Shown: piece by piece, positions 1 to 64,000 of the stretch
Layout of the letters: each line of letters starts with the position of its first letter
Position numbering within the stretch: position 1 is the stretch's first letter
Assembly (NCBI GenBank): GCA_965247115.1
Contig: CBDFGR010000003.1
Location: 1,760,001 to 1,824,000, forward strand
Direction of reading: 5' to 3'
Length of the DNA stretch: 64,000 nucleotides
From: Myxococcota bacterium
GTDB taxonomy: Bacteria; Myxococcota_A; UBA9160; SZUA-336
Made by a program: the position numbers and the translations under genes
The notes under the pieces: generated by a model
Databases searched by the model: none
The model's input: only the letters and a program-made list of their open reading frames with translations
What the model was told of the DNA's origin: nothing

Positions 1-584
1 TAGTGCCAGACGAGCTCGACCTCCTCCGCGTCCGAATAGCTCTGCTCGAGCCCGATCTGGTAGAGGGCGAGCTGGCGGTCGGTCTCGAACCTGCGCTTGG
101 GAGGCAGGTAGGCGCCCGTCTTGTAGTCGTGGATCTCGTAGCGGCCTGGGTCTTTCCTGACGATCCTGTCGACGATCCCGAACCACTTGTAGCGGCCTTC
201 TGCGTCCAGCTGACCGTGGAACGGGCCTTCGATCGCGATCGTCTCCCCCTCGTCGAAGGGGTAGTGCTTGCGGTAGTAGTTCTCGAGGCAGCGTGTCCCG
301 ATGGAGTAGTAGTGCTGCATCGGGCGCTCGATGCGCACGATCCGGATCTGCTCGTGGTAGTGGAGCGACCAGTCCTTGCGGAAGCGGTCCAGCACCTGGG
401 CCAGGCTCGGAGGCCTCTTGTGACGCGCCACGTGGTGGTACAGACGCTCCAGGATCTCGTGGACGCGGCGCCCCACGAACGCCTCGATGCCCTCGGTCTC
501 GACCTTGATCTTGTCGAGGTAGCGGTACCGGAAGCGACGCGCGCAGGTCTCGAAGGTCGAGAGCCGCGAGTGGCTGTACTCCAC
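1..584 (-). CDS. PD-(D/E)XK nuclease family protein (RecB-like), truncated by window edge
   Basis: Manual translation from GTG at 584: VEYSHSRLSTFETCARRFRYRY...GRRVHEILE...GIVDRIV...EIHDYKTG...RQLALY, which are RecB-family nuclease motifs. Absent from the ORF track because it runs off the edge. Confidence 0.85.
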   Translation of the reverse strand, partial: MEYSHSRLSTFETCARRFRYRYLDKIKVETEGIEAFVGRRVHEILERLYHHVARHKRPPSLAQVLDRFRKDWSLHYHEQIRIVRIERPMQHYYSIGTRCLENYYRKHYPFDEGETIAIEGPFHGQLDAEGRYKWFGIVDRIVRKDPGRYEIHDYKTGAYLPPKRRFETDRQLALYQIGLEQSYSDAEEVELVWH

Positions 585-747
585 GAATGACTGCCCCGGT
601 GGAGGATGGGAGCGGGGGGAGTCGGAGTATCGCAGAAACCACTCGTCGGGGCACGGCATCCCATTCCGGCTGGCTTGGAAACCCCACAAATCCTTCGTAT
701 CCTCCGGCTTCGCCGCTTTCGGGGATGGGCGGGAATCGAGGTCCGAC

Positions 748-1572
748 GTGAGCAGCCGCACGGAAGCGATCGCGAGCCATCTGGCCGCTCAGCGTGAGAA
801 GAGCGACCCGATCAACGAGGCGCGCAGCCAGAGCTGGGCGGACTGGAATCTGGTGATCGAGGCCAAGGAGAAGCTCCGGGCCATCCTGCTCGAGCGAACC
901 CCGACCGAGCGGCTGACCTCGGACGTCGAGGTCGTGCACGGGCTGATCTCGGGGCTGGTCGGCTCCCCAACGGCCTCGGAGGTGATCGAGCGCCTGCCCG
1001 AGATTCGCCATTGCCTGGCGCTGGACGTCGAGGCGGCCTACGAGGGCGACCCCGCAGCGAAGACGTACGCGGAGGTGATCATCGCTTACCCCTCCATCCA
1101 CGCGATCTCGACCTTCCGCATCGCACGCGAGCTCTACCATCTGGGCGAGCCGGTGGTGGCGCGGATCATGGCAGAGCACGCGCACAGCAACACCGGGATC
1201 GACATCCATCCCGGCGCGACCATCGGCTGCCACTTCTTTATCGACCACGGCACGGGCGTCGTGATCGGTGAGACGACGATCATCGGCAACCGCGTGAAGA
1301 TGTACCACGGCGTGACGCTCGGAGCGTTCTCTAACAAGCGCGGCCGGGCCGACGCAAACAAGAAGCGCCATCCGACCATCGAGGACGACGTCACGATCTA
1401 CCCGAACGCGACCATCCTGGGCGGCGAGACCACGATCGGCGCGGCCGCCGTGATCGGCGGGAACGCCTGGGTCACGAGCTCGGTCCCGCCTTACACCCGC
1501 GTGGTGATGGAGCCGAGTCTCCAGCGGATTGAGGAGTCCGAGGCGGGCCCCCCGCTAGCCGCCGACGTCTGA
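748..1572 (+). CDS. cysE: Serine O-acetyltransferase
   Basis: GDPAA, IDIHPGATIG, FIDHGTGVVIGET, KRHPTIED hexapeptide LbH motifs. Confidence 0.88.
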   Translation: MSSRTEAIASHLAAQREKSDPINEARSQSWADWNLVIEAKEKLRAILLERTPTERLTSDVEVVHGLISGLVGSPTASEVIERLPEIRHCLALDVEAAYEGDPAAKTYAEVIIAYPSIHAISTFRIARELYHLGEPVVARIMAEHAHSNTGIDIHPGATIGCHFFIDHGTGVVIGETTIIGNRVKMYHGVTLGAFSNKRGRADANKKRHPTIEDDVTIYPNATILGGETTIGAAAVIGGNAWVTSSVPPYTRVVMEPSLQRIEESEAGPPLAADV

Positions 1573-1616
1573 CCTCCGCCCGGCCCGCGGGCCCGCTCCG
1601 GGCGAGTCCACGGCGC

Positions 1617-2333
1617 TCACTTCGCGTCGTGGAAGATGATGCCGAGTGCCCAGCGTTCGCCCCAGCGAACGCGGCTCACACCGTGGCGCAAATTCACGCG
1701 CAGCGTGCCCCGCTTGCCCTGCGTGGGTCGGTGCGCGTTCGGGAAGACCAGCAGGTCGCCCTGCTCCGCGCGGATCGCCTCACCGCGGCTCTGCGCGCGG
1801 GGGCGCTGCTCGACCAGCAGGAACTCGCCGCCGCCGTAGTCGACCTCCGGCCGGCTCAGGAAGCCCGTGACCTGGAACGGAAAGGATAGCTCGCCGTACA
1901 GATCCTGGTGCAGACAGTTGTAGCCGTCCTGGGTGTAGTGGAGCAGGAGCGGCGTCGGCCGCAGCTGGCCGTTCTCATGACAGGATTTTGTGTAGGAACG
2001 AAGGGTGCGCGGGTAACCCGTCGTCTTGCCAAGGGCGGCATTCCAGCGGTTCGCGATCGGGGCAAGGTGCACGTAGAGTTGCGTGCGAAGCGCTGCGACC
2101 AGCGCGGGGAGTGGACGCGAGAAGTAACGATACTCCCCCTCGCCGAAGCGTCGCGGCCCCATGTCGATCCGACTGCGAAAGCGCCCGTCCTCGTCCCAGA
2201 GCCCGACCAGGGCCCTGCACTCTGGACGCGTGAGTAGCCTCGGGAGCAGAGCGTACCCCTGCAGATCGAGATCGTGCTCGACGGATCTCCAGTCCGCATC
2301 TCCGAGCCGCTCCGCCACCGCTCTTCCAGCCAT
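1617..2333 (-). CDS. 2OG-Fe(II) oxygenase (DUF2086 / proline-hydroxylase-like)
   Basis: NCLHQDLYG (HxD), GGEFLLVEQRPRAQSR, LRHGVS, GIIFHDA. Confidence 0.8.
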   Translation of the reverse strand: MAGRAVAERLGDADWRSVEHDLDLQGYALLPRLLTRPECRALVGLWDEDGRFRSRIDMGPRRFGEGEYRYFSRPLPALVAALRTQLYVHLAPIANRWNAALGKTTGYPRTLRSYTKSCHENGQLRPTPLLLHYTQDGYNCLHQDLYGELSFPFQVTGFLSRPEVDYGGGEFLLVEQRPRAQSRGEAIRAEQGDLLVFPNAHRPTQGKRGTLRVNLRHGVSRVRWGERWALGIIFHDAK

Positions 2334-2404
2334 CTGCCCATGCTACACACTGGCTCGAGACGATCCAGCGATCCGTCCTACCGCACGGACCGAGACCCAC
2401 CGGA

Positions 2405-3169
2405 CTAGCGCTTGAGCTCCAGGCTGACCGGACAGTGGTCGGAGCCCATGACTTCTGGCTGGATCGTCGCGCTCACGAGTTTGGGGACGAGCTCTTTACT
2501 CACCCAGAAGTAGTCCAGGCGCCAGCCGATGTTGCGTTCCCGCACGTTCGAGCGCTGACTCCAGAAGGTGTAGTGGCCGGGGTCGTCGCAGAAGTGGCGG
2601 AACGTGTCGACGTAGCCGTGGCTGGAGAAGCGAGTCATCCAGGCCCGCTCCTCGGGCAGGTACCCGGCGTTCTTCTCGTTCGCCTTCGGATGCGCCAGGT
2701 CGATTGGCTTGTGGGCGATGTTGGTGTCGCCGCACAGGACGATTCGCTTTCCCGCCCTGCGGTAGCGGTTCAGCATACGCAGCATTGCGGCGCAGAACTT
2801 GAGCTTGTAAGGAAGTCGCACGCCATCCCGCTGGCTGTTCGGGAAGTAGGAGTTCACGAGCAGGAATTGCGGAAACTCCGTCAGCAGGGCGCGCCCCTCG
2901 CGGTCGATCGCCCTGTTCCCCATGCCCACGCGGACGGCGAGGGGCTTGCGCCTGCAGTAGGTCGTGACGCCGCTGTAGCCCTTCTTCTGAGCGGGGGCCC
3001 AGTAGGAGTGATAGCCCAGCGGTCGGAGCAGCTCCTTTCCGAGCTGCTCCGGAGTGGCTCGCGACTCCTGCACGCAGACGACATCCGCGGCCTGGGTCTC
3101 GAACCAGTCGAGAAAGCCGCTCTTCCGCGCGGCCCGCAGACCGTTCACGTTCCAGGATAGGAGCTTCAT
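2405..3169 (-). CDS. xth: Exodeoxyribonuclease III / AP endonuclease
   Basis: MKLLSWNVNGLRA, KGYSGV, CGDTNIAH, GWRLDYF, GSDHCP; ATG at 3169 overlaps the upstream stop. Confidence 0.93.
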   Translation of the reverse strand: MKLLSWNVNGLRAARKSGFLDWFETQAADVVCVQESRATPEQLGKELLRPLGYHSYWAPAQKKGYSGVTTYCRRKPLAVRVGMGNRAIDREGRALLTEFPQFLLVNSYFPNSQRDGVRLPYKLKFCAAMLRMLNRYRRAGKRIVLCGDTNIAHKPIDLAHPKANEKNAGYLPEERAWMTRFSSHGYVDTFRHFCDDPGHYTFWSQRSNVRERNIGWRLDYFWVSKELVPKLVSATIQPEVMGSDHCPVSLELKR

Positions 3170-3468
3170 TCCGCCGGGGGAGGCGGGTCCCCTCGACCGA
3201 GCTCGCGGATGGCCAGGACGCTGGAAAGTGTCGAGACGACGTACGGCACGAGCAAGGTGAGCCCCATCTGCAGGACCCGCCCCGCGCCGACCTCTCCACG
3301 AACGATGGCGTCCCCGTGATTGATCGCGATCAGGACCGCACCCACCACGACTGCGAACCGAGTCGCTCGGCGGGCGACGGGCCAGGACGAGGCCTGGCGA
3401 AGCCACTCAATGATCGATGACGATGACAGCGACGGCTCTGTGTCCAGGCGAGCCAGCTCTCTCGACAT
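3166..3468 (-). CDS. Small membrane protein, NrtS-like
   Basis: AVVVGAVLIAINHGD...LTLLVPYVVST, two hydrophobic helices; translationally coupled to xth. Confidence 0.65.
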   Translation of the reverse strand: MSRELARLDTEPSLSSSSIIEWLRQASSWPVARRATRFAVVVGAVLIAINHGDAIVRGEVGAGRVLQMGLTLLVPYVVSTLSSVLAIRELGRGDPPPPAE

Positions 3469-3562
3469 GCGAGATCCTCCCGGGTGGAGCCGTCGTGTTG
3501 CGGCCAGCAATCCTGTGCCCGTGTGACGCCAGCGGTCAAGTCGCACGCTAGTCTCTCCTCCC

Positions 3563-5422
3563 ATGGCCGGTCCGCACACGGTTCGGGAATATTGTCGTCA
3601 TCTCCTCGAGAGCGGCGACCTCGCGAGCAAGCTGGCTCCGCCGCTCGCGCCGGGAGGTGCGGCCCTCGACGACAGAGCGCCCGGGCCGGCGCTCTACATC
3701 GATCGGCCAGCTCGCGACGCGGGTCTGTGCATGCGCGGTAGCGCCGAGAGGCTGCCCGGGCCCAATCAGCTCGCTGACCCGAGCGCACGAGCCACGTGTC
3801 TGCGCCGCTTCGCCCACCACGAGCTGATGGCCGTCGAGCTGTTCGCCTGGGCGCTCTTGCTCTGGCCGGAGGTGCCACGCTCATTGCGGCGGGCGTGGCT
3901 GAGAACCCTCCACGACGAGCAGCGCCACCTCGGGCTCTACCTCGGCCGCCTGCACGAGCTCGGCTCCGATCTCTCGGACGAGCCTCTCTCTGACTATTTC
4001 TGGAAGCACGCGGCGTCGATCCACGCCGGTGCGCGCGGGCCGCTCGGCTTCCTCTCCGCCATGGGGCTCACCCTGGAGCAAGCGAATCTGGACTTCACGC
4101 TGCTCTACCGCGACGCCTTCCGACGCGCCGGGGACGAAGAGAGCGCCAGGGTTTCGCAGCGCGTTCACGACGACGAGCTAGGCCACGTGAAGCTCGCTGC
4201 GCGCTGGCTCGAGCGCCTGAAGCGTCCCGATGAGAGCGACGTGGAGGCCTACGAAGCCTCGGTCCCCTTTCCGCTGGGCGCGGCACGGGCAAAGGGCCGG
4301 CTCTTCAGTGTGAGTGCCCGAAAGCGCGCCGGCTTGAGCGACGCGATGATCGAGTACGTGCGCCACGCCAGGCCTGGTGGGTCTGGCGGGACCCGGCGTG
4401 CGAGCAGTGGCGCGCCGGTCCTCTTTCCGAATCTCGGCGCGGAAGAGGGGGATGGCTGGCGTCGCGCGTACTCGCTCCCGAAGGTTCGCGAGATGGCCGC
4501 GTGGTGGGGCACGCTCTTCAGTCGCGAATCGACCTGCATCGGCGTTTCCGATGCGGCCTTGCGCTCGCTTCCTCCGGAGCTCGAGGAAGACGCAGATCGA
4601 GCCGCGTTCTCCTTTTTCGAGTCCGAAGGGTCGCTCGTGCCGTGGCTGTCGACAAACGAGGCGGCGAAGCTCGCAGAGGCCGAGGGTCTCGAGCTCGCGG
4701 CCGCGCGGCCCGAGGTCGTGCAGCAGGTGCACGACAAGGCCTTCGCGTTGCGCGTTGCTGAGCGCGAGGGTCTGGTGCCGGCAGAGCTCGAGGGAGCGAT
4801 CCAGATCATCGAGCCGGAGCTGCTTCGACGTCCCGAGCAGGCGCTGCAGCACATCGGGCGGATCGGGAAGGGCTTCGTGCTCAAGCCTCGTCTTGGCTCG
4901 AGCGGCCGGGGCCGGCTGCGGGCCGACGCGGCCGTGGCAAGGCGGGCGCTCGACCGCCTCGCGGCGCGCGGTGGCTGCGTGATCGAACCCTGGCTCGAGC
5001 GCACGGAGGATCTGTCCGCTCAGCTCTGGATCGCCCGGAGCGGCGAGTTCAGAATCCTGGGGACACTCCGTCAGGAGCTGACACCGTCTGGAGTATGGTC
5101 CGCGCATGCGGGACTCGTCGACGCGACCGGCGCCGTTTCTTCAAACAGCGAGCACGATGAGGGCTTGCGACGTGCCGCGGCCCGCATGGCGGCCGCGGCC
5201 GCCGAGGCCGGCTTTTACGGCATCTGCGGGCTGGATGCGTTCGTGTTCCGATCGTCTGGAGGCGCAGAGGTCCTGCGCCCGGTGGTCGAGTTCAACGCAC
5301 GCTTCACCGTGGGTACGATCTCGATCGGTCTCGTGGACCGAGCGCTGCGCTGCGGCATGGTTCGCCCTCCCGCTCGTTTTCGTTTCAGTGGCGAGCACGG
5401 GCTCGAGATCTCGGATCTCTGA
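3563..5422 (+). CDS. Ferritin-like (DUF455) domain fused to ATP-grasp-like domain
   Basis: N-terminal FAHHELMAVE, DEQRH, LEQANLD, DELGHV di-iron pattern; C-terminal HDK, VLKPRLGSSGRG, IEPWL, GLDAFVF, VEFNARFT. Confidence 0.75.
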   Translation: MAGPHTVREYCRHLLESGDLASKLAPPLAPGGAALDDRAPGPALYIDRPARDAGLCMRGSAERLPGPNQLADPSARATCLRRFAHHELMAVELFAWALLLWPEVPRSLRRAWLRTLHDEQRHLGLYLGRLHELGSDLSDEPLSDYFWKHAASIHAGARGPLGFLSAMGLTLEQANLDFTLLYRDAFRRAGDEESARVSQRVHDDELGHVKLAARWLERLKRPDESDVEAYEASVPFPLGAARAKGRLFSVSARKRAGLSDAMIEYVRHARPGGSGGTRRASSGAPVLFPNLGAEEGDGWRRAYSLPKVREMAAWWGTLFSRESTCIGVSDAALRSLPPELEEDADRAAFSFFESEGSLVPWLSTNEAAKLAEAEGLELAAARPEVVQQVHDKAFALRVAEREGLVPAELEGAIQIIEPELLRRPEQALQHIGRIGKGFVLKPRLGSSGRGRLRADAAVARRALDRLAARGGCVIEPWLERTEDLSAQLWIARSGEFRILGTLRQELTPSGVWSAHAGLVDATGAVSSNSEHDEGLRRAAARMAAAAAEAGFYGICGLDAFVFRSSGGAEVLRPVVEFNARFTVGTISIGLVDRALRCGMVRPPARFRFSGEHGLEISDL

Positions 5423-5551
5423 ATCGGCTACGATGGTGGGGAGAGGAAAGGTGGACGCCGAGCGCATCGTTTACGGCGGCCCCCTCGTTGATGAGGCCGG
5501 CGACTCCTGCCGCAGCGTCGTGATCTTCCGCACAGAGAGCCCGGTGTACTC

Positions 5552-6172
5552 CTAGTGGAGCTGGGTCCGGAAGTAGATGCCCCAGATGCTGAGGTCGTAG
5601 TCGTAGATTCCGAATGTGGAGCGGCTGCGGATGACACGCCAACCCAGCTCGATGCGCGTGCGTTCTGTGAGGCGCCGCGAAAGCCCGAGGTTCGCCTCGA
5701 GCGTCCAGTCGAGTGCGTGCAGATCCGGGGGATTCGGGACACCGGGCGTGCTCGTGTAGCGGTCCGAGGAGACCGAGCCGATAAAGTCGGCCGTGACCTC
5801 CAGGTGGAGCGGCAGCTCGAGCTTGAATGGGCCATCCCCGCCGGGGCGATCGATCGCGAGCGGGTAGCCTGGGACGCCGCGTAAGCCTCTCTCGCGCTCA
5901 GTGATCGTCGAGAGAGAGCGGCGCCGCGCAGCCCCCCAGTGTCCTTCGCTGAGCGTTCCCAGCCGCTCGACGAGCGGCGGCGGATTCCTGACGCTCTGAA
6001 CATCCGCGGGTCTGACCGACGCCAGCGCGACAGCTTTCGAGTCGAGGTCTGCGGCTCGAGTCGAGGCAGCAACGAGTGCGAAAGCCAAGGCGAGGCTGAA
6101 TGTAGCCAACCAGCCGAAGGGCCTTTCGACGCCGACTGCGGACGCACCGAGCGCGATGTGCTCCCGCTCCAT
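5552..6172 (-). CDS. Hypothetical exported protein
   Basis: Signal-peptide-like WLATFSLALAFALVAASTRA; C-terminal alternating beta-strand-like segments; start uncertain. Confidence 0.5.
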   Translation of the reverse strand: MEREHIALGASAVGVERPFGWLATFSLALAFALVAASTRAADLDSKAVALASVRPADVQSVRNPPPLVERLGTLSEGHWGAARRRSLSTITERERGLRGVPGYPLAIDRPGGDGPFKLELPLHLEVTADFIGSVSSDRYTSTPGVPNPPDLHALDWTLEANLGLSRRLTERTRIELGWRVIRSRSTFGIYDYDLSIWGIYFRTQLH

Positions 6173-6306
6173 CAATGCACCCTCGGCGCATCTGGCAACA
6201 AACTTTAGCTGCTGGCCAGATGATTCCGGTTCTGGGACCTCGGATGTGCGGGAGTGCGCAGCTGGCGCGCAGTGCGTCGGCAAGCCCGGTCGCCTAGTGT
6301 TGCGGG

Positions 6307-7002
6307 ATGCTGGACACGATCCACTCCGTCCAGACCCCGGAGGGTGTCGAGCTGAACCTGCACGTCGCCGGACCCGTCGTGCGGGGGATCGCGTGGGGGG
6401 TGGATCTCGCTCTGCGCGGAGGACTGTACCTCGTTCTGGGCGCGACGCTCGGCCTGTTGGGGCGCTTTGGACAGGGACTGATGCTGCTTGCTGTCTTCGT
6501 CGTCGAGTGGTTCTACCCAGTCTTCTTCGAGCTGCTCGCAGCGGGGCAGACGCCTGGCAAGAGGCTGATGGGGCTTCGCGTGTTGAACGACGACGGGACT
6601 CCGGTGACGTGGTCCGCTTCGGTCGCACGGAACCTGCTCCGCTTCGCCGACTTCCTTCCAGGCTTCTACGTGCTGGGATTGGCCTCGATGCTACTCGACC
6701 CGAGTTTTCGGCGTCTCGGTGATCTGGCTGCGGGGACGATCGTCGTGTACCCGACGCCCACGAACGCGCCGGCACGTGCGATCCCCGACGCGCCGCCACT
6801 CGCGCCGCCGCTTCCACTCGAGCTCTCCGAGCAACGGGCGGTAGTGGCGTATGCGGAGCGTTCCCCCTTTCTCTCGGAAGAGAGGGCGCGCGAGCTCGCG
6901 GCAATCCCGGCTCCGCTCCTCGCGGACGGCGATCCCAGGCAGAGACTCTTCCGCATCGCTGCCTGGCTCTCCGGACCCGTGCGCACAGCGTCGCAGCCAT
7001 GA
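6307..7002 (+). CDS. RDD family protein
   Basis: TPEGVEL, RGIAWGVD, GQTPGKRLMGLRV, RNLLRFAD, RRLGDLAAGT. Confidence 0.88.
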   Translation: MLDTIHSVQTPEGVELNLHVAGPVVRGIAWGVDLALRGGLYLVLGATLGLLGRFGQGLMLLAVFVVEWFYPVFFELLAAGQTPGKRLMGLRVLNDDGTPVTWSASVARNLLRFADFLPGFYVLGLASMLLDPSFRRLGDLAAGTIVVYPTPTNAPARAIPDAPPLAPPLPLELSEQRAVVAYAERSPFLSEERARELAAIPAPLLADGDPRQRLFRIAAWLSGPVRTASQP

Positions 7003-7961
7003 GGCAGCAGTTCTTCGAGGAGCAGCGCGAGCCGGACTGGATCCGACTGGCCCGGATACTCGACGGCCTCGACGCCGGGAGGCGCATCGATGCGCGAGCC
7101 TTTCCGACTCTGTACCGCCAGCTGTGTAGGGATCTCGCATTGGCCCGGGACCGCCAGTTCGGGGGGCACCTGATCGACCGGCTGAACGGGATCGCGCTGC
7201 GCGGGCACGATTGGCTCTATCGGGCGCGTTCCCGAAGCTCTCTCCGCGTGCTGCGGTTTCTCAGTACGGAGTTTCCACGCGCGGTTCGCGCGGAGTGGCG
7301 CATCGTCACCTCCATGGCCTTTCTCTTCGTCGGCTTTGCGCTGGGACTGCTCTGGCTGGTGCAGGCAAACCCGGATCTCATCCACAGCTTCGTGGGCCAG
7401 GAGCAACTGCGCGAGTTCGAGGAGATGTACGATCCGTCGGCCAGTCACATCGGTCTGCCCCGGGGCTACGACGACGACGTGATGATGTTCGGCTACTACG
7501 TCCTCAACAACGTCGGCATCGCGTTCCGGACCTTTGCCAGCGGGCTGCTCTTTGGTGTGGGGAGCCTGTTCTTCGTAGCCTTCAACGGCGCCTACCTCGG
7601 CCTCATCGCGAGTCACGTTTCCAACCTGGGCTACGGCTCGACCTTCTATCCGTTCGTGTTCGGCCACGCTTCCTTCGAGCTGACGGCCATGGTGCTGTCG
7701 GGAGCCGCGGGGATGAAGCTCGGACTCGCTCTGCTCTCGCCAGGGTCGCGCACTCGCATTCAAGCCCTGCGCGAGGCGCTCACGGGCAGCATCCTGATCC
7801 TGTACGGCGCGGCGTGCATGCTCCTCGTCGCCGCCGTCATCGAGGCGTTCTGGTCCAGCAGCGCGCTGCTCCCTGCTCCGGTCAAGCTCGGCGTAGGGAG
7901 CGTTCTATGGATCGCGCTCGCTACGTACCTACTCGCGGCAGGCCGGGCCCGTGCAGACTGA
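6999..7961 (+). CDS. Stage II sporulation protein M family membrane protein
   Basis: YRQLCRDLALAR, NNVGIAFRTFASG, HASFELTA, AVIEAFWS; ATGA overlap. Confidence 0.85.
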   Translation: MRQQFFEEQREPDWIRLARILDGLDAGRRIDARAFPTLYRQLCRDLALARDRQFGGHLIDRLNGIALRGHDWLYRARSRSSLRVLRFLSTEFPRAVRAEWRIVTSMAFLFVGFALGLLWLVQANPDLIHSFVGQEQLREFEEMYDPSASHIGLPRGYDDDVMMFGYYVLNNVGIAFRTFASGLLFGVGSLFFVAFNGAYLGLIASHVSNLGYGSTFYPFVFGHASFELTAMVLSGAAGMKLGLALLSPGSRTRIQALREALTGSILILYGAACMLLVAAVIEAFWSSSALLPAPVKLGVGSVLWIALATYLLAAGRARAD

Positions 7962-9408
7962 AAACATCCGTGCCTCGCTGCGTCCCCGTGCCGGCTGGGA
8001 GGCCGTCGACCTCGGCTTTCGCATGGCCAGGGTCTGGTGGCGCCCCCTGTTCGGGGCCTGGCTCGCGGTGGTTGTGCCGACGGCGATCCTGCTGAACATC
8101 CTGTTCCGCGATTCGCTGTGGCTGGCGGCCTTCGCGCTCTGGCTGCTCAAGCCCGCCTTCGATCGGGTAGCGCTCTTCGTTCTCAGCGAAGCGCTGTTCG
8201 GCCGCATCCCGAGCATCACCGAGAGCCTGCACGCACTTCCGGGTCTGCTGCGTACCGGACTTGTCGGCTCGCTCGGTATTTACCGCCTGTCACCCATGCG
8301 TGCGCTCGTGCTTCCGGTGCTCCAGCTCGAGGGGCTGAGGGGGCGTGCGCGGCGCGATCGCGTGCGTCTCCTTGTGGGGCGTGCGTTCAACGTCGGCTTC
8401 GGGCTCATCGTGGCATGCCTGCACTTCGAGCTGCTGGTCGCCGGGCTGGGCTGCCTCTCGCTGATCTGGATCTTCCTCCCCGCGGGAGTGGATCTCGGTC
8501 CTCTGGGGCTGGCCTCCGCCTGGCTCTTCGGAGAGGGAGGCTGGCCGGTGGCTCTTGGGAACGCGGTGCTGGTGTTCGCCATGAGCGCGATCGAGCCCTT
8601 CTACGTGGCGGCAGGCTTCTCTGTCTACCTCAACCGCCGCGTGTATCTGGAAGGCTGGGACATCGACCTGGAGTTTCGGAAGCTGGCCCGGCGGGCCGCG
8701 CCCCGCGCAGGTGCCGCCGTCGTCAGCAGCGGGATGGCACTGGCTCTGCTACTGGCTCCTGCGGCGCAGGCGACCGAGTGCACGGAGCATTCTCAGTCGG
8801 CAAAGGCCTGCGTCGAGGCGATCATGGAGACAGCCGAGTTCGAGACCGTGCGTCGCGTCGAGCTCTGGGTACCCAAGAACAGCCCCGAGGCGGGCGTTCG
8901 CGCTGCGGAGCCGTCGGGGCTCTCGGAGCTCGCCGAGCTGCTCGCCCTCCTGTTCCAGATCCTGCTGTGGGGAGCGGTTGGCCTCGCGCTCTTCGCCACG
9001 CTTCGTCGGCTGTTGCAGCGAGCTCCCGCGGAGGCGAGGCCGGAAGACCGCGAGAGTCCCGAGATCACCCTGGACGCGGCGCCGCTGCCCGAGCCGCTCC
9101 CGCTCGATCCGATCGGAGAGGCCAGGTCCCGCTTCGCCGAGGGGGACGCGATCGGCGCGCTGAGCCTGCTGTACCGAGGTGTGCTGGCCTACCTGAGCGA
9201 GCGCCGCGGGCTGCGGCTGCCCGGGAGCGCGACCGAGGACGAGTGCACCCGTGTGGTCGGAGAGAGACTCGAGGCCGGGCTCGCCCAGGACTTTGCCGAG
9301 CTTGCTCGCACCTGGCAGGGCTGCGCCTACGCGGGTCGGCAGCCCGAGCCCGCCGCCTTCTACCTGCTCTGCGAGCGCTGGGCCTCGCGCTTCGGGGCGA
9401 CCGCGTGA
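7951..9408 (+). CDS. DUF4129 domain membrane protein
   Basis: LRPRAGWEAVDLG, GFSVYLNRRVYLEGWDI, ALSLLYRG...SATEDEC; position in MoxR operon. Confidence 0.75.
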   Translation: MQTENIRASLRPRAGWEAVDLGFRMARVWWRPLFGAWLAVVVPTAILLNILFRDSLWLAAFALWLLKPAFDRVALFVLSEALFGRIPSITESLHALPGLLRTGLVGSLGIYRLSPMRALVLPVLQLEGLRGRARRDRVRLLVGRAFNVGFGLIVACLHFELLVAGLGCLSLIWIFLPAGVDLGPLGLASAWLFGEGGWPVALGNAVLVFAMSAIEPFYVAAGFSVYLNRRVYLEGWDIDLEFRKLARRAAPRAGAAVVSSGMALALLLAPAAQATECTEHSQSAKACVEAIMETAEFETVRRVELWVPKNSPEAGVRAAEPSGLSELAELLALLFQILLWGAVGLALFATLRRLLQRAPAEARPEDRESPEITLDAAPLPEPLPLDPIGEARSRFAEGDAIGALSLLYRGVLAYLSERRGLRLPGSATEDECTRVVGERLEAGLAQDFAELARTWQGCAYAGRQPEPAAFYLLCERWASRFGATA

Positions 9409-10528
9409 GTCCGCGCCAGAGAGTCTGGCTCGTGTGCGCGGCAGCTCTCGCGCTCGGCGTGTACGGCTTTCTGGAGCTCTTTGAGAAGCGGAGCTTCGAG
9501 TTCGAGGTCGGCTTTCACGGAGAGGCGGCAGCGAACCGCTACCTCGCGGCACAGCGCCTGCTCGAGCGCATGGGTCTGGAGGTGCGGAGCCTGAAGCTCG
9601 GAGAGCTCGGCGCGCTGCCGCCCCACAATGGAACCCTGATCCTCCCCACCGAGCGTGCGACGCTGTCGCGAGAGCGCGCGCGCCTGCTCGAGCGCTGGGT
9701 GAACGAGGGAGGTCACCTGATAGTGGTCACCTGGACGCTCTGGGACCAGGAGGATCGACCCGACGATCCGCTCCTCGATCCGCTCGGCTTTCGCCAGTTC
9801 GCCCAGCTCGAGGACGTCGAGTCCATGCTGTCGCTCGCTGTCGTTCCGGGCCGAGACCGGCCGCTCGCGGTGATGTACGACCCGCGCTTTCGTTTCGAGG
9901 ACAGCGAGGGGCGCGCCAGCTGGTCGATCGAGGACGCGAACGGAACGCATCTCCTACAGACGCGCCTGGCACGCGGCACGCTGACGGCCCTGACAGACGA
10001 CCTGTTTATGACGAACTACACGATCGCCGAACACGACCACGCGGAGCTCGTGTACCGGTTGGCCCGAGCGGATGGGCGAACGGGCCCCGTGTGGATTGTC
10101 TTTGCAGAGGAGTGGCCGGGCCCTTGGCAGCTGCTCTGGGAGAACGGCTGGGCGGTGGTCGTGGCGCTGGCGCTCCTGGTCTGTGCCTGGATCTGGATGC
10201 GTTCGCGGCGCTTCGGGCCGCTGCTCCCGGATCCTTCTTTGGATCGCCGCAGCCTGATGGAACACATCGAGGCGTCGGGCCGCTTCCACTGGAAGCACGC
10301 CGGGGCGAGGATGCTGGCAGACGCGACGCGCGAGGCGCTGATGGAACGTGTCCGCACACGCCACCCCGGCTGGCTGGAGCTTTCGCCCGCAGAGCTCGCG
10401 GAGCGACTGGAGCAGACTGCGGACGTTCCGCTCTGGCGGATCAACCGCGCGCTGGCGTTTCGGCCCGAGCTCGTGCCCGAGCATTTCGCCCAGGACATCG
10501 CCACCATGGAACAGATCACGAGAGGGCT

Positions 10529-10532
<4 letters not shown>
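9405..10532 (+). CDS. DUF4350 domain membrane protein
   Basis: GTGA overlap at 9405; NRYLAAQRLL, WVNEGGHLIV, RRFGP, RRSLMEHIEASGRF. Confidence 0.75.
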
Positions 10533-11505
<973 letters not shown>

Positions 11506-11509
<4 letters not shown>

Positions 11510-12810
11510 GTCCAACGTCGCGCACGCTCGCTCTGCTGGGCCTCTGGGTCTTGGTGGCGCTGGGGGTCGCGTGGTCGGCCGAGCTCGCTCCCCTCTGGGT
11601 CGCTTCGGGCCTGGGACTGCTCGTCGTGCTTGCAATCGACGCAGTGCGTTTGCGCCGCACCGGGACGCTCCTGGTGGAGCGGCGACTCCCTCCATCCGTT
11701 GCCATCGGGACCTGGAGCTCTGTCTTCCTGCGCCTCGAGAATCGAGGCGGGAGGCGGGTCTCGCTGGTGGTCTACGAGCACACGCCGTCAATCGTTACGG
11801 TGCGGGACATGCCGCGCAGGCTCGCCGTTGGCGCGGGGGAATCGGCGGAGCTCGAATACGGGATCTATCCGACCGAGCGCGGCGATCACGACTTTGGGCA
11901 GGTAGAGCTCGTGCTCGACTCCCCCTTCGGGCTGTGGCGTGGCAAGCGTCTCGTGGGATCCGGTGAGCGCCTGCGCATCTACCCGAACTTTCGCGCCATC
12001 ATGGGCTACGCGTGGCTCGCCCGCTCCAATCGCACGAGTCAGCTAGGCATTCGCAGGCGGCCCCGGCGCGGCGAGGGGCTCGACTTTCACCAGTTGCGAG
12101 AGTACCGCGAGGGAGACACCCTGCGTCAGATCGACTGGCGTGTCACCTCGCGCCTGCGCAAGCTGATCTCCCGTGAGTATCAGGACGAGCGAGATCAGCG
12201 AATCGTCTTCCTGCTGGACTGCGGTCGCAAGATGCACGCGCGCGACGATGCCCTCTCGCACTTCGACCACGCGCTAGATGCCGTGCTCCTACTGGCGCAT
12301 GTTGCCCTGCGACAGGGCGATGCCGTGGGGCTCATGACCTTTGCGGGAGAACGCCGTTGGCTCGCACCACGCAAAGGTGTAGGCCACCTGAACGCACTCA
12401 TGAACGCGGTCTACGATCTGCAGACCAGCCTGCGCACGTCGGATTACCTCGCGGCAGCGCGAGATCTCTCCACCCGGCTGCGAAAGCGCGCGCTCGTCGT
12501 GCTGGTCTCGAACCTGCGCGACGAGGAGCACGAGGAGCTCTCTCTGGCGCTGGACCTGCTGGGCCGCCGCCACCTCGTCCTGCTCGCGAGCATGCAGGAG
12601 CGGGTGCTGGGCGAGGCGCTGAAGCAGCCGGTCCGCGATCTCGATGACGCGCTGCGCGTGGCCGCGACGCGCGACTACCTGCAGCGTAGGAAGCGCGCGC
12701 ACCAGACCCTTCAGAGGGCAGGGGCGCTAGCGCTGGACGTGGAGCCACAGCTGCTCCCCGTCTCCCTCGTCAACGGGTACCTCGACGTGAAGAGCCGCGG
12801 CGTGCTCTGA
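11506..12810 (+). CDS. DUF58 domain protein (vWA-like)
   Basis: GEGLDFHQLREYREGD, IDWRVTSR, LLDCGRKM. Confidence 0.88.
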
Positions 12811-12813
12811 GAC

Positions 12814-14001
<1,188 letters not shown>

Positions 14002-14121
14002 GGACGTACCTCCGGGGTAGGGGGAATTAACGGGAGCCGCCCGACAATAGCGTGGCGTTCTGGGAGGCGCGAGCGGTCAGAGGTTTGACGAGGGCGCGGA
14101 AGATTGCGAGATTCGTGTGGC

Positions 14122-14487
14122 ATGTCTTTGCTGAGCGTTGTGGGGGCCGTGCTCTTCGCCGCCGGGGCTGCCGCCGGATGGTGGCTGTGCCGTGATCGCG
14201 AGGCACGGGGCCGCGCCGAGTGGCTCGAGCGGGAGCTCGAAGACGAGCAGCTCCGTCACCAGGCGTACCAGCAGGAAGTGGAGAAGCACTTCGCACAGAC
14301 CTCCGATCTGTTCCGAGATCTTACTCAGCAGTACACCGCCCTCTACGGACACCTCGCAGAGGGCGCCCGCGAGCTGTGCTCCACGCAGGTCCCAGCTCTG
14401 GCCAGCGGCCACGACTTCCCAACCCTCGCCGGTTCCCCCAACGCAAGCGCCGCGAGGGCACGCGAGCCGCGAACGCCCCAAGCCTGA
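14122..14487 (+). CDS. DUF1043 / YhcB (ZapG)-like membrane-anchored coiled-coil protein
   Basis: N-terminal TM, then YQQEVEKHFAQTSDLF...YGHLAEGAREL. Confidence 0.75.
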   Translation: MSLLSVVGAVLFAAGAAAGWWLCRDREARGRAEWLERELEDEQLRHQAYQQEVEKHFAQTSDLFRDLTQQYTALYGHLAEGARELCSTQVPALASGHDFPTLAGSPNASAARAREPRTPQA

Positions 14488-14651
14488 CACTAGCTGGGCG
14501 GCCCTCAACCGACGGCGGCTCGCTCACCTGCAAGAGCTGCCAGCGGGGTGACGGGCGTTGGCTGCACCGCGCCTTGGTCGGGCGTGCTCTGCTAGGTTTC
14601 TCGCGTGGCACGCCGGTTGCATTCCCTATGCAGCCGGTCCGGAGGACCTGA

Positions 14652-15605
14652 ATGGGTTGGATGGTCGCGATGCTCGCGCTTCTCACTCTCGTGCCCGCGC
14701 TCGCTCCAGCGGATGACATGGACCAGCGGGTCTACGTCAAGCCCGGGGGCAGTCTGCAGGTGGACCTGGACCTGGGTGAGGAGATCGAGCCCGAGCGGGC
14801 CTCCCTTCAGGTGATCTCTCACGACGCAGACCAGGTCTGGGTCAAGGCCGAGACGCTGGGCTGGGGGGCGTCTGACGTCAAGTTCCGGCTCGATCAGGAC
14901 GAGCGCGCCGTCCGTGTCTACGGGAGCGTCTCGGGTCTGTTCACGATGCTGTTCGGCGGTCCGACAATCCGCGTTCGTGTCTGGGTGCCAAGGAACTTCT
15001 CGGTCGACCTGCGCTCGACGACCGGGCCAATCCGCGTTGAGGAGCTGAGCGGAAGTGTTCGCGCCAGAACTCTGAACGGCTCCATCGAGATCTTGGGTGT
15101 GGACGGCCCCCTCATCCTGCGCAGCGCAAGCGGCCCGGTGAGCGTGAACGAGTCGCGCGGAGACGTCGCGATCCGCGCGGGAGCGGGAGAAATCGAGCTC
15201 AGCTGGGTGACCGGCAACGTCCGAGCCTCTACCGGCAAGGGCGATGTGCGCGCGCGCCACGTCGATGGCCAGGTGGAGCTGCGCACGGACGAAGGGGAGG
15301 TCAACCTGCAACAGGTTCGGGGGAGGGTCGAGGCCCAGACCGAGATCGGTGCCGTCTACGCGAGCTTTCTCGGCGACCCGGAGGGGCAGATCGAGACCCG
15401 GCGCGGCTCCGTGGAGGTGATCCTCCCTCGGGACGCGAGCGTCGATCTCGACGCGCGCAGCGCGGACGGCACCGTGCAGCTCGATGCAGATCTTAAGGTC
15501 GACGGTGAGCGCTCTCCTGGTTCCGCGATCGGTCACGTGAACGGCGGTGGCCCGAGCCTCCGCATCTACACCGCGCGCGGCAACGTGCGGCTGGATCGGC
15601 GTTAG
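14652..15605 (+). CDS. DUF4097 beta-strand repeat exported protein
   Basis: Signal peptide; repeated (T/S)xxGxIxV motifs; VNGGGPSLRIYT end. Confidence 0.75.
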   Translation: MGWMVAMLALLTLVPALAPADDMDQRVYVKPGGSLQVDLDLGEEIEPERASLQVISHDADQVWVKAETLGWGASDVKFRLDQDERAVRVYGSVSGLFTMLFGGPTIRVRVWVPRNFSVDLRSTTGPIRVEELSGSVRARTLNGSIEILGVDGPLILRSASGPVSVNESRGDVAIRAGAGEIELSWVTGNVRASTGKGDVRARHVDGQVELRTDEGEVNLQQVRGRVEAQTEIGAVYASFLGDPEGQIETRRGSVEVILPRDASVDLDARSADGTVQLDADLKVDGERSPGSAIGHVNGGGPSLRIYTARGNVRLDRR

Positions 15606-15614
15606 GGTCGTGGG

Positions 15615-16496
15615 GTGGACTCGTTGAGCCGCACGCTCGGAATCGCGCTGCTCTGCCTTGCGTTGCCGCTCGCTGCGCGCGCCGACCAGTTCGACAAGAC
15701 GGTACTCGTCGTGCCGGGAGGGACGCTCAGCATCGATCTCGATCGAGGCTCTGTCGATGTGGAGACCGGCGATGACAACGAGGTGCGCGTCGAGGCCAGC
15801 GCTAGCGGCTTCGGGTCGGGGTCCGTCGAATTCGAGCTCGAGAGCGATGGGCGAAACGCGAGCTTCAGAGGCAGGTCGGGCTTCCGCTTTGGCCTCCTGG
15901 GCGGCGTGCGGATCAAGGTGGTGGCGCGCGTGCCGGAGGTGTATTCGGTGAACGTCAACACGGGCGGCGGCCGCATCGAAATCGAGGAGATCGACGGCGA
16001 CGTGGAGGCGCGCACCAGCGGCGGCAGGATCGCAGTGGACGGAGCCACGGGCGACGTTCAGCTCAGAACGAGCGGGGGGCGCATTCACGCCGAGAACATT
16101 GGGGGCGACCTCAGCGCCCGTACCTCCGGGGGAGCGATCCGCATCTCGGACGTGGTGGGGAGTGTCGAGGTTCGGACCAGTGGAGGCAGGATCGCGATCG
16201 ACGGAGCGGGCACGCTCGTCCGTGCCAGGACCAGCGGAGGCAACGTCTCGGTTCGTTTCGACGGGGCCCCGGAAGGCACGATCGAGACCTCCGGAGGGAG
16301 CATCGAGGTGGAGATTCCCGAGGAATCGAACGTGGATCTCGACGCCCGCACGAGCGGCGGCCGCGTCACGGTGGAAGCGGATATCAGCGTCCGAGGAGTA
16401 TCTCGCGCCAACCACATCGAAGGAGCCGTCAACGGCGGCGGTCCCCCTCTTCGCCTCCGTACCTCCGGCGGCAACATCAGTCTCGAAGAGCGGTGA
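15615..16496 (+). CDS. DUF4097 beta-strand repeat exported protein
   Basis: Signal peptide; many RTSGG repeats; VNGGGPPLRLRTSGG end. Confidence 0.8.
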   Translation: MDSLSRTLGIALLCLALPLAARADQFDKTVLVVPGGTLSIDLDRGSVDVETGDDNEVRVEASASGFGSGSVEFELESDGRNASFRGRSGFRFGLLGGVRIKVVARVPEVYSVNVNTGGGRIEIEEIDGDVEARTSGGRIAVDGATGDVQLRTSGGRIHAENIGGDLSARTSGGAIRISDVVGSVEVRTSGGRIAIDGAGTLVRARTSGGNVSVRFDGAPEGTIETSGGSIEVEIPEESNVDLDARTSGGRVTVEADISVRGVSRANHIEGAVNGGGPPLRLRTSGGNISLEER

Positions 16497-16498
16497 GT

Positions 16499-16620
16499 CT
16501 TGCGGGACCCGGCGCGCGAGCGGTCCTCCCGCGGGTCAGCGACCCGCGGGCCGCTGACGGCCACCCGCCTCCGCTCAGGCCAAAGGCCTTCGCTGCGCGC
16601 GCCGCTTTCGCGGCGCTTGC
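16499..16620 (+). repeat. Dispersed palindromic (REP-like) element, intergenic copy
   Basis: CTTGCGGGACCCGG...GGCCACCCGCCTCCGCTC...CGCTGCGCGCGCCG...CGGCGCTTGC, with nested hairpins. Confidence 0.85.
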
Positions 16621-16677
16621 AGGGGGAGACCTAGGTCACACTTGGACTCTGAGCTCTGTGCGCTCAGGGTAGTTCTT

Positions 16678-18093
16678 CTAGGAGTTGCGTTTTTCGAGGT
16701 AGCGGAGGACTAGGGTGACGAGGCGGCGACGGTCGATCGGTTTTGTTGCGAAGTCGGTACAGCCGGCGTCGAGGCAGCGCTGCCGGTCGCCGGCTAGCGC
16801 GTGGGCTGTGAGCGCGATGATGGGTTGCTCGTAGCCGCTCTCGCGGAGGCGTCGGCTGGCCTCGTAGCCGTCCATGACCGGCATTTGCATGTCCATCAGG
16901 ATCAGGTCGAAGGCCTCGTCCGCTTCGAGAGCGGCGAGTGCGTGATCCACTCCGACCGCGCCGTTCTCCGCGTGGCTGACGTCGAAGCCGGACTTCTTCA
17001 GGGTGAAGGAGATGAGGCGCCGATTGTCCTCTCCGTCCTCCACGAGCAGGATCCTCGCGCCGGGGCCGCTCACCCGCGTCCTGTCGAGAAACGCCCGTGT
17101 GGAGTCGTCCTCCTCGAGGAGCACGTCGCAGGTACGTGCGCGCGCGTCGGGATCCTCGATCATCTCGATCCCGTCGAGCGAGCCCGTGTCCACGCGAACC
17201 TCGAAGCGGCTGCCCTTCCCCTCCGTGCTCTCCACCTCGATGTCTCCACCGAGAAGGCGGGCTAGCTGACGCGAGATCGTCAAGCCGAGACCGGTGCCGC
17301 CGAACGTTCGGCTCATCGATGTGTCGCCCTGCGAGAACGCGTTGAAGATTCCATCGAGGCTGCTGTGCGGAACGCCGACACCGCTGTCCGTCACCCGGAT
17401 TTGGAGGGCGGGCGCTTGCTTCTCCCGGTGCACCAGCTCTACGGTGAGTACGACCGATCCCCGTTCGGTGAACTTGATCGCGTTGCCGACGGTGTGAATC
17501 AGGATCTGCCGCAGCCGGACGGGGTCCGTCCGGATCTCACGGGGGAGCGCTCCGCGGTACTCGATCTCGAAGCGAAGGCCCTTGGCCTCGGCGGAGCTCC
17601 GCATGACGGACTCGATCTCCGCGAGGATCTCGAACGGGGACGTCATCGTATGCTGCACGTCGATCTCCCCGGACTCGAGCCGGGACAGGTCGAGGATGTC
17701 GCTCAGCACCTGCATCAGGTGGGTGGCGTTCCGCTTGATCGTATGCAGTCGCTCGATCCGACTGCTGGGCGCGCGAGAGAGGTCGCCCTCCTCGATCAGC
17801 AGATCGGCGAAGCCGAGGATTGCGGTCATGGGAGTTCGCAGCTCGTGGCTCATGTTCGCAAGAAACTGTGCTTTGGACCGCGCGGCGGCAGCGGAGCTGC
17901 GCGTGGCGTCGAGCAGGTCCTCGAGGGATCTCTTGGAGCCGGAGATGGTCGAGCGCAGCACGCGCGAGATCGCGGCCGAGTCTTGACGGGTCCTGTCGAG
18001 CTCGTCGCTCAGTGCAGCGACCTTCGCGCGCAGCTCCGCGATCTCTTCTAGAAGCTCGCTTCTCGACTTCTCCTGGTCGCCGCACTCCGACAC
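16678..18093 (-). CDS. Hybrid histidine kinase / response regulator (cytoplasmic)
   Basis: FLANMSHELRTP, NAIKFT, GGTGLGL, receiver LLVEDG...MDMQMPVMDG. Confidence 0.92.
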   Translation of the reverse strand: MSECGDQEKSRSELLEEIAELRAKVAALSDELDRTRQDSAAISRVLRSTISGSKRSLEDLLDATRSSAAAARSKAQFLANMSHELRTPMTAILGFADLLIEEGDLSRAPSSRIERLHTIKRNATHLMQVLSDILDLSRLESGEIDVQHTMTSPFEILAEIESVMRSSAEAKGLRFEIEYRGALPREIRTDPVRLRQILIHTVGNAIKFTERGSVVLTVELVHREKQAPALQIRVTDSGVGVPHSSLDGIFNAFSQGDTSMSRTFGGTGLGLTISRQLARLLGGDIEVESTEGKGSRFEVRVDTGSLDGIEMIEDPDARARTCDVLLEEDDSTRAFLDRTRVSGPGARILLVEDGEDNRRLISFTLKKSGFDVSHAENGAVGVDHALAALEADEAFDLILMDMQMPVMDGYEASRRLRESGYEQPIIALTAHALAGDRQRCLDAGCTDFATKPIDRRRLVTLVLRYLEKRNS

Positions 18094-18103
18094 GTAACCA
18101 CCC

Positions 18104-18179
18104 CTTGCGGGTCCCGGCTCGCGAGCGGTTGCGCCACCCGCCTCCGGCTTGCTGCGCGCGCCGTATTCGCGGCGCTTGC
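18104..18179 (+). repeat. Dispersed palindromic element, shortened copy
   Basis: CTTGCGGGTCCCGG...GCCACCCGCCTCCG...GCTGCGCGCGCCG...CGGCGCTTGC. Confidence 0.8.
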
Positions 18180-18237
18180 CAGCGACCGGCCCGTTCGGGT
18201 CCGGCCCACTTCTAGATCGGATGTATCATCGACTCCC

Positions 18238-20310
18238 ATGAGGAGCGCTGTGGTGAGCTGTCCGGCGTGTCGCCAGGAGAACCCCGTGGAGAACAACTTC
18301 TGCGGGGCCTGCGGCGCGCGGCTGGTGGGGGGCGATCCGCGCACCTACACGCCGAAACACCTCGCGGAGAAGATCCTCAACACGCGATCCGCGCTCGTCG
18401 GCGAGCGAAAGCTGCTGACGGTCCTGTTCGTCGATGTCCAGGGCTCGGGTGGTCTGTCAAGAAGCGTCGACGCCGAGCGCTGGCACGGCATCATGGACCG
18501 CTTCTTCTCGATCCTGATGGACTGTGTCCACCGCTACGAGGGAACGATCAACCAGTTCACCGGCGACGGAGTCATGGCGCTGTTCGGCGCTCCGGTCGCC
18601 CACGAGGACCATGCGCGTCGTGCCTGTCAGGCGGCGCTCGATATCGACGTCGAGCTCCGCTCGCTCCAGGTGAGCCTGGCCAGCGAACGGCTCGGCTTCG
18701 CGGTGCGGATGGGGATGAACTCGGGCGAGGTAGTCGTCGGGAGAATCGGCGATGACCTGCGCATGGACTACACCGCGCAGGGTTACACAACGACGCTCGC
18801 GTCCCGCATGCAGGTGATCGCAGAGCCGGGCTCGGTGTGTCTGACACAGCACACCGCAGCGCTGGTCGACGGCTTCTTCGAGCTGCGGGACCTGGGCACT
18901 CCCGAGCTCAAAGGCGTGAGCGAGCCCGTTCGCGTGTACCAGCTCGAGGGCCGGGGCGAGCTCCTGACGCGACTCGACGTCTCGCGCGCCCGAGGTCTGA
19001 CTCGCTGGGTCGGGCGAGGGCCGGAGCTCGGAGCCCTGGAGTCCGCGCTGGCGCGGGCCCTCGATTCCGAGGCGCGAGTGATCGGCGTGGTGGGCGAGGC
19101 CGGTGTCGGGAAGAGCCGTCTATGCCTCGAATTTCTCGATCGCTGCCGCGAGCGCGGGCTCCTCGTGGTCCGCGCGAGCTGCCCGGCTTACGGACGCTCC
19201 GTTCCCCTGCTGCCGGTGCGAGATCTGCTGCGCGGTCTCCTCGAGCTGGAGGTGGAGGACGAGCCGGCCGCAGCGCGCGAGAAGATCGAGGCCACGTTGC
19301 TGGAGCTCGATCCCGGCTTCGGCTCGGCGCTTCCACTCGTGTACGATCTGCTCGGGGTAGGCGCGGATGCCAGCCCGCTTGCCGTCGACCCGGCGAGCCG
19401 CCGACGGCGCGTATCGGAGTTCGTGGGAAGGCTGCTTCAGCAGCGCAGCACGATCGCGCCGCTGATCCTCGCGATCGAGGACCTGCATTGGATCGACCCG
19501 GAGAGCGACGAGCTGCTCGCGCGCATCGTGGACGCTGTGGGCTGGACACGCACGCTCCTCGTACTGAACTTTCGGCAGGGCTACCGCGCGGACTGGATGA
19601 GCACTCCCTACTACACGCCGCTGCCCCTGGTGCCCCTGGACGACGAGGCAGCAGAGGAGCTGCTGCGCAGCCTGCTTGGGGATGATCCCTCGGTGCGTTC
19701 GGTCCGGGAGCTCGTCCGCAACAGGACTGGCGGGAATCCCTTCTTTATCGAGGAGGTCGTCCAGGAGCTCGTTGCCGCCGGGAGTCTCGTCGGGGAGCGC
19801 GGCTCCTACCGTCCGCTAGGGGAGCTCGCGGAGATCCAGATCCCCATGTCCGTGGTGGCCGTGATCGAGGCTCGGATCGACAGGCTTCCGGAGCGCGAAA
19901 AGCAGCTGCTCCAGACGGCGGCGGTAATCGGGCGGAGCTTCTCCCGGTCCGTCCTGGAGGCTGTGTCCGCGTTTTCCAGCGCGGAGCTCGAGGAGGCGAT
20001 CGACCTGCTGTGCGAGGGAGAGTTCATCTACCGGGACGGCGGTGCGTCGACAGGTGACCATGCGTTCAAGCACTCGCTCACCCACGAGGTCGCGTACCTG
20101 TCGCAGCTGCAAGACACGCGGCAGGAGATCCACGCGACCGTTGCCCGCGCGCTCGAGGAATTGCACGCCGATCGGCTCGGAGAGCTGGCCGCGTTGCTGG
20201 CGCACCACTGGGCGGAGGCCGGCCAATCGCACGACGCCGCGCGCTGGCGACGACGCGCGGCCCTCAAGGTATCGCGCATCCAGATAGGGGGTGGCAAAAA
20301 AAGGCCCTGA
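18238..20310 (+). CDS. Zn-ribbon + class III nucleotide cyclase + AAA ATPase protein
   Basis: CPAC..CGAC, TVLFVDVQGS, QFTGDGVMALFG, GEAGVGKSRL, EDLHWID, GGNPFFIEE. Confidence 0.88.
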   Translation: MRSAVVSCPACRQENPVENNFCGACGARLVGGDPRTYTPKHLAEKILNTRSALVGERKLLTVLFVDVQGSGGLSRSVDAERWHGIMDRFFSILMDCVHRYEGTINQFTGDGVMALFGAPVAHEDHARRACQAALDIDVELRSLQVSLASERLGFAVRMGMNSGEVVVGRIGDDLRMDYTAQGYTTTLASRMQVIAEPGSVCLTQHTAALVDGFFELRDLGTPELKGVSEPVRVYQLEGRGELLTRLDVSRARGLTRWVGRGPELGALESALARALDSEARVIGVVGEAGVGKSRLCLEFLDRCRERGLLVVRASCPAYGRSVPLLPVRDLLRGLLELEVEDEPAAAREKIEATLLELDPGFGSALPLVYDLLGVGADASPLAVDPASRRRRVSEFVGRLLQQRSTIAPLILAIEDLHWIDPESDELLARIVDAVGWTRTLLVLNFRQGYRADWMSTPYYTPLPLVPLDDEAAEELLRSLLGDDPSVRSVRELVRNRTGGNPFFIEEVVQELVAAGSLVGERGSYRPLGELAEIQIPMSVVAVIEARIDRLPEREKQLLQTAAVIGRSFSRSVLEAVSAFSSAELEEAIDLLCEGEFIYRDGGASTGDHAFKHSLTHEVAYLSQLQDTRQEIHATVARALEELHADRLGELAALLAHHWAEAGQSHDAARWRRRAALKVSRIQIGGGKKRP

Positions 20311-20344
20311 GCCCACTGGTGTAGAATGTGTTCGGAGGTGTTGG

Positions 20345-21919
20345 ATGGAAGTTCCGTTACTGACTGACGACTTTCTGCGTCGTCCCGCGCTGCTGTACCC
20401 GGACAAGCTCGCGATCGTCGATGGCGAGCGCCGCTTCACGTACCGCGAGTACCAAGAGCGCGTGAACCAGCTGTCCCACGCTCTTCTAGAGCTCGGCGTC
20501 GCTGCGGACGATCGGGTCTGTATCTTGAGCCCGAACTCGCACTTCTTCCTGGAGAGCTTCTACGCGACGAGCCAGATCGGCGCGGTGCTCGTTCCGTTGA
20601 ACTATCGACTTGCCGCAGAAGATCACACCTACATCCTGAATCACGCCCGCGTGAAGGTGGCGCTCGTCGACCACGACTACACCGCCGACGTGGATGAAAT
20701 CCGAGCGCAGCTGCCAACCGTGGACACCTGGATCGTGGCTCAGGACTCCGGCAATGCTGCGCCTGGCTGGACCGATTGGGAGACGCTGATCGCGGACGCG
20801 CCCACGACTCCTCCCCCCGGGATCGAGCGGGGGGAGAACGATCTGGTCTCGATCAACTACACCTCCGGAACGACTGCGCGGCCGAAGGGCGTCATGTTGA
20901 CGCACCGCAACTGCTACATCAACGCATACAACCTCATTGCGCATCTCCGTCTCGCCCACGAAGACGTGGAGCTCTGGACACTGCCGATGTTCCACTGCAA
21001 CGGCTGGGGCGGGGTCTACGCGCTCACCGGGATGGGCGGAACCCACGTCGTGTTGCGCGCCGTGGAGGGTGCGGAGATCTTCCGGCTGATCGAGCGTGAG
21101 AACGTCACGTTCGCGTGTATGGCTCCTGCCGTGCTGCGAACGGTGCTCGACTACCCGGAGAAGTCAAAGCACGAGATCGAGACGTGCCCGCGCTTCACGG
21201 TGGCTGGGGCGCCGCCTCCCGCCGCCTTCATCGAGCGGCTGGAGCGGGAGCTCGGTTGGCAGTTCATCCAGATCTACGGCCTAACGGAGACCGCTCCGCT
21301 GCTGACCGTGTCCACGCCCGACTTCGCGACGAAGCACGACGACTACGCTCGCCGCTCGCGCGCTGGTGTTGCAGGGATCGGCGTGGAGCTCGAGGTCCGG
21401 GCACCGGATGGGAGTCGCGTGCCGATGGACGGTGAGACCGTCGGCGAGATCTGCGCGCGCTCGAACGTGGTCTTCAAGGGCTACTGGGAGCAGCCGGAAG
21501 AGACCGCGGAAGCGATCCACGACGGTTTCTTCCACACCGGTGATCTGGCTGTCTGGGACGAGACCGGCAGCGTGCACATCGTGGATCGAAAGAAGGACGT
21601 CATCATCTCGGGCGGAGAGAACGTCAGCTCGGCGGAGGTCGAGGACGCCCTCTACAAGCACGAGGCGGTGCTGGAGTGCGCGGTCATCGGAGTCCCGGAC
21701 GAGAAGTGGGGAGAGACACCGAAGGCACTGATCGTTCCGCGCGAGGGCCACGAGCTGAGCGAGAAGGAGCTCATCGACTTCTGCCGTGAGCACCTTGCGC
21801 ACTTCAAGTGCCCGAGCTCGGTGGAGTTTCTGAGTGAGCTTCCGCGCACGGCAACCGGAAAGCTGCAGAAGTTCCGCTTGCGCGAAAAGTACTGGGGGAC
21901 GGAACGCCGCGTCGGCTAG
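20345..21919 (+). CDS. Long-chain fatty acid-CoA ligase (AMP-binding)
   Basis: YTSGTTARPKG, YGLTET, FHTGD, DRKKDVIISGGEN, PRTATGK. Confidence 0.93.
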   Translation: MEVPLLTDDFLRRPALLYPDKLAIVDGERRFTYREYQERVNQLSHALLELGVAADDRVCILSPNSHFFLESFYATSQIGAVLVPLNYRLAAEDHTYILNHARVKVALVDHDYTADVDEIRAQLPTVDTWIVAQDSGNAAPGWTDWETLIADAPTTPPPGIERGENDLVSINYTSGTTARPKGVMLTHRNCYINAYNLIAHLRLAHEDVELWTLPMFHCNGWGGVYALTGMGGTHVVLRAVEGAEIFRLIERENVTFACMAPAVLRTVLDYPEKSKHEIETCPRFTVAGAPPPAAFIERLERELGWQFIQIYGLTETAPLLTVSTPDFATKHDDYARRSRAGVAGIGVELEVRAPDGSRVPMDGETVGEICARSNVVFKGYWEQPEETAEAIHDGFFHTGDLAVWDETGSVHIVDRKKDVIISGGENVSSAEVEDALYKHEAVLECAVIGVPDEKWGETPKALIVPREGHELSEKELIDFCREHLAHFKCPSSVEFLSELPRTATGKLQKFRLREKYWGTERRVG

Positions 21920-21932
21920 CGGGGCTACCCGA

Positions 21933-22127
21933 TCAGGAGTCGTCGATCGCGAGCGCCTGGCGGGGGCAGAGCCGCACCGCGTTCTCGACCTTCTCGCGAA
22001 GCTCCGGTCCCGGACTCTCCTGAAGGACGTCCAGGTTGTCGTCTTCGTCGACGCGGAACACCTCGGGAGCTTGTTGCATACAGATCGCGTTGGCTTCGCA
22101 CAGGTCGTAATCTACTTTGATCTTCAT
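21933..22127 (-). CDS. Ferredoxin (3Fe-4S type)
   Basis: CEANAICMQQAPEVF...LCPRQAL. Confidence 0.88.
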   Translation of the reverse strand: MKIKVDYDLCEANAICMQQAPEVFRVDEDDNLDVLQESPGPELREKVENAVRLCPRQALAIDDS

Positions 22128-22168
22128 GCATGCCTCCTCGGACTCGCAGGTGAGGATATCACGAGCCC

Positions 22169-23332
22169 CTAGCGCGCGTGCGCGCGCACGGCTTTCGCCA
22201 TGCGTTCGAGTGCCTCGGTGAGGAGGCTCTTCGACGTGGCGAAGTTCAGTCGGACGCAGCCTTCCCCGCCCTGACCGAAGCTCGCGCCCCGACTCAGCGC
22301 AACCCTGGCCTCCTCGAGGAAGAACTCATAGGGTTCGTGAGGGAGTCCGAGCTCGCGGCAGTCCAGCCACGCCAGATACGTTCCCTCGGGCCGGGAATAG
22401 CGAACCTCCGGAAGCTCCGCAGCAAGGAACTGCTCGAGCAGGTCGAGATTTCCCGAGACGTAATGAAGGACGTCGTCTAGCCAGGGCTGGCAGCGCGTCC
22501 ACGCCAGCTCTGCGGCAGATGTCCCGAGCGATCCCAGCCCGCCAAGGATATGCCTCGAAAGGGATCCGAAGCGCTCCTGCAGGTCGGCGCTGCCGAAGGC
22601 GGCCACCGAGCAGCGCAGCCCCGCGATGTTGAAGGCCTTGGTCGCCGAACTGAGCGTGACCGTGCGCGCCTCGACCTCCGGACCCAGCGTGGCAAGCGGA
22701 ACGTGCTGATGCGGAGCGAACACGAGATCCGCGTGGATCTCGTCACTGATGATGACGAGGTCCGCCTCGATCGCGAGCTCAGCCAGCTGCTCGAGCTCCT
22801 GGCGGCGGAACACGCGGCCGGTGGGATTCTGCGGGTTGCAGAACATGAGCGCCTCGGTGTCGGCATCGATACAGGCACGCAGGGCTTCGAAGTCGATCGT
22901 GTAGCCAGAGTCGTCTACCACGAGCTCGTTCGTGACCATTCGCCGATCGAGGTGGCTGACGCAGCTGAGAAAGGGCGGGTAGACCGGGGTTTGCACCACG
23001 GTGCCCGCACCTTCGGAGGTGAGCGTCGAGAGCGCGACGTACATGCCCTGGACGACGTCGGTGATCACTGCGACCCGCGTCGGGTCGAGCTCCCAGCCAA
23101 AGCGCTCCTTCACGCGCGTGGCGAAGATCGTGGGCAGCCCCTCGAGTCTGGGATGGCGCGGATAGCCCACGTCGGAGTTCTCGAGGGTTTCGCGCAAGAG
23201 CTCCCGGATCGGCTCGGCTACCGGAAAGTCCATGTCGGCAACCCAGAGGGGCAGCACGTCGTCGGGATAGTGCTGCCACTTCTCGCCTCGGGTCTTGCGC
23301 AGGCGCCGGATGTCGACGTCATCGAAGCTCAT
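22169..23332 (-). CDS. MalY/PatB family PLP-dependent C-S lyase
   Basis: LPLWVADMDF, CNPQNPTGRV, ISDEIHAD, SATKAFNIAG. Confidence 0.9.
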   Translation of the reverse strand: MSFDDVDIRRLRKTRGEKWQHYPDDVLPLWVADMDFPVAEPIRELLRETLENSDVGYPRHPRLEGLPTIFATRVKERFGWELDPTRVAVITDVVQGMYVALSTLTSEGAGTVVQTPVYPPFLSCVSHLDRRMVTNELVVDDSGYTIDFEALRACIDADTEALMFCNPQNPTGRVFRRQELEQLAELAIEADLVIISDEIHADLVFAPHQHVPLATLGPEVEARTVTLSSATKAFNIAGLRCSVAAFGSADLQERFGSLSRHILGGLGSLGTSAAELAWTRCQPWLDDVLHYVSGNLDLLEQFLAAELPEVRYSRPEGTYLAWLDCRELGLPHEPYEFFLEEARVALSRGASFGQGGEGCVRLNFATSKSLLTEALERMAKAVRAHAR

Positions 23333-23347
23333 CCGCGCATTGTAGCG

Positions 23348-26300
23348 CTATTGGAGGCGGACCCTCTCGCCGCTGCGAAGGTACAGGAGCTCGAGCGCGG
23401 GCGGAGCGGCGTTGGGGAAGGCGCCCGCGACCCCCCGAGCGTAGACCTCCAGCTGCGCTCGGTAGCGCTCGCGAGCGCCGGACTCCGGCTCCCGATCGGT
23501 CTTGTAGTCCGCCACGACCAGGCGCCCGTCAGGATCTCTGTAGAGCAGGTCGATGGTGCCGCTCCAGGCTGTGCCGTCCTGGTCCTTGAAAAGCAGCGGA
23601 AGCTCGCGTCCCACGACCTCGACGCTGGCAAGGTATGCCGGGAGCTCGCTCTCCAGGAGCGAGTTCAGGACCGCCAGGCTGTGCCGCTCGAGCTCGGCCG
23701 GCTCGCCCCCATCGTTGCGGCACACCCGTGTGACCGCGGCGCGTAGCAGGCGAAGGGCGACGGCGCGACTGCGAAAGTCCCAGCGCTCGAGCACCTCGTG
23801 CAGCACGGTTCCGATCTGTCGGCCGCGCGCGGCTCCGCCGACGCCGACGCCGACGGGCGCGCTCGGAACGTCGCTCCCGTCGGACCGCGCCGGGGTTCGC
23901 TCCCCCGCGCCCGCGGGATGGCGAAAGGCCGGCCTCGCCATGGCACGGGCGCGCGCGGCAATGCGCTGGGCTTTCCCCACCGACCGCGAGAGATCCGCGC
24001 GCCCCTTCCGGGTCGGCAGGCGCTGCGCCGCGGGCGACGTCTCCACGAGCCGGTGGCTCACCTCGGGGGCGCCAGGAAGAACGGCATCGTTCGCGAGTCC
24101 CTCGCTCGGGTAGCCCCACGCTGCAAGGTGCTGCACGGGTGCATCCGCCGCGACCCGCTGCCGCGGGCCATGGACCAGGATGAGCCGCTCCGAAGCGCGC
24201 GTACAGGCAACGTAGAACAGGCGCCGGTTCTCGGCACTCTCGTGCTGTGCTTCCAGAGCCTCGCGCACGATGGCGCCGGCGGACAGCGGCCCGGCGGTTC
24301 GCAGCGCAAGGCTCTTGTGCTCGCGGAGCCAGTGCACGCTCGTGGTCGCCTCGCCGCGCGGACCTCCCGCCGGACTGCGTGCGAGGTCGGGCAGGAACAC
24401 GATCGGGAACTCGAGGCCCTTCGCGCCGTGGATTGTCAGCAGCGTGAGCTCTTCGTCGCGGTCCACGGGCGGACCAAGCGCATGCTCGCTGTGCTCGAGC
24501 CAAGGCAGAATCGACGCAATGGTGTGTGCGGAGTCTCGGCGTGCGAGCTCGATCAACGGGTCGAGACGCGCGCGCAGGTTGGCGAGTCGCTGCGTCCCGT
24601 CGGACGCCGCGGCGTGCAGAGCGAGCAGACCAGTCTCCTCCGCCAGCTCGAACAGGAGCGAGTCGAGCGGGCGTTCCAGCGACGCGGTCTGCAGATTACG
24701 CAGAAGTGCGTACGTTCTGGCGATCGCCGGAAAGCGCGCCGGATCCGGCTCCGTTTCGAGATACGACCAGGTGGATCGCGCCCGCTGGGCGGTCGCGGCG
24801 AAGGCCGCCAGCTCGGCATCCCGGACGCCACCAAGGGCGGAGCGCAGCACGCCGAGCACTGCGGGCGCGTCGTCCGGATGCGCCAGAGCCCGCAGCAGCG
24901 CCAGCAGCTGCTGACCTTCGGGGCGGTCGAACAGGTCGCGCCCGGTCTCCAGCGCGTAGGGGATTCCGTGCTCGCGCAGTGCGCCCGTGTAGAGCGGCAC
25001 GCTCGCGAAGGCCCGGAACAGGATGGCGATCTCCGCGGCCGCGATCCGCTCGGCCCGCAGCTCCCGGGCGATCCAGCTCGCGATCGCAGCGGCCTCGTCG
25101 CGGCGCGCGCGGTCCGCGCTGCGCCCGACGTCTCTGCCCACCGTCCAGACCTCCACGCGCGGCTGTCCGTCGCAACTCAGGGGCGGGCGTGCGGAGTGAA
25201 GCCCATCGTAGCCTGAGTAGGCGGCTCCATCGGTTCCGGCGGGAGCATTCAGGAGGGGAGGAAAGAGTCGATCCAGCGGCTCCAGCAGCTCCGGCGGAGC
25301 GCGGAAGCTCCTCGTGAGCGTGAGGCGCTGGCCGCCGGAGCGCTCCACATGAGCCACCGCCATGTGGTACGAGGCCATGTCCGCGCCGCGAAAACGATAG
25401 ATCGCCTGCTTGGGATCCCCCACGATGAAGAGCTTGCCGGGTGCCAGTCGTGTTTCGAAGGCGCGGGCGGCGGGCGGCCCACTCGCGTCCTCGGCCAGGA
25501 AGAAGACGAGCTCGTACTGCAGCGGGTCGGTGTCCTGGAACTCGTCGACCAGCAGGAGCCGGAGGCCGCGCGAGATCCTTCGCCGTACGTCGGGGTAGTC
25601 GGCCAGCATGTTCCGTGTCAGCAGCAGGAGCGCGTTGAACGGGAGCAGGTTGCGCCGGCGCGACTCCGCGAAGACCTGCCGTGCGAACGGGCTCAGGAGA
25701 TCCAGGGCGCGCCCGCACAGCTCGTCATCCACGCGCTCGAGTCGGTCGAGCAGGCGGTGCGCGGCTCTGGCACAGCGCTCGGCCTCGGGGGCGTTCTTGG
25801 AGGTAGGGGGGGGCCCGTCGAGCAAGCCCCGGGACCCTCGCGCTGACTGGAAGCGGGCGCTCCGGAGCTCCACGCGAAACGCCTCGATTCCGCCCGACAG
25901 GAAGGCCTGCAGGACACGGTCGACGACGTGGAGGTAGCTCTCGGGACCCAGGGTCCCGTCACCGCGCACACCCGCATGCGTGGCCAGCTGCGCGCGAATC
26001 AGGGGCTCGAGCAAGGCGTGCGTCGGTGCCAGCTCGGTTCGACCCGCTGGCAGCTCGAAGCTCGCGAGCCGCCACCCGATCTCGCGCAGCTCGCCAAGGT
26101 CGATGCCGCGCAGCACGGCCCGCCAGGCGTCGCGGGGCTCTCCCTCCGGTCCATGACTCCCGCTGAGGAACTTCTCCCAGAGCTCTTCCTGCAGCGCGTC
26201 GAAGAGCGGACCGTCGTCGATCGCGAAGTCGGGGTCGACTCCGGACTCCGCCGGGAAGCGCCGGAGCAGCGCCGCGCAGTAGCCATGGATCGAGTCGATG

Positions 26301-26842
26301 CTGGCGCGCTCGATCTGTGCGAGCAGATGCTCGGCTCGCGAGAGCAGTGCCGTCCGCGAGATGCGCGTTGCAAGAGTCGCGTACACGCGGTCTGCGGTAC
26401 TTGCGAAACCCGCAGGTCTTGCGGGACCCGGCCCACGGGCGGCCGTGGGCCACCCGCCTACGCTCGCCTGCGGCTCGCTGCGCGCCGCGCCTGCGGCGCG
26501 GCTTGCGGGTGCCTGGTCGTGCAGTGGCTGGTCGTCGCTCGGGGTTTGGGATCTCGGGGGGCGCGGTGGGTTTGAGGGGATTGGGTCCGGGGGGTTGTCC
26601 GGGTGCGTTGCCAGATTCACCAGTCGTGCGAGGGCTGCTTCGAGGCGGGTGCGTAGCTCGGTGGCGGCTCGCTCTGTGAAGGTGATCGCGGTGATTTCGG
26701 TCATGTCGAGCTCTTGGTCGACGAGTTGGGTGAGGAGGCGCTCGATGAGCAGGCTCGTCTTGCCGGTGCCGGCTCCGGCGACGACGATGACGTTGCGATC
26801 GTAGCTCTGGACGGCGCTCTGCCGGGCTTCTGCGTCGCTCAT
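23348..26842 (-). CDS. addA: AddA-like UvrD helicase / PD-(D/E)XK nuclease
   Basis: AGAGTGKT, ITFTERAA, LVDEFQDT, VGDPKQAIYRFRGAD, TIHGAKGLEF, YVACTRA, C-terminal IDLL...DYKTD; ATG at 26842 overlaps the addB stop. Confidence 0.85.
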   Translation of the reverse strand: MSDAEARQSAVQSYDRNVIVVAGAGTGKTSLLIERLLTQLVDQELDMTEITAITFTERAATELRTRLEAALARLVNLATHPDNPPDPIPSNPPRPPRSQTPSDDQPLHDQAPASRAAGAARSEPQASVGGWPTAARGPGPARPAGFASTADRVYATLATRISRTALLSRAEHLLAQIERASIDSIHGYCAALLRRFPAESGVDPDFAIDDGPLFDALQEELWEKFLSGSHGPEGEPRDAWRAVLRGIDLGELREIGWRLASFELPAGRTELAPTHALLEPLIRAQLATHAGVRGDGTLGPESYLHVVDRVLQAFLSGGIEAFRVELRSARFQSARGSRGLLDGPPPTSKNAPEAERCARAAHRLLDRLERVDDELCGRALDLLSPFARQVFAESRRRNLLPFNALLLLTRNMLADYPDVRRRISRGLRLLLVDEFQDTDPLQYELVFFLAEDASGPPAARAFETRLAPGKLFIVGDPKQAIYRFRGADMASYHMAVAHVERSGGQRLTLTRSFRAPPELLEPLDRLFPPLLNAPAGTDGAAYSGYDGLHSARPPLSCDGQPRVEVWTVGRDVGRSADRARRDEAAAIASWIARELRAERIAAAEIAILFRAFASVPLYTGALREHGIPYALETGRDLFDRPEGQQLLALLRALAHPDDAPAVLGVLRSALGGVRDAELAAFAATAQRARSTWSYLETEPDPARFPAIARTYALLRNLQTASLERPLDSLLFELAEETGLLALHAAASDGTQRLANLRARLDPLIELARRDSAHTIASILPWLEHSEHALGPPVDRDEELTLLTIHGAKGLEFPIVFLPDLARSPAGGPRGEATTSVHWLREHKSLALRTAGPLSAGAIVREALEAQHESAENRRLFYVACTRASERLILVHGPRQRVAADAPVQHLAAWGYPSEGLANDAVLPGAPEVSHRLVETSPAAQRLPTRKGRADLSRSVGKAQRIAARARAMARPAFRHPAGAGERTPARSDGSDVPSAPVGVGVGGAARGRQIGTVLHEVLERWDFRSRAVALRLLRAAVTRVCRNDGGEPAELERHSLAVLNSLLESELPAYLASVEVVGRELPLLFKDQDGTAWSGTIDLLYRDPDGRLVVADYKTDREPESGARERYRAQLEVYARGVAGAFPNAAPPALELLYLRSGERVRLQ
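26418..26506 (+). repeat. Dispersed palindromic element inside addA coding frame
   Basis: CTTGCGGGACCCGGCCCACGGGCGGCCGTGGGCCACCCGCC...CTCGCTGCGCGCCGCG...GCTTGC. Confidence 0.85.
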
Positions 26843-29800
26843 GACGCCTCCCCGTTGAGCTCGAAGTAGGGTGCGAAGCTGGCGAATGCGGCGACCCGTT
26901 GCGCGCTCGAGGGGTGCGTGCGCCGACATGCGACCGCGTAGGCGCAGTAGCGGCACCCGTCGTGCTCGCGAAAAGGGAATTGGCTGTCGCGAAGCAGCTC
27001 GCTGAGCACGGCGAGAGGCCGGGCCGTGCTCGCCTCGATGGTTTCGAGGTCGAGCTGTCGCTCTCGCTCGCGTGCCCCACGGCGATCGCGTTCCGGTCTG
27101 AGCGGTACGGAGAGAACCTCTCCGTAAACGAACGGCGTGTCAAAGCTGCGAGCCGCCGCCAGCGCGTAGAGCGGCACCTGCAGCGCGGTCCCTCTCTCGA
27201 CGTTGCCGCGGCGCACGAACGCGTCGGGATCGCGACGGGTCTTGTAGTCACCAACTCGCAGCACTCCTGAGGGACTGCGCACCACGCGGTCCACGCGTCC
27301 GCCCACCTCGAACTTGCCCGCGGCGGCCACGAAGCGCAGCTCCTCTTCGGCGCGCAGGTCGCTCACACCCTCGGGGAGCAACAGCTCCAGGTCGCGCTCG
27401 ATGAAGTCCAGCGCGGCGGAGGTGAGCTGCCGCTGGAGCGCGGCCCACAGCTCCGGGTGGCGCCGCGCGAGGACGCGGCGCAGCTCAGGCGCGAGTGCGC
27501 TCATCGCATGCGGCAGCAGACCGCGCGCGCGCTCCAACGCGTCGTGTGCCGAGGTGCCCGGTCGCAGTGCTCCGGCCTCGAACAGCTCCTGGTAGAGGCG
27601 CGCGAGGAGCGCGTGCACCACGGTGCCCGCCTCCGCCGCTCCGAGCACGTTCGGCGCTGGCGCGTCGAGCTCGCCTACCCGAAGCAGGCGCTGAAAGAAG
27701 GCCTTGAGCGGGCAATTGCCGAGCGTCTCCAGAAAGCTCGGTGAGACGGTCTCCGGAACGGGCGGCGCATCGCTTCCGAGCACCCCGTCGTAGTCGAGCG
27801 GTCCGTCGAGCGAGTCGGTGGTGGCGATGTGTGCGAGCCCAGCAGAGAGGCGCTCGACCGAGTCCGGGAGGTAGGTGCGGGCCAGCGCGAGCGTATCGCT
27901 CTGCTCGTGCGGGTCAGAGGCGAGCGCGCTTGCGACCAGCGCCTCGCTGGCACTGAGCAGGCCCGCGTCCCTGGTCGGCCGTGCGTCGAGCTCCGACAGG
28001 TGCACGGGATGCTCGCCGGTGACTACCGGCAGATCTCGCAGAAACGCGGAGGCCGCCAGATCGCGCTCCCAGGCGTCGGCGCACGGCCTGGTGAGCGTCA
28101 GGCTCGCGCTCGCCTGCGACAGGAGCAGTCCGAGGAGGAAGCGCTCCTCCCGCTCGGCGAGCTCGGCTGCCGGCACGGGCCGACCCGTCGTGCGCCGCAC
28201 AACGAGCCGCAGCTCGTCCGAGAGGAAGGGATCCTCGCGGCGCTGGCGTGGCCAGTTCCGGTGATCAAGCCCGATCAAGAACAGGTGCGGCGTGGCGAGC
28301 GCCCGAGCCTGCAACGCATCGAGCACCCGGACCCCTCCGTTGTCCTCGCTGTGTGGCTGCCAGCTCGCCGATCGAAGCGCCTGCTCGACGCTGGCACGCA
28401 GCTCGTCAGCCGAAGGCCGCTGCTCGCTGTCTCCCGCGACCTGGTCGACGTCTGCGACCTGGTCGACGTCTGCGACCTGGTCGACGTCTGCGACCTGGTC
28501 GACGTCTGCGACCTGGTCGACGTCTGCGACCTGGTCGACGTCTGCGACCTGGTCGACGTCGTCCAGGAGTGCAACGCCTCGGATCGCGTCCCTCGCCAGC
28601 TCATCGGTGCTGGCGTGATCCCCCGCGCTCCCGAGTAGCCGGTCGCCGATTTGGAGTAGCCGAGTCGCACACTCGCGGAAGCTGCGAGCTTCGCGGAGCC
28701 GCCTGGCGGCGGCGTCGAGGTCTGCAAGACGCTCGCGTAGCGAGTCCAGCAGTCGCGGCTCGATGCGACGGGACTCCTGCGCCGCAAGGCGCTCGGCATC
28801 GGCGAGCGCGACCTGCCAGTCCTCTCCCTGCACCACGGCGGCGCGCCGGCAGAGCCAGCTGGCGAGCTGCGCGAGTGCCTGATCTGAAGCGTTGGCGAGG
28901 CGCGGCGAGCGCAGCAGGCGCAGGACGGCGCCGCGTTCCAGATCCCCGAAGAGTGCGTGGACGAGGTCGAGCCAGACCCGAACCGTCGGGAGGCGCAGCA
29001 CAGGCTGGGACAGCGACGAGGTGAAGGGGATCTCGTAGCGGCCGAACACGGGCTCGATCCAGGCCGCATAGGGCTCGAGCGAGCGGGCCACCACGTGGAT
29101 CTCCGCTGGTCTCGTCCCCGCGTCCAGCAGACACAGGATCTCACGCGCGACGCATTCCAGCTCCTGGCGGATACCGCGCGTCCGCAGCGAACGAAGTGCT
29201 CCCGACGGAGCGGCGAGCTCCCGCTCGACGAGCGGCTCTGCAACCACTCTGGCTGGCTCCGGGATGAAGCCCCAGGGCCAGCTCTCCCGCAGCTCGCGTG
29301 CGAAGTCTCCCCCCCAGTCAGGCTGGATCATCCGCAGCGGCAGGACTGCCGCGAGAGCCTCGACCAGGTCGCCGGCAGACCCGACGAGCTCGGTCGCTCC
29401 GTGAAGCTCCGCGCGCTCGAAGCCCATGCGTTCGGTCCAGCCACGCGTCCCGTCTGCCGCCAGGCGGAACAGGCCCACACGTTCGTACATGCCGCGCTCC
29501 GCCAGCCTCTGCAGCGCGCGCTCGTAGGCGGCCAGGACCTGGCGTAGCTCCATTGCCCGCTCCGGGAGGGCGCCGGGAGAGACGCCGGCGTCCCGCAGAT
29601 CCCGGAGCGTTTGCGCGAGCGTTTTCGCCAAGCTCGGTCGCTGGTTGATCAGCGCGGCGAGGCGCGGGCTCGCGCTGACGCAGCGCTGCACCACGCGCGT
29701 GAGGGCCGCTTCGTCGAGCCAGCCGGAGATGGTGACCTCCGTCTCCGCCGCGCAGGCCTCTGCGAGGCCGCGCAGTGTCAGGAAACTGCGACCGAGCACG

Positions 29801-29910
29801 GCACCCCCGCTCCCTTCGCGGAGTGCGTGTACGCGTCGCTCCCCCAGCACGCGCGCTGAGGCGCAGACCTCGAGGATTCGCGGTACCGAGAGTCGCTCGC
29901 TCTCTTTCAA
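26839..29910 (-). CDS. addB: AddB-like PD-(D/E)XK nuclease with Fe-S cysteines
   Basis: SPSFLETLGNCP, GRVDRV, GDYKT, LQVPLYA, CRYCAYAVAC; likely TTG start overlapping the upstream TGA. Confidence 0.78.
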   Translation of the reverse strand: MKESERLSVPRILEVCASARVLGERRVHALREGSGGAVLGRSFLTLRGLAEACAAETEVTISGWLDEAALTRVVQRCVSASPRLAALINQRPSLAKTLAQTLRDLRDAGVSPGALPERAMELRQVLAAYERALQRLAERGMYERVGLFRLAADGTRGWTERMGFERAELHGATELVGSAGDLVEALAAVLPLRMIQPDWGGDFARELRESWPWGFIPEPARVVAEPLVERELAAPSGALRSLRTRGIRQELECVAREILCLLDAGTRPAEIHVVARSLEPYAAWIEPVFGRYEIPFTSSLSQPVLRLPTVRVWLDLVHALFGDLERGAVLRLLRSPRLANASDQALAQLASWLCRRAAVVQGEDWQVALADAERLAAQESRRIEPRLLDSLRERLADLDAAARRLREARSFRECATRLLQIGDRLLGSAGDHASTDELARDAIRGVALLDDVDQVADVDQVADVDQVADVDQVADVDQVADVDQVADVDQVAGDSEQRPSADELRASVEQALRSASWQPHSEDNGGVRVLDALQARALATPHLFLIGLDHRNWPRQRREDPFLSDELRLVVRRTTGRPVPAAELAEREERFLLGLLLSQASASLTLTRPCADAWERDLAASAFLRDLPVVTGEHPVHLSELDARPTRDAGLLSASEALVASALASDPHEQSDTLALARTYLPDSVERLSAGLAHIATTDSLDGPLDYDGVLGSDAPPVPETVSPSFLETLGNCPLKAFFQRLLRVGELDAPAPNVLGAAEAGTVVHALLARLYQELFEAGALRPGTSAHDALERARGLLPHAMSALAPELRRVLARRHPELWAALQRQLTSAALDFIERDLELLLPEGVSDLRAEEELRFVAAAGKFEVGGRVDRVVRSPSGVLRVGDYKTRRDPDAFVRRGNVERGTALQVPLYALAAARSFDTPFVYGEVLSVPLRPERDRRGARERERQLDLETIEASTARPLAVLSELLRDSQFPFREHDGCRYCAYAVACRRTHPSSAQRVAAFASFAPYFELNGEAS
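28436..28560. repeat. Perfect 18-bp coding tandem repeat, about 7 units
   Basis: GCGACCTGGTCGACGTCT x6 plus 17 nt; encodes (DVDQVA)7 in AddB. Confidence 0.97.
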
Positions 29911-31052
29911 CGAAGCTCGCGAAAGAAGTCCCGGATCTCCCCGATCAGCACGTCTGGCTCTTCGAGTGCTGCGAAGTGCCCCCCGGACTTCAAGCGTGCC
30001 CAGCGTCGGATGTTGTAGCGTCGCTCCGCCCAAGCGCGCGGCGGCTTCGCCATCTCGCCGGGAAAGAGGGCAACGCCGGTCGGCACCTCGACCCGCTCCT
30101 GCCCGGCGCCGAAGCCCCCTGTGTGCATGGTCTCGTAGTAGAGTCGCGTACTCGACGTGATCGACTGCGTGATCCAGTAGATCATGATGTTGGTCAGGAG
30201 CTCATCCTTGGTGAAGCGGCTCTCTACGTCTCCGCCACAATCGCTCCAGGTGCGGAACTTCTCCACGATCCATGCTGCCAGGCCCACGGGGGAGTCGTTC
30301 AGCCCGTAGCCCAGCGTCTGGGGCTTCGTGCCCTGGATCCGCTGGTAGCCCGTCTCCTGGTTGCGGAACTCAGCGGTGCGGGCCAGGTCCTCCAGCTCGT
30401 CGGGAGCGAGCCCCGCGGTCGGGTCCGCCTCTCCTTTGGGTCGTCCGGCAACCACCATGTTGAGATGGATACCCCGGACGTGCTCCGAGTCGAGCAGCCC
30501 GAGCCAGGTGGAGACGATTGCCCCCCAGTCCCCTCCTTGCGCCCCGTACGCCTTGTACCCAAGGGCCTGCATGAGCCTGGCCAGCGTCTCGGCGACCGCG
30601 CGCGCGTCGAAGCCGGGTCTGCTCGGTGCGCTCGAGAAGCCGTAGCCTGGCATCGAGGGACACACCACGTGGAAGGCGTCCTCGGCGCGCCCGCCGTGCG
30701 CTACGGGATCGGTGAGGGGGCCGAGGATCTTGTAGAACTCGAAGACCGAGCCTGGCCAGCCGTGCGTGATGACCAGCGGGAGCGCGTCGGGCTCGCTCGA
30801 CCTGGCGTGTACGAAGTGGAGGTCGAGGTCAGCGAGCTTCGTCTTGTACTGGGCGTAGCGGTTCAGGATTTTCTCCTGCTCTCGCCAGTCGAACTCGTGC
30901 TGCCAGTAGTCGACCAGCTCGCGCAAGTAGCCGAGCTCGGTTCCGTACTCCCAGCCCGCGCCTTCGAGTTGATCGGGAAAGCGCGTGTTCGCGAGCCTGA
31001 GCTGCAGGTCTTCTAGCAGAGAGTCCGGAACGTGGACCACGAACTTCTCCAT
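29907..31052 (-). CDS. Epoxide hydrolase (alpha/beta hydrolase, EHN domain)
   Basis: FDWREQE, THGWPGS, AQGGDWG, SPVGLAAWIVEKF, GGHFAALE. Confidence 0.93.
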   Translation of the reverse strand: MEKFVVHVPDSLLEDLQLRLANTRFPDQLEGAGWEYGTELGYLRELVDYWQHEFDWREQEKILNRYAQYKTKLADLDLHFVHARSSEPDALPLVITHGWPGSVFEFYKILGPLTDPVAHGGRAEDAFHVVCPSMPGYGFSSAPSRPGFDARAVAETLARLMQALGYKAYGAQGGDWGAIVSTWLGLLDSEHVRGIHLNMVVAGRPKGEADPTAGLAPDELEDLARTAEFRNQETGYQRIQGTKPQTLGYGLNDSPVGLAAWIVEKFRTWSDCGGDVESRFTKDELLTNIMIYWITQSITSSTRLYYETMHTGGFGAGQERVEVPTGVALFPGEMAKPPRAWAERRYNIRRWARLKSGGHFAALEEPDVLIGEIRDFFRELR

Positions 31053-31231
31053 TGGGTGCCTCCACCTCGGCAGCAGCGACGCTCTCCCGGTTGCCCGAGA
31101 AGGCGTCGCCGAGCGCCGGTCTCCCCACGAGACGCTCTATGAGAACACCCGCCCTGGCGTCTCGCAAGTCATCACTTCACAGCGTCGAAAAACGGTTGAC
31201 TCCGACGGACGCTGGGCGTAGGTAGTATGTA

Positions 31232-31562
31232 TCGGTCGGTCGAGACCGAGGGTACGGAGGAGTGAGGTACTCGCCCCGTCGGCTCGATCAGTCCTCGGAC
31301 AAATGACCGACCGAGATGTCGAGGGGGCGGGTGTGCGGGTGCTCCGGTGACCCACCGGGGGCGTCAAACATAGCCGGGAGGGCAGAAGGCGCTCTCCGAC
31401 TCGAGCGACACGACGAGGTGTGTCGCCACCACGGTGCCGCGACGACACGAGTCGGTGTTCTTCTGCCGCAGTCAGTGCCCTACAAGACCTGTCTGGCTTC
31501 CGCGCAGAAGTGGTTCCGTGGCTGAGCGTCACCGTCACCCGCAGCCTCCAACTCTCTTCTCG
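31232..31562 (+). ncRNA. Candidate structured non-coding RNA (two hairpin domains; second is rod-like, possibly 6S-like)
   Basis: Complementary pairs 31232-41/31305-14, 31246-51/31293-98, 31334-41/31536-43, 31345-51/31528-34, 31381-88/31460-67, 31396-403/31448-55; TTGACT at 31196; no convincing ORF. Confidence 0.5.
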
Positions 31563-31573
31563 CGCGACCGGTC

Positions 31574-34500
31574 CTACCGGAAGTCGTGAGATAGTGGGAG
31601 CTGGGCGCGCAGGCTAGCGCCGTCCAAGCGCTCGAACCTGCGTGCCTGCACGTGGACCACGCCTTCCTGGTTCTGAAGCGGACCCTCGATGAGCAGCAGC
31701 CCGGCGCCGTGAATCACGGCGCGGTGCTGATGGAACATGTCGGGCACCACGATCGCGTTCGCGTGGCCGGTCTCGTCCTCGAGGGTGATGAAGAGGAAAC
31801 CTTTTGCCGTACCGGGCCGCTGGCGCACGATCACCACACCGGCAGTGCTTACCCATTGACCATTGGGCGCCTGCCGCAGCTCTTTCGCTGTCAGCACCCC
31901 CCGCTCGTGGAGCTCCTTGCGGAAGTGCGTCATCAGGTGCGCGCCCGTCGTGAGGCCGGTCCCCCGGTAGTCGGCTACGGTTCGCTCGAAGTCGTTCATC
32001 TCCGGAAGCGGGGAGGGCGTGCTGGAGCTGGCTCCAGAGAGCAGTCCACCCTGGAGAGCGGCGACCTGCCACAGGCCCTCGCGGCGGTCGAGCCCGAGGG
32101 CCGCACAGGCGCCGATCTCGGCCAGCCGTTCGAGCTCGTCGCGCTGCAGCTCGGTGCGCTGGGCGAGATCGGAGACCGAGCAGAAGGGCGATTCCGCCGC
32201 GATGCGGAGCCCCGCCTCCTCACGCAGACCGTCGACGTAGCGGAAGCCGAGACGCACGGCGCCATCCGCAGTCATGTGGCACAGCCAGTCGCTCGCTTGC
32301 ACGTCGACCGGCAGCACGCGCACCCCGTGACGTTGGGCGTCCTTGACCAGGGTCGCGGGGCTGTAGAAGCCGAGCGGGTAGTTGTTGAGCATGGCGCAGA
32401 GAAAGCAGCTCGGATGGTGTGCGTGGATGTAGGCGGAGGCATAGGCCAGTAGCGCGAAGCTCGCGGCGTGGCTCTCCGGAAATCCGTAGAGCGCGAACGA
32501 GCCGATCTGCTTCACGATCTGTTCCTGCACCGCTCCCTCTATACCGTGCTCGCTCATACCCTGGCGCAGCCGTGCCAGGATCGAGTTCATGCGCTCGACG
32601 GAGCGCTTGAAGCCCATGGCGCGGCGCAGCTCCTCCGCTTCGCCGCCGCTGAAGCCTGCGATCGTCATCGCCATCCGCAGCAGCTGTTCCTGGAACAGGG
32701 GAACACCGAGGGTGCGTTCGAGTATGGGAGCGAGATCGGGGTGGGCGTAGGTCACATCTTCGCGCCCCGCACGGCGCTTGAGGTATGGGCGGACCATATC
32801 GCCCGTGATCGGCCCTGGGCGGATGATGGCTACGGAAACGACGAGGTCGTAGAAGCAGGTGGGTTGCAAACGTGGAAGCGTCGCCATCTGTGCGCGGCTC
32901 TCCACCTGAAAGACGCCCACGGTGTCCGCCTTCTGCAGCATGGCGTAGGTCTCGGGATCGTCAGGAGGAATGCGCGCAAGGTCGAGGTCGACGCCGTCGT
33001 TGACGCGGATTAGCGGGAGCACTTCTTCCAGCACCGCCATCATGCCGAGACCGAGCAGATCGATCTTGATGATGCCGAGGTCTGCGCAGTCCTCCTTGTC
33101 CCACTGCACCACGGTGCGTCCCGGCATGCGCGCGGGCTCGAGCGGAACCACTTCGTCCAGGCGTCCCCTGGAGATCACCATGCCTCCGGAGTGCTGGCCG
33201 AGGTGGCGCGGCAGGTGCTGGATCTCCGCGACCAGGCGCACGAGCTGACGGATGCGCGGGGCCTCCGAGTTCAGGCCGCCCTTCTCGAGCTGCTCCTCCA
33301 GCGCGTCGTGGTGGTCGATGTACTCGTGGCGCGAGATCAGCTTGGCCAGGCGGTCGATCTGCTCGGGCGCCAGGCTGAGGACCTTGCCCATCTCGCGCAC
33401 GGCGCTCTTCGGCCGATAGGTGATCACGTTCGCGGTCATGCCCGCGCCGTGCGGCCCGTATCGCTCGTAGGTGTACTGCAGGATCTCCTCGCGCCGATCA
33501 CCAGAGGGCAGGTCGATGTCGATGTCGGGCCACTCGCCGCGCTCTTCGGAGAGGAAGCGTTCGAAGAGCAGCCCGTAGCGCACGGGATCGATGGCCGTGA
33601 TACCGAGCGCGTAGCACACCAGGCTGTTGGCCGCGGAGCCACGGCCCTGACACAGAATCCCGCGCGCCCGGCACTCGCGCACGATGTCCCAGACGATCAG
33701 GAAATAGCCCTCGAGCTCGAGCCGCCCGATGATCTCGAGCTCGTGCTCCAGCTGCACGCGCACGTCCGCCGGGATCTTGCCTGCGAAACGCTCGCGCGCC
33801 CCCCGTTCGGAGAGCTGGCGGAGTACACCAGAGAGTGTCTCTCCTGGACCCAGGGGAAAGTCGGGAAAGTGGTAGCCGAGGTTCTCGAGTGTAAACTCGC
33901 AGCGCTCGGCCACGCGCAGCGAGTTCGTGAGCGCCTGGGGCAGGTCGTGGAACCGGCGCGCGAGCTCGTGCGTCGTGAGCAGGTGACGTTCGGCGTTGGG
34001 GAGCAGCAGGCGACCGGCACGGTCGAGCTCGGTCTTGTGCTTGAGGCAGGTGAGCGCGTCGAGCAGGCGCTTGCCGCCAGGCCGCGCGTGACGCACGTCT
34101 CCCGTGGCGAGGGGGGCGATCCCCGTCGCGAGCAGGGCTCGGTTGTGCCGCTCCTGGTCGGGATCGCGGTGCCGCTGGAGCTCCCCGAAGGCGTCCAGAC
34201 CGAACACGTCGCGCAGCGGTTGGGCGAGGGCTGGCTCGCGCACGATCGCGACCAGCCCTTCTCGGTGCTCGCGCAGAGCGTCCCAGCTGACGCGGCTGTG
34301 GGGCTTCTCGAAGTCGCGGTGCCCCAGCGTGAGCAGACGGGAGAGGTTGCGGTAGCCCTGGCGATCCTTCACGAGCAAATTGACACGTCCACCAGCCGGG
34401 GGCGGGTCCGTCTTGCCCGCCTTGCGGGTCCCGGCCCGCGGGCGGCCGCGGGCCACCCGCCTTCGCTCGGCTTCGCCTCGCTGCGCGCGCCGCGAGAGCG

Positions 34501-34738
34501 GCGCTTGCTGGTTGCCCTGCAGGGTTACGCGTGCGCCGATGATTGCGCGCAGGCCGTGTTTTTTGGCGGCGCTGTGAAAGCGTGGGATCCCGTAGAGACC
34601 GTCGACGTCGCTGAGCGCGAGCGTTCCGTGTCCGAGCTCTGCTGCGCGCTCTACGAGGTCCTCGGGAAGCGAGCTTCCCTCCAGGAAGCTGAACGCGCTG
34701 CGCATGCCGAGCTCAATGAAGTTAGTCGTAGATGCCAT
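31574..34738 (-). CDS. dnaE2: Error-prone DNA polymerase DnaE2 (ImuC)
   Basis: SAFSFLEGSS, GRGSAANS, PDIDID, GQHSGG, YGFPESHAASF, RQRPGTAKG, C-terminal SHDFR. Confidence 0.93.
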   Translation of the reverse strand: MASTTNFIELGMRSAFSFLEGSSLPEDLVERAAELGHGTLALSDVDGLYGIPRFHSAAKKHGLRAIIGARVTLQGNQQAPLSRRAQRGEAERRRVARGRPRAGTRKAGKTDPPPAGGRVNLLVKDRQGYRNLSRLLTLGHRDFEKPHSRVSWDALREHREGLVAIVREPALAQPLRDVFGLDAFGELQRHRDPDQERHNRALLATGIAPLATGDVRHARPGGKRLLDALTCLKHKTELDRAGRLLLPNAERHLLTTHELARRFHDLPQALTNSLRVAERCEFTLENLGYHFPDFPLGPGETLSGVLRQLSERGARERFAGKIPADVRVQLEHELEIIGRLELEGYFLIVWDIVRECRARGILCQGRGSAANSLVCYALGITAIDPVRYGLLFERFLSEERGEWPDIDIDLPSGDRREEILQYTYERYGPHGAGMTANVITYRPKSAVREMGKVLSLAPEQIDRLAKLISRHEYIDHHDALEEQLEKGGLNSEAPRIRQLVRLVAEIQHLPRHLGQHSGGMVISRGRLDEVVPLEPARMPGRTVVQWDKEDCADLGIIKIDLLGLGMMAVLEEVLPLIRVNDGVDLDLARIPPDDPETYAMLQKADTVGVFQVESRAQMATLPRLQPTCFYDLVVSVAIIRPGPITGDMVRPYLKRRAGREDVTYAHPDLAPILERTLGVPLFQEQLLRMAMTIAGFSGGEAEELRRAMGFKRSVERMNSILARLRQGMSEHGIEGAVQEQIVKQIGSFALYGFPESHAASFALLAYASAYIHAHHPSCFLCAMLNNYPLGFYSPATLVKDAQRHGVRVLPVDVQASDWLCHMTADGAVRLGFRYVDGLREEAGLRIAAESPFCSVSDLAQRTELQRDELERLAEIGACAALGLDRREGLWQVAALQGGLLSGASSSTPSPLPEMNDFERTVADYRGTGLTTGAHLMTHFRKELHERGVLTAKELRQAPNGQWVSTAGVVIVRQRPGTAKGFLFITLEDETGHANAIVVPDMFHQHRAVIHGAGLLLIEGPLQNQEGVVHVQARRFERLDGASLRAQLPLSHDFR
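34421..34508 (+). repeat. Dispersed palindromic element inside dnaE2 coding frame
   Basis: CTTGCGGGTCCCGGCCCGCGGGCGGCCGCGGGCCACCCGCC...CTCGCTGCGCGCGCCG...CGGCGCTTGC. Confidence 0.85.
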
Positions 34739-36305
34739 CGATGAACCAGCTCTCGTCTTCCATGTTTCGATAGAGGCGGTAGACACCGCCGTCTGAGAGC
34801 TCCACGTCGTAGTAATCGCGTGCGAAGCGACTCTCTCCCCACCACTCTCCGAAGAGCCGCCAGGGGCCCGCGCACTGGAGTATCTGTCTTGTGGGACCCG
34901 GGCGGCCTTGTGGGGCCCGGCGCGCGGGCGGCCGCGCGCCACCCACCTCCGCTCGCCTCCGGCTCGCGGCGCTTGCGGGGGAGGCGTCCTCGATGGGCGT
35001 GATCTGCTCGGGCCGTTCTGCCCCTCGGACCCGCACCGGTCGTGGTGGCCGCAGGGATCGGAATGCAAGGGTGGCGCGGCCGGGGGGATCCGCATCGCAG
35101 AGGATGGAGGCGCCGTCTCTGGTAGACGCTTTTCGGTCGAGCACGAAGCTCTCCACGCGCGCGGCGTCGAGCTGGTGGGTGTCGCGTACGCCGGGGGCGC
35201 CGATCTGTCCCTGTCCGCACAGTGCCTCGAGGCGGGCGACGGTCAGGGCGAGCTCGGCCGGCTCGGGAAGCGGGGGGAGAAAGAAGTCGAGCTGGACCGC
35301 CTCCAGGTCGCCGGGGGTCGCGATCGCACGAGCGCGTTCCACCGGCTCCGGCGGAGGATCTCGCTCGAGCACGAGCCGCGCGAGCGAGACGAGCACGGGA
35401 ACTTCCAGCGTCGGCGCGGCCAGCTCCATGTCGCGCGCGTGAGTCTGACCGCCCTCGAGCACCAGCTCGAGCCGCAGCTTGCGGACCGCCAACCCGCGCA
35501 CTCGCAGCCTGCGCGTAAGGCGATCCAGTACCCCGCGCAGCAGGAATCCCAGCGCGTCGAGGTTGTCGATCCCGTACTCGGACTCGGCACCCTCTTCGAA
35601 GCGCAGTACGGCGGGTGTGGGACGGAACGGCTGCAGGTCCTCGCCGCACGCGCGCCGTACGAGCTTGATGCCTTCCTCGCCAAGCCGTGCCCCGGTTGGT
35701 CCCCGGGGCAGCTGCGCGAGCTCTCCGAGCGTGCGCACGCCCCAGCGCCAGAGCCGGTCGACCTCCTGCTCGGGTGGATCGAGCAGGTCGAGCGGCAACG
35801 GATTCAGGAAGGCGGCGACCTCCTCGCGCTTCACGATCCTTCCACCCCCGCAGTGTCGCGCCGCCAGCTCCGCCACCGTCCGCGTCGGCCCGACGCCGAG
35901 CCGCGTCTGCTCCAGTCCCACGTCGGTAAGCCGCGCTTCGAGAGCGGTCAGCAGGCCCCGCTCCGTCGGGAACAGCGCCCCCGTCCCGTCGAGATCGAGA
36001 AACGCCACTCCCTCGCGTGCCTTCTCCACCCGCGGACTGACCGAGCTCGCCACGTCGAGCAGCGCCTGCTCCGCAGAGCGAATGCCCTCGAGAGAGAGCG
36101 TGCACACCTGCAGGTCCGGCTCCACGGCCTTCGCCTGGGTTACCGTTATCCCCCGCATCCAGCCCGCCACGATCGGCGGGCTCTGGGTCCGGCCTCGCGG
36201 TCGGGTCTCGATGATCGCCAGCGGCTTGCCCCGCAGCTCCGGATCCCCCCGCAAGGCCGCCGCGAGCGGCAAGTCCTGTATGTGCAAGCATGCGACCCGT
36301 TCCAT
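34722..36305 (-). CDS. imuB: ImuB, inactive Y-family polymerase homolog
   Basis: SPRVE, WGVRTLGELAQLP, QLDFF, GPWRLFGEWW, RDYY, WFIDGIYD; overlaps the dnaE2 start. Confidence 0.85.
   Translation of the reverse strand: MERVACLHIQDLPLAAALRGDPELRGKPLAIIETRPRGRTQSPPIVAGWMRGITVTQAKAVEPDLQVCTLSLEGIRSAEQALLDVASSVSPRVEKAREGVAFLDLDGTGALFPTERGLLTALEARLTDVGLEQTRLGVGPTRTVAELAARHCGGGRIVKREEVAAFLNPLPLDLLDPPEQEVDRLWRWGVRTLGELAQLPRGPTGARLGEEGIKLVRRACGEDLQPFRPTPAVLRFEEGAESEYGIDNLDALGFLLRGVLDRLTRRLRVRGLAVRKLRLELVLEGGQTHARDMELAAPTLEVPVLVSLARLVLERDPPPEPVERARAIATPGDLEAVQLDFFLPPLPEPAELALTVARLEALCGQGQIGAPGVRDTHQLDAARVESFVLDRKASTRDGASILCDADPPGRATLAFRSLRPPRPVRVRGAERPEQITPIEDASPASAASRRRAEVGGARPPARRAPQGRPGPTRQILQCAGPWRLFGEWWGESRFARDYYDVELSDGGVYRLYRNMEDESWFIDGIYD
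34888..34976 (+). repeat. Dispersed palindromic element inside imuB coding frame (5' motif duplicated)
   Basis: CTTGTGGGACCCGG..CTTGTGGGGCCCGG...GCCACCCACCTCCGCTC...CGGCGCTTGC. Confidence 0.8.
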
Positions 36306-36354
36306 CTGATCTGCCTCTTTCGAGGATTTCGTCTTGCTTCCGAGGGAAACTCCT

Positions 36355-36385
36355 ATTTTCGCTATTTATTCGCTATTGAGTCAAG
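36355..36385 (-). promoter_or_regulatory. Putative promoter/operator of imuB-dnaE2: TTGAC box followed by CGAA-N7-CGAA
   Basis: Minus strand CTTGACTCAATAGCGAATAAATAGCGAAAAT; near-identical architecture upstream of imuA. Confidence 0.6.
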
Positions 36386-36415
36386 CGGCCTCTGCAGCTC
36401 GCCGTTAGAGCAGCT

Positions 36416-37180
36416 ATGACGCAATTCTCTGGACGCCAGCTGCTCGGGAGCGCTGCCGTGGTGGGGGTCTCAGTGATCGCCGGGAGCGTGCTGGTCGCGC
36501 TGTCTCTTTCCAAGGTGAGCTACCAGCTCGATCGCTCCGCGGTTCGTCTCGACGAGATCCGCTCGGTCGTGGCGGAGGCCAAGCAGGCCCTCGACACGCC
36601 ACGTGCGGCACCCCAGGCGGCTCGAAGGCCACAGAATCCGGATCCCAACCGTCGCTTCAGCGTCAAGACCGAGGGCGCGCCCAGCATCGGCCCGAAGACA
36701 GCTGCGATCACCGTCGTCGGGTTCTCCGACTTTCAATGACCCTTCTGCAAGAGGGTCGGTCCGACCCTCAAGCAGATCGAGAAGGAGTACGGCGACCAGG
36801 TCCGTATCGTCTTCAAGCACCAGCCGCTCAGCATGCATCCGAAGGCACCCGCCGCGCACGCCGCGGCAGAGGCCGCCTTCCGCCAGGGCAAGTTCTGGGA
36901 GATGCACGACAAGATCTTCCAGTACCAGCAACAGATGAGCCCCGCGAAATACGTGCAGTACGCGACGGAGCTCGGGCTCGATATCGAGCGCTTCAACAAG
37001 GACCTTGCTTCCGCCGAGGTCAAGAAGCGCATCGATGAAGACGTGAATGAGGCCGCCAGACTCGGCTCGACCGGAACGCCCGCCTTCTACGTGAACGGCA
37101 GGTACGTGCGGGGCGCGAAGCCTTTCGAGGCCTTCAAGCAGATCATCGACGCGGAGCTGGCCGCCAAGAACAAGAGCTGA
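36416..37180 (+). CDS. DsbA/thioredoxin-fold oxidoreductase, probable selenoprotein (UxxC)
   Basis: Single frame interrupted only by TGA at 36737-36739 in FSDFQ*PFCKR; continues FKHQPL..H, GKFWEMHD, GTPAFYVNG. Confidence 0.82.
36744..36776 (+). promoter_or_regulatory. Putative bacterial SECIS hairpin
   Basis: GAGGGTC-GGTCC-GACCCTC stem-loop starts 11 nt after the UGA; lower stem TCTGC/GCAGA. Confidence 0.68.
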
Positions 37181-37247
37181 GCTCGCCCCACGTTCCGCCG
37201 CCTTCCCCTTACACCCCTGCTGTACGGTCGAGCGGTACAATCCCGCC

Positions 37248-37802
37248 GTGGCAGGGATGGATCAGAAGCACCTACAAGACAGGTTGGCTGAGCTCTGCGC
37301 GGCGCGCACCGAGCACGGGGATCAGGAGCTCGGTCTGCTGGCGTGCAGGGAAGCGCTGGGCGCAGCTGCGAGGGGAAACTACGGCGTCGGGGCGGTCCTG
37401 ATCGATCCCAAGGGAGCAGTGATCGAGCGAGGTCAGAACGAGGCCTTCTATCCGAACTTTCGGAGCGATCGCCACGCCGAGATGGTGGTGATGAACGCCT
37501 TCGAGGCGCGCTGCCCGAGGCTCGACAACATGCGGGGCTACACGCTCGTCTCCTCGCTCGAGCCCTGTCCGATGTGCCTCGCGCGCCTGTTGATCACCGG
37601 CGTGGAGACTGTGAAGTTTCTGGCGCTGGACGAGCTCGGGGGAATGGCGACGCACCTGCACCAGCTGCCGACCGCCTGGGAACGTCTCGGACAGCGGGTG
37701 GAGTTCGTCCTGGCGGACGTCTCCGAAGAGCTGCGGCAGCTCGCCCTGGACGCTTTTCTTCTCAACTTGGAGCAGCTGCGGAACAAGCTCTACTCACGCT
37801 AG
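37248..37802 (+). CDS. Zn-dependent nucleoside/nucleobase deaminase
   Basis: GNYGVGAVL, HAEM, LEPCPMC. Confidence 0.85.
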   Translation: MAGMDQKHLQDRLAELCAARTEHGDQELGLLACREALGAAARGNYGVGAVLIDPKGAVIERGQNEAFYPNFRSDRHAEMVVMNAFEARCPRLDNMRGYTLVSSLEPCPMCLARLLITGVETVKFLALDELGGMATHLHQLPTAWERLGQRVEFVLADVSEELRQLALDAFLLNLEQLRNKLYSR

Positions 37803-37908
37803 TGAGTCCTTGGGCTGCGAGTGCTCGGAGTAGACGTCGCTTCGCGGGGGCCGAGAAGCGCGCGAGTGCTGGGGGTATACTCTCGGGAGCACCAGCCAGG
37901 GGAGCGAC

Positions 37909-39087
37909 GTGGATTTCACTTTTACCGCAGACGAGGAGGTCTATCGGGCCGAGGTACGGGCCTGGATGGTGGAGAACAAGCCCGACTGGTCTGAAAGCGG
38001 ATCCGAGGTCGAGCCGAGCAACGAGTTCGAGCGCCACCGGGCCTGGCATCAGAAGCTCTACGACGCCGGCTACGTCGGGGCGTCCTGGCCAGTGGAGTAC
38101 GGCGGGCAGGGGCGCACGCAGATCGAGAACGCGATCCTGCAGGAAGAGCTCGTGAAGAGCGGCGCCCCGGGAACCGTGAACGGCCTGGGTATCGGGCTTT
38201 GCGGACCCGCGCTTATCCATCACGGCACCGACGCTCAGCGCAAGCGCTTCCTTCGCCCCATGCTGCGGGCCGAAGAGATGTGGTGCCAGGGCTACTCGGA
38301 GCCCGGCGCCGGATCGGACCTCGCCAACGTCCAGACGCGCGCGGAGCTTGTGGGCGACCACTACGTGGTGAACGGTCAGAAGATCTGGACCTCTGGTGCA
38401 CACCTGGCGGATTGGAACTTCTGTCTCGTGCGCACGGACCCGGACGCGGTGAAGCACGGGGGCATCGGTTTCCTGCTGATCGACATGCACAGCCCCGGAG
38501 TCGAGGTGCAGCCGATCGTTCAGATCAACCGCGCCACCGGCTTCTCGCAGGTCTTCTACACGAACGTCGAGGTGCCGGCGGAGAACATGGTCGGAAAGCC
38601 GACCGAGGGTTGGAAAGTGGCCAACACCGTTCTGGGTTATGAGCGGGGCGCTGGTCTCCTTTCACAATCGGCCGGATTCCGTCGCCAGCTAGGCGCACTG
38701 ATCGAGCTGTCGCGCAGCGAGCGAGCCGGTGGCGCCTCGAAGGACCCGAACGTGCGTCAGGACCTGGCGCGGCACGCGATCGACGTCGAGATCCTGCGCT
38801 TGAACGGAATGCGTCAGCTGACACGACTCGCTCAGGGGGAGTCGCACGGTCCGGAGTCGAGCATTTCCAAGATCTACTGGTCGGAGCTCGACCAGCGCCT
38901 GGCGCGCACGGCCAACGACATGCTGGGGCCGTACGGCCAGCTCGATCATCTGACTCACCTTGCGCCCGAGGACGGCCATTGGAGCCACCGCGAGATCTCG
39001 TCGCGAGCGGGCTCGATCTACTCGGGGACGAACCAGATCCAACGAAACATCATCTCGGAACGCGTGCTGGGACTGCCTCGGCGCTAG
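37909..39087 (+). CDS. Acyl-CoA dehydrogenase
   Basis: WCQGYSEPGAGSDLA, NGQKIWTS, IYSGTNQIQRNII. Confidence 0.94.
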   Translation: MDFTFTADEEVYRAEVRAWMVENKPDWSESGSEVEPSNEFERHRAWHQKLYDAGYVGASWPVEYGGQGRTQIENAILQEELVKSGAPGTVNGLGIGLCGPALIHHGTDAQRKRFLRPMLRAEEMWCQGYSEPGAGSDLANVQTRAELVGDHYVVNGQKIWTSGAHLADWNFCLVRTDPDAVKHGGIGFLLIDMHSPGVEVQPIVQINRATGFSQVFYTNVEVPAENMVGKPTEGWKVANTVLGYERGAGLLSQSAGFRRQLGALIELSRSERAGGASKDPNVRQDLARHAIDVEILRLNGMRQLTRLAQGESHGPESSISKIYWSELDQRLARTANDMLGPYGQLDHLTHLAPEDGHWSHREISSRAGSIYSGTNQIQRNIISERVLGLPRR

Positions 39088-39093
39088 GGCCCG

Positions 39094-39786
39094 ATGCCCA
39101 TCGCGCGAGCATTCAACCGCACGTCCGAGTACTACGACGCGTGGATGAAGCAGGCCCTGCCTCGGTACGAGGAGTTGTTCTCGACGGCCGTAGAGCTCAT
39201 GGCCCTTCCCGCAGAGGGCGAGCTGCGAGTCCTGGAGCTCGGCGCGGGAACCGGCCTGTTCTCCGAGCGCGTGCTGCAGAAGTTCCCGCACGCGAGCTTC
39301 GTACTCTACGACGTCGCTGACGAGCTGCTCGAGCTAGCACGGACGCGCTTCTCACCGCATGCGGAACACTTCGAGTTTGTGCTCGACGACTACATGAACC
39401 TGAGCGAGAGCGACGCGTTCGACCTCGTCATCTCGAGCCTCTCGATCCACCACCTGGAGCACGCGAGCAAGCGCGACCTGTTTTCCCGCATCCACCGTGC
39501 GCTCAAGCCCGACGGGATCTTCATCAACGTGGATCAGATCCGGGCAGATACGGAGCTGCTGAGACAGCTGTACTGGTCGGACTGGCTCGAGAAGGTGCGG
39601 AAGGGCGGGGCGGAGGAGGAGCGCATTCAGGAGAGCGTGGAGCGGCGGCGGGAGTACGACAGGGATGCCTCGCTCGTGGAGCAGCTCGAGTGGCTCAAGG
39701 GCGCCGGATTTGCGGACGTAGACTGCGTGTACAAGAGCTACTTCGTCGGGGTGTTCCTGGCGGCAAAGCGCTCAGGGGCAGAATGA
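39094..39786 (+). CDS. Class I SAM-dependent methyltransferase
   Basis: VLELGAGTG, FDLVISSLSIHHL, LKPDGIFIN. Confidence 0.88.
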   Translation: MPIARAFNRTSEYYDAWMKQALPRYEELFSTAVELMALPAEGELRVLELGAGTGLFSERVLQKFPHASFVLYDVADELLELARTRFSPHAEHFEFVLDDYMNLSESDAFDLVISSLSIHHLEHASKRDLFSRIHRALKPDGIFINVDQIRADTELLRQLYWSDWLEKVRKGGAEEERIQESVERRREYDRDASLVEQLEWLKGAGFADVDCVYKSYFVGVFLAAKRSGAE

Positions 39787-40268
39787 CATTGACGGTGGGC
39801 GCAGGGAAGCGGACGGTCGGCGTCATCTCCGACACGCACGGCCTGGTGCGCCCGGAAGCCGTCGTGGCTCTGCGGGGCTGTGATCTCCTCATCCATGCCG
39901 GAGACGTCGGCAAGCCCGACGTGCTACGCGAGCTACGCGAGCTCGCGCCGCTCGTGGCCGTGCGTGGCAACGTGGACACGGGCGCCTGGGCCGAGTCGCT
40001 CGCGACGACCGAAGTCGTCGAGGTCGACGAGCAGCTCGTGTACGTGCTTCACGATCTCGGCCGTATTGAGCTCGATCCGGCCGCGGCGGGCTTTCGAGTA
40101 GTGATCAGCGGCCATTCCCATCAGCCGGAGATAGAGGAGCGAGACGGGGTGCTCTACCTGAATCCCGGTAGCGCGGGTCCGCGGCGCTTCGATCTGCCGA
40201 TCAGCCTCGGGCGCCTCGAGCTCGATGGGAGCGAGGCCCGTGCGGAGCTTGTTGAGCTCGTTCCCTGA
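39783..40268 (+). CDS. Metallophosphoesterase (YfcE/MJ0936 family)
   Basis: ISDTHG, HAGD, VRGNVD, GHSH, NPGS; ATGA overlap. Confidence 0.9.
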   Translation: MTLTVGAGKRTVGVISDTHGLVRPEAVVALRGCDLLIHAGDVGKPDVLRELRELAPLVAVRGNVDTGAWAESLATTEVVEVDEQLVYVLHDLGRIELDPAAAGFRVVISGHSHQPEIEERDGVLYLNPGSAGPRRFDLPISLGRLELDGSEARAELVELVP

Positions 40269-40343
40269 GATGAGACATCTTCGGGGCTGACATCCCGCTG
40301 CGCGCGCCTGTAGACTCGAACAGGTCGGTGCCAGGCCACGAGG

Positions 40344-40733
40344 GTGAAGCCGATGACAACTTCTGACGAACGCCCTGGAGTGTGGATCGGCCACGTGATG
40401 TTGCCGACGACCGACGTATCCAAGTCCAGTGAGTGCCTGCGCAAGCTGGGTTGCCGGCCGATCGAGCAGACTGAAGGCATCGCGATCCTGGAGCTGCGCG
40501 GGGGAACACACCTCTTGCTGCTAAAGAGCGATCGATCCATCCCCTCGGGAGCCAGAGCTCCCTTCGATCTGATGGTCGACGACGTTGACCTCGCTCACAA
40601 GGAGTGTACCGAGCTCGGCCTCTCTCCCTCGGAGATCAAGGACGTCCAGTTCCATCGCGCCTTCACGATCGTGGAACCGGCCGGCCACGAGATCACGATC
40701 AACTCCACACACGTCTCAAATAGGCCGGTCTAA
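40344..40733 (+). CDS. VOC / glyoxalase family protein
   Basis: IGHVML, ILELRGGTHL, FDLMVDDVD, EPAGHEI. Confidence 0.75.
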   Translation: MKPMTTSDERPGVWIGHVMLPTTDVSKSSECLRKLGCRPIEQTEGIAILELRGGTHLLLLKSDRSIPSGARAPFDLMVDDVDLAHKECTELGLSPSEIKDVQFHRAFTIVEPAGHEITINSTHVSNRPV

Positions 40734-40740
40734 CTTCGCT

Positions 40741-41220
40741 CTAGCGATTTGATCTGCGCCTGCTGGGGCGGTCGAGCTTGCGGTCGATGCGCTGCCCCTT
40801 TCGGTCAAGGTGGCGGTCGATCCGTTCTCCTTTGCGGTCGAGGTGCCGGTCTATGCGCTCGCCTCTGCGGTCTAGCTGCCGGTCGCGCCGGTCGCCGCGC
40901 CAGTCCAGGCGCTGCTCGATGCGATCTCCCTTGCGGTCCAGCCGCTCGGCGAGCTCGTCGTGCCCAGCGTCCGCTGCCCGTTCCGCCTTGCGGTCCAGCC
41001 GCTCGTCGATGCGCTCACCCTTGCGATCCAGTTTGATGTCTATCCGATCGCCCTTTTCGTCGAGGTACTCCTCCGCGCGATCCCCTCGTCGGTCCAGGCG
41101 CGTCTCGATCCGATCTCCCCTTCGATCGAGCCGCTCCTCGATCGGCTCATCCGCCTCCACAGCCGGCGCGAAACAGATTGCCGCCGCAGTCACCAACACA
41201 TAGAAGTTTCCATTGCGCAT
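40741..41220 (-). CDS. Exported protein made of 11-residue charged repeats
   Basis: Signal peptide, then about 11 units of xxLDR(K/R)G(D/E)RI(D/E); AGGAG RBS upstream. Confidence 0.75.
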   Translation of the reverse strand: MRNGNFYVLVTAAAICFAPAVEADEPIEERLDRRGDRIETRLDRRGDRAEEYLDEKGDRIDIKLDRKGERIDERLDRKAERAADAGHDELAERLDRKGDRIEQRLDWRGDRRDRQLDRRGERIDRHLDRKGERIDRHLDRKGQRIDRKLDRPSRRRSNR

Positions 41221-41409
41221 CGCCGCTATCTCCTGGTTTCTGAGCCATCCCTCATACGCCGTTCAACCGCCAACTCTTCGCTCGGTTGCGCGACCCGCGT
41301 TCCGTAGGGCGTGGAGAGGATGGGGCAGCTATCCTGGTTGTGTGACCAAGAACTGGGCGCAAGTGTGGCTTCTTCCCCCGGGCACCGTCCGGCGAGAAGA
41401 GAGCCGGCC

Positions 41410-41796
41410 GTGAAGACACACGTCGGCGGTTGTCACTGCGGGCGGGTACGGTTCGAGGTAACGGCGCCGTCAGAGGTGCAGGTGTCCGAGTGCAACTGTT
41501 CGATCTGCAGCAGCGCGGGCTACTTGCACCTGATCGTTCCGCGCTCGCGCTTCTCGTTGCTTCAGGGAGCCGACAGCCTGTCGACCTATACCTTCAACAC
41601 GGGAGTCGCGCAGCACTACTTTTGCAAGGTCTGCGGCGTCAAGTCCTTCTACGTGCCTCGCTCGCACCCGGAACAGTACAGTGTCAATTTCCGCTGCCTC
41701 GATCGAGAGTCTTTCTCGAATGTCACGGTCGTCGAGTTTGACGGCCGCAACTGGGAGGAGGCCAGGGCCAAGGAGGTGGCCCACAACGGCCGATGA
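41410..41796 (+). CDS. GFA (Mss4-like) family protein
   Basis: GGCHCGRV, CNCSIC, FCKVCG. Confidence 0.88.
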   Translation: MKTHVGGCHCGRVRFEVTAPSEVQVSECNCSICSSAGYLHLIVPRSRFSLLQGADSLSTYTFNTGVAQHYFCKVCGVKSFYVPRSHPEQYSVNFRCLDRESFSNVTVVEFDGRNWEEARAKEVAHNGR

Positions 41797-41904
41797 GCGT
41801 GCTACAGTGGCCGAGGCCTGTGTTCTAGGCTTCAACCCTCGCCATGCCTACGCTCCGCGACGACGTCGACGCCTGGGAGAAGGCCATTCGGAGGTCATCA
41901 GCAC

Positions 41905-42324
41905 ATGAGCGATCCTGTACGAGGCTCCTGCTTCTGTGGCACCGTAAGGTTTGAGTTCGACCTGCCCACGTCGTTTTGCGCGCACTGTCACTGCACGATG
42001 TGCCAGCGCGCGCACGGCGCCGGTTACGTCACCTGGGTCGGAGTGCCTAAGACGCGCTTCCGCGTGGTGGCGGGCGGCGAGACGCTCACCCCCTTCAAGT
42101 CCTCGGACCACGGCACTCGCTCCTTTTGTGCGAACTGCGGGAGCTCGCTCTTCTGTGAGTCGACACATCACTCCGAGCAGATCGACATCGTGGTCGCGAA
42201 CCTCCAGTCTGCGATCGATCGCGAGCCACAGTCGCACTGCTACTTCGACACCAAGGCTGGGTGGATTCACGTGAGCGACGAGCTTCCGAAGCTCGGCGGA
42301 AAGACCGGCGTAGAGCCGCTGTAG
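41905..42324 (+). CDS. GFA family protein
   Basis: GSCFCG, HCHCTMCQR, FCANCGS. Confidence 0.88.
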   Translation: MSDPVRGSCFCGTVRFEFDLPTSFCAHCHCTMCQRAHGAGYVTWVGVPKTRFRVVAGGETLTPFKSSDHGTRSFCANCGSSLFCESTHHSEQIDIVVANLQSAIDREPQSHCYFDTKAGWIHVSDELPKLGGKTGVEPL

Positions 42325-42332
42325 GAGAGACG

Positions 42333-42767
42333 ATGTCCGTGACCATGACGAGAGCGGAGCGCGAGGCCTTCCTGGCCGACTTGCACGTGGGGATCCTCAG
42401 CATTCCCGAGGCGGACAGGGGCACGCTCGCGGTTCCGATCTGGTACGACTACGAGCCCGGGGGGGAGCTCTGGATGCTCACTGGCAGGGGGTCGCGCAAG
42501 GGGAAGCTCATTGGGAGCGGCACCCGCCTCAGCCTCTGCGCTCAGACCGAGCAGGCGCCGTACAAGTACGTGAGCGTCGAGGGCCCGGTCGTGGGGATCG
42601 AGCCCAGCGATCTGGAGAAGCACCTGCGTCCCATGGCCCGCCGCTACCTCGGTGTTGAGGGAGGCGACCAGTACATCGACGCGATGCCCGCGGATGGCGA
42701 CGACACGGGCATCGTGGTCCGCATGCGCCCCGAGCGCTGGCTCACGGTGGACTACGCCAAGGCCTAG
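42333..42767 (+). CDS. Pyridoxamine 5'-phosphate oxidase-like flavin/F420-binding protein
   Basis: EREAFLAD, VPIWYDY, SRKG, YKYVSVEG, RPERW. Confidence 0.8.
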   Translation: MSVTMTRAEREAFLADLHVGILSIPEADRGTLAVPIWYDYEPGGELWMLTGRGSRKGKLIGSGTRLSLCAQTEQAPYKYVSVEGPVVGIEPSDLEKHLRPMARRYLGVEGGDQYIDAMPADGDDTGIVVRMRPERWLTVDYAKA

Positions 42768-42810
42768 CGAGCGCGCGCAGCTCGGCGAAGCCGAGCGACA
42801 GCGGGTGGCC
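42768..42810 (-). repeat. Partial copy of dispersed palindromic element
   Basis: Reverse complement GGCCACCCGCTGTCGCTCGGCTTCGCCGAGCTGCGCGCGC. Confidence 0.6.
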
Positions 42811-42842
42811 TTCCTGACCTTGTCCAGGGGAGGGAAGAGCGA

Positions 42843-43484
42843 GTGCCGCGACGATCGCACAAAGCCGTACTGTTCGACCTCGACGGAGTCCTGATCGACT
42901 CCTACGAGGTCTGGTTCCAGCTCCTGAACGCGGCCAGCGTGGAGTATCGGGCAGCCCCGATCTCTCGCGAGACCTTCCACGAGTGCTGGGGACAGGGAAT
43001 TCAGGCCGACATCCAGCGGTTCTTCCGAAAGCAGGGAGTCGAGGAGCTCGAGGTGTTCTATGACAATCACTTCATGGACTTCGCAGAGCAACTCTCGGTG
43101 AACCCTGATGCCGGGAACGTCTTTGCGTCCCTCGAGGAACGGGGGATCCCGAGCGCGGTGATCACGAACACGCCGGCCGGGTTGGCGGGGCGCATTCTGG
43201 AGTACGCGGCGCTTGCGCCTGAGGCTCTCGTTGGAGGGACGGACGTGCAGGAGGCGAAGCCGGCGCCGGACATGGTGCTGCGCGGCTGCGAGCTGCTGGG
43301 GGTGCGTCCCTCGGAGGCCGTCGTAGTCGGTGATTCGGACTTCGATCGGGTTGCAGCGCGCGCGGCCGGAGTGCCGTTTGCGGGCTTCGGGATCGAGGGC
43401 GACGTCGAGCTCGAGCGCCTGACGGACCTGATCGCGTACGTCGCGCCGAGCCGATCCTTGACAGGGTTCTCAGAAGCCGATTAG
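42843..43484 (+). CDS. HAD family hydrolase
   Basis: LFDLDGVLIDS, VITN, KPAPD, VVGDS. Confidence 0.9.
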   Translation: MPRRSHKAVLFDLDGVLIDSYEVWFQLLNAASVEYRAAPISRETFHECWGQGIQADIQRFFRKQGVEELEVFYDNHFMDFAEQLSVNPDAGNVFASLEERGIPSAVITNTPAGLAGRILEYAALAPEALVGGTDVQEAKPAPDMVLRGCELLGVRPSEAVVVGDSDFDRVAARAAGVPFAGFGIEGDVELERLTDLIAYVAPSRSLTGFSEAD

Positions 43485-43526
43485 CTAAGCACAGAGCTCG
43501 CGCGATTGTACGCAGGGGAGGCAAGC

Positions 43527-44633
43527 GTGGACTGCCCGATCATCTCCGCCGACTCGCACGTCACCGAGCCGCCGAACACCTACGTGGACTACATCGACCC
43601 GAGGTGGCGCGAGAAGGCCCCGCGCATGGAGCGTCATGGCGACACGGACCTCTTCGTGATCGACGGAATGAAGCGGCCGGTCCCGATGGGGCTGGTGGCG
43701 GCGGCGGGCAAGCCCGCGGAGGAGCTGCGCGAGGGAGGCGTCCTCTTCGAGGACCTGCACCGCAGTGGCTGGGACTCGACCGTACGCCTTCAGGATCAGG
43801 AACGCGACGGGGTCTCTGCGGAGGTCATCTACCCGACGGTGGGCATGGTGCTCTGCAACCATCGGGACTTCGACTACAAGAAGGCCTGCTTCGACGCCTA
43901 CAACCGCTGGATCGTCGAGTACTGCTCGACAGCCCCCGACCGACTCATCGGCCAGGGGCAGACGGCCATGCGCTCTCCAGAGGAAGGTGTCGCCGATCTG
44001 GAGGCCATCAAGCGGCTCGGGCTGCGAGGTGTGATGATGCCGGGCAATCCAGCTGTCGAGGACTACGACTCTCCGGTCTACGATCCCGTCTGGGAGGCGG
44101 CCGTCGAGCTCGACCTCCCGCTGTCCTTCCATATCCTGACCACGCGCGATTCCTCTCCCGTTCGAGGGCCGCGGATGAATTTCTTCCTCACAATCATCCG
44201 AGGCTGTCAGGACATCATGGGCACCTTGATTCTCGGCGGCGTCTTTGAGCGTCACCCCGAGCTCCGGATCGTCTGCGTCGAGGCAGACGCCGGCTGGGTC
44301 CCCCACTTCATGTATCGCATGGACCACGCGTACAAGCGACACCGGAACTGGCTCCCGCCAGGGCAGGAGCTCTCGAGGCTCCCCTCGGAATACTTCGCCG
44401 CCAACATCTACACCACGTTCCAGGACGACTGGGTGGCCTTCAAGATTGCGGACCTCATGAATGCCGAGCGGCTGATGTGGGCGAACGATTTCCCCCACAG
44501 CGACTCCACCTGGCCTTGGTCCCAGTCGCTGCTCGCCGAGCACAGCAAGGACTTGAGCCCGACGCAGGCCGAGCGGATCCTGTGCCGAAACGCTGCCGAG
44601 CTTTATGGCATCGATCTTGCGAAACTGAGCTGA
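43527..44633 (+). CDS. Amidohydrolase_2 family protein
   Basis: ISADSHVTEP, LSFH, VEADAGW, MWANDFPHSD. Confidence 0.9.
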   Translation: MDCPIISADSHVTEPPNTYVDYIDPRWREKAPRMERHGDTDLFVIDGMKRPVPMGLVAAAGKPAEELREGGVLFEDLHRSGWDSTVRLQDQERDGVSAEVIYPTVGMVLCNHRDFDYKKACFDAYNRWIVEYCSTAPDRLIGQGQTAMRSPEEGVADLEAIKRLGLRGVMMPGNPAVEDYDSPVYDPVWEAAVELDLPLSFHILTTRDSSPVRGPRMNFFLTIIRGCQDIMGTLILGGVFERHPELRIVCVEADAGWVPHFMYRMDHAYKRHRNWLPPGQELSRLPSEYFAANIYTTFQDDWVAFKIADLMNAERLMWANDFPHSDSTWPWSQSLLAEHSKDLSPTQAERILCRNAAELYGIDLAKLS

Positions 44634-44649
44634 GAAGCGGGAGGAATCC

Positions 44650-45108
44650 ATGGAGAAGGCGACGTTCGCGGCCGGCTGCTTCTGGGGGCCTGAGGTCAAG
44701 TTCCGAGAGGTCCCCGGCGTGATCGATGTCTGTGTGGGATATGTCGGCGGGAAGCTGGAGAACCCGACCTATGAAGACGTGTGCTATCGCGACACCGGTC
44801 ACGCTGAGGCGGTCGAGATCGAGTTCGATGCAAACCAGATCTCCTACGAGGAGCTCCTCGAGGTCTTTTGGAGCTGCCACAACCCCACAACGCTGAACCG
44901 CCAGGGCCCCGATATCGGGACGCAGTATCGGTCGGCCGTGTTCTTTCACTCGCCGGAGCAGGAGAAGGCGGCCCTCGAGTCGAAGGCGAAGCTCGAGGTC
45001 TCGGGTCGGTACCGAACCCCCATCGTGACGGAGATCGTGCCCGCTGCCACCTTCTATCGCGCGGAAGACTATCACCAGCGCTACCTGGAGAAACGCCGGC
45101 TCGTCTAA
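44650..45108 (+). CDS. msrA: Peptide methionine (S)-sulfoxide reductase
   Basis: GCFWG, TGHAEAV, QGPDIGTQYRS, AEDYHQRY. Confidence 0.95.
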   Translation: MEKATFAAGCFWGPEVKFREVPGVIDVCVGYVGGKLENPTYEDVCYRDTGHAEAVEIEFDANQISYEELLEVFWSCHNPTTLNRQGPDIGTQYRSAVFFHSPEQEKAALESKAKLEVSGRYRTPIVTEIVPAATFYRAEDYHQRYLEKRRLV

Positions 45109-45130
45109 GCATGCAGGGCCGAAGTCTGAG

Positions 45131-45820
45131 CTACCAGATGCCGCGCAGTAGCCGGTACGGCGTCTCCTTCATGTAGCTCTGGTACTCGTCCCTGCGCGCT
45201 CGGATCAGCTGCCCCTCTTCGATGGGGATGGACAGGACGAACCCCGCGGCCACCACGAGCGCCCAGCAGAGCTGCGCCGCGTTTGGATTCACGATGACCG
45301 AGCAGAGGGAGATGAAGACGAAGCCCCGGTACATGGGATGCCGCACGCTTGCGTACGAGCCTTCTGTCAAGAGCGGGGTCTCCGCTGTCGCCGTGTGTGT
45401 CTGCTCGCCGCCCGGGATCCCGAGCATGCCCTTCATCGACTCGAAGGTGGCTCCCTCGAGGAACGCGAGGAAGGAGAGCAAGAAGCCGCAGGTTCCGAGG
45501 AACGTCAGCCATCCGGGGAGCTCGTAGCCCGGACCGGGCAGTGGCCGGTGCACGGCGTAGAGCAGCACCCAGGTGGCGATCGCGACCGACACGTAGAGCT
45601 GACGCTCTCGCATGCTGCCCTCTGGCCTGCCGCTCACGAGTGTCTTGAAGGCCGGCAGCATCATCACGTAGTGAATCGCCATGTACGCGACGAAGAGTGC
45701 AGCGTTCCACACGTAGGCGCCCGCCGACGCATCGGGGCTGTGCCGAAACCCCATCAGCATCGAACCGGACACCGCCGCCAACCCGATGTATGCAAACCAG
45801 CTGTATGCTCTGCCCATCAC
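45131..45820 (-). CDS. Isoprenylcysteine carboxyl methyltransferase / PEMT-like membrane protein
   Basis: Multi-TM; LLTEGSYASVRHPMY, IEEGQL..YQSY. Confidence 0.75.
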   Translation of the reverse strand: MMGRAYSWFAYIGLAAVSGSMLMGFRHSPDASAGAYVWNAALFVAYMAIHYVMMLPAFKTLVSGRPEGSMRERQLYVSVAIATWVLLYAVHRPLPGPGYELPGWLTFLGTCGFLLSFLAFLEGATFESMKGMLGIPGGEQTHTATAETPLLTEGSYASVRHPMYRGFVFISLCSVIVNPNAAQLCWALVVAAGFVLSIPIEEGQLIRARRDEYQSYMKETPYRLLRGIW

Positions 45821-45865
45821 GTCTCCCCCCTGTTGCTTGACGAGCGCTTCCGCTCAGAGTTCGAT

Positions 45866-47089
45866 CTAGCCCACGACCCCCTCTGCCATCAACGTGGCCA
45901 CGTCTTCGTCGGGGAGATCGAGCTCCCGCAGGATCTCGAGAGTGTGCTCGCCCAGCTCCGGAGCCACGCACTGGATGCGCCCTGGCGTCTTCGAAAGGTT
46001 GGCGGGGGGCGCGACCATCTTCTGGCGCCCGTAGCGCGGGTGGTCGACGTCGACGAGGTAGCCATTCGCGAGGACGGCGGGGTCGTTTGGGAGATCTCCC
46101 ACGCGCTGGACCCGGTCGTAGATCAGGTCCGGATTCTGGCCGAGCCGCTTCTCCCAGGTCTCGCGCGACTCCATGACGAAGCGCAGGTCGAGAATCTCGA
46201 CCAGCTCCGCCGCGTTCTTGGCGCGTGCCTGCACGTCGACGAAGCGCGGGTCGTCGAGCAAGTACTCGAGCTCCATCACGCGACAGAGGGGGGCGAAGTC
46301 CCGGTCCGAGTCGATCATTCCCAGAGTGAGCCACTCCCCGTCGCCGCAGCGGTAGTGGCTGAACAGGGGATTGGCCGCGACGGTGCGATCGAAGCGCGGC
46401 CACTCCGGCAGATTCTTGTAGAGGCAGGTTCCGATCCCCCAGTACTCGAGCCACATCGAGGCCTGGAGATGGGAGACCTCCACCTCCTGTCCGATGCCAT
46501 AGCGCTCACGCGCGGCAACGGCCGCGAGAATCCCGTGAGCGAGCATGCTGGCGCCCATGATGTCCGCAAACCCGTAGCTGATCCAGTTCGGCGGATCGCC
46601 GGGCTCGCCGCTCGCCCAGTACATGCCCGAACGCGCCTGCCCGACTGCGTCGAGCGCCGGACGCTCCGCCTCCGCTCCCTTCTGTCCGTAGCCAGAGGTG
46701 CTGGCATAGATGAGCTTGGGATTGATCTTCGCGAGGTCGTCGTAGCCCAGGCCGAGGCGCTTGAAAACCCCGGGTCGGAAGTTCTGGATGAAGATGTCCG
46801 CCTCGGCAACCAGGCGCTTCAGGAGCTCGCGCCCGCGCTCGCTCTTCAGGTCGAGGGCGATCGAGCGCTTGTTGCGGTTCATGATGTCGAAGAGCGCGCT
46901 CGTGCCGTCGGGCATCTCGACATCGGCACCGGCCACGATCGTCAGGCCGCGTGCCGCGTCCGGTACGTGCGGATTTTCGACCTTGATCACCTGCGCGCCG
47001 AGATCCCCGAGCATCACGCCGGCCAGCGGTCCGAATGCCCACGTGGTGCACTCGACCACCTTCATCCCTGTGAGTGGTCCCTTCTCCAT
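45866..47089 (-). CDS. CaiB/BaiF family III CoA-transferase
   Basis: LGDLGAQVIKVE, NRNKRSIALDLK, NFRPG, APELGEHT. Confidence 0.93.
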   Translation of the reverse strand: MEKGPLTGMKVVECTTWAFGPLAGVMLGDLGAQVIKVENPHVPDAARGLTIVAGADVEMPDGTSALFDIMNRNKRSIALDLKSERGRELLKRLVAEADIFIQNFRPGVFKRLGLGYDDLAKINPKLIYASTSGYGQKGAEAERPALDAVGQARSGMYWASGEPGDPPNWISYGFADIMGASMLAHGILAAVAARERYGIGQEVEVSHLQASMWLEYWGIGTCLYKNLPEWPRFDRTVAANPLFSHYRCGDGEWLTLGMIDSDRDFAPLCRVMELEYLLDDPRFVDVQARAKNAAELVEILDLRFVMESRETWEKRLGQNPDLIYDRVQRVGDLPNDPAVLANGYLVDVDHPRYGRQKMVAPPANLSKTPGRIQCVAPELGEHTLEILRELDLPDEDVATLMAEGVVG

Positions 47090-47159
47090 GTTCGTCACCT
47101 CCACGTGCCATTCTACCGCTCCCGGCAACGTGGCGAGGCTTCGCAGGAGAACAGCGAGC

Positions 47160-48389
47160 TCAGACCTCGAGGCGGACGCTGCCCTGGCCGAACAGAACGA
47201 TGCGAGCGATGCCGCTGGCGCGGTTTCGGGCGGGCCGCAGGCGCAGCAGGCGCGGGATGGTCGCGCGAAGGGTGGCTCCCCACCAGGTGTGACCCATCAG
47301 GATCTTCGGTGGCACGGCTTGCAGGCGTTGGATGCTCACCAGCTCGGGCGTGCGTTCGGCCTCAACAGCGCTTGCGGCGGAGTCGATGCGCTCCGGATTC
47401 GACGTCTCCTGCAACACCGGCACCAGGTGGTTGGCGGTGACGACCGCGTCGCGCAGCGCGATGTTGATGCCCTGGCCCCCCACCGGGGACATGGTGTGCG
47501 CGGCGTCGCCGATCAGGAGCGCGCCCGGCTGATACCAGCTCACGACGCGATCGGAGATGGCGGAGAGCAGGAAGGGATGCGTGAGCTCGCCCTTGTGCTT
47601 CGTGAGGTGGGCTCCCAGATCTGGGGTCACGTGCCGGGCCATCTCCTCTACCCATTCCTCGATACCCCTCTTGCGCAGCTCCCCGAAGCTCCCCTTCGTG
47701 ATCACCCACGCGACCTGCAGCAGGCCATCGGGTGCGCGGTATGCGATCAGTAGGTGGGCACTGCCGATGTAGACACGCACTGGGGCGTTCCCCGCGAGAA
47801 AGTCCGGCAGCGGCACTTTGAACCAGACCACGTCGACGTCGAGACCCTGGCGGGTCGCCTCGAATCCACCGCGCCGGCGCACAGCCGAGGCGCGCCCGTC
47901 GGCTCCAACGACAAGGTCGGCACGCAGCTCTTTCTCGCCACCCGGGCCCCGCACGCGGACGCCGACGACTCGGCCGTTGTCTCTCAGGAGCTCCCGCACG
48001 CTCGTGTCGAGCTCGACTCGGAAGTCTGGTGAGGAGCCGGCCGCGCCGATCACAGCCTCGAGGAAGGCGGGCTGGGAGAAGGCGGTCGGTGGCCGCGGGC
48101 CGACGAAGGCCGGGTCGATCGCGAGGCGGAATACGGGCCGGGCATTTGCGTAGAGCTCGATCCCGGTCGGAGCGGACTGCGGCACTTCCTTGAAGATGTC
48201 GTCGAGGCCCATCTGCTCGAGTGCCTCGCGACCCGTCGGCAGCAACACCTCGCCGCGAAACTCGCGGGTGAAGTCGCGCTGGCGCTCGAGCAGGGTCACC
48301 GGGACGCCTCGCGAGGAGAGCACGTGGGCCAGGCTGGCTCCCGCGGGCCCGGCGCCGACGACGATGACCGAGCCTCCTGCAGCGGACAT
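47160..48389 (-). CDS. FAD-dependent monooxygenase/oxidoreductase
   Basis: VGAGPAG, GADGRAS, IGDAAHTMSPVGGQGIN. Confidence 0.9.
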   Translation of the reverse strand: MSAAGGSVIVVGAGPAGASLAHVLSSRGVPVTLLERQRDFTREFRGEVLLPTGREALEQMGLDDIFKEVPQSAPTGIELYANARPVFRLAIDPAFVGPRPPTAFSQPAFLEAVIGAAGSSPDFRVELDTSVRELLRDNGRVVGVRVRGPGGEKELRADLVVGADGRASAVRRRGGFEATRQGLDVDVVWFKVPLPDFLAGNAPVRVYIGSAHLLIAYRAPDGLLQVAWVITKGSFGELRKRGIEEWVEEMARHVTPDLGAHLTKHKGELTHPFLLSAISDRVVSWYQPGALLIGDAAHTMSPVGGQGINIALRDAVVTANHLVPVLQETSNPERIDSAASAVEAERTPELVSIQRLQAVPPKILMGHTWWGATLRATIPRLLRLRPARNRASGIARIVLFGQGSVRLEV

Positions 48390-48429
48390 GCTGGTCTCCT
48401 CTCTGGGTCAAGGTAGCAGCCCGGCGTGT

Positions 48430-48538
48430 GCGGGGGCGGCGCGCAGTGAGGTGCTAGCCGAACGTAGAGCGGGTGGCCGTCAGCGGCCCGCCGGTCGCTG
48501 ACTCGCGGGAGGACTGCTCGCGCGCCGGGCCCCGCAAG
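48430..48538 (-). repeat. Dispersed palindromic element overlapping the 3' end of imuA
   Basis: Reverse complement CTTGCGGGGCCCGGCGCGCGAGCAGTCCTCCCGCGAGTCAGCGACC...GGCCACCCGC closely matches the copy at 16499. Confidence 0.85.
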
Positions 48539-49281
48539 AAGCCCAGGCGGAAGTCGCAGGCTCGGTCCGCTGGGCCAGTGCGGTCGCGCTGGAGTGTGAC
48601 TCGGTTTTCGAGTCCCTCGAAAAGTCCTCCCTCGAAGTGGGCTCGACGTCGCTCGGTGTATAGTCCCTGCGTCGCAAACGAGCCCGCTACCCTTTCGGAG
48701 CCCAGCACGAGGGCCGTCGCGCGCGACTCTCGTACGGCCCGCAGTAAGCGGGACCACACGGAGCCGCCCATCTTCCCCAGAGCTCCCCGGGAAGCCCCTT
48801 CCAGGTCGAGTGTTACTACAGCAAAGCCCGTTTTGAGCAGAAGCTCTGCAGAGCGCAGGGCCGCGCGCAGCTCGGGAGGGCGCACCCAGAGGACGCGCTG
48901 GAGGTCCACTCCCGCCCGCATGAGAAAGCGTGGATCAAGTGCGTTCGGCAGATCGATCCAGCCGACGAGCTCCCCGCGAGCCGTGGCCCCGGCGGCCATG
49001 CGATAGGCCAGTGCCGTTCGTCCCGAGGAGATTTCTCCGCACACCTCGATGAGGCGTCCCTGTCGGAGGGCGGTGGGGCGGAGGAGTGCGTCCGGGAGAA
49101 ACGCGGTCTCCTCCGCCCCGGGGTTGGTGCTGGTTTTGCGATTGAGAAGTGAACCCGGGAAGCCGAGAGCTCCCTGTACTGGGGGAACCGGAACTCCCAG
49201 CCGAACTCGATCCGAAAGCCCTGCCTCGTGCAGGGCCTCCATCAGTTCTTGAGTTCGGCTTGTGGCTGGCCCCGACCTCAC
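48454..49281 (-). CDS. imuA: ImuA-like RecA-fold protein
   Basis: GRLIEVCGEISSGRT (degenerate Walker A), WIDLPNALDP, GVDLQRVLWVRP, ALRSAELLL; alternative ATG start at 49242. Confidence 0.72.
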   Translation of the reverse strand: MRSGPATSRTQELMEALHEAGLSDRVRLGVPVPPVQGALGFPGSLLNRKTSTNPGAEETAFLPDALLRPTALRQGRLIEVCGEISSGRTALAYRMAAGATARGELVGWIDLPNALDPRFLMRAGVDLQRVLWVRPPELRAALRSAELLLKTGFAVVTLDLEGASRGALGKMGGSVWSRLLRAVRESRATALVLGSERVAGSFATQGLYTERRRAHFEGGLFEGLENRVTLQRDRTGPADRACDFRLGFLRGPAREQSSRESATGGPLTATRSTFG

Positions 49282-49287
49282 CCCGGG

Positions 49288-49317
49288 ATTTTCGTGTTTT
49301 ATTCGTATCCCGTCAAG
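49288..49317 (-). promoter_or_regulatory. Putative promoter/operator of imuA: TTGAC box followed by CGAA-N7-CGAA
   Basis: Minus strand CTTGACGGGATACGAATAAAACACGAAAAT. Confidence 0.6.
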
Positions 49318-49334
49318 AGGAGGTCGGGTCTGCT

Positions 49335-49661
49335 CTACTGGAGCAGCTCCTTGAAGAGGGTCAGATTTTCGCCCTCCTCCGGGGAGACATCAGCGTCGGC
49401 GCCTACGACCTCCTCCATGTACTGCACGAACAGCTTCCGGTGCTCCAGCGGGATCTGCGTCGGATCCACGCTCTCGGGATGGGGTGGCGTCTTGAGCCAC
49501 TCCTCCACCTGTCGCTTCTCCGCGTCATCCAGGTCCAGCCGGTGGATCATCCTGGAGACAAAGCTGCGCTCCTCCGACTGCACCTCGAGATCCGCCCAGG
49601 CAAAGGAGCAGACGAAACGCATCAGGCGTAGCCGTTCATCGCGATCGAGTTCTTCGAGCAT
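49335..49661 (-). CDS. TerB family protein
   Basis: FAWADLEVQSEER...GADADVSPEE paired TerB-type acidic motifs. Confidence 0.75.
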   Translation of the reverse strand: MLEELDRDERLRLMRFVCSFAWADLEVQSEERSFVSRMIHRLDLDDAEKRQVEEWLKTPPHPESVDPTQIPLEHRKLFVQYMEEVVGADADVSPEEGENLTLFKELLQ

Positions 49662-49728
49662 CCAGGCTCCCGGAGCGAGAGCCGATTCTCTACCCCCGTC
49701 GTCGAGGAAACAAGGGGACTGGCAAGTA

Positions 49729-49840
49729 GTCGGAGGTCGGGAACGTCCCCCGGAGGACTGTGGTAGCGGTGCTCGAGGCGTGCAGGGCGCCTGAGCACGC
49801 AGGGAGCGGAGTCCTCCGGGGGACGTTCCCGACCTCCGAC
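49729..49840. repeat. Perfect 31-bp inverted repeat with 50-nt spacer
   Basis: GTCGGAGGTCGGGAACGTCCCCCGGAGGACT at 49729-49759 and its exact reverse complement at 49810-49840. Confidence 0.95.
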
Positions 49841-49999
49841 GGCATGCGAGGCGAGGACCGGTGCAGCAACCCCGTTGCATTGCGCGGGCCACAGCGTGAG
49901 CCGCAGAATGAAGATGTCGGCCGCTGGTCGTCCGGTGCGAGGCATGTTGCCCGGACCGCAGCTCCGCGGGGAGCAGATGCCTCCGCGAGAGGAGAAGTC

Positions 50000-50509
50000 A
50001 TGAATCCAGCATTCATCTGGTACTGGAAGCGTCGCTGTGCTGGCGACGCCTCGTGTGGCACATACGCGGGCGCGGGCGAGTGGGGTTCGCAGGCCAGGGA
50101 GGGAAGACACGGGTCCGCCGAGGCGTTCCACTTCTCGAGTCGCCACCACGACCCGGTCTTCGGAAGCGGGGGCGTCGGGGTCCGGCGACCGCTTCGCTTT
50201 CTCAGCTTTCGACTGGACCTGTCCGAGCGGCAGATAGGCGAGGTGGCGAAGATCCTGGAGGGTCTCAAGATCGAGCGGGCGCAGGCAGAGGTCGACCTCA
50301 GGCGCGCGGCCTCCGACCTGGCGGATGCCCTCGAGTCCGCGGAGTTCGGCCGCACCAGTAGCGATTCGGCTCGGAGCCGACGCATGGAGGCCGCGCGGCG
50401 AGTGCAGGACACCGTCTCCACAGCCGTGGAGCGGCTTCACGAGCTCCTGGACGCGGAGCAACGTGAGGAGCTCGCCCGCCTGGTACGGAGTGGCGCGATC
50501 AAAATCTGA
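50000..50509 (+). CDS. Spy/CpxP-like helical protein
   Basis: GGAG RBS; RLDLSERQ...LHELLDAEQR (LTxxQ-like motifs). Confidence 0.6.
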   Translation: MNPAFIWYWKRRCAGDASCGTYAGAGEWGSQAREGRHGSAEAFHFSSRHHDPVFGSGGVGVRRPLRFLSFRLDLSERQIGEVAKILEGLKIERAQAEVDLRRAASDLADALESAEFGRTSSDSARSRRMEAARRVQDTVSTAVERLHELLDAEQREELARLVRSGAIKI

Positions 50510-50604
50510 GGCCACGGGTGGCGCGGGTCCTGCCAGTCTCAACAGTCCTCCGGGGCTGGCCGATGATCTGAAGCGTGGGAGATTCGGGCAGGGTCAGGGA
50601 GAAG

Positions 50605-51081
50605 GTGAGCTTTCAGTCTGCCCCGATCCCGATCCTGCTCGGGGTCGGGGCCCTCGTCTGCTGTGTGTTCACGAGCAGCGTTGTCGCTTGGCTCGGCGTG
50701 CAGGATCTGCTGATCAGTCGCAGCACGAGCGCGTGGCCAGCCACACGCGGCGTGGTGACCTCCGCGACCGTCCACTCGACAGGCTCCCTCTCATCCCAGG
50801 CCAGCGTTCGCTACCGCTACAGCGTCGGACGGAGGAGCTACGAGGCGAGTCGCGTAGCCTTCGGTCCTGGATCCGGCTCCGCGGTCGAGCTCATGAGAAA
50901 GTACAGCACCGGCACGGAGGTCTCCGTCCACTACGACTCGGACCAGCCGGGTCGAGCGGTCCTCGAGCCCGGCGGCTCGGTTCTCCGCATGGGGGCGGCC
51001 TTCTATGTGTCGATCGTCTCTATCCTCGCCACGCTGGGGGGCCTCGGCTGGATCATTCCGAGGGTGTCCTGGCGCGAGTGA
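50605..51081 (+). CDS. DUF3592 membrane protein
   Basis: TM, WPATRGVV, YRYSVG..Y, VSVHYD..PGRAVLE, TM. Confidence 0.72.
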   Translation: MSFQSAPIPILLGVGALVCCVFTSSVVAWLGVQDLLISRSTSAWPATRGVVTSATVHSTGSLSSQASVRYRYSVGRRSYEASRVAFGPGSGSAVELMRKYSTGTEVSVHYDSDQPGRAVLEPGGSVLRMGAAFYVSIVSILATLGGLGWIIPRVSWRE

Positions 51082-51142
51082 GACAGCGGGCGCTGCAGGC
51101 GCGATTTGACAGGGCCCGGGCGGACGCGTAAGCCCCGATCCC

Positions 51143-52315
51143 ATGGGCGTGCAGTTCGCATCTCGCGTGGAGCTGGTGGAGCCCTTCCTTGCGATGGAGG
51201 TGATGGAGCGCGCCCTCGAGCTCGAGCGCGAAGGTGCTCACATCATCCACCTGGAGGTGGGGGAGCCGGACTTTCCCCCTCCCGCCGAAGCGTCCGCGGC
51301 CTGCGAGCGCGCGCTACGCGCGGGCGAGACGCGCTACACCGATAGCCGCGGGTTGGCGGAGCTGCGCGAGGCCATCGCCCTCGATCACGAACGCCGCGCA
51401 GGCGTGCATGTGTCGCCGGACCGGATTCTGGTGACGAACGGCACGTCGTCGGCGATGCTGCTCGTCTTCTCGCTGCTGGTCTCCCCGGGAGACGAGGTCA
51501 TCCTGCCCTCTCCGCACTACGCGTGCTATCCGGGCTTCATCCACGTCGCCGGCGGGGTTCCGGTCGTGGTTCCGACTCGGGCCGAAGAGGCGTATCGGGT
51601 GGATGTGGCGGCGATCGAGCGAGTCATCACCCCCAGGACCCGTGCAATCGTGCTCGGGTCGCCGGCAAATCCCACGGGCGCGGTGCAGAGCGAGAGCACG
51701 CTCCGCCAGCTGGTCGGGCTCGGGCTGCCTTTGATCTCCGACGAGATCTACAGCGGCATCTGCTACGACGGGAGCGAGCAGTCCGCGCTCCCCCTGGGAG
51801 ACCAGGTCTTCATCCTGGACGGGTTCTCGAAGCGCTACGCGATGACCGGCTTCCGGCTGGGCTACGTGATCGCGCCCGAGTCCGCGCTGCGCCCGCTGCA
51901 GACCCTGGCGCAGAACCTGTTCATCTCGGCGAACTCCTTCGTGCAGCGAGCGGGGATCGCGGCGCTCGAGCACGGGGCCGCGACCCTCGAGCGCATGCGC
52001 GAGACCTACGTGCGCAGACGCGACACCATGCTCCAGGGTCTGCGCGAGATCGGCTTTGTGGTCCCGACCGAGCCCGCCGGAGCCTTCTACGTTTTTGCGG
52101 ATGCGCGCGCCTTCACCTCTGATTCCCGCGCGCTTGCGTTCGACCTGCTCGAGCGGGCACGCGTCGCGGCTACCCCAGGCATCGACTTTGGCGAGGCGGG
52201 CGAGGGCTGGCTGCGCTTCTCGTACGCGGCTTCGGACGAGGACATTCGAGAGGGTCTCGAGCGTATCGCCGCGGTGCTCCCGCGGTTCATGGATAGGGAA
52301 GGACGACGGAGGTGA
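51143..52315 (+). CDS. Class I/II PLP-dependent aminotransferase
   Basis: GEPDF, SPANPTG, ISDEIY, GFSKRYAMTGFRLG. Confidence 0.92.
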   Translation: MGVQFASRVELVEPFLAMEVMERALELEREGAHIIHLEVGEPDFPPPAEASAACERALRAGETRYTDSRGLAELREAIALDHERRAGVHVSPDRILVTNGTSSAMLLVFSLLVSPGDEVILPSPHYACYPGFIHVAGGVPVVVPTRAEEAYRVDVAAIERVITPRTRAIVLGSPANPTGAVQSESTLRQLVGLGLPLISDEIYSGICYDGSEQSALPLGDQVFILDGFSKRYAMTGFRLGYVIAPESALRPLQTLAQNLFISANSFVQRAGIAALEHGAATLERMRETYVRRRDTMLQGLREIGFVVPTEPAGAFYVFADARAFTSDSRALAFDLLERARVAATPGIDFGEAGEGWLRFSYAASDEDIREGLERIAAVLPRFMDREGRRR

Positions 52316-53163
52316 AGGCGACGGGACCGAATGTGGAGCAAGTGGAGTTCTGGAACTCCCGAGCGGGGACGACGTGGGTCGAAGTGCAGTCCCGCATTGA
52401 TGCGCAGCTCGAGCCACTGGGCACGACCGCGATCGAACGTGCCGCGGTTCGTCCCGGGGAGACGGTACTCGACGTAGGTTGCGGTTGCGGCCAGGCGACG
52501 CTGCAGCTTGCAGAGCGCGTCGGGCCGACGGGCTCTGCGACGGGGATCGACATCTCGCGACCGATGCTCGCGCGTGCAAGGGAGCGCGCGAACGAGAACG
52601 CCGTCCAGGTGGAGTTCCTGGAGGGCGACGCGCAGACTGAGGCTCTCCCGCGCGATCACTTCGACCTGATCTTCTCCCGCTACGGGGTGATGTTCTTCGC
52701 CGATCCCAGCGCCGCCTTCGCGAATCTGCGCAGGGCGCTAAAACCGAGAGGACGGCTCGTTTTCATCTGCTGGCAAGAGCTTGGCAAGAATCCATGGCTA
52801 GGGGAATCCATGCGCGTCGTGCTCGAGCACGTGCCTCCGCCGGAACCCTCGGCCCCCGGTGCGCCGGGGCCCTTTGCTCTGGCCGACGCCGAGCGAGTTC
52901 GGCGCATTCTCGAAGCGGCCGGTTTCGAGCAGGTCGAGCTCGAGCCCCTCGAACGCTTGATCTCCGTCGGAGGCGGCGGGAGCTTGGAAGACGCGACCGG
53001 CTTCGCAATGCGGATCGGACCCGCGGCCAGATTGCTGCAAGATGCCAGCAAGGACCTGCGTGAACGTGTACGCGAGTCTATGACGCGGGTGCTCTCTGCC
53101 GCATGGGACGGGGAGAGCGTGAGCATGGGAAGTGCGAGCTGGATCGTCTCCGCGGGTAACTGA
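52312..53163 (+). CDS. Class I SAM-dependent methyltransferase
   Basis: VLDVGCGCG, SRYGVMFFADP, PGPFALAD. Confidence 0.9.
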   Translation: MKATGPNVEQVEFWNSRAGTTWVEVQSRIDAQLEPLGTTAIERAAVRPGETVLDVGCGCGQATLQLAERVGPTGSATGIDISRPMLARARERANENAVQVEFLEGDAQTEALPRDHFDLIFSRYGVMFFADPSAAFANLRRALKPRGRLVFICWQELGKNPWLGESMRVVLEHVPPPEPSAPGAPGPFALADAERVRRILEAAGFEQVELEPLERLISVGGGGSLEDATGFAMRIGPAARLLQDASKDLRERVRESMTRVLSAAWDGESVSMGSASWIVSAGN

Positions 53164-53240
53164 GCCGACCAAACAAAAGCTATAATCCGCGGGCCAATCG
53201 GCTGGAGGCGGGGTAGGGCGGTGCAGAGGTTTCCGGGGCC

Positions 53241-54611
53241 GTGACGACAGGGCCGTCGCAGACGAGTGTCGAGGCCGTCAAGGTCGATAGCTACCTCGTC
53301 TTTCTATTCCTGCTGCTATCCACCGCGACGCTCTTCGAAGGGTTCGACGCGGGCATGCTGGGCTTCGCCTCACCCGAGACGCGTGCCAACCTCGACATCA
53401 GCCTCGCCGAGTGGGGCTTCGTGAATGGCATCATCCGTCTCGGCGTCGTGCTCTCGTTCTTCTTCCTGCTCTATGCCGATCGCTGGGGCCGCCGCACGAT
53501 GATGATGATCACGGTCCTCGGCTTCGCGACCTTCACCGGCCTGACCGCCTTTGTGACCGACAAGTGGGCGTTCATGCTCTGCCAGTTCGGTTCCCGACTG
53601 TTCCTGACGGCCGAGTACTCGCTCGCCGTGATCATGATCAGCGAGGAGTATCCCGCTCGACTGCGCGGCCGTGCGATCGCCATCCTCACCAGCCTGGCCA
53701 CCGTCGGGGTCATGACCATCGCCAAGACCCAGCCCTACGTGCTGCTCGAACCGGGCGCCGAGGGGAACTGGCTTCACACGCTCGGCTCGACCATCGTCGC
53801 GTACGGGCAGACCTACCTGGGCCAAACCGTAGACGGGGAGAACTGGCGGGCGCTCTATGCTCTCGGCCTGATGCCCCTCGTGCTCGTGCTCTTTCTCCGT
53901 CTCGCCATGCGCGAGACCCGCCGCTTCGAGGCAACGCGCCTGGCGAGACCGTCAAGGGGTCGTGTGAGCTTTCGCGAGATGTGGGAAGCCGCAACGATTC
54001 CCTGGCGGCCGGAGTATCTGAGGAGAACAGCGGTAGTTGCTCTGCTCTGGAACTGCGTATTCGTCGTGATCGGCCCGTCGGTTGTCTTCTGGTTCATCTT
54101 TGCGCGCGAGGAAATCGGCCTGACCCCGGCGCAGGTCGGCGATATCGTGTTCTGGGGTTATGGTGGCGGTGTGGCCGGCCACTTCGTCGCGGGCTGGCTG
54201 ATCGATCTCATTGGGCGCAAGTACACGTGCTCGGGCTTCTACATCCTGGCCGCGATCTGCATCTTCTTCCTGTTCCAGATCACGAGCCTCGGGGGGCAGT
54301 ACTTCTGGATGATTACGACGGTATTCTGTTTCGGCGCGGCCAACACGTCGACCCACGTGTACGCCTCGGAGCTGTTCCCGACGGAGATCCGTGCGACGGG
54401 CTACGGCTGGACAACGAACGTGGTCGGACGCGTCACGGAAGTCGTCACCCCGATGGTGATCGGGCTCTTGATCATTCCGCTCGGCATGTCGTGGTCGATC
54501 GGCGTGGTTGCGATCGGTCCCATCCTGGGCGCGCTGCTCGTTCTGCGCTATGCGCCCGAGACAAAGGGAATGACGCTCGAAGAGGTCGCGGAGCAGCTGT
54601 CTGCTGACTAG
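53241..54611 (+). CDS. MFS transporter
   Basis: ADRWGRR, EEYPARLRG, DLIGRK, SELFPTEIRATG, PETKG; about 12 TMs. Confidence 0.92.
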   Translation: MTTGPSQTSVEAVKVDSYLVFLFLLLSTATLFEGFDAGMLGFASPETRANLDISLAEWGFVNGIIRLGVVLSFFFLLYADRWGRRTMMMITVLGFATFTGLTAFVTDKWAFMLCQFGSRLFLTAEYSLAVIMISEEYPARLRGRAIAILTSLATVGVMTIAKTQPYVLLEPGAEGNWLHTLGSTIVAYGQTYLGQTVDGENWRALYALGLMPLVLVLFLRLAMRETRRFEATRLARPSRGRVSFREMWEAATIPWRPEYLRRTAVVALLWNCVFVVIGPSVVFWFIFAREEIGLTPAQVGDIVFWGYGGGVAGHFVAGWLIDLIGRKYTCSGFYILAAICIFFLFQITSLGGQYFWMITTVFCFGAANTSTHVYASELFPTEIRATGYGWTTNVVGRVTEVVTPMVIGLLIIPLGMSWSIGVVAIGPILGALLVLRYAPETKGMTLEEVAEQLSAD

Positions 54612-54671
54612 CAACAGGTGGAAGCGCCGCGGCGAGTACGGGCTCGACGCGCACCTGTGAGGGGGCTGGCC

Positions 54672-55580
54672 TTGAGCTCCGAACCAGAGCTTGTATTGGC
54701 CGTCCATGCGGGGGCCGGCCGCATCGACCCGGACGCCTCGCGGCGGCAGGCGCAGACCGAAGGGCTCAGGCGTAGCCTGGAGGTCGGGCGCGAGCTGCTG
54801 GTGGCAGGCGGCTCCGCACTGGACGTAGTCGAGCGGGCGGTGCGCGAGCTGGAAGATTGCGCAGAGTTCAATGCGGGTCGCGGCTCTGTGCTGACGGCGG
54901 AAGGCAGCATCGAGATGGATGCGGCGATCGCGAGTGGCAGCGGCAGAGCGGGTGGGGTTGCGGCTCTGCGTCGCGTGCGAAATCCGATCGTCGCTGCCCG
55001 CGCCGTGCTCGAGCACGGCTCCCATCTCTTGATTGCTGGGGCGGGAGCGGAGGACTTCGCGCGTGCGAGCGGAATCGAGCTCTGCCCCGAGTCTGCACTC
55101 GAGACGGAGTATCGGCGCGGACAGCTGGAGGCAGCGCGGGTCGCTGGTCGAGTGATCCTGGACCACGAGGACGTGTCGGGTGGCACGGTGGGCGCCGTCG
55201 CCCGCGATACCAGGGGCGAGCTGGCCGCAGCCACCTCGACCGGGGGGATGACAAACCAGCTCCCAGGTCGCGTAGGTGACACCCCGCTGATCGGCGCCGG
55301 GACGTGGGCAGACGATGCGACTTGTGCGGTTTCCGGAACGGGCTCGGGCGAGGCCTTCATGCGGACTGCCTTTGCCCACGAGATCGACGCGCTCGTACGC
55401 CTGGCCGGACAATCGCTCGAAGAAGCGTGTCAGCATGCCCTCGACCGCGTCGGCTCGGTCGGCGCCAGCGGCGGCTGCATTGCCGTGGGTCCAACCGGCC
55501 CGCCGGTTCTTCTCTACAACACGCGGGACATGGCGCGCGGCCAGCTCGACTCCTCCGGCCACCCGGACGTCCGGATCTAG
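54672..55580 (+). CDS. iaaA: Isoaspartyl peptidase / L-asparaginase (Ntn hydrolase)
   Basis: VHAGAG, FNAGRGS, GTVGAVA, ATSTGG, GRVGDTP, SGTGSGE; start uncertain (54618, 54657 or 54672). Confidence 0.85.
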   Translation: MSSEPELVLAVHAGAGRIDPDASRRQAQTEGLRRSLEVGRELLVAGGSALDVVERAVRELEDCAEFNAGRGSVLTAEGSIEMDAAIASGSGRAGGVAALRRVRNPIVAARAVLEHGSHLLIAGAGAEDFARASGIELCPESALETEYRRGQLEAARVAGRVILDHEDVSGGTVGAVARDTRGELAAATSTGGMTNQLPGRVGDTPLIGAGTWADDATCAVSGTGSGEAFMRTAFAHEIDALVRLAGQSLEEACQHALDRVGSVGASGGCIAVGPTGPPVLLYNTRDMARGQLDSSGHPDVRI

Positions 55581-55585
55581 CTGTT

Positions 55586-55625
55586 CTTGCGGGTCCGGGC
55601 CGCGGGCCACCGCCTCCGCTCAGGG
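55586..55625 (+). repeat. Truncated copy of dispersed palindromic element between convergent genes
   Basis: CTTGCGGGTCCGGGCCGCGGGCCACCGCCTCCGCTCAGGG. Confidence 0.65.
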
Positions 55626-55632
55626 TGCCTGT

Positions 55633-56832
55633 CTAGACGGTCTCGAGCGGCGGGAGGTCGAGCGCTTCGCGGTACGTGTTGTGGTAGTGGTGGAGAGCCG
55701 GCTCGTTGCGCCCGAAGATCAGGTACTCCTGCGCGCCGGAGAGGGCACCACGGTGGCCGCTCGCGGCTGCGACGTAGTCCTCATTCTGGATGACGCTCGC
55801 GAATCTCTCCATGCGAGTGGCGAGCAACTCCTCGACGCTCATGTTGCTGCGCGCTGCAAAGGCCCTGGCGGACTCGTTCTCCACCATCTCAGGATAGATG
55901 TAAAAGCCGATCTGCGAGAAGCTCTGGTGCGGGTTTGCGCTTTCGGGATAGACGCGAACCAGCGTCGGTCCGGCCGCGCCTACGATGAGCTGTACGTTCG
56001 GGAGCAGGTAGTAGACGAGGAGCGAGCCGTGCAGGACGTTCCACTCGTCCTGGGGCTTTGTCCGGAGGTCGTCGATGGTCTTCATGCACAACGCCATACG
56101 GTGGTTGCGCCCGTACCTGTCATACATCTGCACGTTGCCGTAGAAGTCGTTCGCGAGCGAATTCCTGTGCAGCCTATTGAAGTGGTAGGTCTCGCCGAAT
56201 GTGTCGATGGCGAGCTTCCAGTTCATGGCGTGGCCGTAGCGCGTGCCGCCGTGTCGGACGCAGCGCTCGAGCCCCCACGACGCCAGCTCGGGACCGAGGT
56301 CTCCGAGCAGCGTGTCGACGTCGAGCGTCCCCTGCGGATCGGTCGATACCCAGAGCAGACCGTGTCGTTCGACCGCGGGCAGCGCTACCAGCGAGTGGCA
56401 CTCCCGGTCGACCTTCCCGAAGTGTCTCTCCTTCGGAACGCCCACGAGAGCGCCCTGGTGGTCGTAGGTCCAGGCGTGGAAAGGGCACTGGAACAGCTTC
56501 TTCTTGCCGCGACTCTCGTCTTCCACGATCGTGCCCCGGTGCCGGCACACGTTCAGGAAGGCCCGGAAGACGCCGTCGTCTGCGCGCGTGCACAGGATCG
56601 GCTTGCCCAGGTCGTTCGAGGTGAAGAAGGAGCGAGGCTCAGGCAGATCCACCGAGAGCCCGAGCACGTGCGCGTGACCCTGGAAGAAGCCGTTCCACTC
56701 GCGCGCGGCCATATCACCGCACGTGTAGCTCGACACCGGGTTCCGCACCTGGCGGCCGGCGTCCACGTTGGTGTCGTCGTCCAGGTGCTTCATGAGTCCG
56801 CTGATCACGCGGACTTGCTCTTCTCGTCGCAT
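55633..56832 (-). CDS. Rieske non-heme iron oxygenase alpha subunit
   Basis: NVCRHRG, CPFHAWTY, NWKLAIDTFGETYHFNRLH, NED. Confidence 0.9.
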   Translation of the reverse strand: MRREEQVRVISGLMKHLDDDTNVDAGRQVRNPVSSYTCGDMAAREWNGFFQGHAHVLGLSVDLPEPRSFFTSNDLGKPILCTRADDGVFRAFLNVCRHRGTIVEDESRGKKKLFQCPFHAWTYDHQGALVGVPKERHFGKVDRECHSLVALPAVERHGLLWVSTDPQGTLDVDTLLGDLGPELASWGLERCVRHGGTRYGHAMNWKLAIDTFGETYHFNRLHRNSLANDFYGNVQMYDRYGRNHRMALCMKTIDDLRTKPQDEWNVLHGSLLVYYLLPNVQLIVGAAGPTLVRVYPESANPHQSFSQIGFYIYPEMVENESARAFAARSNMSVEELLATRMERFASVIQNEDYVAAASGHRGALSGAQEYLIFGRNEPALHHYHNTYREALDLPPLETV

Positions 56833-56907
56833 GCCTGATCCTCCAGGCGGATCTTACATCGTCCACGGGTGCGTCGGGCGGCCCTGGGGGGTACTTTGGC
56901 CGACTCG

Positions 56908-58047
56908 ATGGAGGAAGTCGCTCTCGTAGCTGGGCGGGCGACGCCCGAGGGGACGCGCCGCTACGCGGAGCGCTTTTCGGAGCTGCCAGGGCACTTTCGG
57001 AGTCCCGATCGACTGTCCCTGTCCTCGATCGGGCTGGGAACGAAGTCCGGCTCTCCCGCCGGCGTGGACGATCTGCTCTACCGGACGGCTGTGCCGTACG
57101 CGTTCGAGCGGGGTGTGAACGTGCTCGACACCGCGCTCTCGTACCGCATGATGGCGAGCGAGCGCGCCCTTGGTGCGGCTCTGGGACGGGCGTTCAGCGA
57201 GGGGGTGATCAGACGTGACGAAGTGTACGTGATCACCAAGGGCGGGTATCTGACGGTCGACCCGCGCAGCCCGTTCGTGGGCCGTGACGGGCGCCGCTAT
57301 CTGATCGAGACCTACCTGGACTCCGGCCTGGTCGATCCGGATGGCGTCGTGAACGGAATCCACGCTCTGGATCCCGAGTTTATTGCGGACCAGGTCGAAC
57401 GAAGCCGCCACAACCTCGGGCTCGAGACGGTCGATCTCTACTGCCTGCAGGAGCCCGAGCTGCAGCTGCTCGCCCGAGGCCCCGACGAATTCCGCGAGCT
57501 TCTCACCCGCGTCTTCGAGACCCTCGAACAAGCGGTCTCTCGCGGCGCGATCGCGGCCTACGGGTTGTCCACATGGAGCGGCTTGCTCACCTCGCACCTC
57601 GACCGGGGTCACCTGGCGGTCGTTGACCTGTTCCAGCTCGCGCTGGAGGTCGGCGGACCAGACAACCATTTGCGCGCGGTGCAGCTCCCCTACAGCCTGG
57701 CCATGGGAGAGGCCCAGGGGTTGAAGTCGCAGTTCGGCCCGGAGGGACAGACGGGCGTGCTCCAGAGCCTGCTCGATACGGGCACGACAGTCTTCACGAC
57801 GGTGCCCCTGGTTCAGGGCCGCGCCGTCCGCGGTCTTCCGGACTTCGTGCGGGAGGCCTTCCCCGAGCTCTTGAGCGACGCGCAGCGCTGTTTGCAGTTT
57901 GCGCGCAGCGCACCGGGCGTAACGACGACACTCGTCGGCATGCGGCAGACCGAGCACGTGGCCGAGAACCTGGCCGTCGCAGAGGTCGAGCCGGCGCCAG
58001 CGGACCTGATCGAGGATCTCTTCCGTCGCGCGCGTGCCGCAGCCTAG
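56908..58047 (+). CDS. Aldo/keto reductase
   Basis: SSIGLGT, NVLDTALSY, VITKGG, LGLETVDLY, TLVGM. Confidence 0.85.
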   Translation: MEEVALVAGRATPEGTRRYAERFSELPGHFRSPDRLSLSSIGLGTKSGSPAGVDDLLYRTAVPYAFERGVNVLDTALSYRMMASERALGAALGRAFSEGVIRRDEVYVITKGGYLTVDPRSPFVGRDGRRYLIETYLDSGLVDPDGVVNGIHALDPEFIADQVERSRHNLGLETVDLYCLQEPELQLLARGPDEFRELLTRVFETLEQAVSRGAIAAYGLSTWSGLLTSHLDRGHLAVVDLFQLALEVGGPDNHLRAVQLPYSLAMGEAQGLKSQFGPEGQTGVLQSLLDTGTTVFTTVPLVQGRAVRGLPDFVREAFPELLSDAQRCLQFARSAPGVTTTLVGMRQTEHVAENLAVAEVEPAPADLIEDLFRRARAAA

Positions 58048-58070
58048 TTGGCTGATCCACTCGACGGCCT

Positions 58071-58140
58071 ATGGAGCTCAGCGACACCCCCGAGGAGGAG
58101 TCGTTTCGAACCAGAGTGCGCAGCTGGCTCGAAGAGGGCG
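58071..58140 (+). pseudogene. N-terminal remnant of an acyl-CoA dehydrogenase
   Basis: MELSDTPEEESFRTRVRSWLEE resembles the start of the ACAD at 37909 (MDFTFTADEEVYRAEVRAWMVE); similarity then ends. Confidence 0.5.
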
Positions 58141-58302
58141 ATGCGCGCTTCCGGGGTCTGCGGAGCCCTGTGCGCGAGCGCCGTTCTGCAGGGGCTCTCG
58201 TGGCCGGGCTCGGCTCTCCGCGCGTTTCACACTCGATGCCAGCGGCAGATCCCGCCGCGTCCGTTGCCAACTGGCGGGCCGAGGCATTAGGGTCTCCTGC
58301 TC

Positions 58303-59574
58303 ATGAGGGAAAATAGCGCCACACAGGACCATGCGGCTTTGAGCTTGCGCTACGAGGAGGTTCGCCGCTGCACCGAAGAGCTCTGTCGGCCTCTCTCTCC
58401 GGAGGACTGCGGCGGCCAGTCGATGCCCGATGCGAGTCCGGTGAAATGGCACCTGGCCCACACCACGTGGTTCTTCGAGGTCCTTGTGCTCGAGCAGATC
58501 CTGCCCGGCTATCGCGAGTTCGACCCTGTCTTCCGAACGCTGTTCAACTCCTACTACAACGCCGTCGGCGAGCAGCACCCGAGACCCGGCCGTGGACTTC
58601 TGACACGTCCGCCGCTCGAGCAGGTGTTCGAGTACCGGGACTACGTGGACAAGCGGGTGCTCGGCTGTCTCGGCGGCGGCTACGACTCGTCTCACAAGCT
58701 GGCTCGGGTGGTGGAGCTGGGGCTGCACCACGAGCAGCAGCACCAGGAGCTTATCCTCACCGACATCAAGCACTTGTTCTCGTGCAACCCGCTGCGCCCG
58801 GCGTACTCGGACTGCCCCACGCTCCAGCAGCGCGAAGCAGGAGCGCTCGACTGGCTCGCGTATCCCGAGGGTGTGCGCGAGATCGGACACTCGGGTAGAG
58901 GCTTCGCGTTCGACAACGAGTCGCCACGGCATCGCGTCTTTACCGAGGCCTACGGGCTTGCGTCGCGGCCCAGCACGAACGCGGAATACCTCGAGTTCCT
59001 GCGGGACGACGGATACTCGAGGCCCGAGCTGTGGCTGTCCGACGGCTGGGACCGCGTGCAGCAGCTGGGCTGGGAGGCGCCTCTCTACTGGGAGCGCTCC
59101 GGAGTGGACTGGACACTCATGACGCTCGGAGGACTGCGCGACCTGCAGGGCGAAGAGCCCGTCTGCCATGTCAGCTATTACGAGGCGGACGCCTTCGCGC
59201 GCTGGGCGGGCGCTCGTCTGCCGAGCGAGGCAGAGTGGGAGCTCGCGGCCGCCGCGCTGCCCCGGGCCGGAAACTTCGCCGAGTCGGGCTTGCTCCATCC
59301 TGCGGTGGGCTCGGGCGCCGAGGGAGAGCCTCTGCAGCTCTTTGGCGACGTCTGGGAGTGGAGTGGGAGTGCGTACGCCCCCTACCCGGGCTTCCATCCC
59401 CTGGAAGGCGCTCTCGGCGAGTACAACGGCAAGTTCATGTCCAATCAAATGGTCCTGCGCGGGGGCTCGTGCGTGACCCCCGAGTCCCACGTCCGCGCGA
59501 CGTACAGGAACTTCTTCGCACCCGAGGCGCGCTGGCAATTCAGCGGGATCCGACTGGCGAGAGACCCGGGCTGA
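58303..59574 (+). CDS. egtB: Ergothioneine biosynthesis sulfoxide synthase
   Basis: SMPDASPVKWHLAHTTWFFE, FNSYY, HEQQHQEL, FGE-like domain RLPSEAEWE, GDVWEW, YRNFF. Confidence 0.9.
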   Translation: MRENSATQDHAALSLRYEEVRRCTEELCRPLSPEDCGGQSMPDASPVKWHLAHTTWFFEVLVLEQILPGYREFDPVFRTLFNSYYNAVGEQHPRPGRGLLTRPPLEQVFEYRDYVDKRVLGCLGGGYDSSHKLARVVELGLHHEQQHQELILTDIKHLFSCNPLRPAYSDCPTLQQREAGALDWLAYPEGVREIGHSGRGFAFDNESPRHRVFTEAYGLASRPSTNAEYLEFLRDDGYSRPELWLSDGWDRVQQLGWEAPLYWERSGVDWTLMTLGGLRDLQGEEPVCHVSYYEADAFARWAGARLPSEAEWELAAAALPRAGNFAESGLLHPAVGSGAEGEPLQLFGDVWEWSGSAYAPYPGFHPLEGALGEYNGKFMSNQMVLRGGSCVTPESHVRATYRNFFAPEARWQFSGIRLARDPG

Positions 59575-59576
59575 CA

Positions 59577-60593
59577 TTGTCCCTACTGGCCCGCGAGATC
59601 CACGATCAGCCGAGGGTCCTGGCGCGATTCGGCCGGCGGGAGGGGAAGCGGGTACGCGCCCTGGGAGCCAAGCTCGGGCGTTCGTCACCGGTCGGCGTTC
59701 TGGTCGCCGCGCGCGGCAGCTCCGATCACGCCGCCATCTACGCCAAGTATCTGTTCGGGCAGCGCCTCGGCCTGCCGGTGGCGCTCGCCGCGCCCTCGCT
59801 GATCACGGCGTACGAGGGTGGGCTCCAGCTCGAAGGCTGGCTCACTCTCGCCATCTCCCAGTCCGGCGCCTCACCGGACGTGGTGTCGGTCATCGCGTCC
59901 GCGCGCAGCCAGGGCAGCCAGACCCTGGTGATCACCGATCGACAGGACTCCGACCTGGCCCAGAACGCTGATGACGTCATCCCGCTTCACGTCGGAGGGG
60001 AGCGCAGCGTGGCCGCAACAGGGACCTTCAGTACCTCTCTCTACGCCCTCGCGCACCTCTGCATAGGCTGGCAGGGCTGCGATGCGGATGCGGCGCTGCT
60101 TGACGAGGTTCCCGAGCGTCTCGGGTGCGCGCTCGAGTGTGAGGACCAGGTCCGCTCGCTCGCCGCCAGCCTGGCCGGCAAGGACTCGGTGGTGGTGATC
60201 GGGCGCGGCTTCGGCTTCCCGATCGCGCTCGAGTGGTCTCTCAAGCTGAAAGAGATCGCGGCTGTCTCCGCCGAGGCGTTCTCTGCTGCGGATTACCGGC
60301 ACGGTCCTATCGCCCTCGCAACAGGGGGGGCTCCCGTGCTGCTCTGCGACACCGCCGCGTCGACGCGCCAGGAGTTATGCGAGCTCGAGCGGGAGCTCGC
60401 GAGCAGATCCGTGGACGTGCACCGCATCTCCGATACGGAAGAGGCCACGGTCACCATTCCGCTGGGCCCCGAGTGGCTCGCGCCGATTCCCGCGGCCGTG
60501 CCTGGCCAGCTGCTCGCCTACCACGTGGCGCGCGCTCGGGGCATGGACCCCGACAGCCCGCGCGGCCTGCGTAAGGTGACGCAGACCTTGTAG
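59577..60593 (+). CDS. SIS-domain sugar isomerase (GlmS C-terminal-like, no glutaminase domain)
   Basis: EIHDQP, ARGSSDHA, ISQSGASPD, ERSVAAT, LKLKE, HGPIAL, PRGLRKVTQT. Confidence 0.87.
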   Translation: MSLLAREIHDQPRVLARFGRREGKRVRALGAKLGRSSPVGVLVAARGSSDHAAIYAKYLFGQRLGLPVALAAPSLITAYEGGLQLEGWLTLAISQSGASPDVVSVIASARSQGSQTLVITDRQDSDLAQNADDVIPLHVGGERSVAATGTFSTSLYALAHLCIGWQGCDADAALLDEVPERLGCALECEDQVRSLAASLAGKDSVVVIGRGFGFPIALEWSLKLKEIAAVSAEAFSAADYRHGPIALATGGAPVLLCDTAASTRQELCELERELASRSVDVHRISDTEEATVTIPLGPEWLAPIPAAVPGQLLAYHVARARGMDPDSPRGLRKVTQTL

Positions 60594-60682
60594 TGTGGGA
60601 CCCGGCCTGCGGGCGTCCGCAGGCCACCCACCTCCGCTCAGGGCTTCGCCCCTCGCTGCGCGCCCCGCTTCGCGGCGCTTGC
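60594..60682 (+). repeat. Dispersed palindromic element directly after a stop codon
   Basis: TGTGGGACCCGG...GGCCACCCACCTCCGCTC...CTCGCTGCGCGCCCCG...CGGCGCTTGC. Confidence 0.85.
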
Positions 60683-61041
60683 AGGGCGCGGCTCGAGTGT
60701 CTGGTAGCAGAGCTCGAGTCCCGGGCGGGGCCAGTCTGTCGCGACGAGTCGTCCCGTGAGGCCGTGACGAGCGGCGGTCCGAACGGGGCGGTCGTGGGTA
60801 AGGCGCCAGCTTCCCCGATTCCGAACTTTCTGGAAGACATGGGCCCTCGAATGGGGCATGCTAGCGGTGTGGGGCAACCCCGGTTGTCCCCCTCTCCGCT
60901 GGCAGGCCGCGGGGTGCGGCCGCTTCTACTAGGAGAGCCCAGAGAAGTCGGCCCCCAGCCCCGGACCTCGATTGTAGTCCCGCCTGGCAAGGGCGCATCC
61001 GGACGACAGAGCAGCGGCTTGCGGCGAGAAGGAACGCGGCA

Positions 61042-61527
61042 GTGAACGACGACGACCAGAAGCCTTCCTTCAGCGAGCTCGATCGCAGACGCCGCGAGAA
61101 GAAGCGCAACGGCGGCGGCGGGGAGCGCCGTCCGCGCGGGGCGAAGACCCAGCGACGCTCGCGAGCCGCCTCCGCCTCGTACCGCCGACGCGTGGAGGAG
61201 CGCCTGTTCGGAAAGAAGGGCGATCGGGCGCGCCTGCGTCTGGAGCAGCGCCTGCGCGATGCCCACGGAACGCCGAACCTCCAACGTACCTACCGCGAGT
61301 ACGTCCGGGAGGCTGGCGTGCCGGAAGACGTGAGCTTGCTGGGCATGCTGCTCGACCTGGGCGACGAGCGCGATCTTCTGCAGGTCACCGACGCGATCGA
61401 GAGCCAGCTCGACGCGATCCACCCCGACCAGCGCTCGCTCCTGCGCAGCCGGCTGCGCAACCTTGAGATGTCGACGTCCTCTGATGCGGTCGCCGACGCC
61501 GCGACGGACCTACTCTCTCAGCTCTGA
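61042..61527 (+). CDS. Hypothetical protein
   Basis: Typical codon usage; basic N-terminus (KPSFSELDRRR) and helical acidic C-terminus. Confidence 0.7.
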   Translation: MNDDDQKPSFSELDRRRREKKRNGGGGERRPRGAKTQRRSRAASASYRRRVEERLFGKKGDRARLRLEQRLRDAHGTPNLQRTYREYVREAGVPEDVSLLGMLLDLGDERDLLQVTDAIESQLDAIHPDQRSLLRSRLRNLEMSTSSDAVADAATDLLSQL

Positions 61528-61601
61528 GACCCGAGCACCGAGCTCGCTCCGCCGGCAGCGGGGGATTCTACTCCCCCGGCTTGTCGTTATACTCGCCGGC
61601 C

Positions 61602-62063
61602 ATGACGGCTCCGCCAGCCAGACAGAATCCGGTGATACTCGGACTCCGGAAGGTCTCTGCGGGGCGCCCTCTCTACATGAACGTGCTCTTTGCCTTCTGC
61701 GCCTACATGACCCTGGTGTACCTGCCCTTCGATCTGTTCTGGAAGCCCGCCGCAGAGGATCAGGAAGTGTGGTTCGGCCTCACCCTCACAGGCTGGGCCG
61801 CCAAGGCGACAGAGCCGCTCCATTGGGCGATCTACGCCGCGGGCACCTGGGGCTTTTGGAAGATGCGGCGTTGGATGCATCCCTGGGCGAGCCTCTATGT
61901 GGTTCAGATCGCGCTCGGGATGTTCGTCTGGAACCTTCTCACCGAGGGCAGCCCTGGCTGGTGGGCGGGCGCGATCTCCAGTCTGCCCTTCGCCGCCGTT
62001 GCGTTTGCTCTCTGGTGGCACCGCAGGCTGTTCACCACCGTTCGGGGATCCGTGGCGGGATGA
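61602..62063 (+). CDS. Hypothetical membrane protein
   Basis: Four hydrophobic segments; PFDLFWKP, QEVWFG, HPWASLY; ATGA-coupled to the next gene. Confidence 0.72.
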   Translation: MTAPPARQNPVILGLRKVSAGRPLYMNVLFAFCAYMTLVYLPFDLFWKPAAEDQEVWFGLTLTGWAAKATEPLHWAIYAAGTWGFWKMRRWMHPWASLYVVQIALGMFVWNLLTEGSPGWWAGAISSLPFAAVAFALWWHRRLFTTVRGSVAG

Positions 62064-63763
62064 GCTCCGCGCAGGCGCTGCGCGATCTGCTCGAACGCAT
62101 CGACGGTCGCCAATACGGCTACTACAAGGACCTGGCCCAGCAGAGCTACGAGATCGGTCCCTACACGGTATCCTTCGACCACGTCCAGGGTGATCCCTTT
62201 GCGGCTCCCACGCGCGTCTCCGTGGTGCTGCCGTCAGAGACGCTGCGGCTGCCCGACTGGGCCTGCGCGAATCCAGACGCGCGTCGCGCGAGCGCCGATC
62301 ACCTGCAGCGCGCCGTGCGACGCGAGCTCGCCCGCGTTCCGCGCGGCAGTGGCAGCGGGAAGAGCGGACAGCTCGAGATCGCGCGAATGGGGCAAGAGGT
62401 GCTCGAGCGCAGCGCAGCTCGCGTCTCGCCGGGGGGCATGCTGCGTCTGCGAATCACGGTCGGGCTGCCCGCGTCGGGGCGCAGGATCCGCGGGCGCCAG
62501 GCCAGCGAGCTCTTGCTGGAGCTACTCCCGGAGGCTCTCGACCGCGTGGTCGATGGCATCGACCAGGATGCGCTGCGCAGCTGGGTCCACGCCGTCGAGG
62601 ACCAGGTCGCGTTGCGCGCGCAGCTCGCCGACGTCGGGCTCGTGTCCTTTCTCGCTTCTGGCAGCGGGTTGCCCCGGCGCAGCGGTGCGGACGACCGGCC
62701 GCTCGGCGACCCGATCCGGCTCGAAGTCCCCGAAGGGCTGCGGTGCGAGCTCGACGCTCCGCATGCGGGGACGCTCGTGGGACTCGCCATCCCGGGTGGC
62801 GTCACGCTGATCGTGGGTGGGGGGTATCACGGCAAGTCGACGCTGCTCCAGGCGCTTGCCCTTGGCGTATACGACCACATTCCCGGTGACGGGCGCGAGG
62901 TGTGTGTGAGTTCAGCCGACGCCGTGTGTATCCGTGCGGAGGACGGACGGGCGGTGGGCGGAGTGGACCTCCGCCCGTTTATTCGCGCTCTGCCGCTCGG
63001 GCGCCGGACCGATCGCTTCGAGAGCGACGACGCGTCGGGTAGCACCTCGCAGGCGGCCGCCATCATCGAGGCGCTCGAGGCAGGAGCCAGCGCGCTCCTG
63101 ATCGACGAGGACACCGCGGCGACGAATTTCATGATCCGTGACGCGCGCATGCGGCGCCTGGTACCGCGCGACAAGGAGCCGATTACCCCCTATCTCGATC
63201 GCGTCCGCCAGCTCTGGGAAGAGCGCGGGGTCTCCTCGGTACTGGTTGTCGGCGGCGCTGGCGATTACCTCGACGTCGCCGACCGCGTGATCCGGATGGA
63301 CTCCTACCGGCCGTGCGATGCCACCGCGCAGGCCGTCACCGTGGCGCGGGAGCTTCCGCTGGGCGAGGCAGGAGCGCGCGTGCCGGATCCCTGGACGGAG
63401 GCGGCGCCGCGCATCCCCGATCCCCGTAGCTTCGATCCGAGTCGGGGGCAGCGCTCCGAGCGCGTGCGCAGCGTGAAGACGCGTGCGATCGAGTTCGGTC
63501 GCGAGGAGATCGACGTGTCGCTGCTCTACCAGCTCGTCGACCCTGCGCAGTGTAGGGCGATCGGAGACGCACTGCTGCGGCTCTCTCGATCGCTGTGCGA
63601 CGGCACAAGGAGCGTGCCCGAGCTGCTCGACGAGATCGACGCCCGGATCGAAGCTGGAGGCCTCGAGGAGATCACCGAGCCGAGCTTTGGCGACCGGGCG
63701 CGGCCGCGTCGCTACGAGATCGCGTCCGCCCTGAACCGGATGCGCACGCTCGCGCTCCTCTAA
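62060..63763 (+). CDS. Predicted ABC-class ATPase (ABC_ATPase domain protein)
   Basis: HVQGDPFAAP, LPRRSG, VGGGYHGKST, IRAEDGR, ASGSTSQAA, LIDEDTAATNFMIRD. Confidence 0.85.
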   Translation: MSSAQALRDLLERIDGRQYGYYKDLAQQSYEIGPYTVSFDHVQGDPFAAPTRVSVVLPSETLRLPDWACANPDARRASADHLQRAVRRELARVPRGSGSGKSGQLEIARMGQEVLERSAARVSPGGMLRLRITVGLPASGRRIRGRQASELLLELLPEALDRVVDGIDQDALRSWVHAVEDQVALRAQLADVGLVSFLASGSGLPRRSGADDRPLGDPIRLEVPEGLRCELDAPHAGTLVGLAIPGGVTLIVGGGYHGKSTLLQALALGVYDHIPGDGREVCVSSADAVCIRAEDGRAVGGVDLRPFIRALPLGRRTDRFESDDASGSTSQAAAIIEALEAGASALLIDEDTAATNFMIRDARMRRLVPRDKEPITPYLDRVRQLWEERGVSSVLVVGGAGDYLDVADRVIRMDSYRPCDATAQAVTVARELPLGEAGARVPDPWTEAAPRIPDPRSFDPSRGQRSERVRSVKTRAIEFGREEIDVSLLYQLVDPAQCRAIGDALLRLSRSLCDGTRSVPELLDEIDARIEAGGLEEITEPSFGDRARPRRYEIASALNRMRTLALL

Positions 63764-63867
63764 GCGTCGTCCCCCCGGGTACAATGCGGGTCACGAACGA
63801 GCCGGCGTCCACCTGCACAACCGCGGTCGGTTTGTAGAATCCAACGCTCGTCAAGGAGGCTGTTCTG

Positions 63868-64000
63868 ATGGACTACCAGGAGATCGAGTACGCCGTCGAG
63901 GATCGCGTTCTGACGCTCACGCTGAACCGTCCCGAGAAGCTGAACGCCTACACGAATCAGATGCAGACAGAGCTGATCGACGCGATCGATCGGGCGGACG
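63868..64000 (+). CDS. Enoyl-CoA hydratase/isomerase family protein, truncated by window edge
   Basis: AGGAGG RBS; MDYQEIEYAVEDRVLTLTLNRPEKLNAYT. Confidence 0.85.
   Translation, partial: MDYQEIEYAVEDRVLTLTLNRPEKLNAYTNQMQTELIDAIDRAD

Follow-up and report, generated by a model that had tools for sequence, protein, structure and literature searches.

The element in the window

The window, the whole stretch of 64,000 nucleotides analysed here, carries copies of a three-hairpin DNA repeat of about 90 bases (unit length range 77-125 bp), both between genes and inside reading frames. Scored with the family model R1, six copies match at E≤3.4e-8, all on the plus strand. A variant with a long hairpin 1 (16497..16620) has its 5' end immediately after the stop of a DUF4097 gene (15615-16496), a short copy without hairpin 2 (18102..18179) lies between divergent genes at a site that is empty in the relative G002, and a full copy (60590..60682) overlaps the stop codon of a SIS-domain gene (59577-60593). 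The other three are antisense to their host genes and in frame with them. They lie inside addA (26416..26506), dnaE2 (34419..34508) and imuB (34886..34976), the last with a stuttered 5' end and an internal deletion and matched by R1 over 34905-34976. The host genes, all on the minus strand, are an addA/recB-like helicase-nuclease gene (23348..26842; Pfam UvrD and PDDEXK_1, with NCBIfam recB/addA matches under cut-off), the error-prone DNA polymerase gene dnaE2 (31574..34738; NCBIfam NF004225, 1213 bits against a cut-off of 939) and a Y-family polymerase-like gene (34722..36305; Pfam IMS, with Pol IV-like matches under cut-off) that is probably imuB, judging from its position upstream of dnaE2.

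Three further copies score weakly because they are partial. These are a long variant lacking the GCTTGC end (48436..48540, minus strand; E 0.005) at the 3' end of imuA (48454-49242, minus strand; RecA/ImuA-like matches), a degenerate copy with hairpins 2-3 and no 5' half (42767..42854, minus strand; E 0.06) beside the stop of a PNPOx-like gene, and a 5' half copy with no 3' half (55584..55622, plus strand; E 0.23) just past the stop of an asparaginase-family gene. An earlier, sequence-only reading had listed nine positions as one family, and members are present at all nine, though 42768 and 48430 are the 3' ends of real copies. Not every copy has the full architecture it described, since modules are missing at 18104, 42768, 55586 and 48430. 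Its list had overlooked a degenerate intergenic copy (14440..14524, minus strand), which has an nhmmer score of 16.2, barely over the best decoy, and an orthologous copy in G002, and also a 27-bp relic of the element 5' part (4381..4407, plus strand).

Structure and family model

The model finds 179 loci in the genome, and its 206 matches are not due to chance since the reversed genome used as a control gives 0. Stems were proposed to stay complementary despite sequence change, and across 49 copies two-sided changes are indeed seen at 13 of 24 pairs. A unit begins GTCTTG (5' consensus C-N-N-G-T-CTTG) and ends GCTTGC; these ends are not reverse complements, so terminal inverted repeats are absent. 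The minus strand gives the more stable fold in 125 of 129 copies, and on that strand c(GNA)g is the sequence of 98 of 137 hairpin-2 triloops, with all four N represented. The c(GNA)g loop is extra-stable in DNA. Stutters of the 5' end occur at 35 of 157 loci compared with 2.9% of random stretches, tandem arrays reach six units, and hairpin-1 variants are genus-specific. Rfam has no family matching the window, viral contigs gave 0 matches to the element, and a blastn search of plasmids returned 25 records (best E 0.3), none significant, of which the two inspected were chance matches.

Distribution and turnover

The idea that ORFs and intergenic DNA are colonised alike does not survive a genome-wide count, as 158 of the 179 loci are intergenic although 85% of the genome is coding. 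Copies lie mostly downstream of genes, with inverted pairs. The 5' end is ≤10 nt from a stop at 55 of 157 loci and the 3' end at 6 of 167, and among the 25 neighbour pairs closer than 500 bp, 22 are tail to tail and none head to head.

The model matches 23 of 31 family genomes (including 12/12 genomes of genus g10) and 8 of 69 other genomes of the class, and pattern matches sit in records titled Myxococcota/Deltaproteobacteria. Some sites are common to several genera, for example alaS-pilT. Against G002, 70 sites could be assessed: 38 are shared, 20 are empty and 12 hold a copy in the opposite orientation, 6 of which resemble single-copy flips. Turnover between sister species supports the earlier proposal of a non-autonomous family. 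Relics remain at 6 of the 20 'empty' G002 sites, so some of these are losses and not pre-insertion states. Pairs of filled and empty sites, in comparators of ~77-92% DNA identity, showed neither a clean duplication of the target nor a constant cutting position, and in these diverged comparators filled sites often replace target bases. Close strains have the copies too, as their contigs over 16300-36200 show, and differ by small indels at 34412 and 34496; no joint skipping a copy was seen among the joints listed there.

In-frame copies

In addA an insertion of ~58 aa, about 30 of them from the element, is absent from 20/20 other genomes with a match, G002 retaining a 15-bp 5' relic. The dnaE2 copy is located in a PHP-domain loop after residue ~76, at a point matching the gap that separates residues 75 and 95 of Pol III alpha (2hpi). 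It is present in G000 and G002 and absent from the remaining 17 of 19 aligned orthologues, and the empty site has an 8-bp identity with the element 5' end. In an alignment-based fold, the imuB copy is predicted to occupy C-terminal loop 2, between two confidently modelled beta strands (a single-sequence fold of ImuB, at pLDDT 34, was meaningless). Empty orthologous sites were found for all three of these copies. The imuA copy took the place of the stop codon and lengthens the protein by a tail of ~27 aa. ImuA orthologues stop close to where the copy went in, and the G002 tail is shorter with the same origin. Of the four new protein loops that had been suggested, those of addA, dnaE2 and imuB stand, and imuA has a C-terminal tail instead. 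The coding inserts are predicted to be translated into protein.

The four coding copies of the earlier reading were all in DNA-repair genes. Coding copies are not restricted to such genes, as they occur in purD, in cheW and in the linker of an lpxI-gfo fusion, and the relic at 4381-4407 lies in a non-repair ORF, yet imuB and dnaE2 in particular make for a genuine excess among repair genes. At least five independent insertions were found in imuB and at least two in dnaE2, and when 204 copies were surveyed in 12 other genomes, 4 of the 5 internal to genes were in imuB. The imuB copies are in both orientations, in two loops and in different frames, and they are lost or lacking in sisters. The same loops also hold unrelated inserts (G005, G003, G045, G033, G053). 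An insert in imuB of G054 looked element-like by eye but had no model match and was left out of the count. The purD gene carries 0, 1 or 3 units, in frame and with empty orthologues, and a protein search with the purD insert matched purD alone.

The preference for repair genes is thereby a countable case, with at least seven independent in-frame insertions in two genes of one operon and very few elsewhere. As sister alleles exist with and without the insert, experiments can tell tolerance, targeting and selection apart.

Gene fusions at element joints

The element has joined two neighbouring gene pairs into single frames. The 27-bp relic forms an in-frame joint within a 563-aa ORF (3731..5422, plus strand) that fuses a ferritin-like DUF455 protein (Pfam PF04305) to a downstream domain. 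G002 has a full degenerate copy at this joint and two separate frames, and among 23 other genomes with a match the pair is split in 18 and a single piece in 5. The junction is spanned without indel in 4/4 runs from four studies. In the second case, found in 2 of 30 genomes, lpxI is fused to a Gfo/Idh/MocA gene and the element supplies the linker. What looked like a third such fusion, in G029, is a frameshift artefact, and a metagenome scan with stand-alone LpxI found 30-43% relatives only. Both are natural cases in which a short repeat spans the place where the stop of one gene overlaps the start of the next, a step further than the fusions of repeats to ORFs in the available part of a MITE review (PMC3184786).

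Search for a mobilising enzyme

The window was said to lack a mobilising enzyme, and none was found in it. In this genome no Y1 gene is flanked by the element: 0/6 Pfam Y1 genes have a copy within 1.5 kb and 0/16 copies of a second Y1 family have one within 2.7 kb. In G017, however, element modules lie 250-400 bp upstream of 4/4 Y1 genes, one of them a full unit. None of 25 Y1 loci fetched from outside G017 has the hairpin-3 module. Y1 genes were found in 9 of 32 family genomes and in 0/12 of genus g10, and three genomes rich in such Y1 genes (G040, G047, G007) have no element model match.

A different repeat, with terminal inverted repeats (TIR), flanks a frameshifted RAYT-like gene in this genome. 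Of its 63 loci, 40 are ≤300 bp from the element; the two share 39 intergenic regions compared with 3.9 expected, and a fixed linker occurs in 32 copies, all adjoining the element. G002 has 23 TIR repeats in 0.8 Mb and the enzyme was not found there, so the absence of an enzyme from draft genomes is weak evidence.

Among 645 neighbouring proteins, in clusters read by eye, there was no recurrent nuclease family or mobile enzyme. The element's CTTG resembles the IS91 target. IS91/Y2 was rejected: the single Y2 gene is truncated and 39.6 kb from the nearest copy. GIY-YIG, DUF559 and HNH genes, 1.3-70 kb from the nearest copy, were also rejected, as were reverse transcriptases, which do not co-occur with the element.

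Comparison with known repeats

The likenesses below draw on portions of the published accounts. In-frame coding palindromes had been taken to be known mainly from Rickettsia, which is contradicted by the REPs found inside DnaE2, RecBCD and UvrD genes of several species (Di Nocera et al. 2013, PMC3733652) and by intragenic copies of the Betaproteobacterial repeat element BRE (Hot et al. 2011, PMC3110155). According to the former, intragenic REPs favour repair genes, for reasons only speculated on. The kind of repeat has therefore been described together with its coding insertions, but the sequence of this element was not found in print, and literature searches, with subscription papers outside their coverage, turned up neither an account of this family nor any repeat in imuB.

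BRE resembles the element in build, being ~90 bp, GC-rich, multi-hairpin and mostly intergenic with some copies in genes, and its tandem arrays vary between strains, with no transposase named in the portion available, as in the element (PMC3110155). By eye, the module GCAAGC-variable stem-GCGCAGCG of BRE list S1 is hairpin 3 of the element on the minus strand. BRE also shares with hairpin 1 the loop variants GGCCGCCC, GGACGCCC and GGCCGTCC. The module order differs and looks permuted, an unscored judgement by eye. BRE has A/T runs, is without hairpin 2 of the element (tandem GA, GNA loop), and belongs to another phylum at 1-29 copies, whereas the element reaches ~200.

REPs share with the element the downstream-of-gene bias, inverted pairs, stop-supplying ends and intragenic repair-gene copies, and CGTC REPs are likewise without a dedicated transposase (PMC3733652). 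GTAG/CGTC REPs are single hairpins of 20-40 bp with a GTAG or CGTC tag, unlike the longer unit starting GTCTTG; an enzyme gene flanked in REPtron fashion is lacking for the element in this genome, and the neighbouring TIR repeat with its RAYT-like gene fits the TIRtron description (PMC3733652). Rickettsia RPEs, as summarised in PMC3733652 and PMC3184786, are also in-frame palindromic repeats and add 25-50 residues to conserved proteins; the likeness is one of description, and coding copies are a small minority of the element. MITEs (ERIC, Correia, RUP; PMC3184786) are similarly non-autonomous, short and structured and fuse with reading frames, but the element is without their terminal inverted repeats and no target duplication was found in the diverged comparators.

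Origin and spread of the element

We give an even chance to the element being a non-autonomous three-hairpin repeat of the REP/BRE kind, spread as folded single-stranded DNA by a Y1/HUH enzyme in trans, with rare in-frame copies concentrated in imuA-imuB-dnaE2 loops. This reading is favoured by the intergenic bias, the 5' ends at stops, the tail-to-tail pairs, the more stable minus-strand fold, the turnover against G002, the Y1 genes of G017 and the closeness of the TIR repeat. Against it stand the lack of element-flanked Y1 genes in this genome, the Y1-free genomes of genus g10, the Y1-rich genomes with no model match, and the absence of a recurrent nuclease family among the neighbouring proteins. 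The folded form would be the minus DNA strand, copied by a visiting HUH enzyme, after which local slippage would produce 5' stutters and tandem arrays, and deletion would follow. To persist, a coding copy would have to preserve the frame and sit in a loop that accepts changes in length. The excess in the mutasome genes would then probably come from such permissive loops in genes that are induced by damage and otherwise seldom expressed, perhaps helped by greater exposure of these genes when DNA damage switches on their transcription. Loop tolerance fits because the same loops take unrelated inserts. Hits are seldom seen in other loop-rich genes, which tolerance alone does not obviously explain.

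A possible, though clearly less probable, reading dispenses with a dedicated enzyme: hairpins stall forks and the host replication and repair machinery copies them by template switching or gene conversion, with ImuA-ImuB-DnaE2 perhaps doing the copying itself, which would favour the genes that encode it should it work close to its site of synthesis. The stutters, the arrays, the varying purD units, the 8 bp shared by the empty dnaE2 site, the replaced target bases and the genus-specific hairpin-1 variants would all suit such copying, as would the presence of imuB in 28 of 31 family genomes, unlike any Y1. But slippage makes local duplicates and does not account for copies that reach unrelated sites or turn round, an enzyme is suggested by the constant 5' end at stops and by the Y1 association in G017, and action of the mutasome in cis is speculation. 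Reverse transcription of a 3' UTR by a retron-like enzyme could fit the stutters and the sense position after stops, and such retroposition has reportedly been suggested for repeats resembling msDNA in a myxobacterium. Given the lack of co-occurrence this reading is largely refuted and most improbable: just 4 of 32 family genomes have a reverse transcriptase, the element is missing from G013 despite 8 of these enzymes there, and the one in this genome is 362 kb from the nearest copy.

It is also quite unlikely that selection keeps the copies, as mRNA structures after stops acting in stability or termination and as imuB/dnaE2 loops that adjust mutagenesis, a speculation of Di Nocera et al. (PMC3733652, in the part available). 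The strong covariation, the 5' ends close to stops and the sites common across genera speak for function, but of the two strands it is the transcribed (plus) one that folds less stably. Since orientations, loops and frames differ among imuB copies, no shared peptide is selected there, and sisters lose or lack them. Also in favour of selection, the lpxI-gfo fusion stays in frame across six protein clusters with differing linker lengths, although the search that gave these clusters was filtered by length and so would miss unfused forms.

A broader version of spread by mobile hairpins is doubtful: a wider modular DNA-hairpin family, with BRE as a permuted cousin, would move in the DNA-damage response, into genes transcribed then or via mutasome copying near its own genes, so that the mutasome operon would be a true target and insertion followed by erosion at stop/start overlaps a general route to gene fusion.

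Repeats inside dnaE2/recBCD-type genes were already known (Di Nocera 2013, PMC3733652, in the part available), as were the hairpin modules shared with BRE. Repeated insertion into imuB/dnaE2 and gene joints made by the element are added here, and the Y1 of G017 is a first candidate enzyme for BRE-like repeats.

Gene-resident copies and gene fusions

Four results give the analysis its value: a counted insertion hot spot in the imuB and dnaE2 genes of the mutasome (imuA-imuB-dnaE2, error-prone polymerase genes), two gene fusions, a likely kinship with the Betaproteobacterial repeat element (BRE), and one lead to a mobilising enzyme. In the genome that holds the window (G000), host domain sequence flanks a copy of the three-hairpin element on both sides in five genes: addA, dnaE2, imuB, purD and cheW. 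Empty sites were found on comparison with orthologues. Of 19 dnaE2 orthologues, those of G000 and its sister genome G002 carry the insert, in a variable loop of the PHP domain, and 17 lack it; the addA insert is missing from 20 of 20 other genomes, with a 15-bp relic kept in G002; and purD carries three tandem units in G000, one in a database protein and none in G002. The sequence-only reading had placed all four coding copies of the window in DNA-repair genes, where they would create new protein loops. This holds for addA, dnaE2 and imuB, but the imuA copy replaces the stop codon and adds a tail, nothing more. Enrichment in repair genes gained partial support, as three of five genic copies in G000 lie in such genes (p 3e-4, in a post hoc test that assumes repair to be 3% of coding DNA), but purD and cheW also carry copies. 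An alignment-based model of ImuB (mean pLDDT 70) puts the insert at residues 172-202, between two strands, with pLDDT ~50-78, and gives the other insertion-prone loop a pLDDT below 50. Beside the addA copy, at 26510-26600, is a second, proline-rich insert of ~28 aa that orthologues do not have and that is not derived from the element.

The element was found in 8 of 30 imuB sequences of the family. It is antisense in loop 2 of G000 and G002, sense in loop 2 of G001, antisense in loop 1 at locus L181, sense in loop 1 of G019, and antisense at another loop-2 site in G011, G023 and G026, where G027 has a relic-like stretch. Judged by site and orientation, these copies represent at least five independent insertion events; the site common to G011, G023 and G026, at a cost of two changes on the tree, may represent one gain with losses, and it was counted once. 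In dnaE2, a second insertion site near residue 825 is occupied in G004 and G009, and the same site holds a hairpin 2-3 module in G036, from another family, and a weak partial match in G043. An unselected survey covered 119 matches at 100 loci of five genomes (of 224 hits in total, with 12 at the edge of a contig); its single internal copy is in imuB. In genus g10, 85 loci from seven genomes were classified, with every hit of six of them and, for G011, the 30 best out of 52; 10 were at edges. Four internal copies came out, of which three are in imuB and the fourth in a small uncharacterised protein; the classifier can overlook copies in atypical genes, as it did for the imuB copy of G002. A post hoc test of two of three independent events falling within one 1.6-kb gene gave p ~0.002 after multiplication by gene number. 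The same imuB and dnaE2 loops also receive unrelated inserts, and loop tolerance is therefore part of the explanation.

In G005, G003, G045, G033, G053 and G046 (L036, L039, L629, L632-L634) these loops contain inserts unrelated to the element as well as short tandem repeats. In the window imuA (48454-49242) lies 12 kb from imuB-dnaE2 (31574-36305); in G002 it is on a different contig, and in several relatives the genes are adjacent.

Of 30 family genomes, 28 have lpxI and a Gfo/Idh/MocA gene meeting in a stop/start overlap. The element stands in place of this junction in G000 and G002, where it links the two in frame, and the same linker occurs in six database clusters (632-653 aa). It is missing from five fusions that are more distant (39-57% identity), and separate forms at 84-90% identity exist. 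The second fusion, an open reading frame at 3731-5422 of the window, joins DUF455 to the downstream gene via a 27-bp element relic; the joint was crossed without an indel in 4 of 4 runs from four studies. At this site G002 has a full copy and separate frames, and the joint would have arisen by insertion of the element and its later erosion. The pair is split in 18 of 23 other genomes; the remaining 5 have it in one piece, so the fusion is easily tolerated.

Copy number and structure

All nine positions assigned to one family by the sequence-only reading hold copies of the element. In the 5.17-Mb G000 genome an iterated nhmmer model found 206 copies, which fall into 179 loci, and the reversed genome gave no match; in a broader search 187 loci scored above the best decoy. 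Intergenic DNA and open reading frames are both colonised, as claimed, but very unequally, with 158 of the 179 loci intergenic, 10 inside called genes and 11 overlapping gene ends, according to our own gene caller and in a genome that is 85% coding. The element is dense across 1.6-2.4 Mb of contig C3, and long copy-free stretches lie past ~1.79 Mb on C2 and ~2.39 Mb on C3.

The unit runs from GTCTTG through three hairpins to GCTTGC. Stem complementarity is indeed kept while the arms vary, with two-sided changes at 13 of 24 predicted pairs in 49 copies, and at 20 of 24 in an alignment of 119 copies, taken from five further genomes, that was fitted to the model. The minus strand has the more stable fold in 125 of 129 copies, and on it the hairpin-2 triloop is c(GNA)g in 98 of 137. 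Loops of this type are extra-stable in DNA, and from these features we infer a single-stranded DNA structure. A stop codon lies within 10 nt of the 5' end at 55 of 157 loci and of the 3' end at 6 of 167. Partial 5' duplicates occur at 35 of 157 loci compared with 2.9% of random stretches, and 22 of 25 neighbouring pairs less than 500 bp apart are tail-to-tail.

Two further repeat families were seen in G000. The one with core GGAGTCGGAGGTCGGG gave 66 hits, of which 15 are close to the element, and at times it takes up a site that in G002 is occupied by the element; the other, with core CAGCGTCCCTCGCAGC, gave 59 hits and never lies close to it.

Range, turnover and relation to known repeats

An exact pattern, run on 61 genomes, gave 111 matches in G000, 47 in G002, one each in G001 and G011, and none in the remaining 57; matches elsewhere carry record titles of Myxococcota or Deltaproteobacteria. 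A covariance model matched 23 of the 31 genomes in the family and, with weak hits, 8 of 69 elsewhere in the class, and hairpin-1 variants differ genus by genus. The comparison with G002, based on 0.8 Mb of its 5.8 Mb, covered 70 of the 179 loci, of which 38 were shared, 20 empty (6 with relics) and 12 in opposite orientation, 6 of these resembling single-copy flips. The element is a real, mobile-looking and mostly intergenic repeat of a known kind. At an alaS-pilT-like junction (L205, L223 and C3:1329560-1329810 of G000) three genera have copies, each genus with its local variant, and the site is either ancient or has been targeted more than once.

Di Nocera et al. 2013 (PMC3733652) describe REPs inside the genes for DnaE2, RecBCD, UvrD and UvrA and offer mutator effects as a speculation, and fusion of repeats to open reading frames is reviewed by Delihas 2011 (PMC3184786). 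Compared by eye with the BRE described by Hot et al. 2011 (PMC3110155), the element has the hairpin-3 module and the hairpin-1 loop variants in common with it, and the two are likely akin. It failed the tag test for REPs and the end test for MITEs, so that, while it works like a REP or BRE, it is not filed as a member. Our literature search found no description of the family or of repeats in imuB.

Candidate mobilising enzymes

The window contains no mobilising enzyme, in agreement with the initial reading. Elsewhere in G000, locus L001 (C3:2176073-2179396) is a frameshifted RAYT-like Y1 gene between inverted ~30-bp copies of a second repeat, an arrangement that is a TIRtron in Di Nocera's terms. 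This repeat has 93 copies at 63 loci, in 24 cases as inverted pairs that enclose a conserved ~110-bp spacer, possibly derived from the 3' end of the RAYT-like gene; 40 of the 63 loci lie within 300 bp of the element, many joined to it by a fixed linker. L001 homologues in other genomes of the class have their own inverted repeats.

A second, multi-copy and IS200-like Y1 family has 16 loci in G000 (such as C3:117662-118306), with a TAGAAAGCCCTAATCTACAC motif upstream in the copies viewed, and 14-17 copies also in G040 and G047. The search for such a gene flanked by the element had a divided outcome: none of the 16 G000 copies is within 2.7 kb of the element, but in G017 element modules lie 250-400 bp upstream of 4 of 4 second-family Y1/HUH genes (L323, L326, L309, L317). 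These are one full unit and three hairpin 2-3 arrays, one of which is inverted and repeated downstream of the gene. The hairpin-3 module was absent at the 25 Y1 loci retrieved from other genomes. No Y1 genes were found in 12 genus-g10 genomes, all of which have the element, and Y2, GIY-YIG, DUF559, HNH and reverse transcriptase genes showed no link to it. On this evidence a HUH enzyme, which would act on the element in trans, has about an even chance of being the mobiliser; the main rival is copying of the element by host template switching.

The full unit in G017 directly follows a tRNA 3' end. In G000, L092 (C2:1293083-1293940) is a truncated IS91-family transposase gene beside an IS110-like gene.
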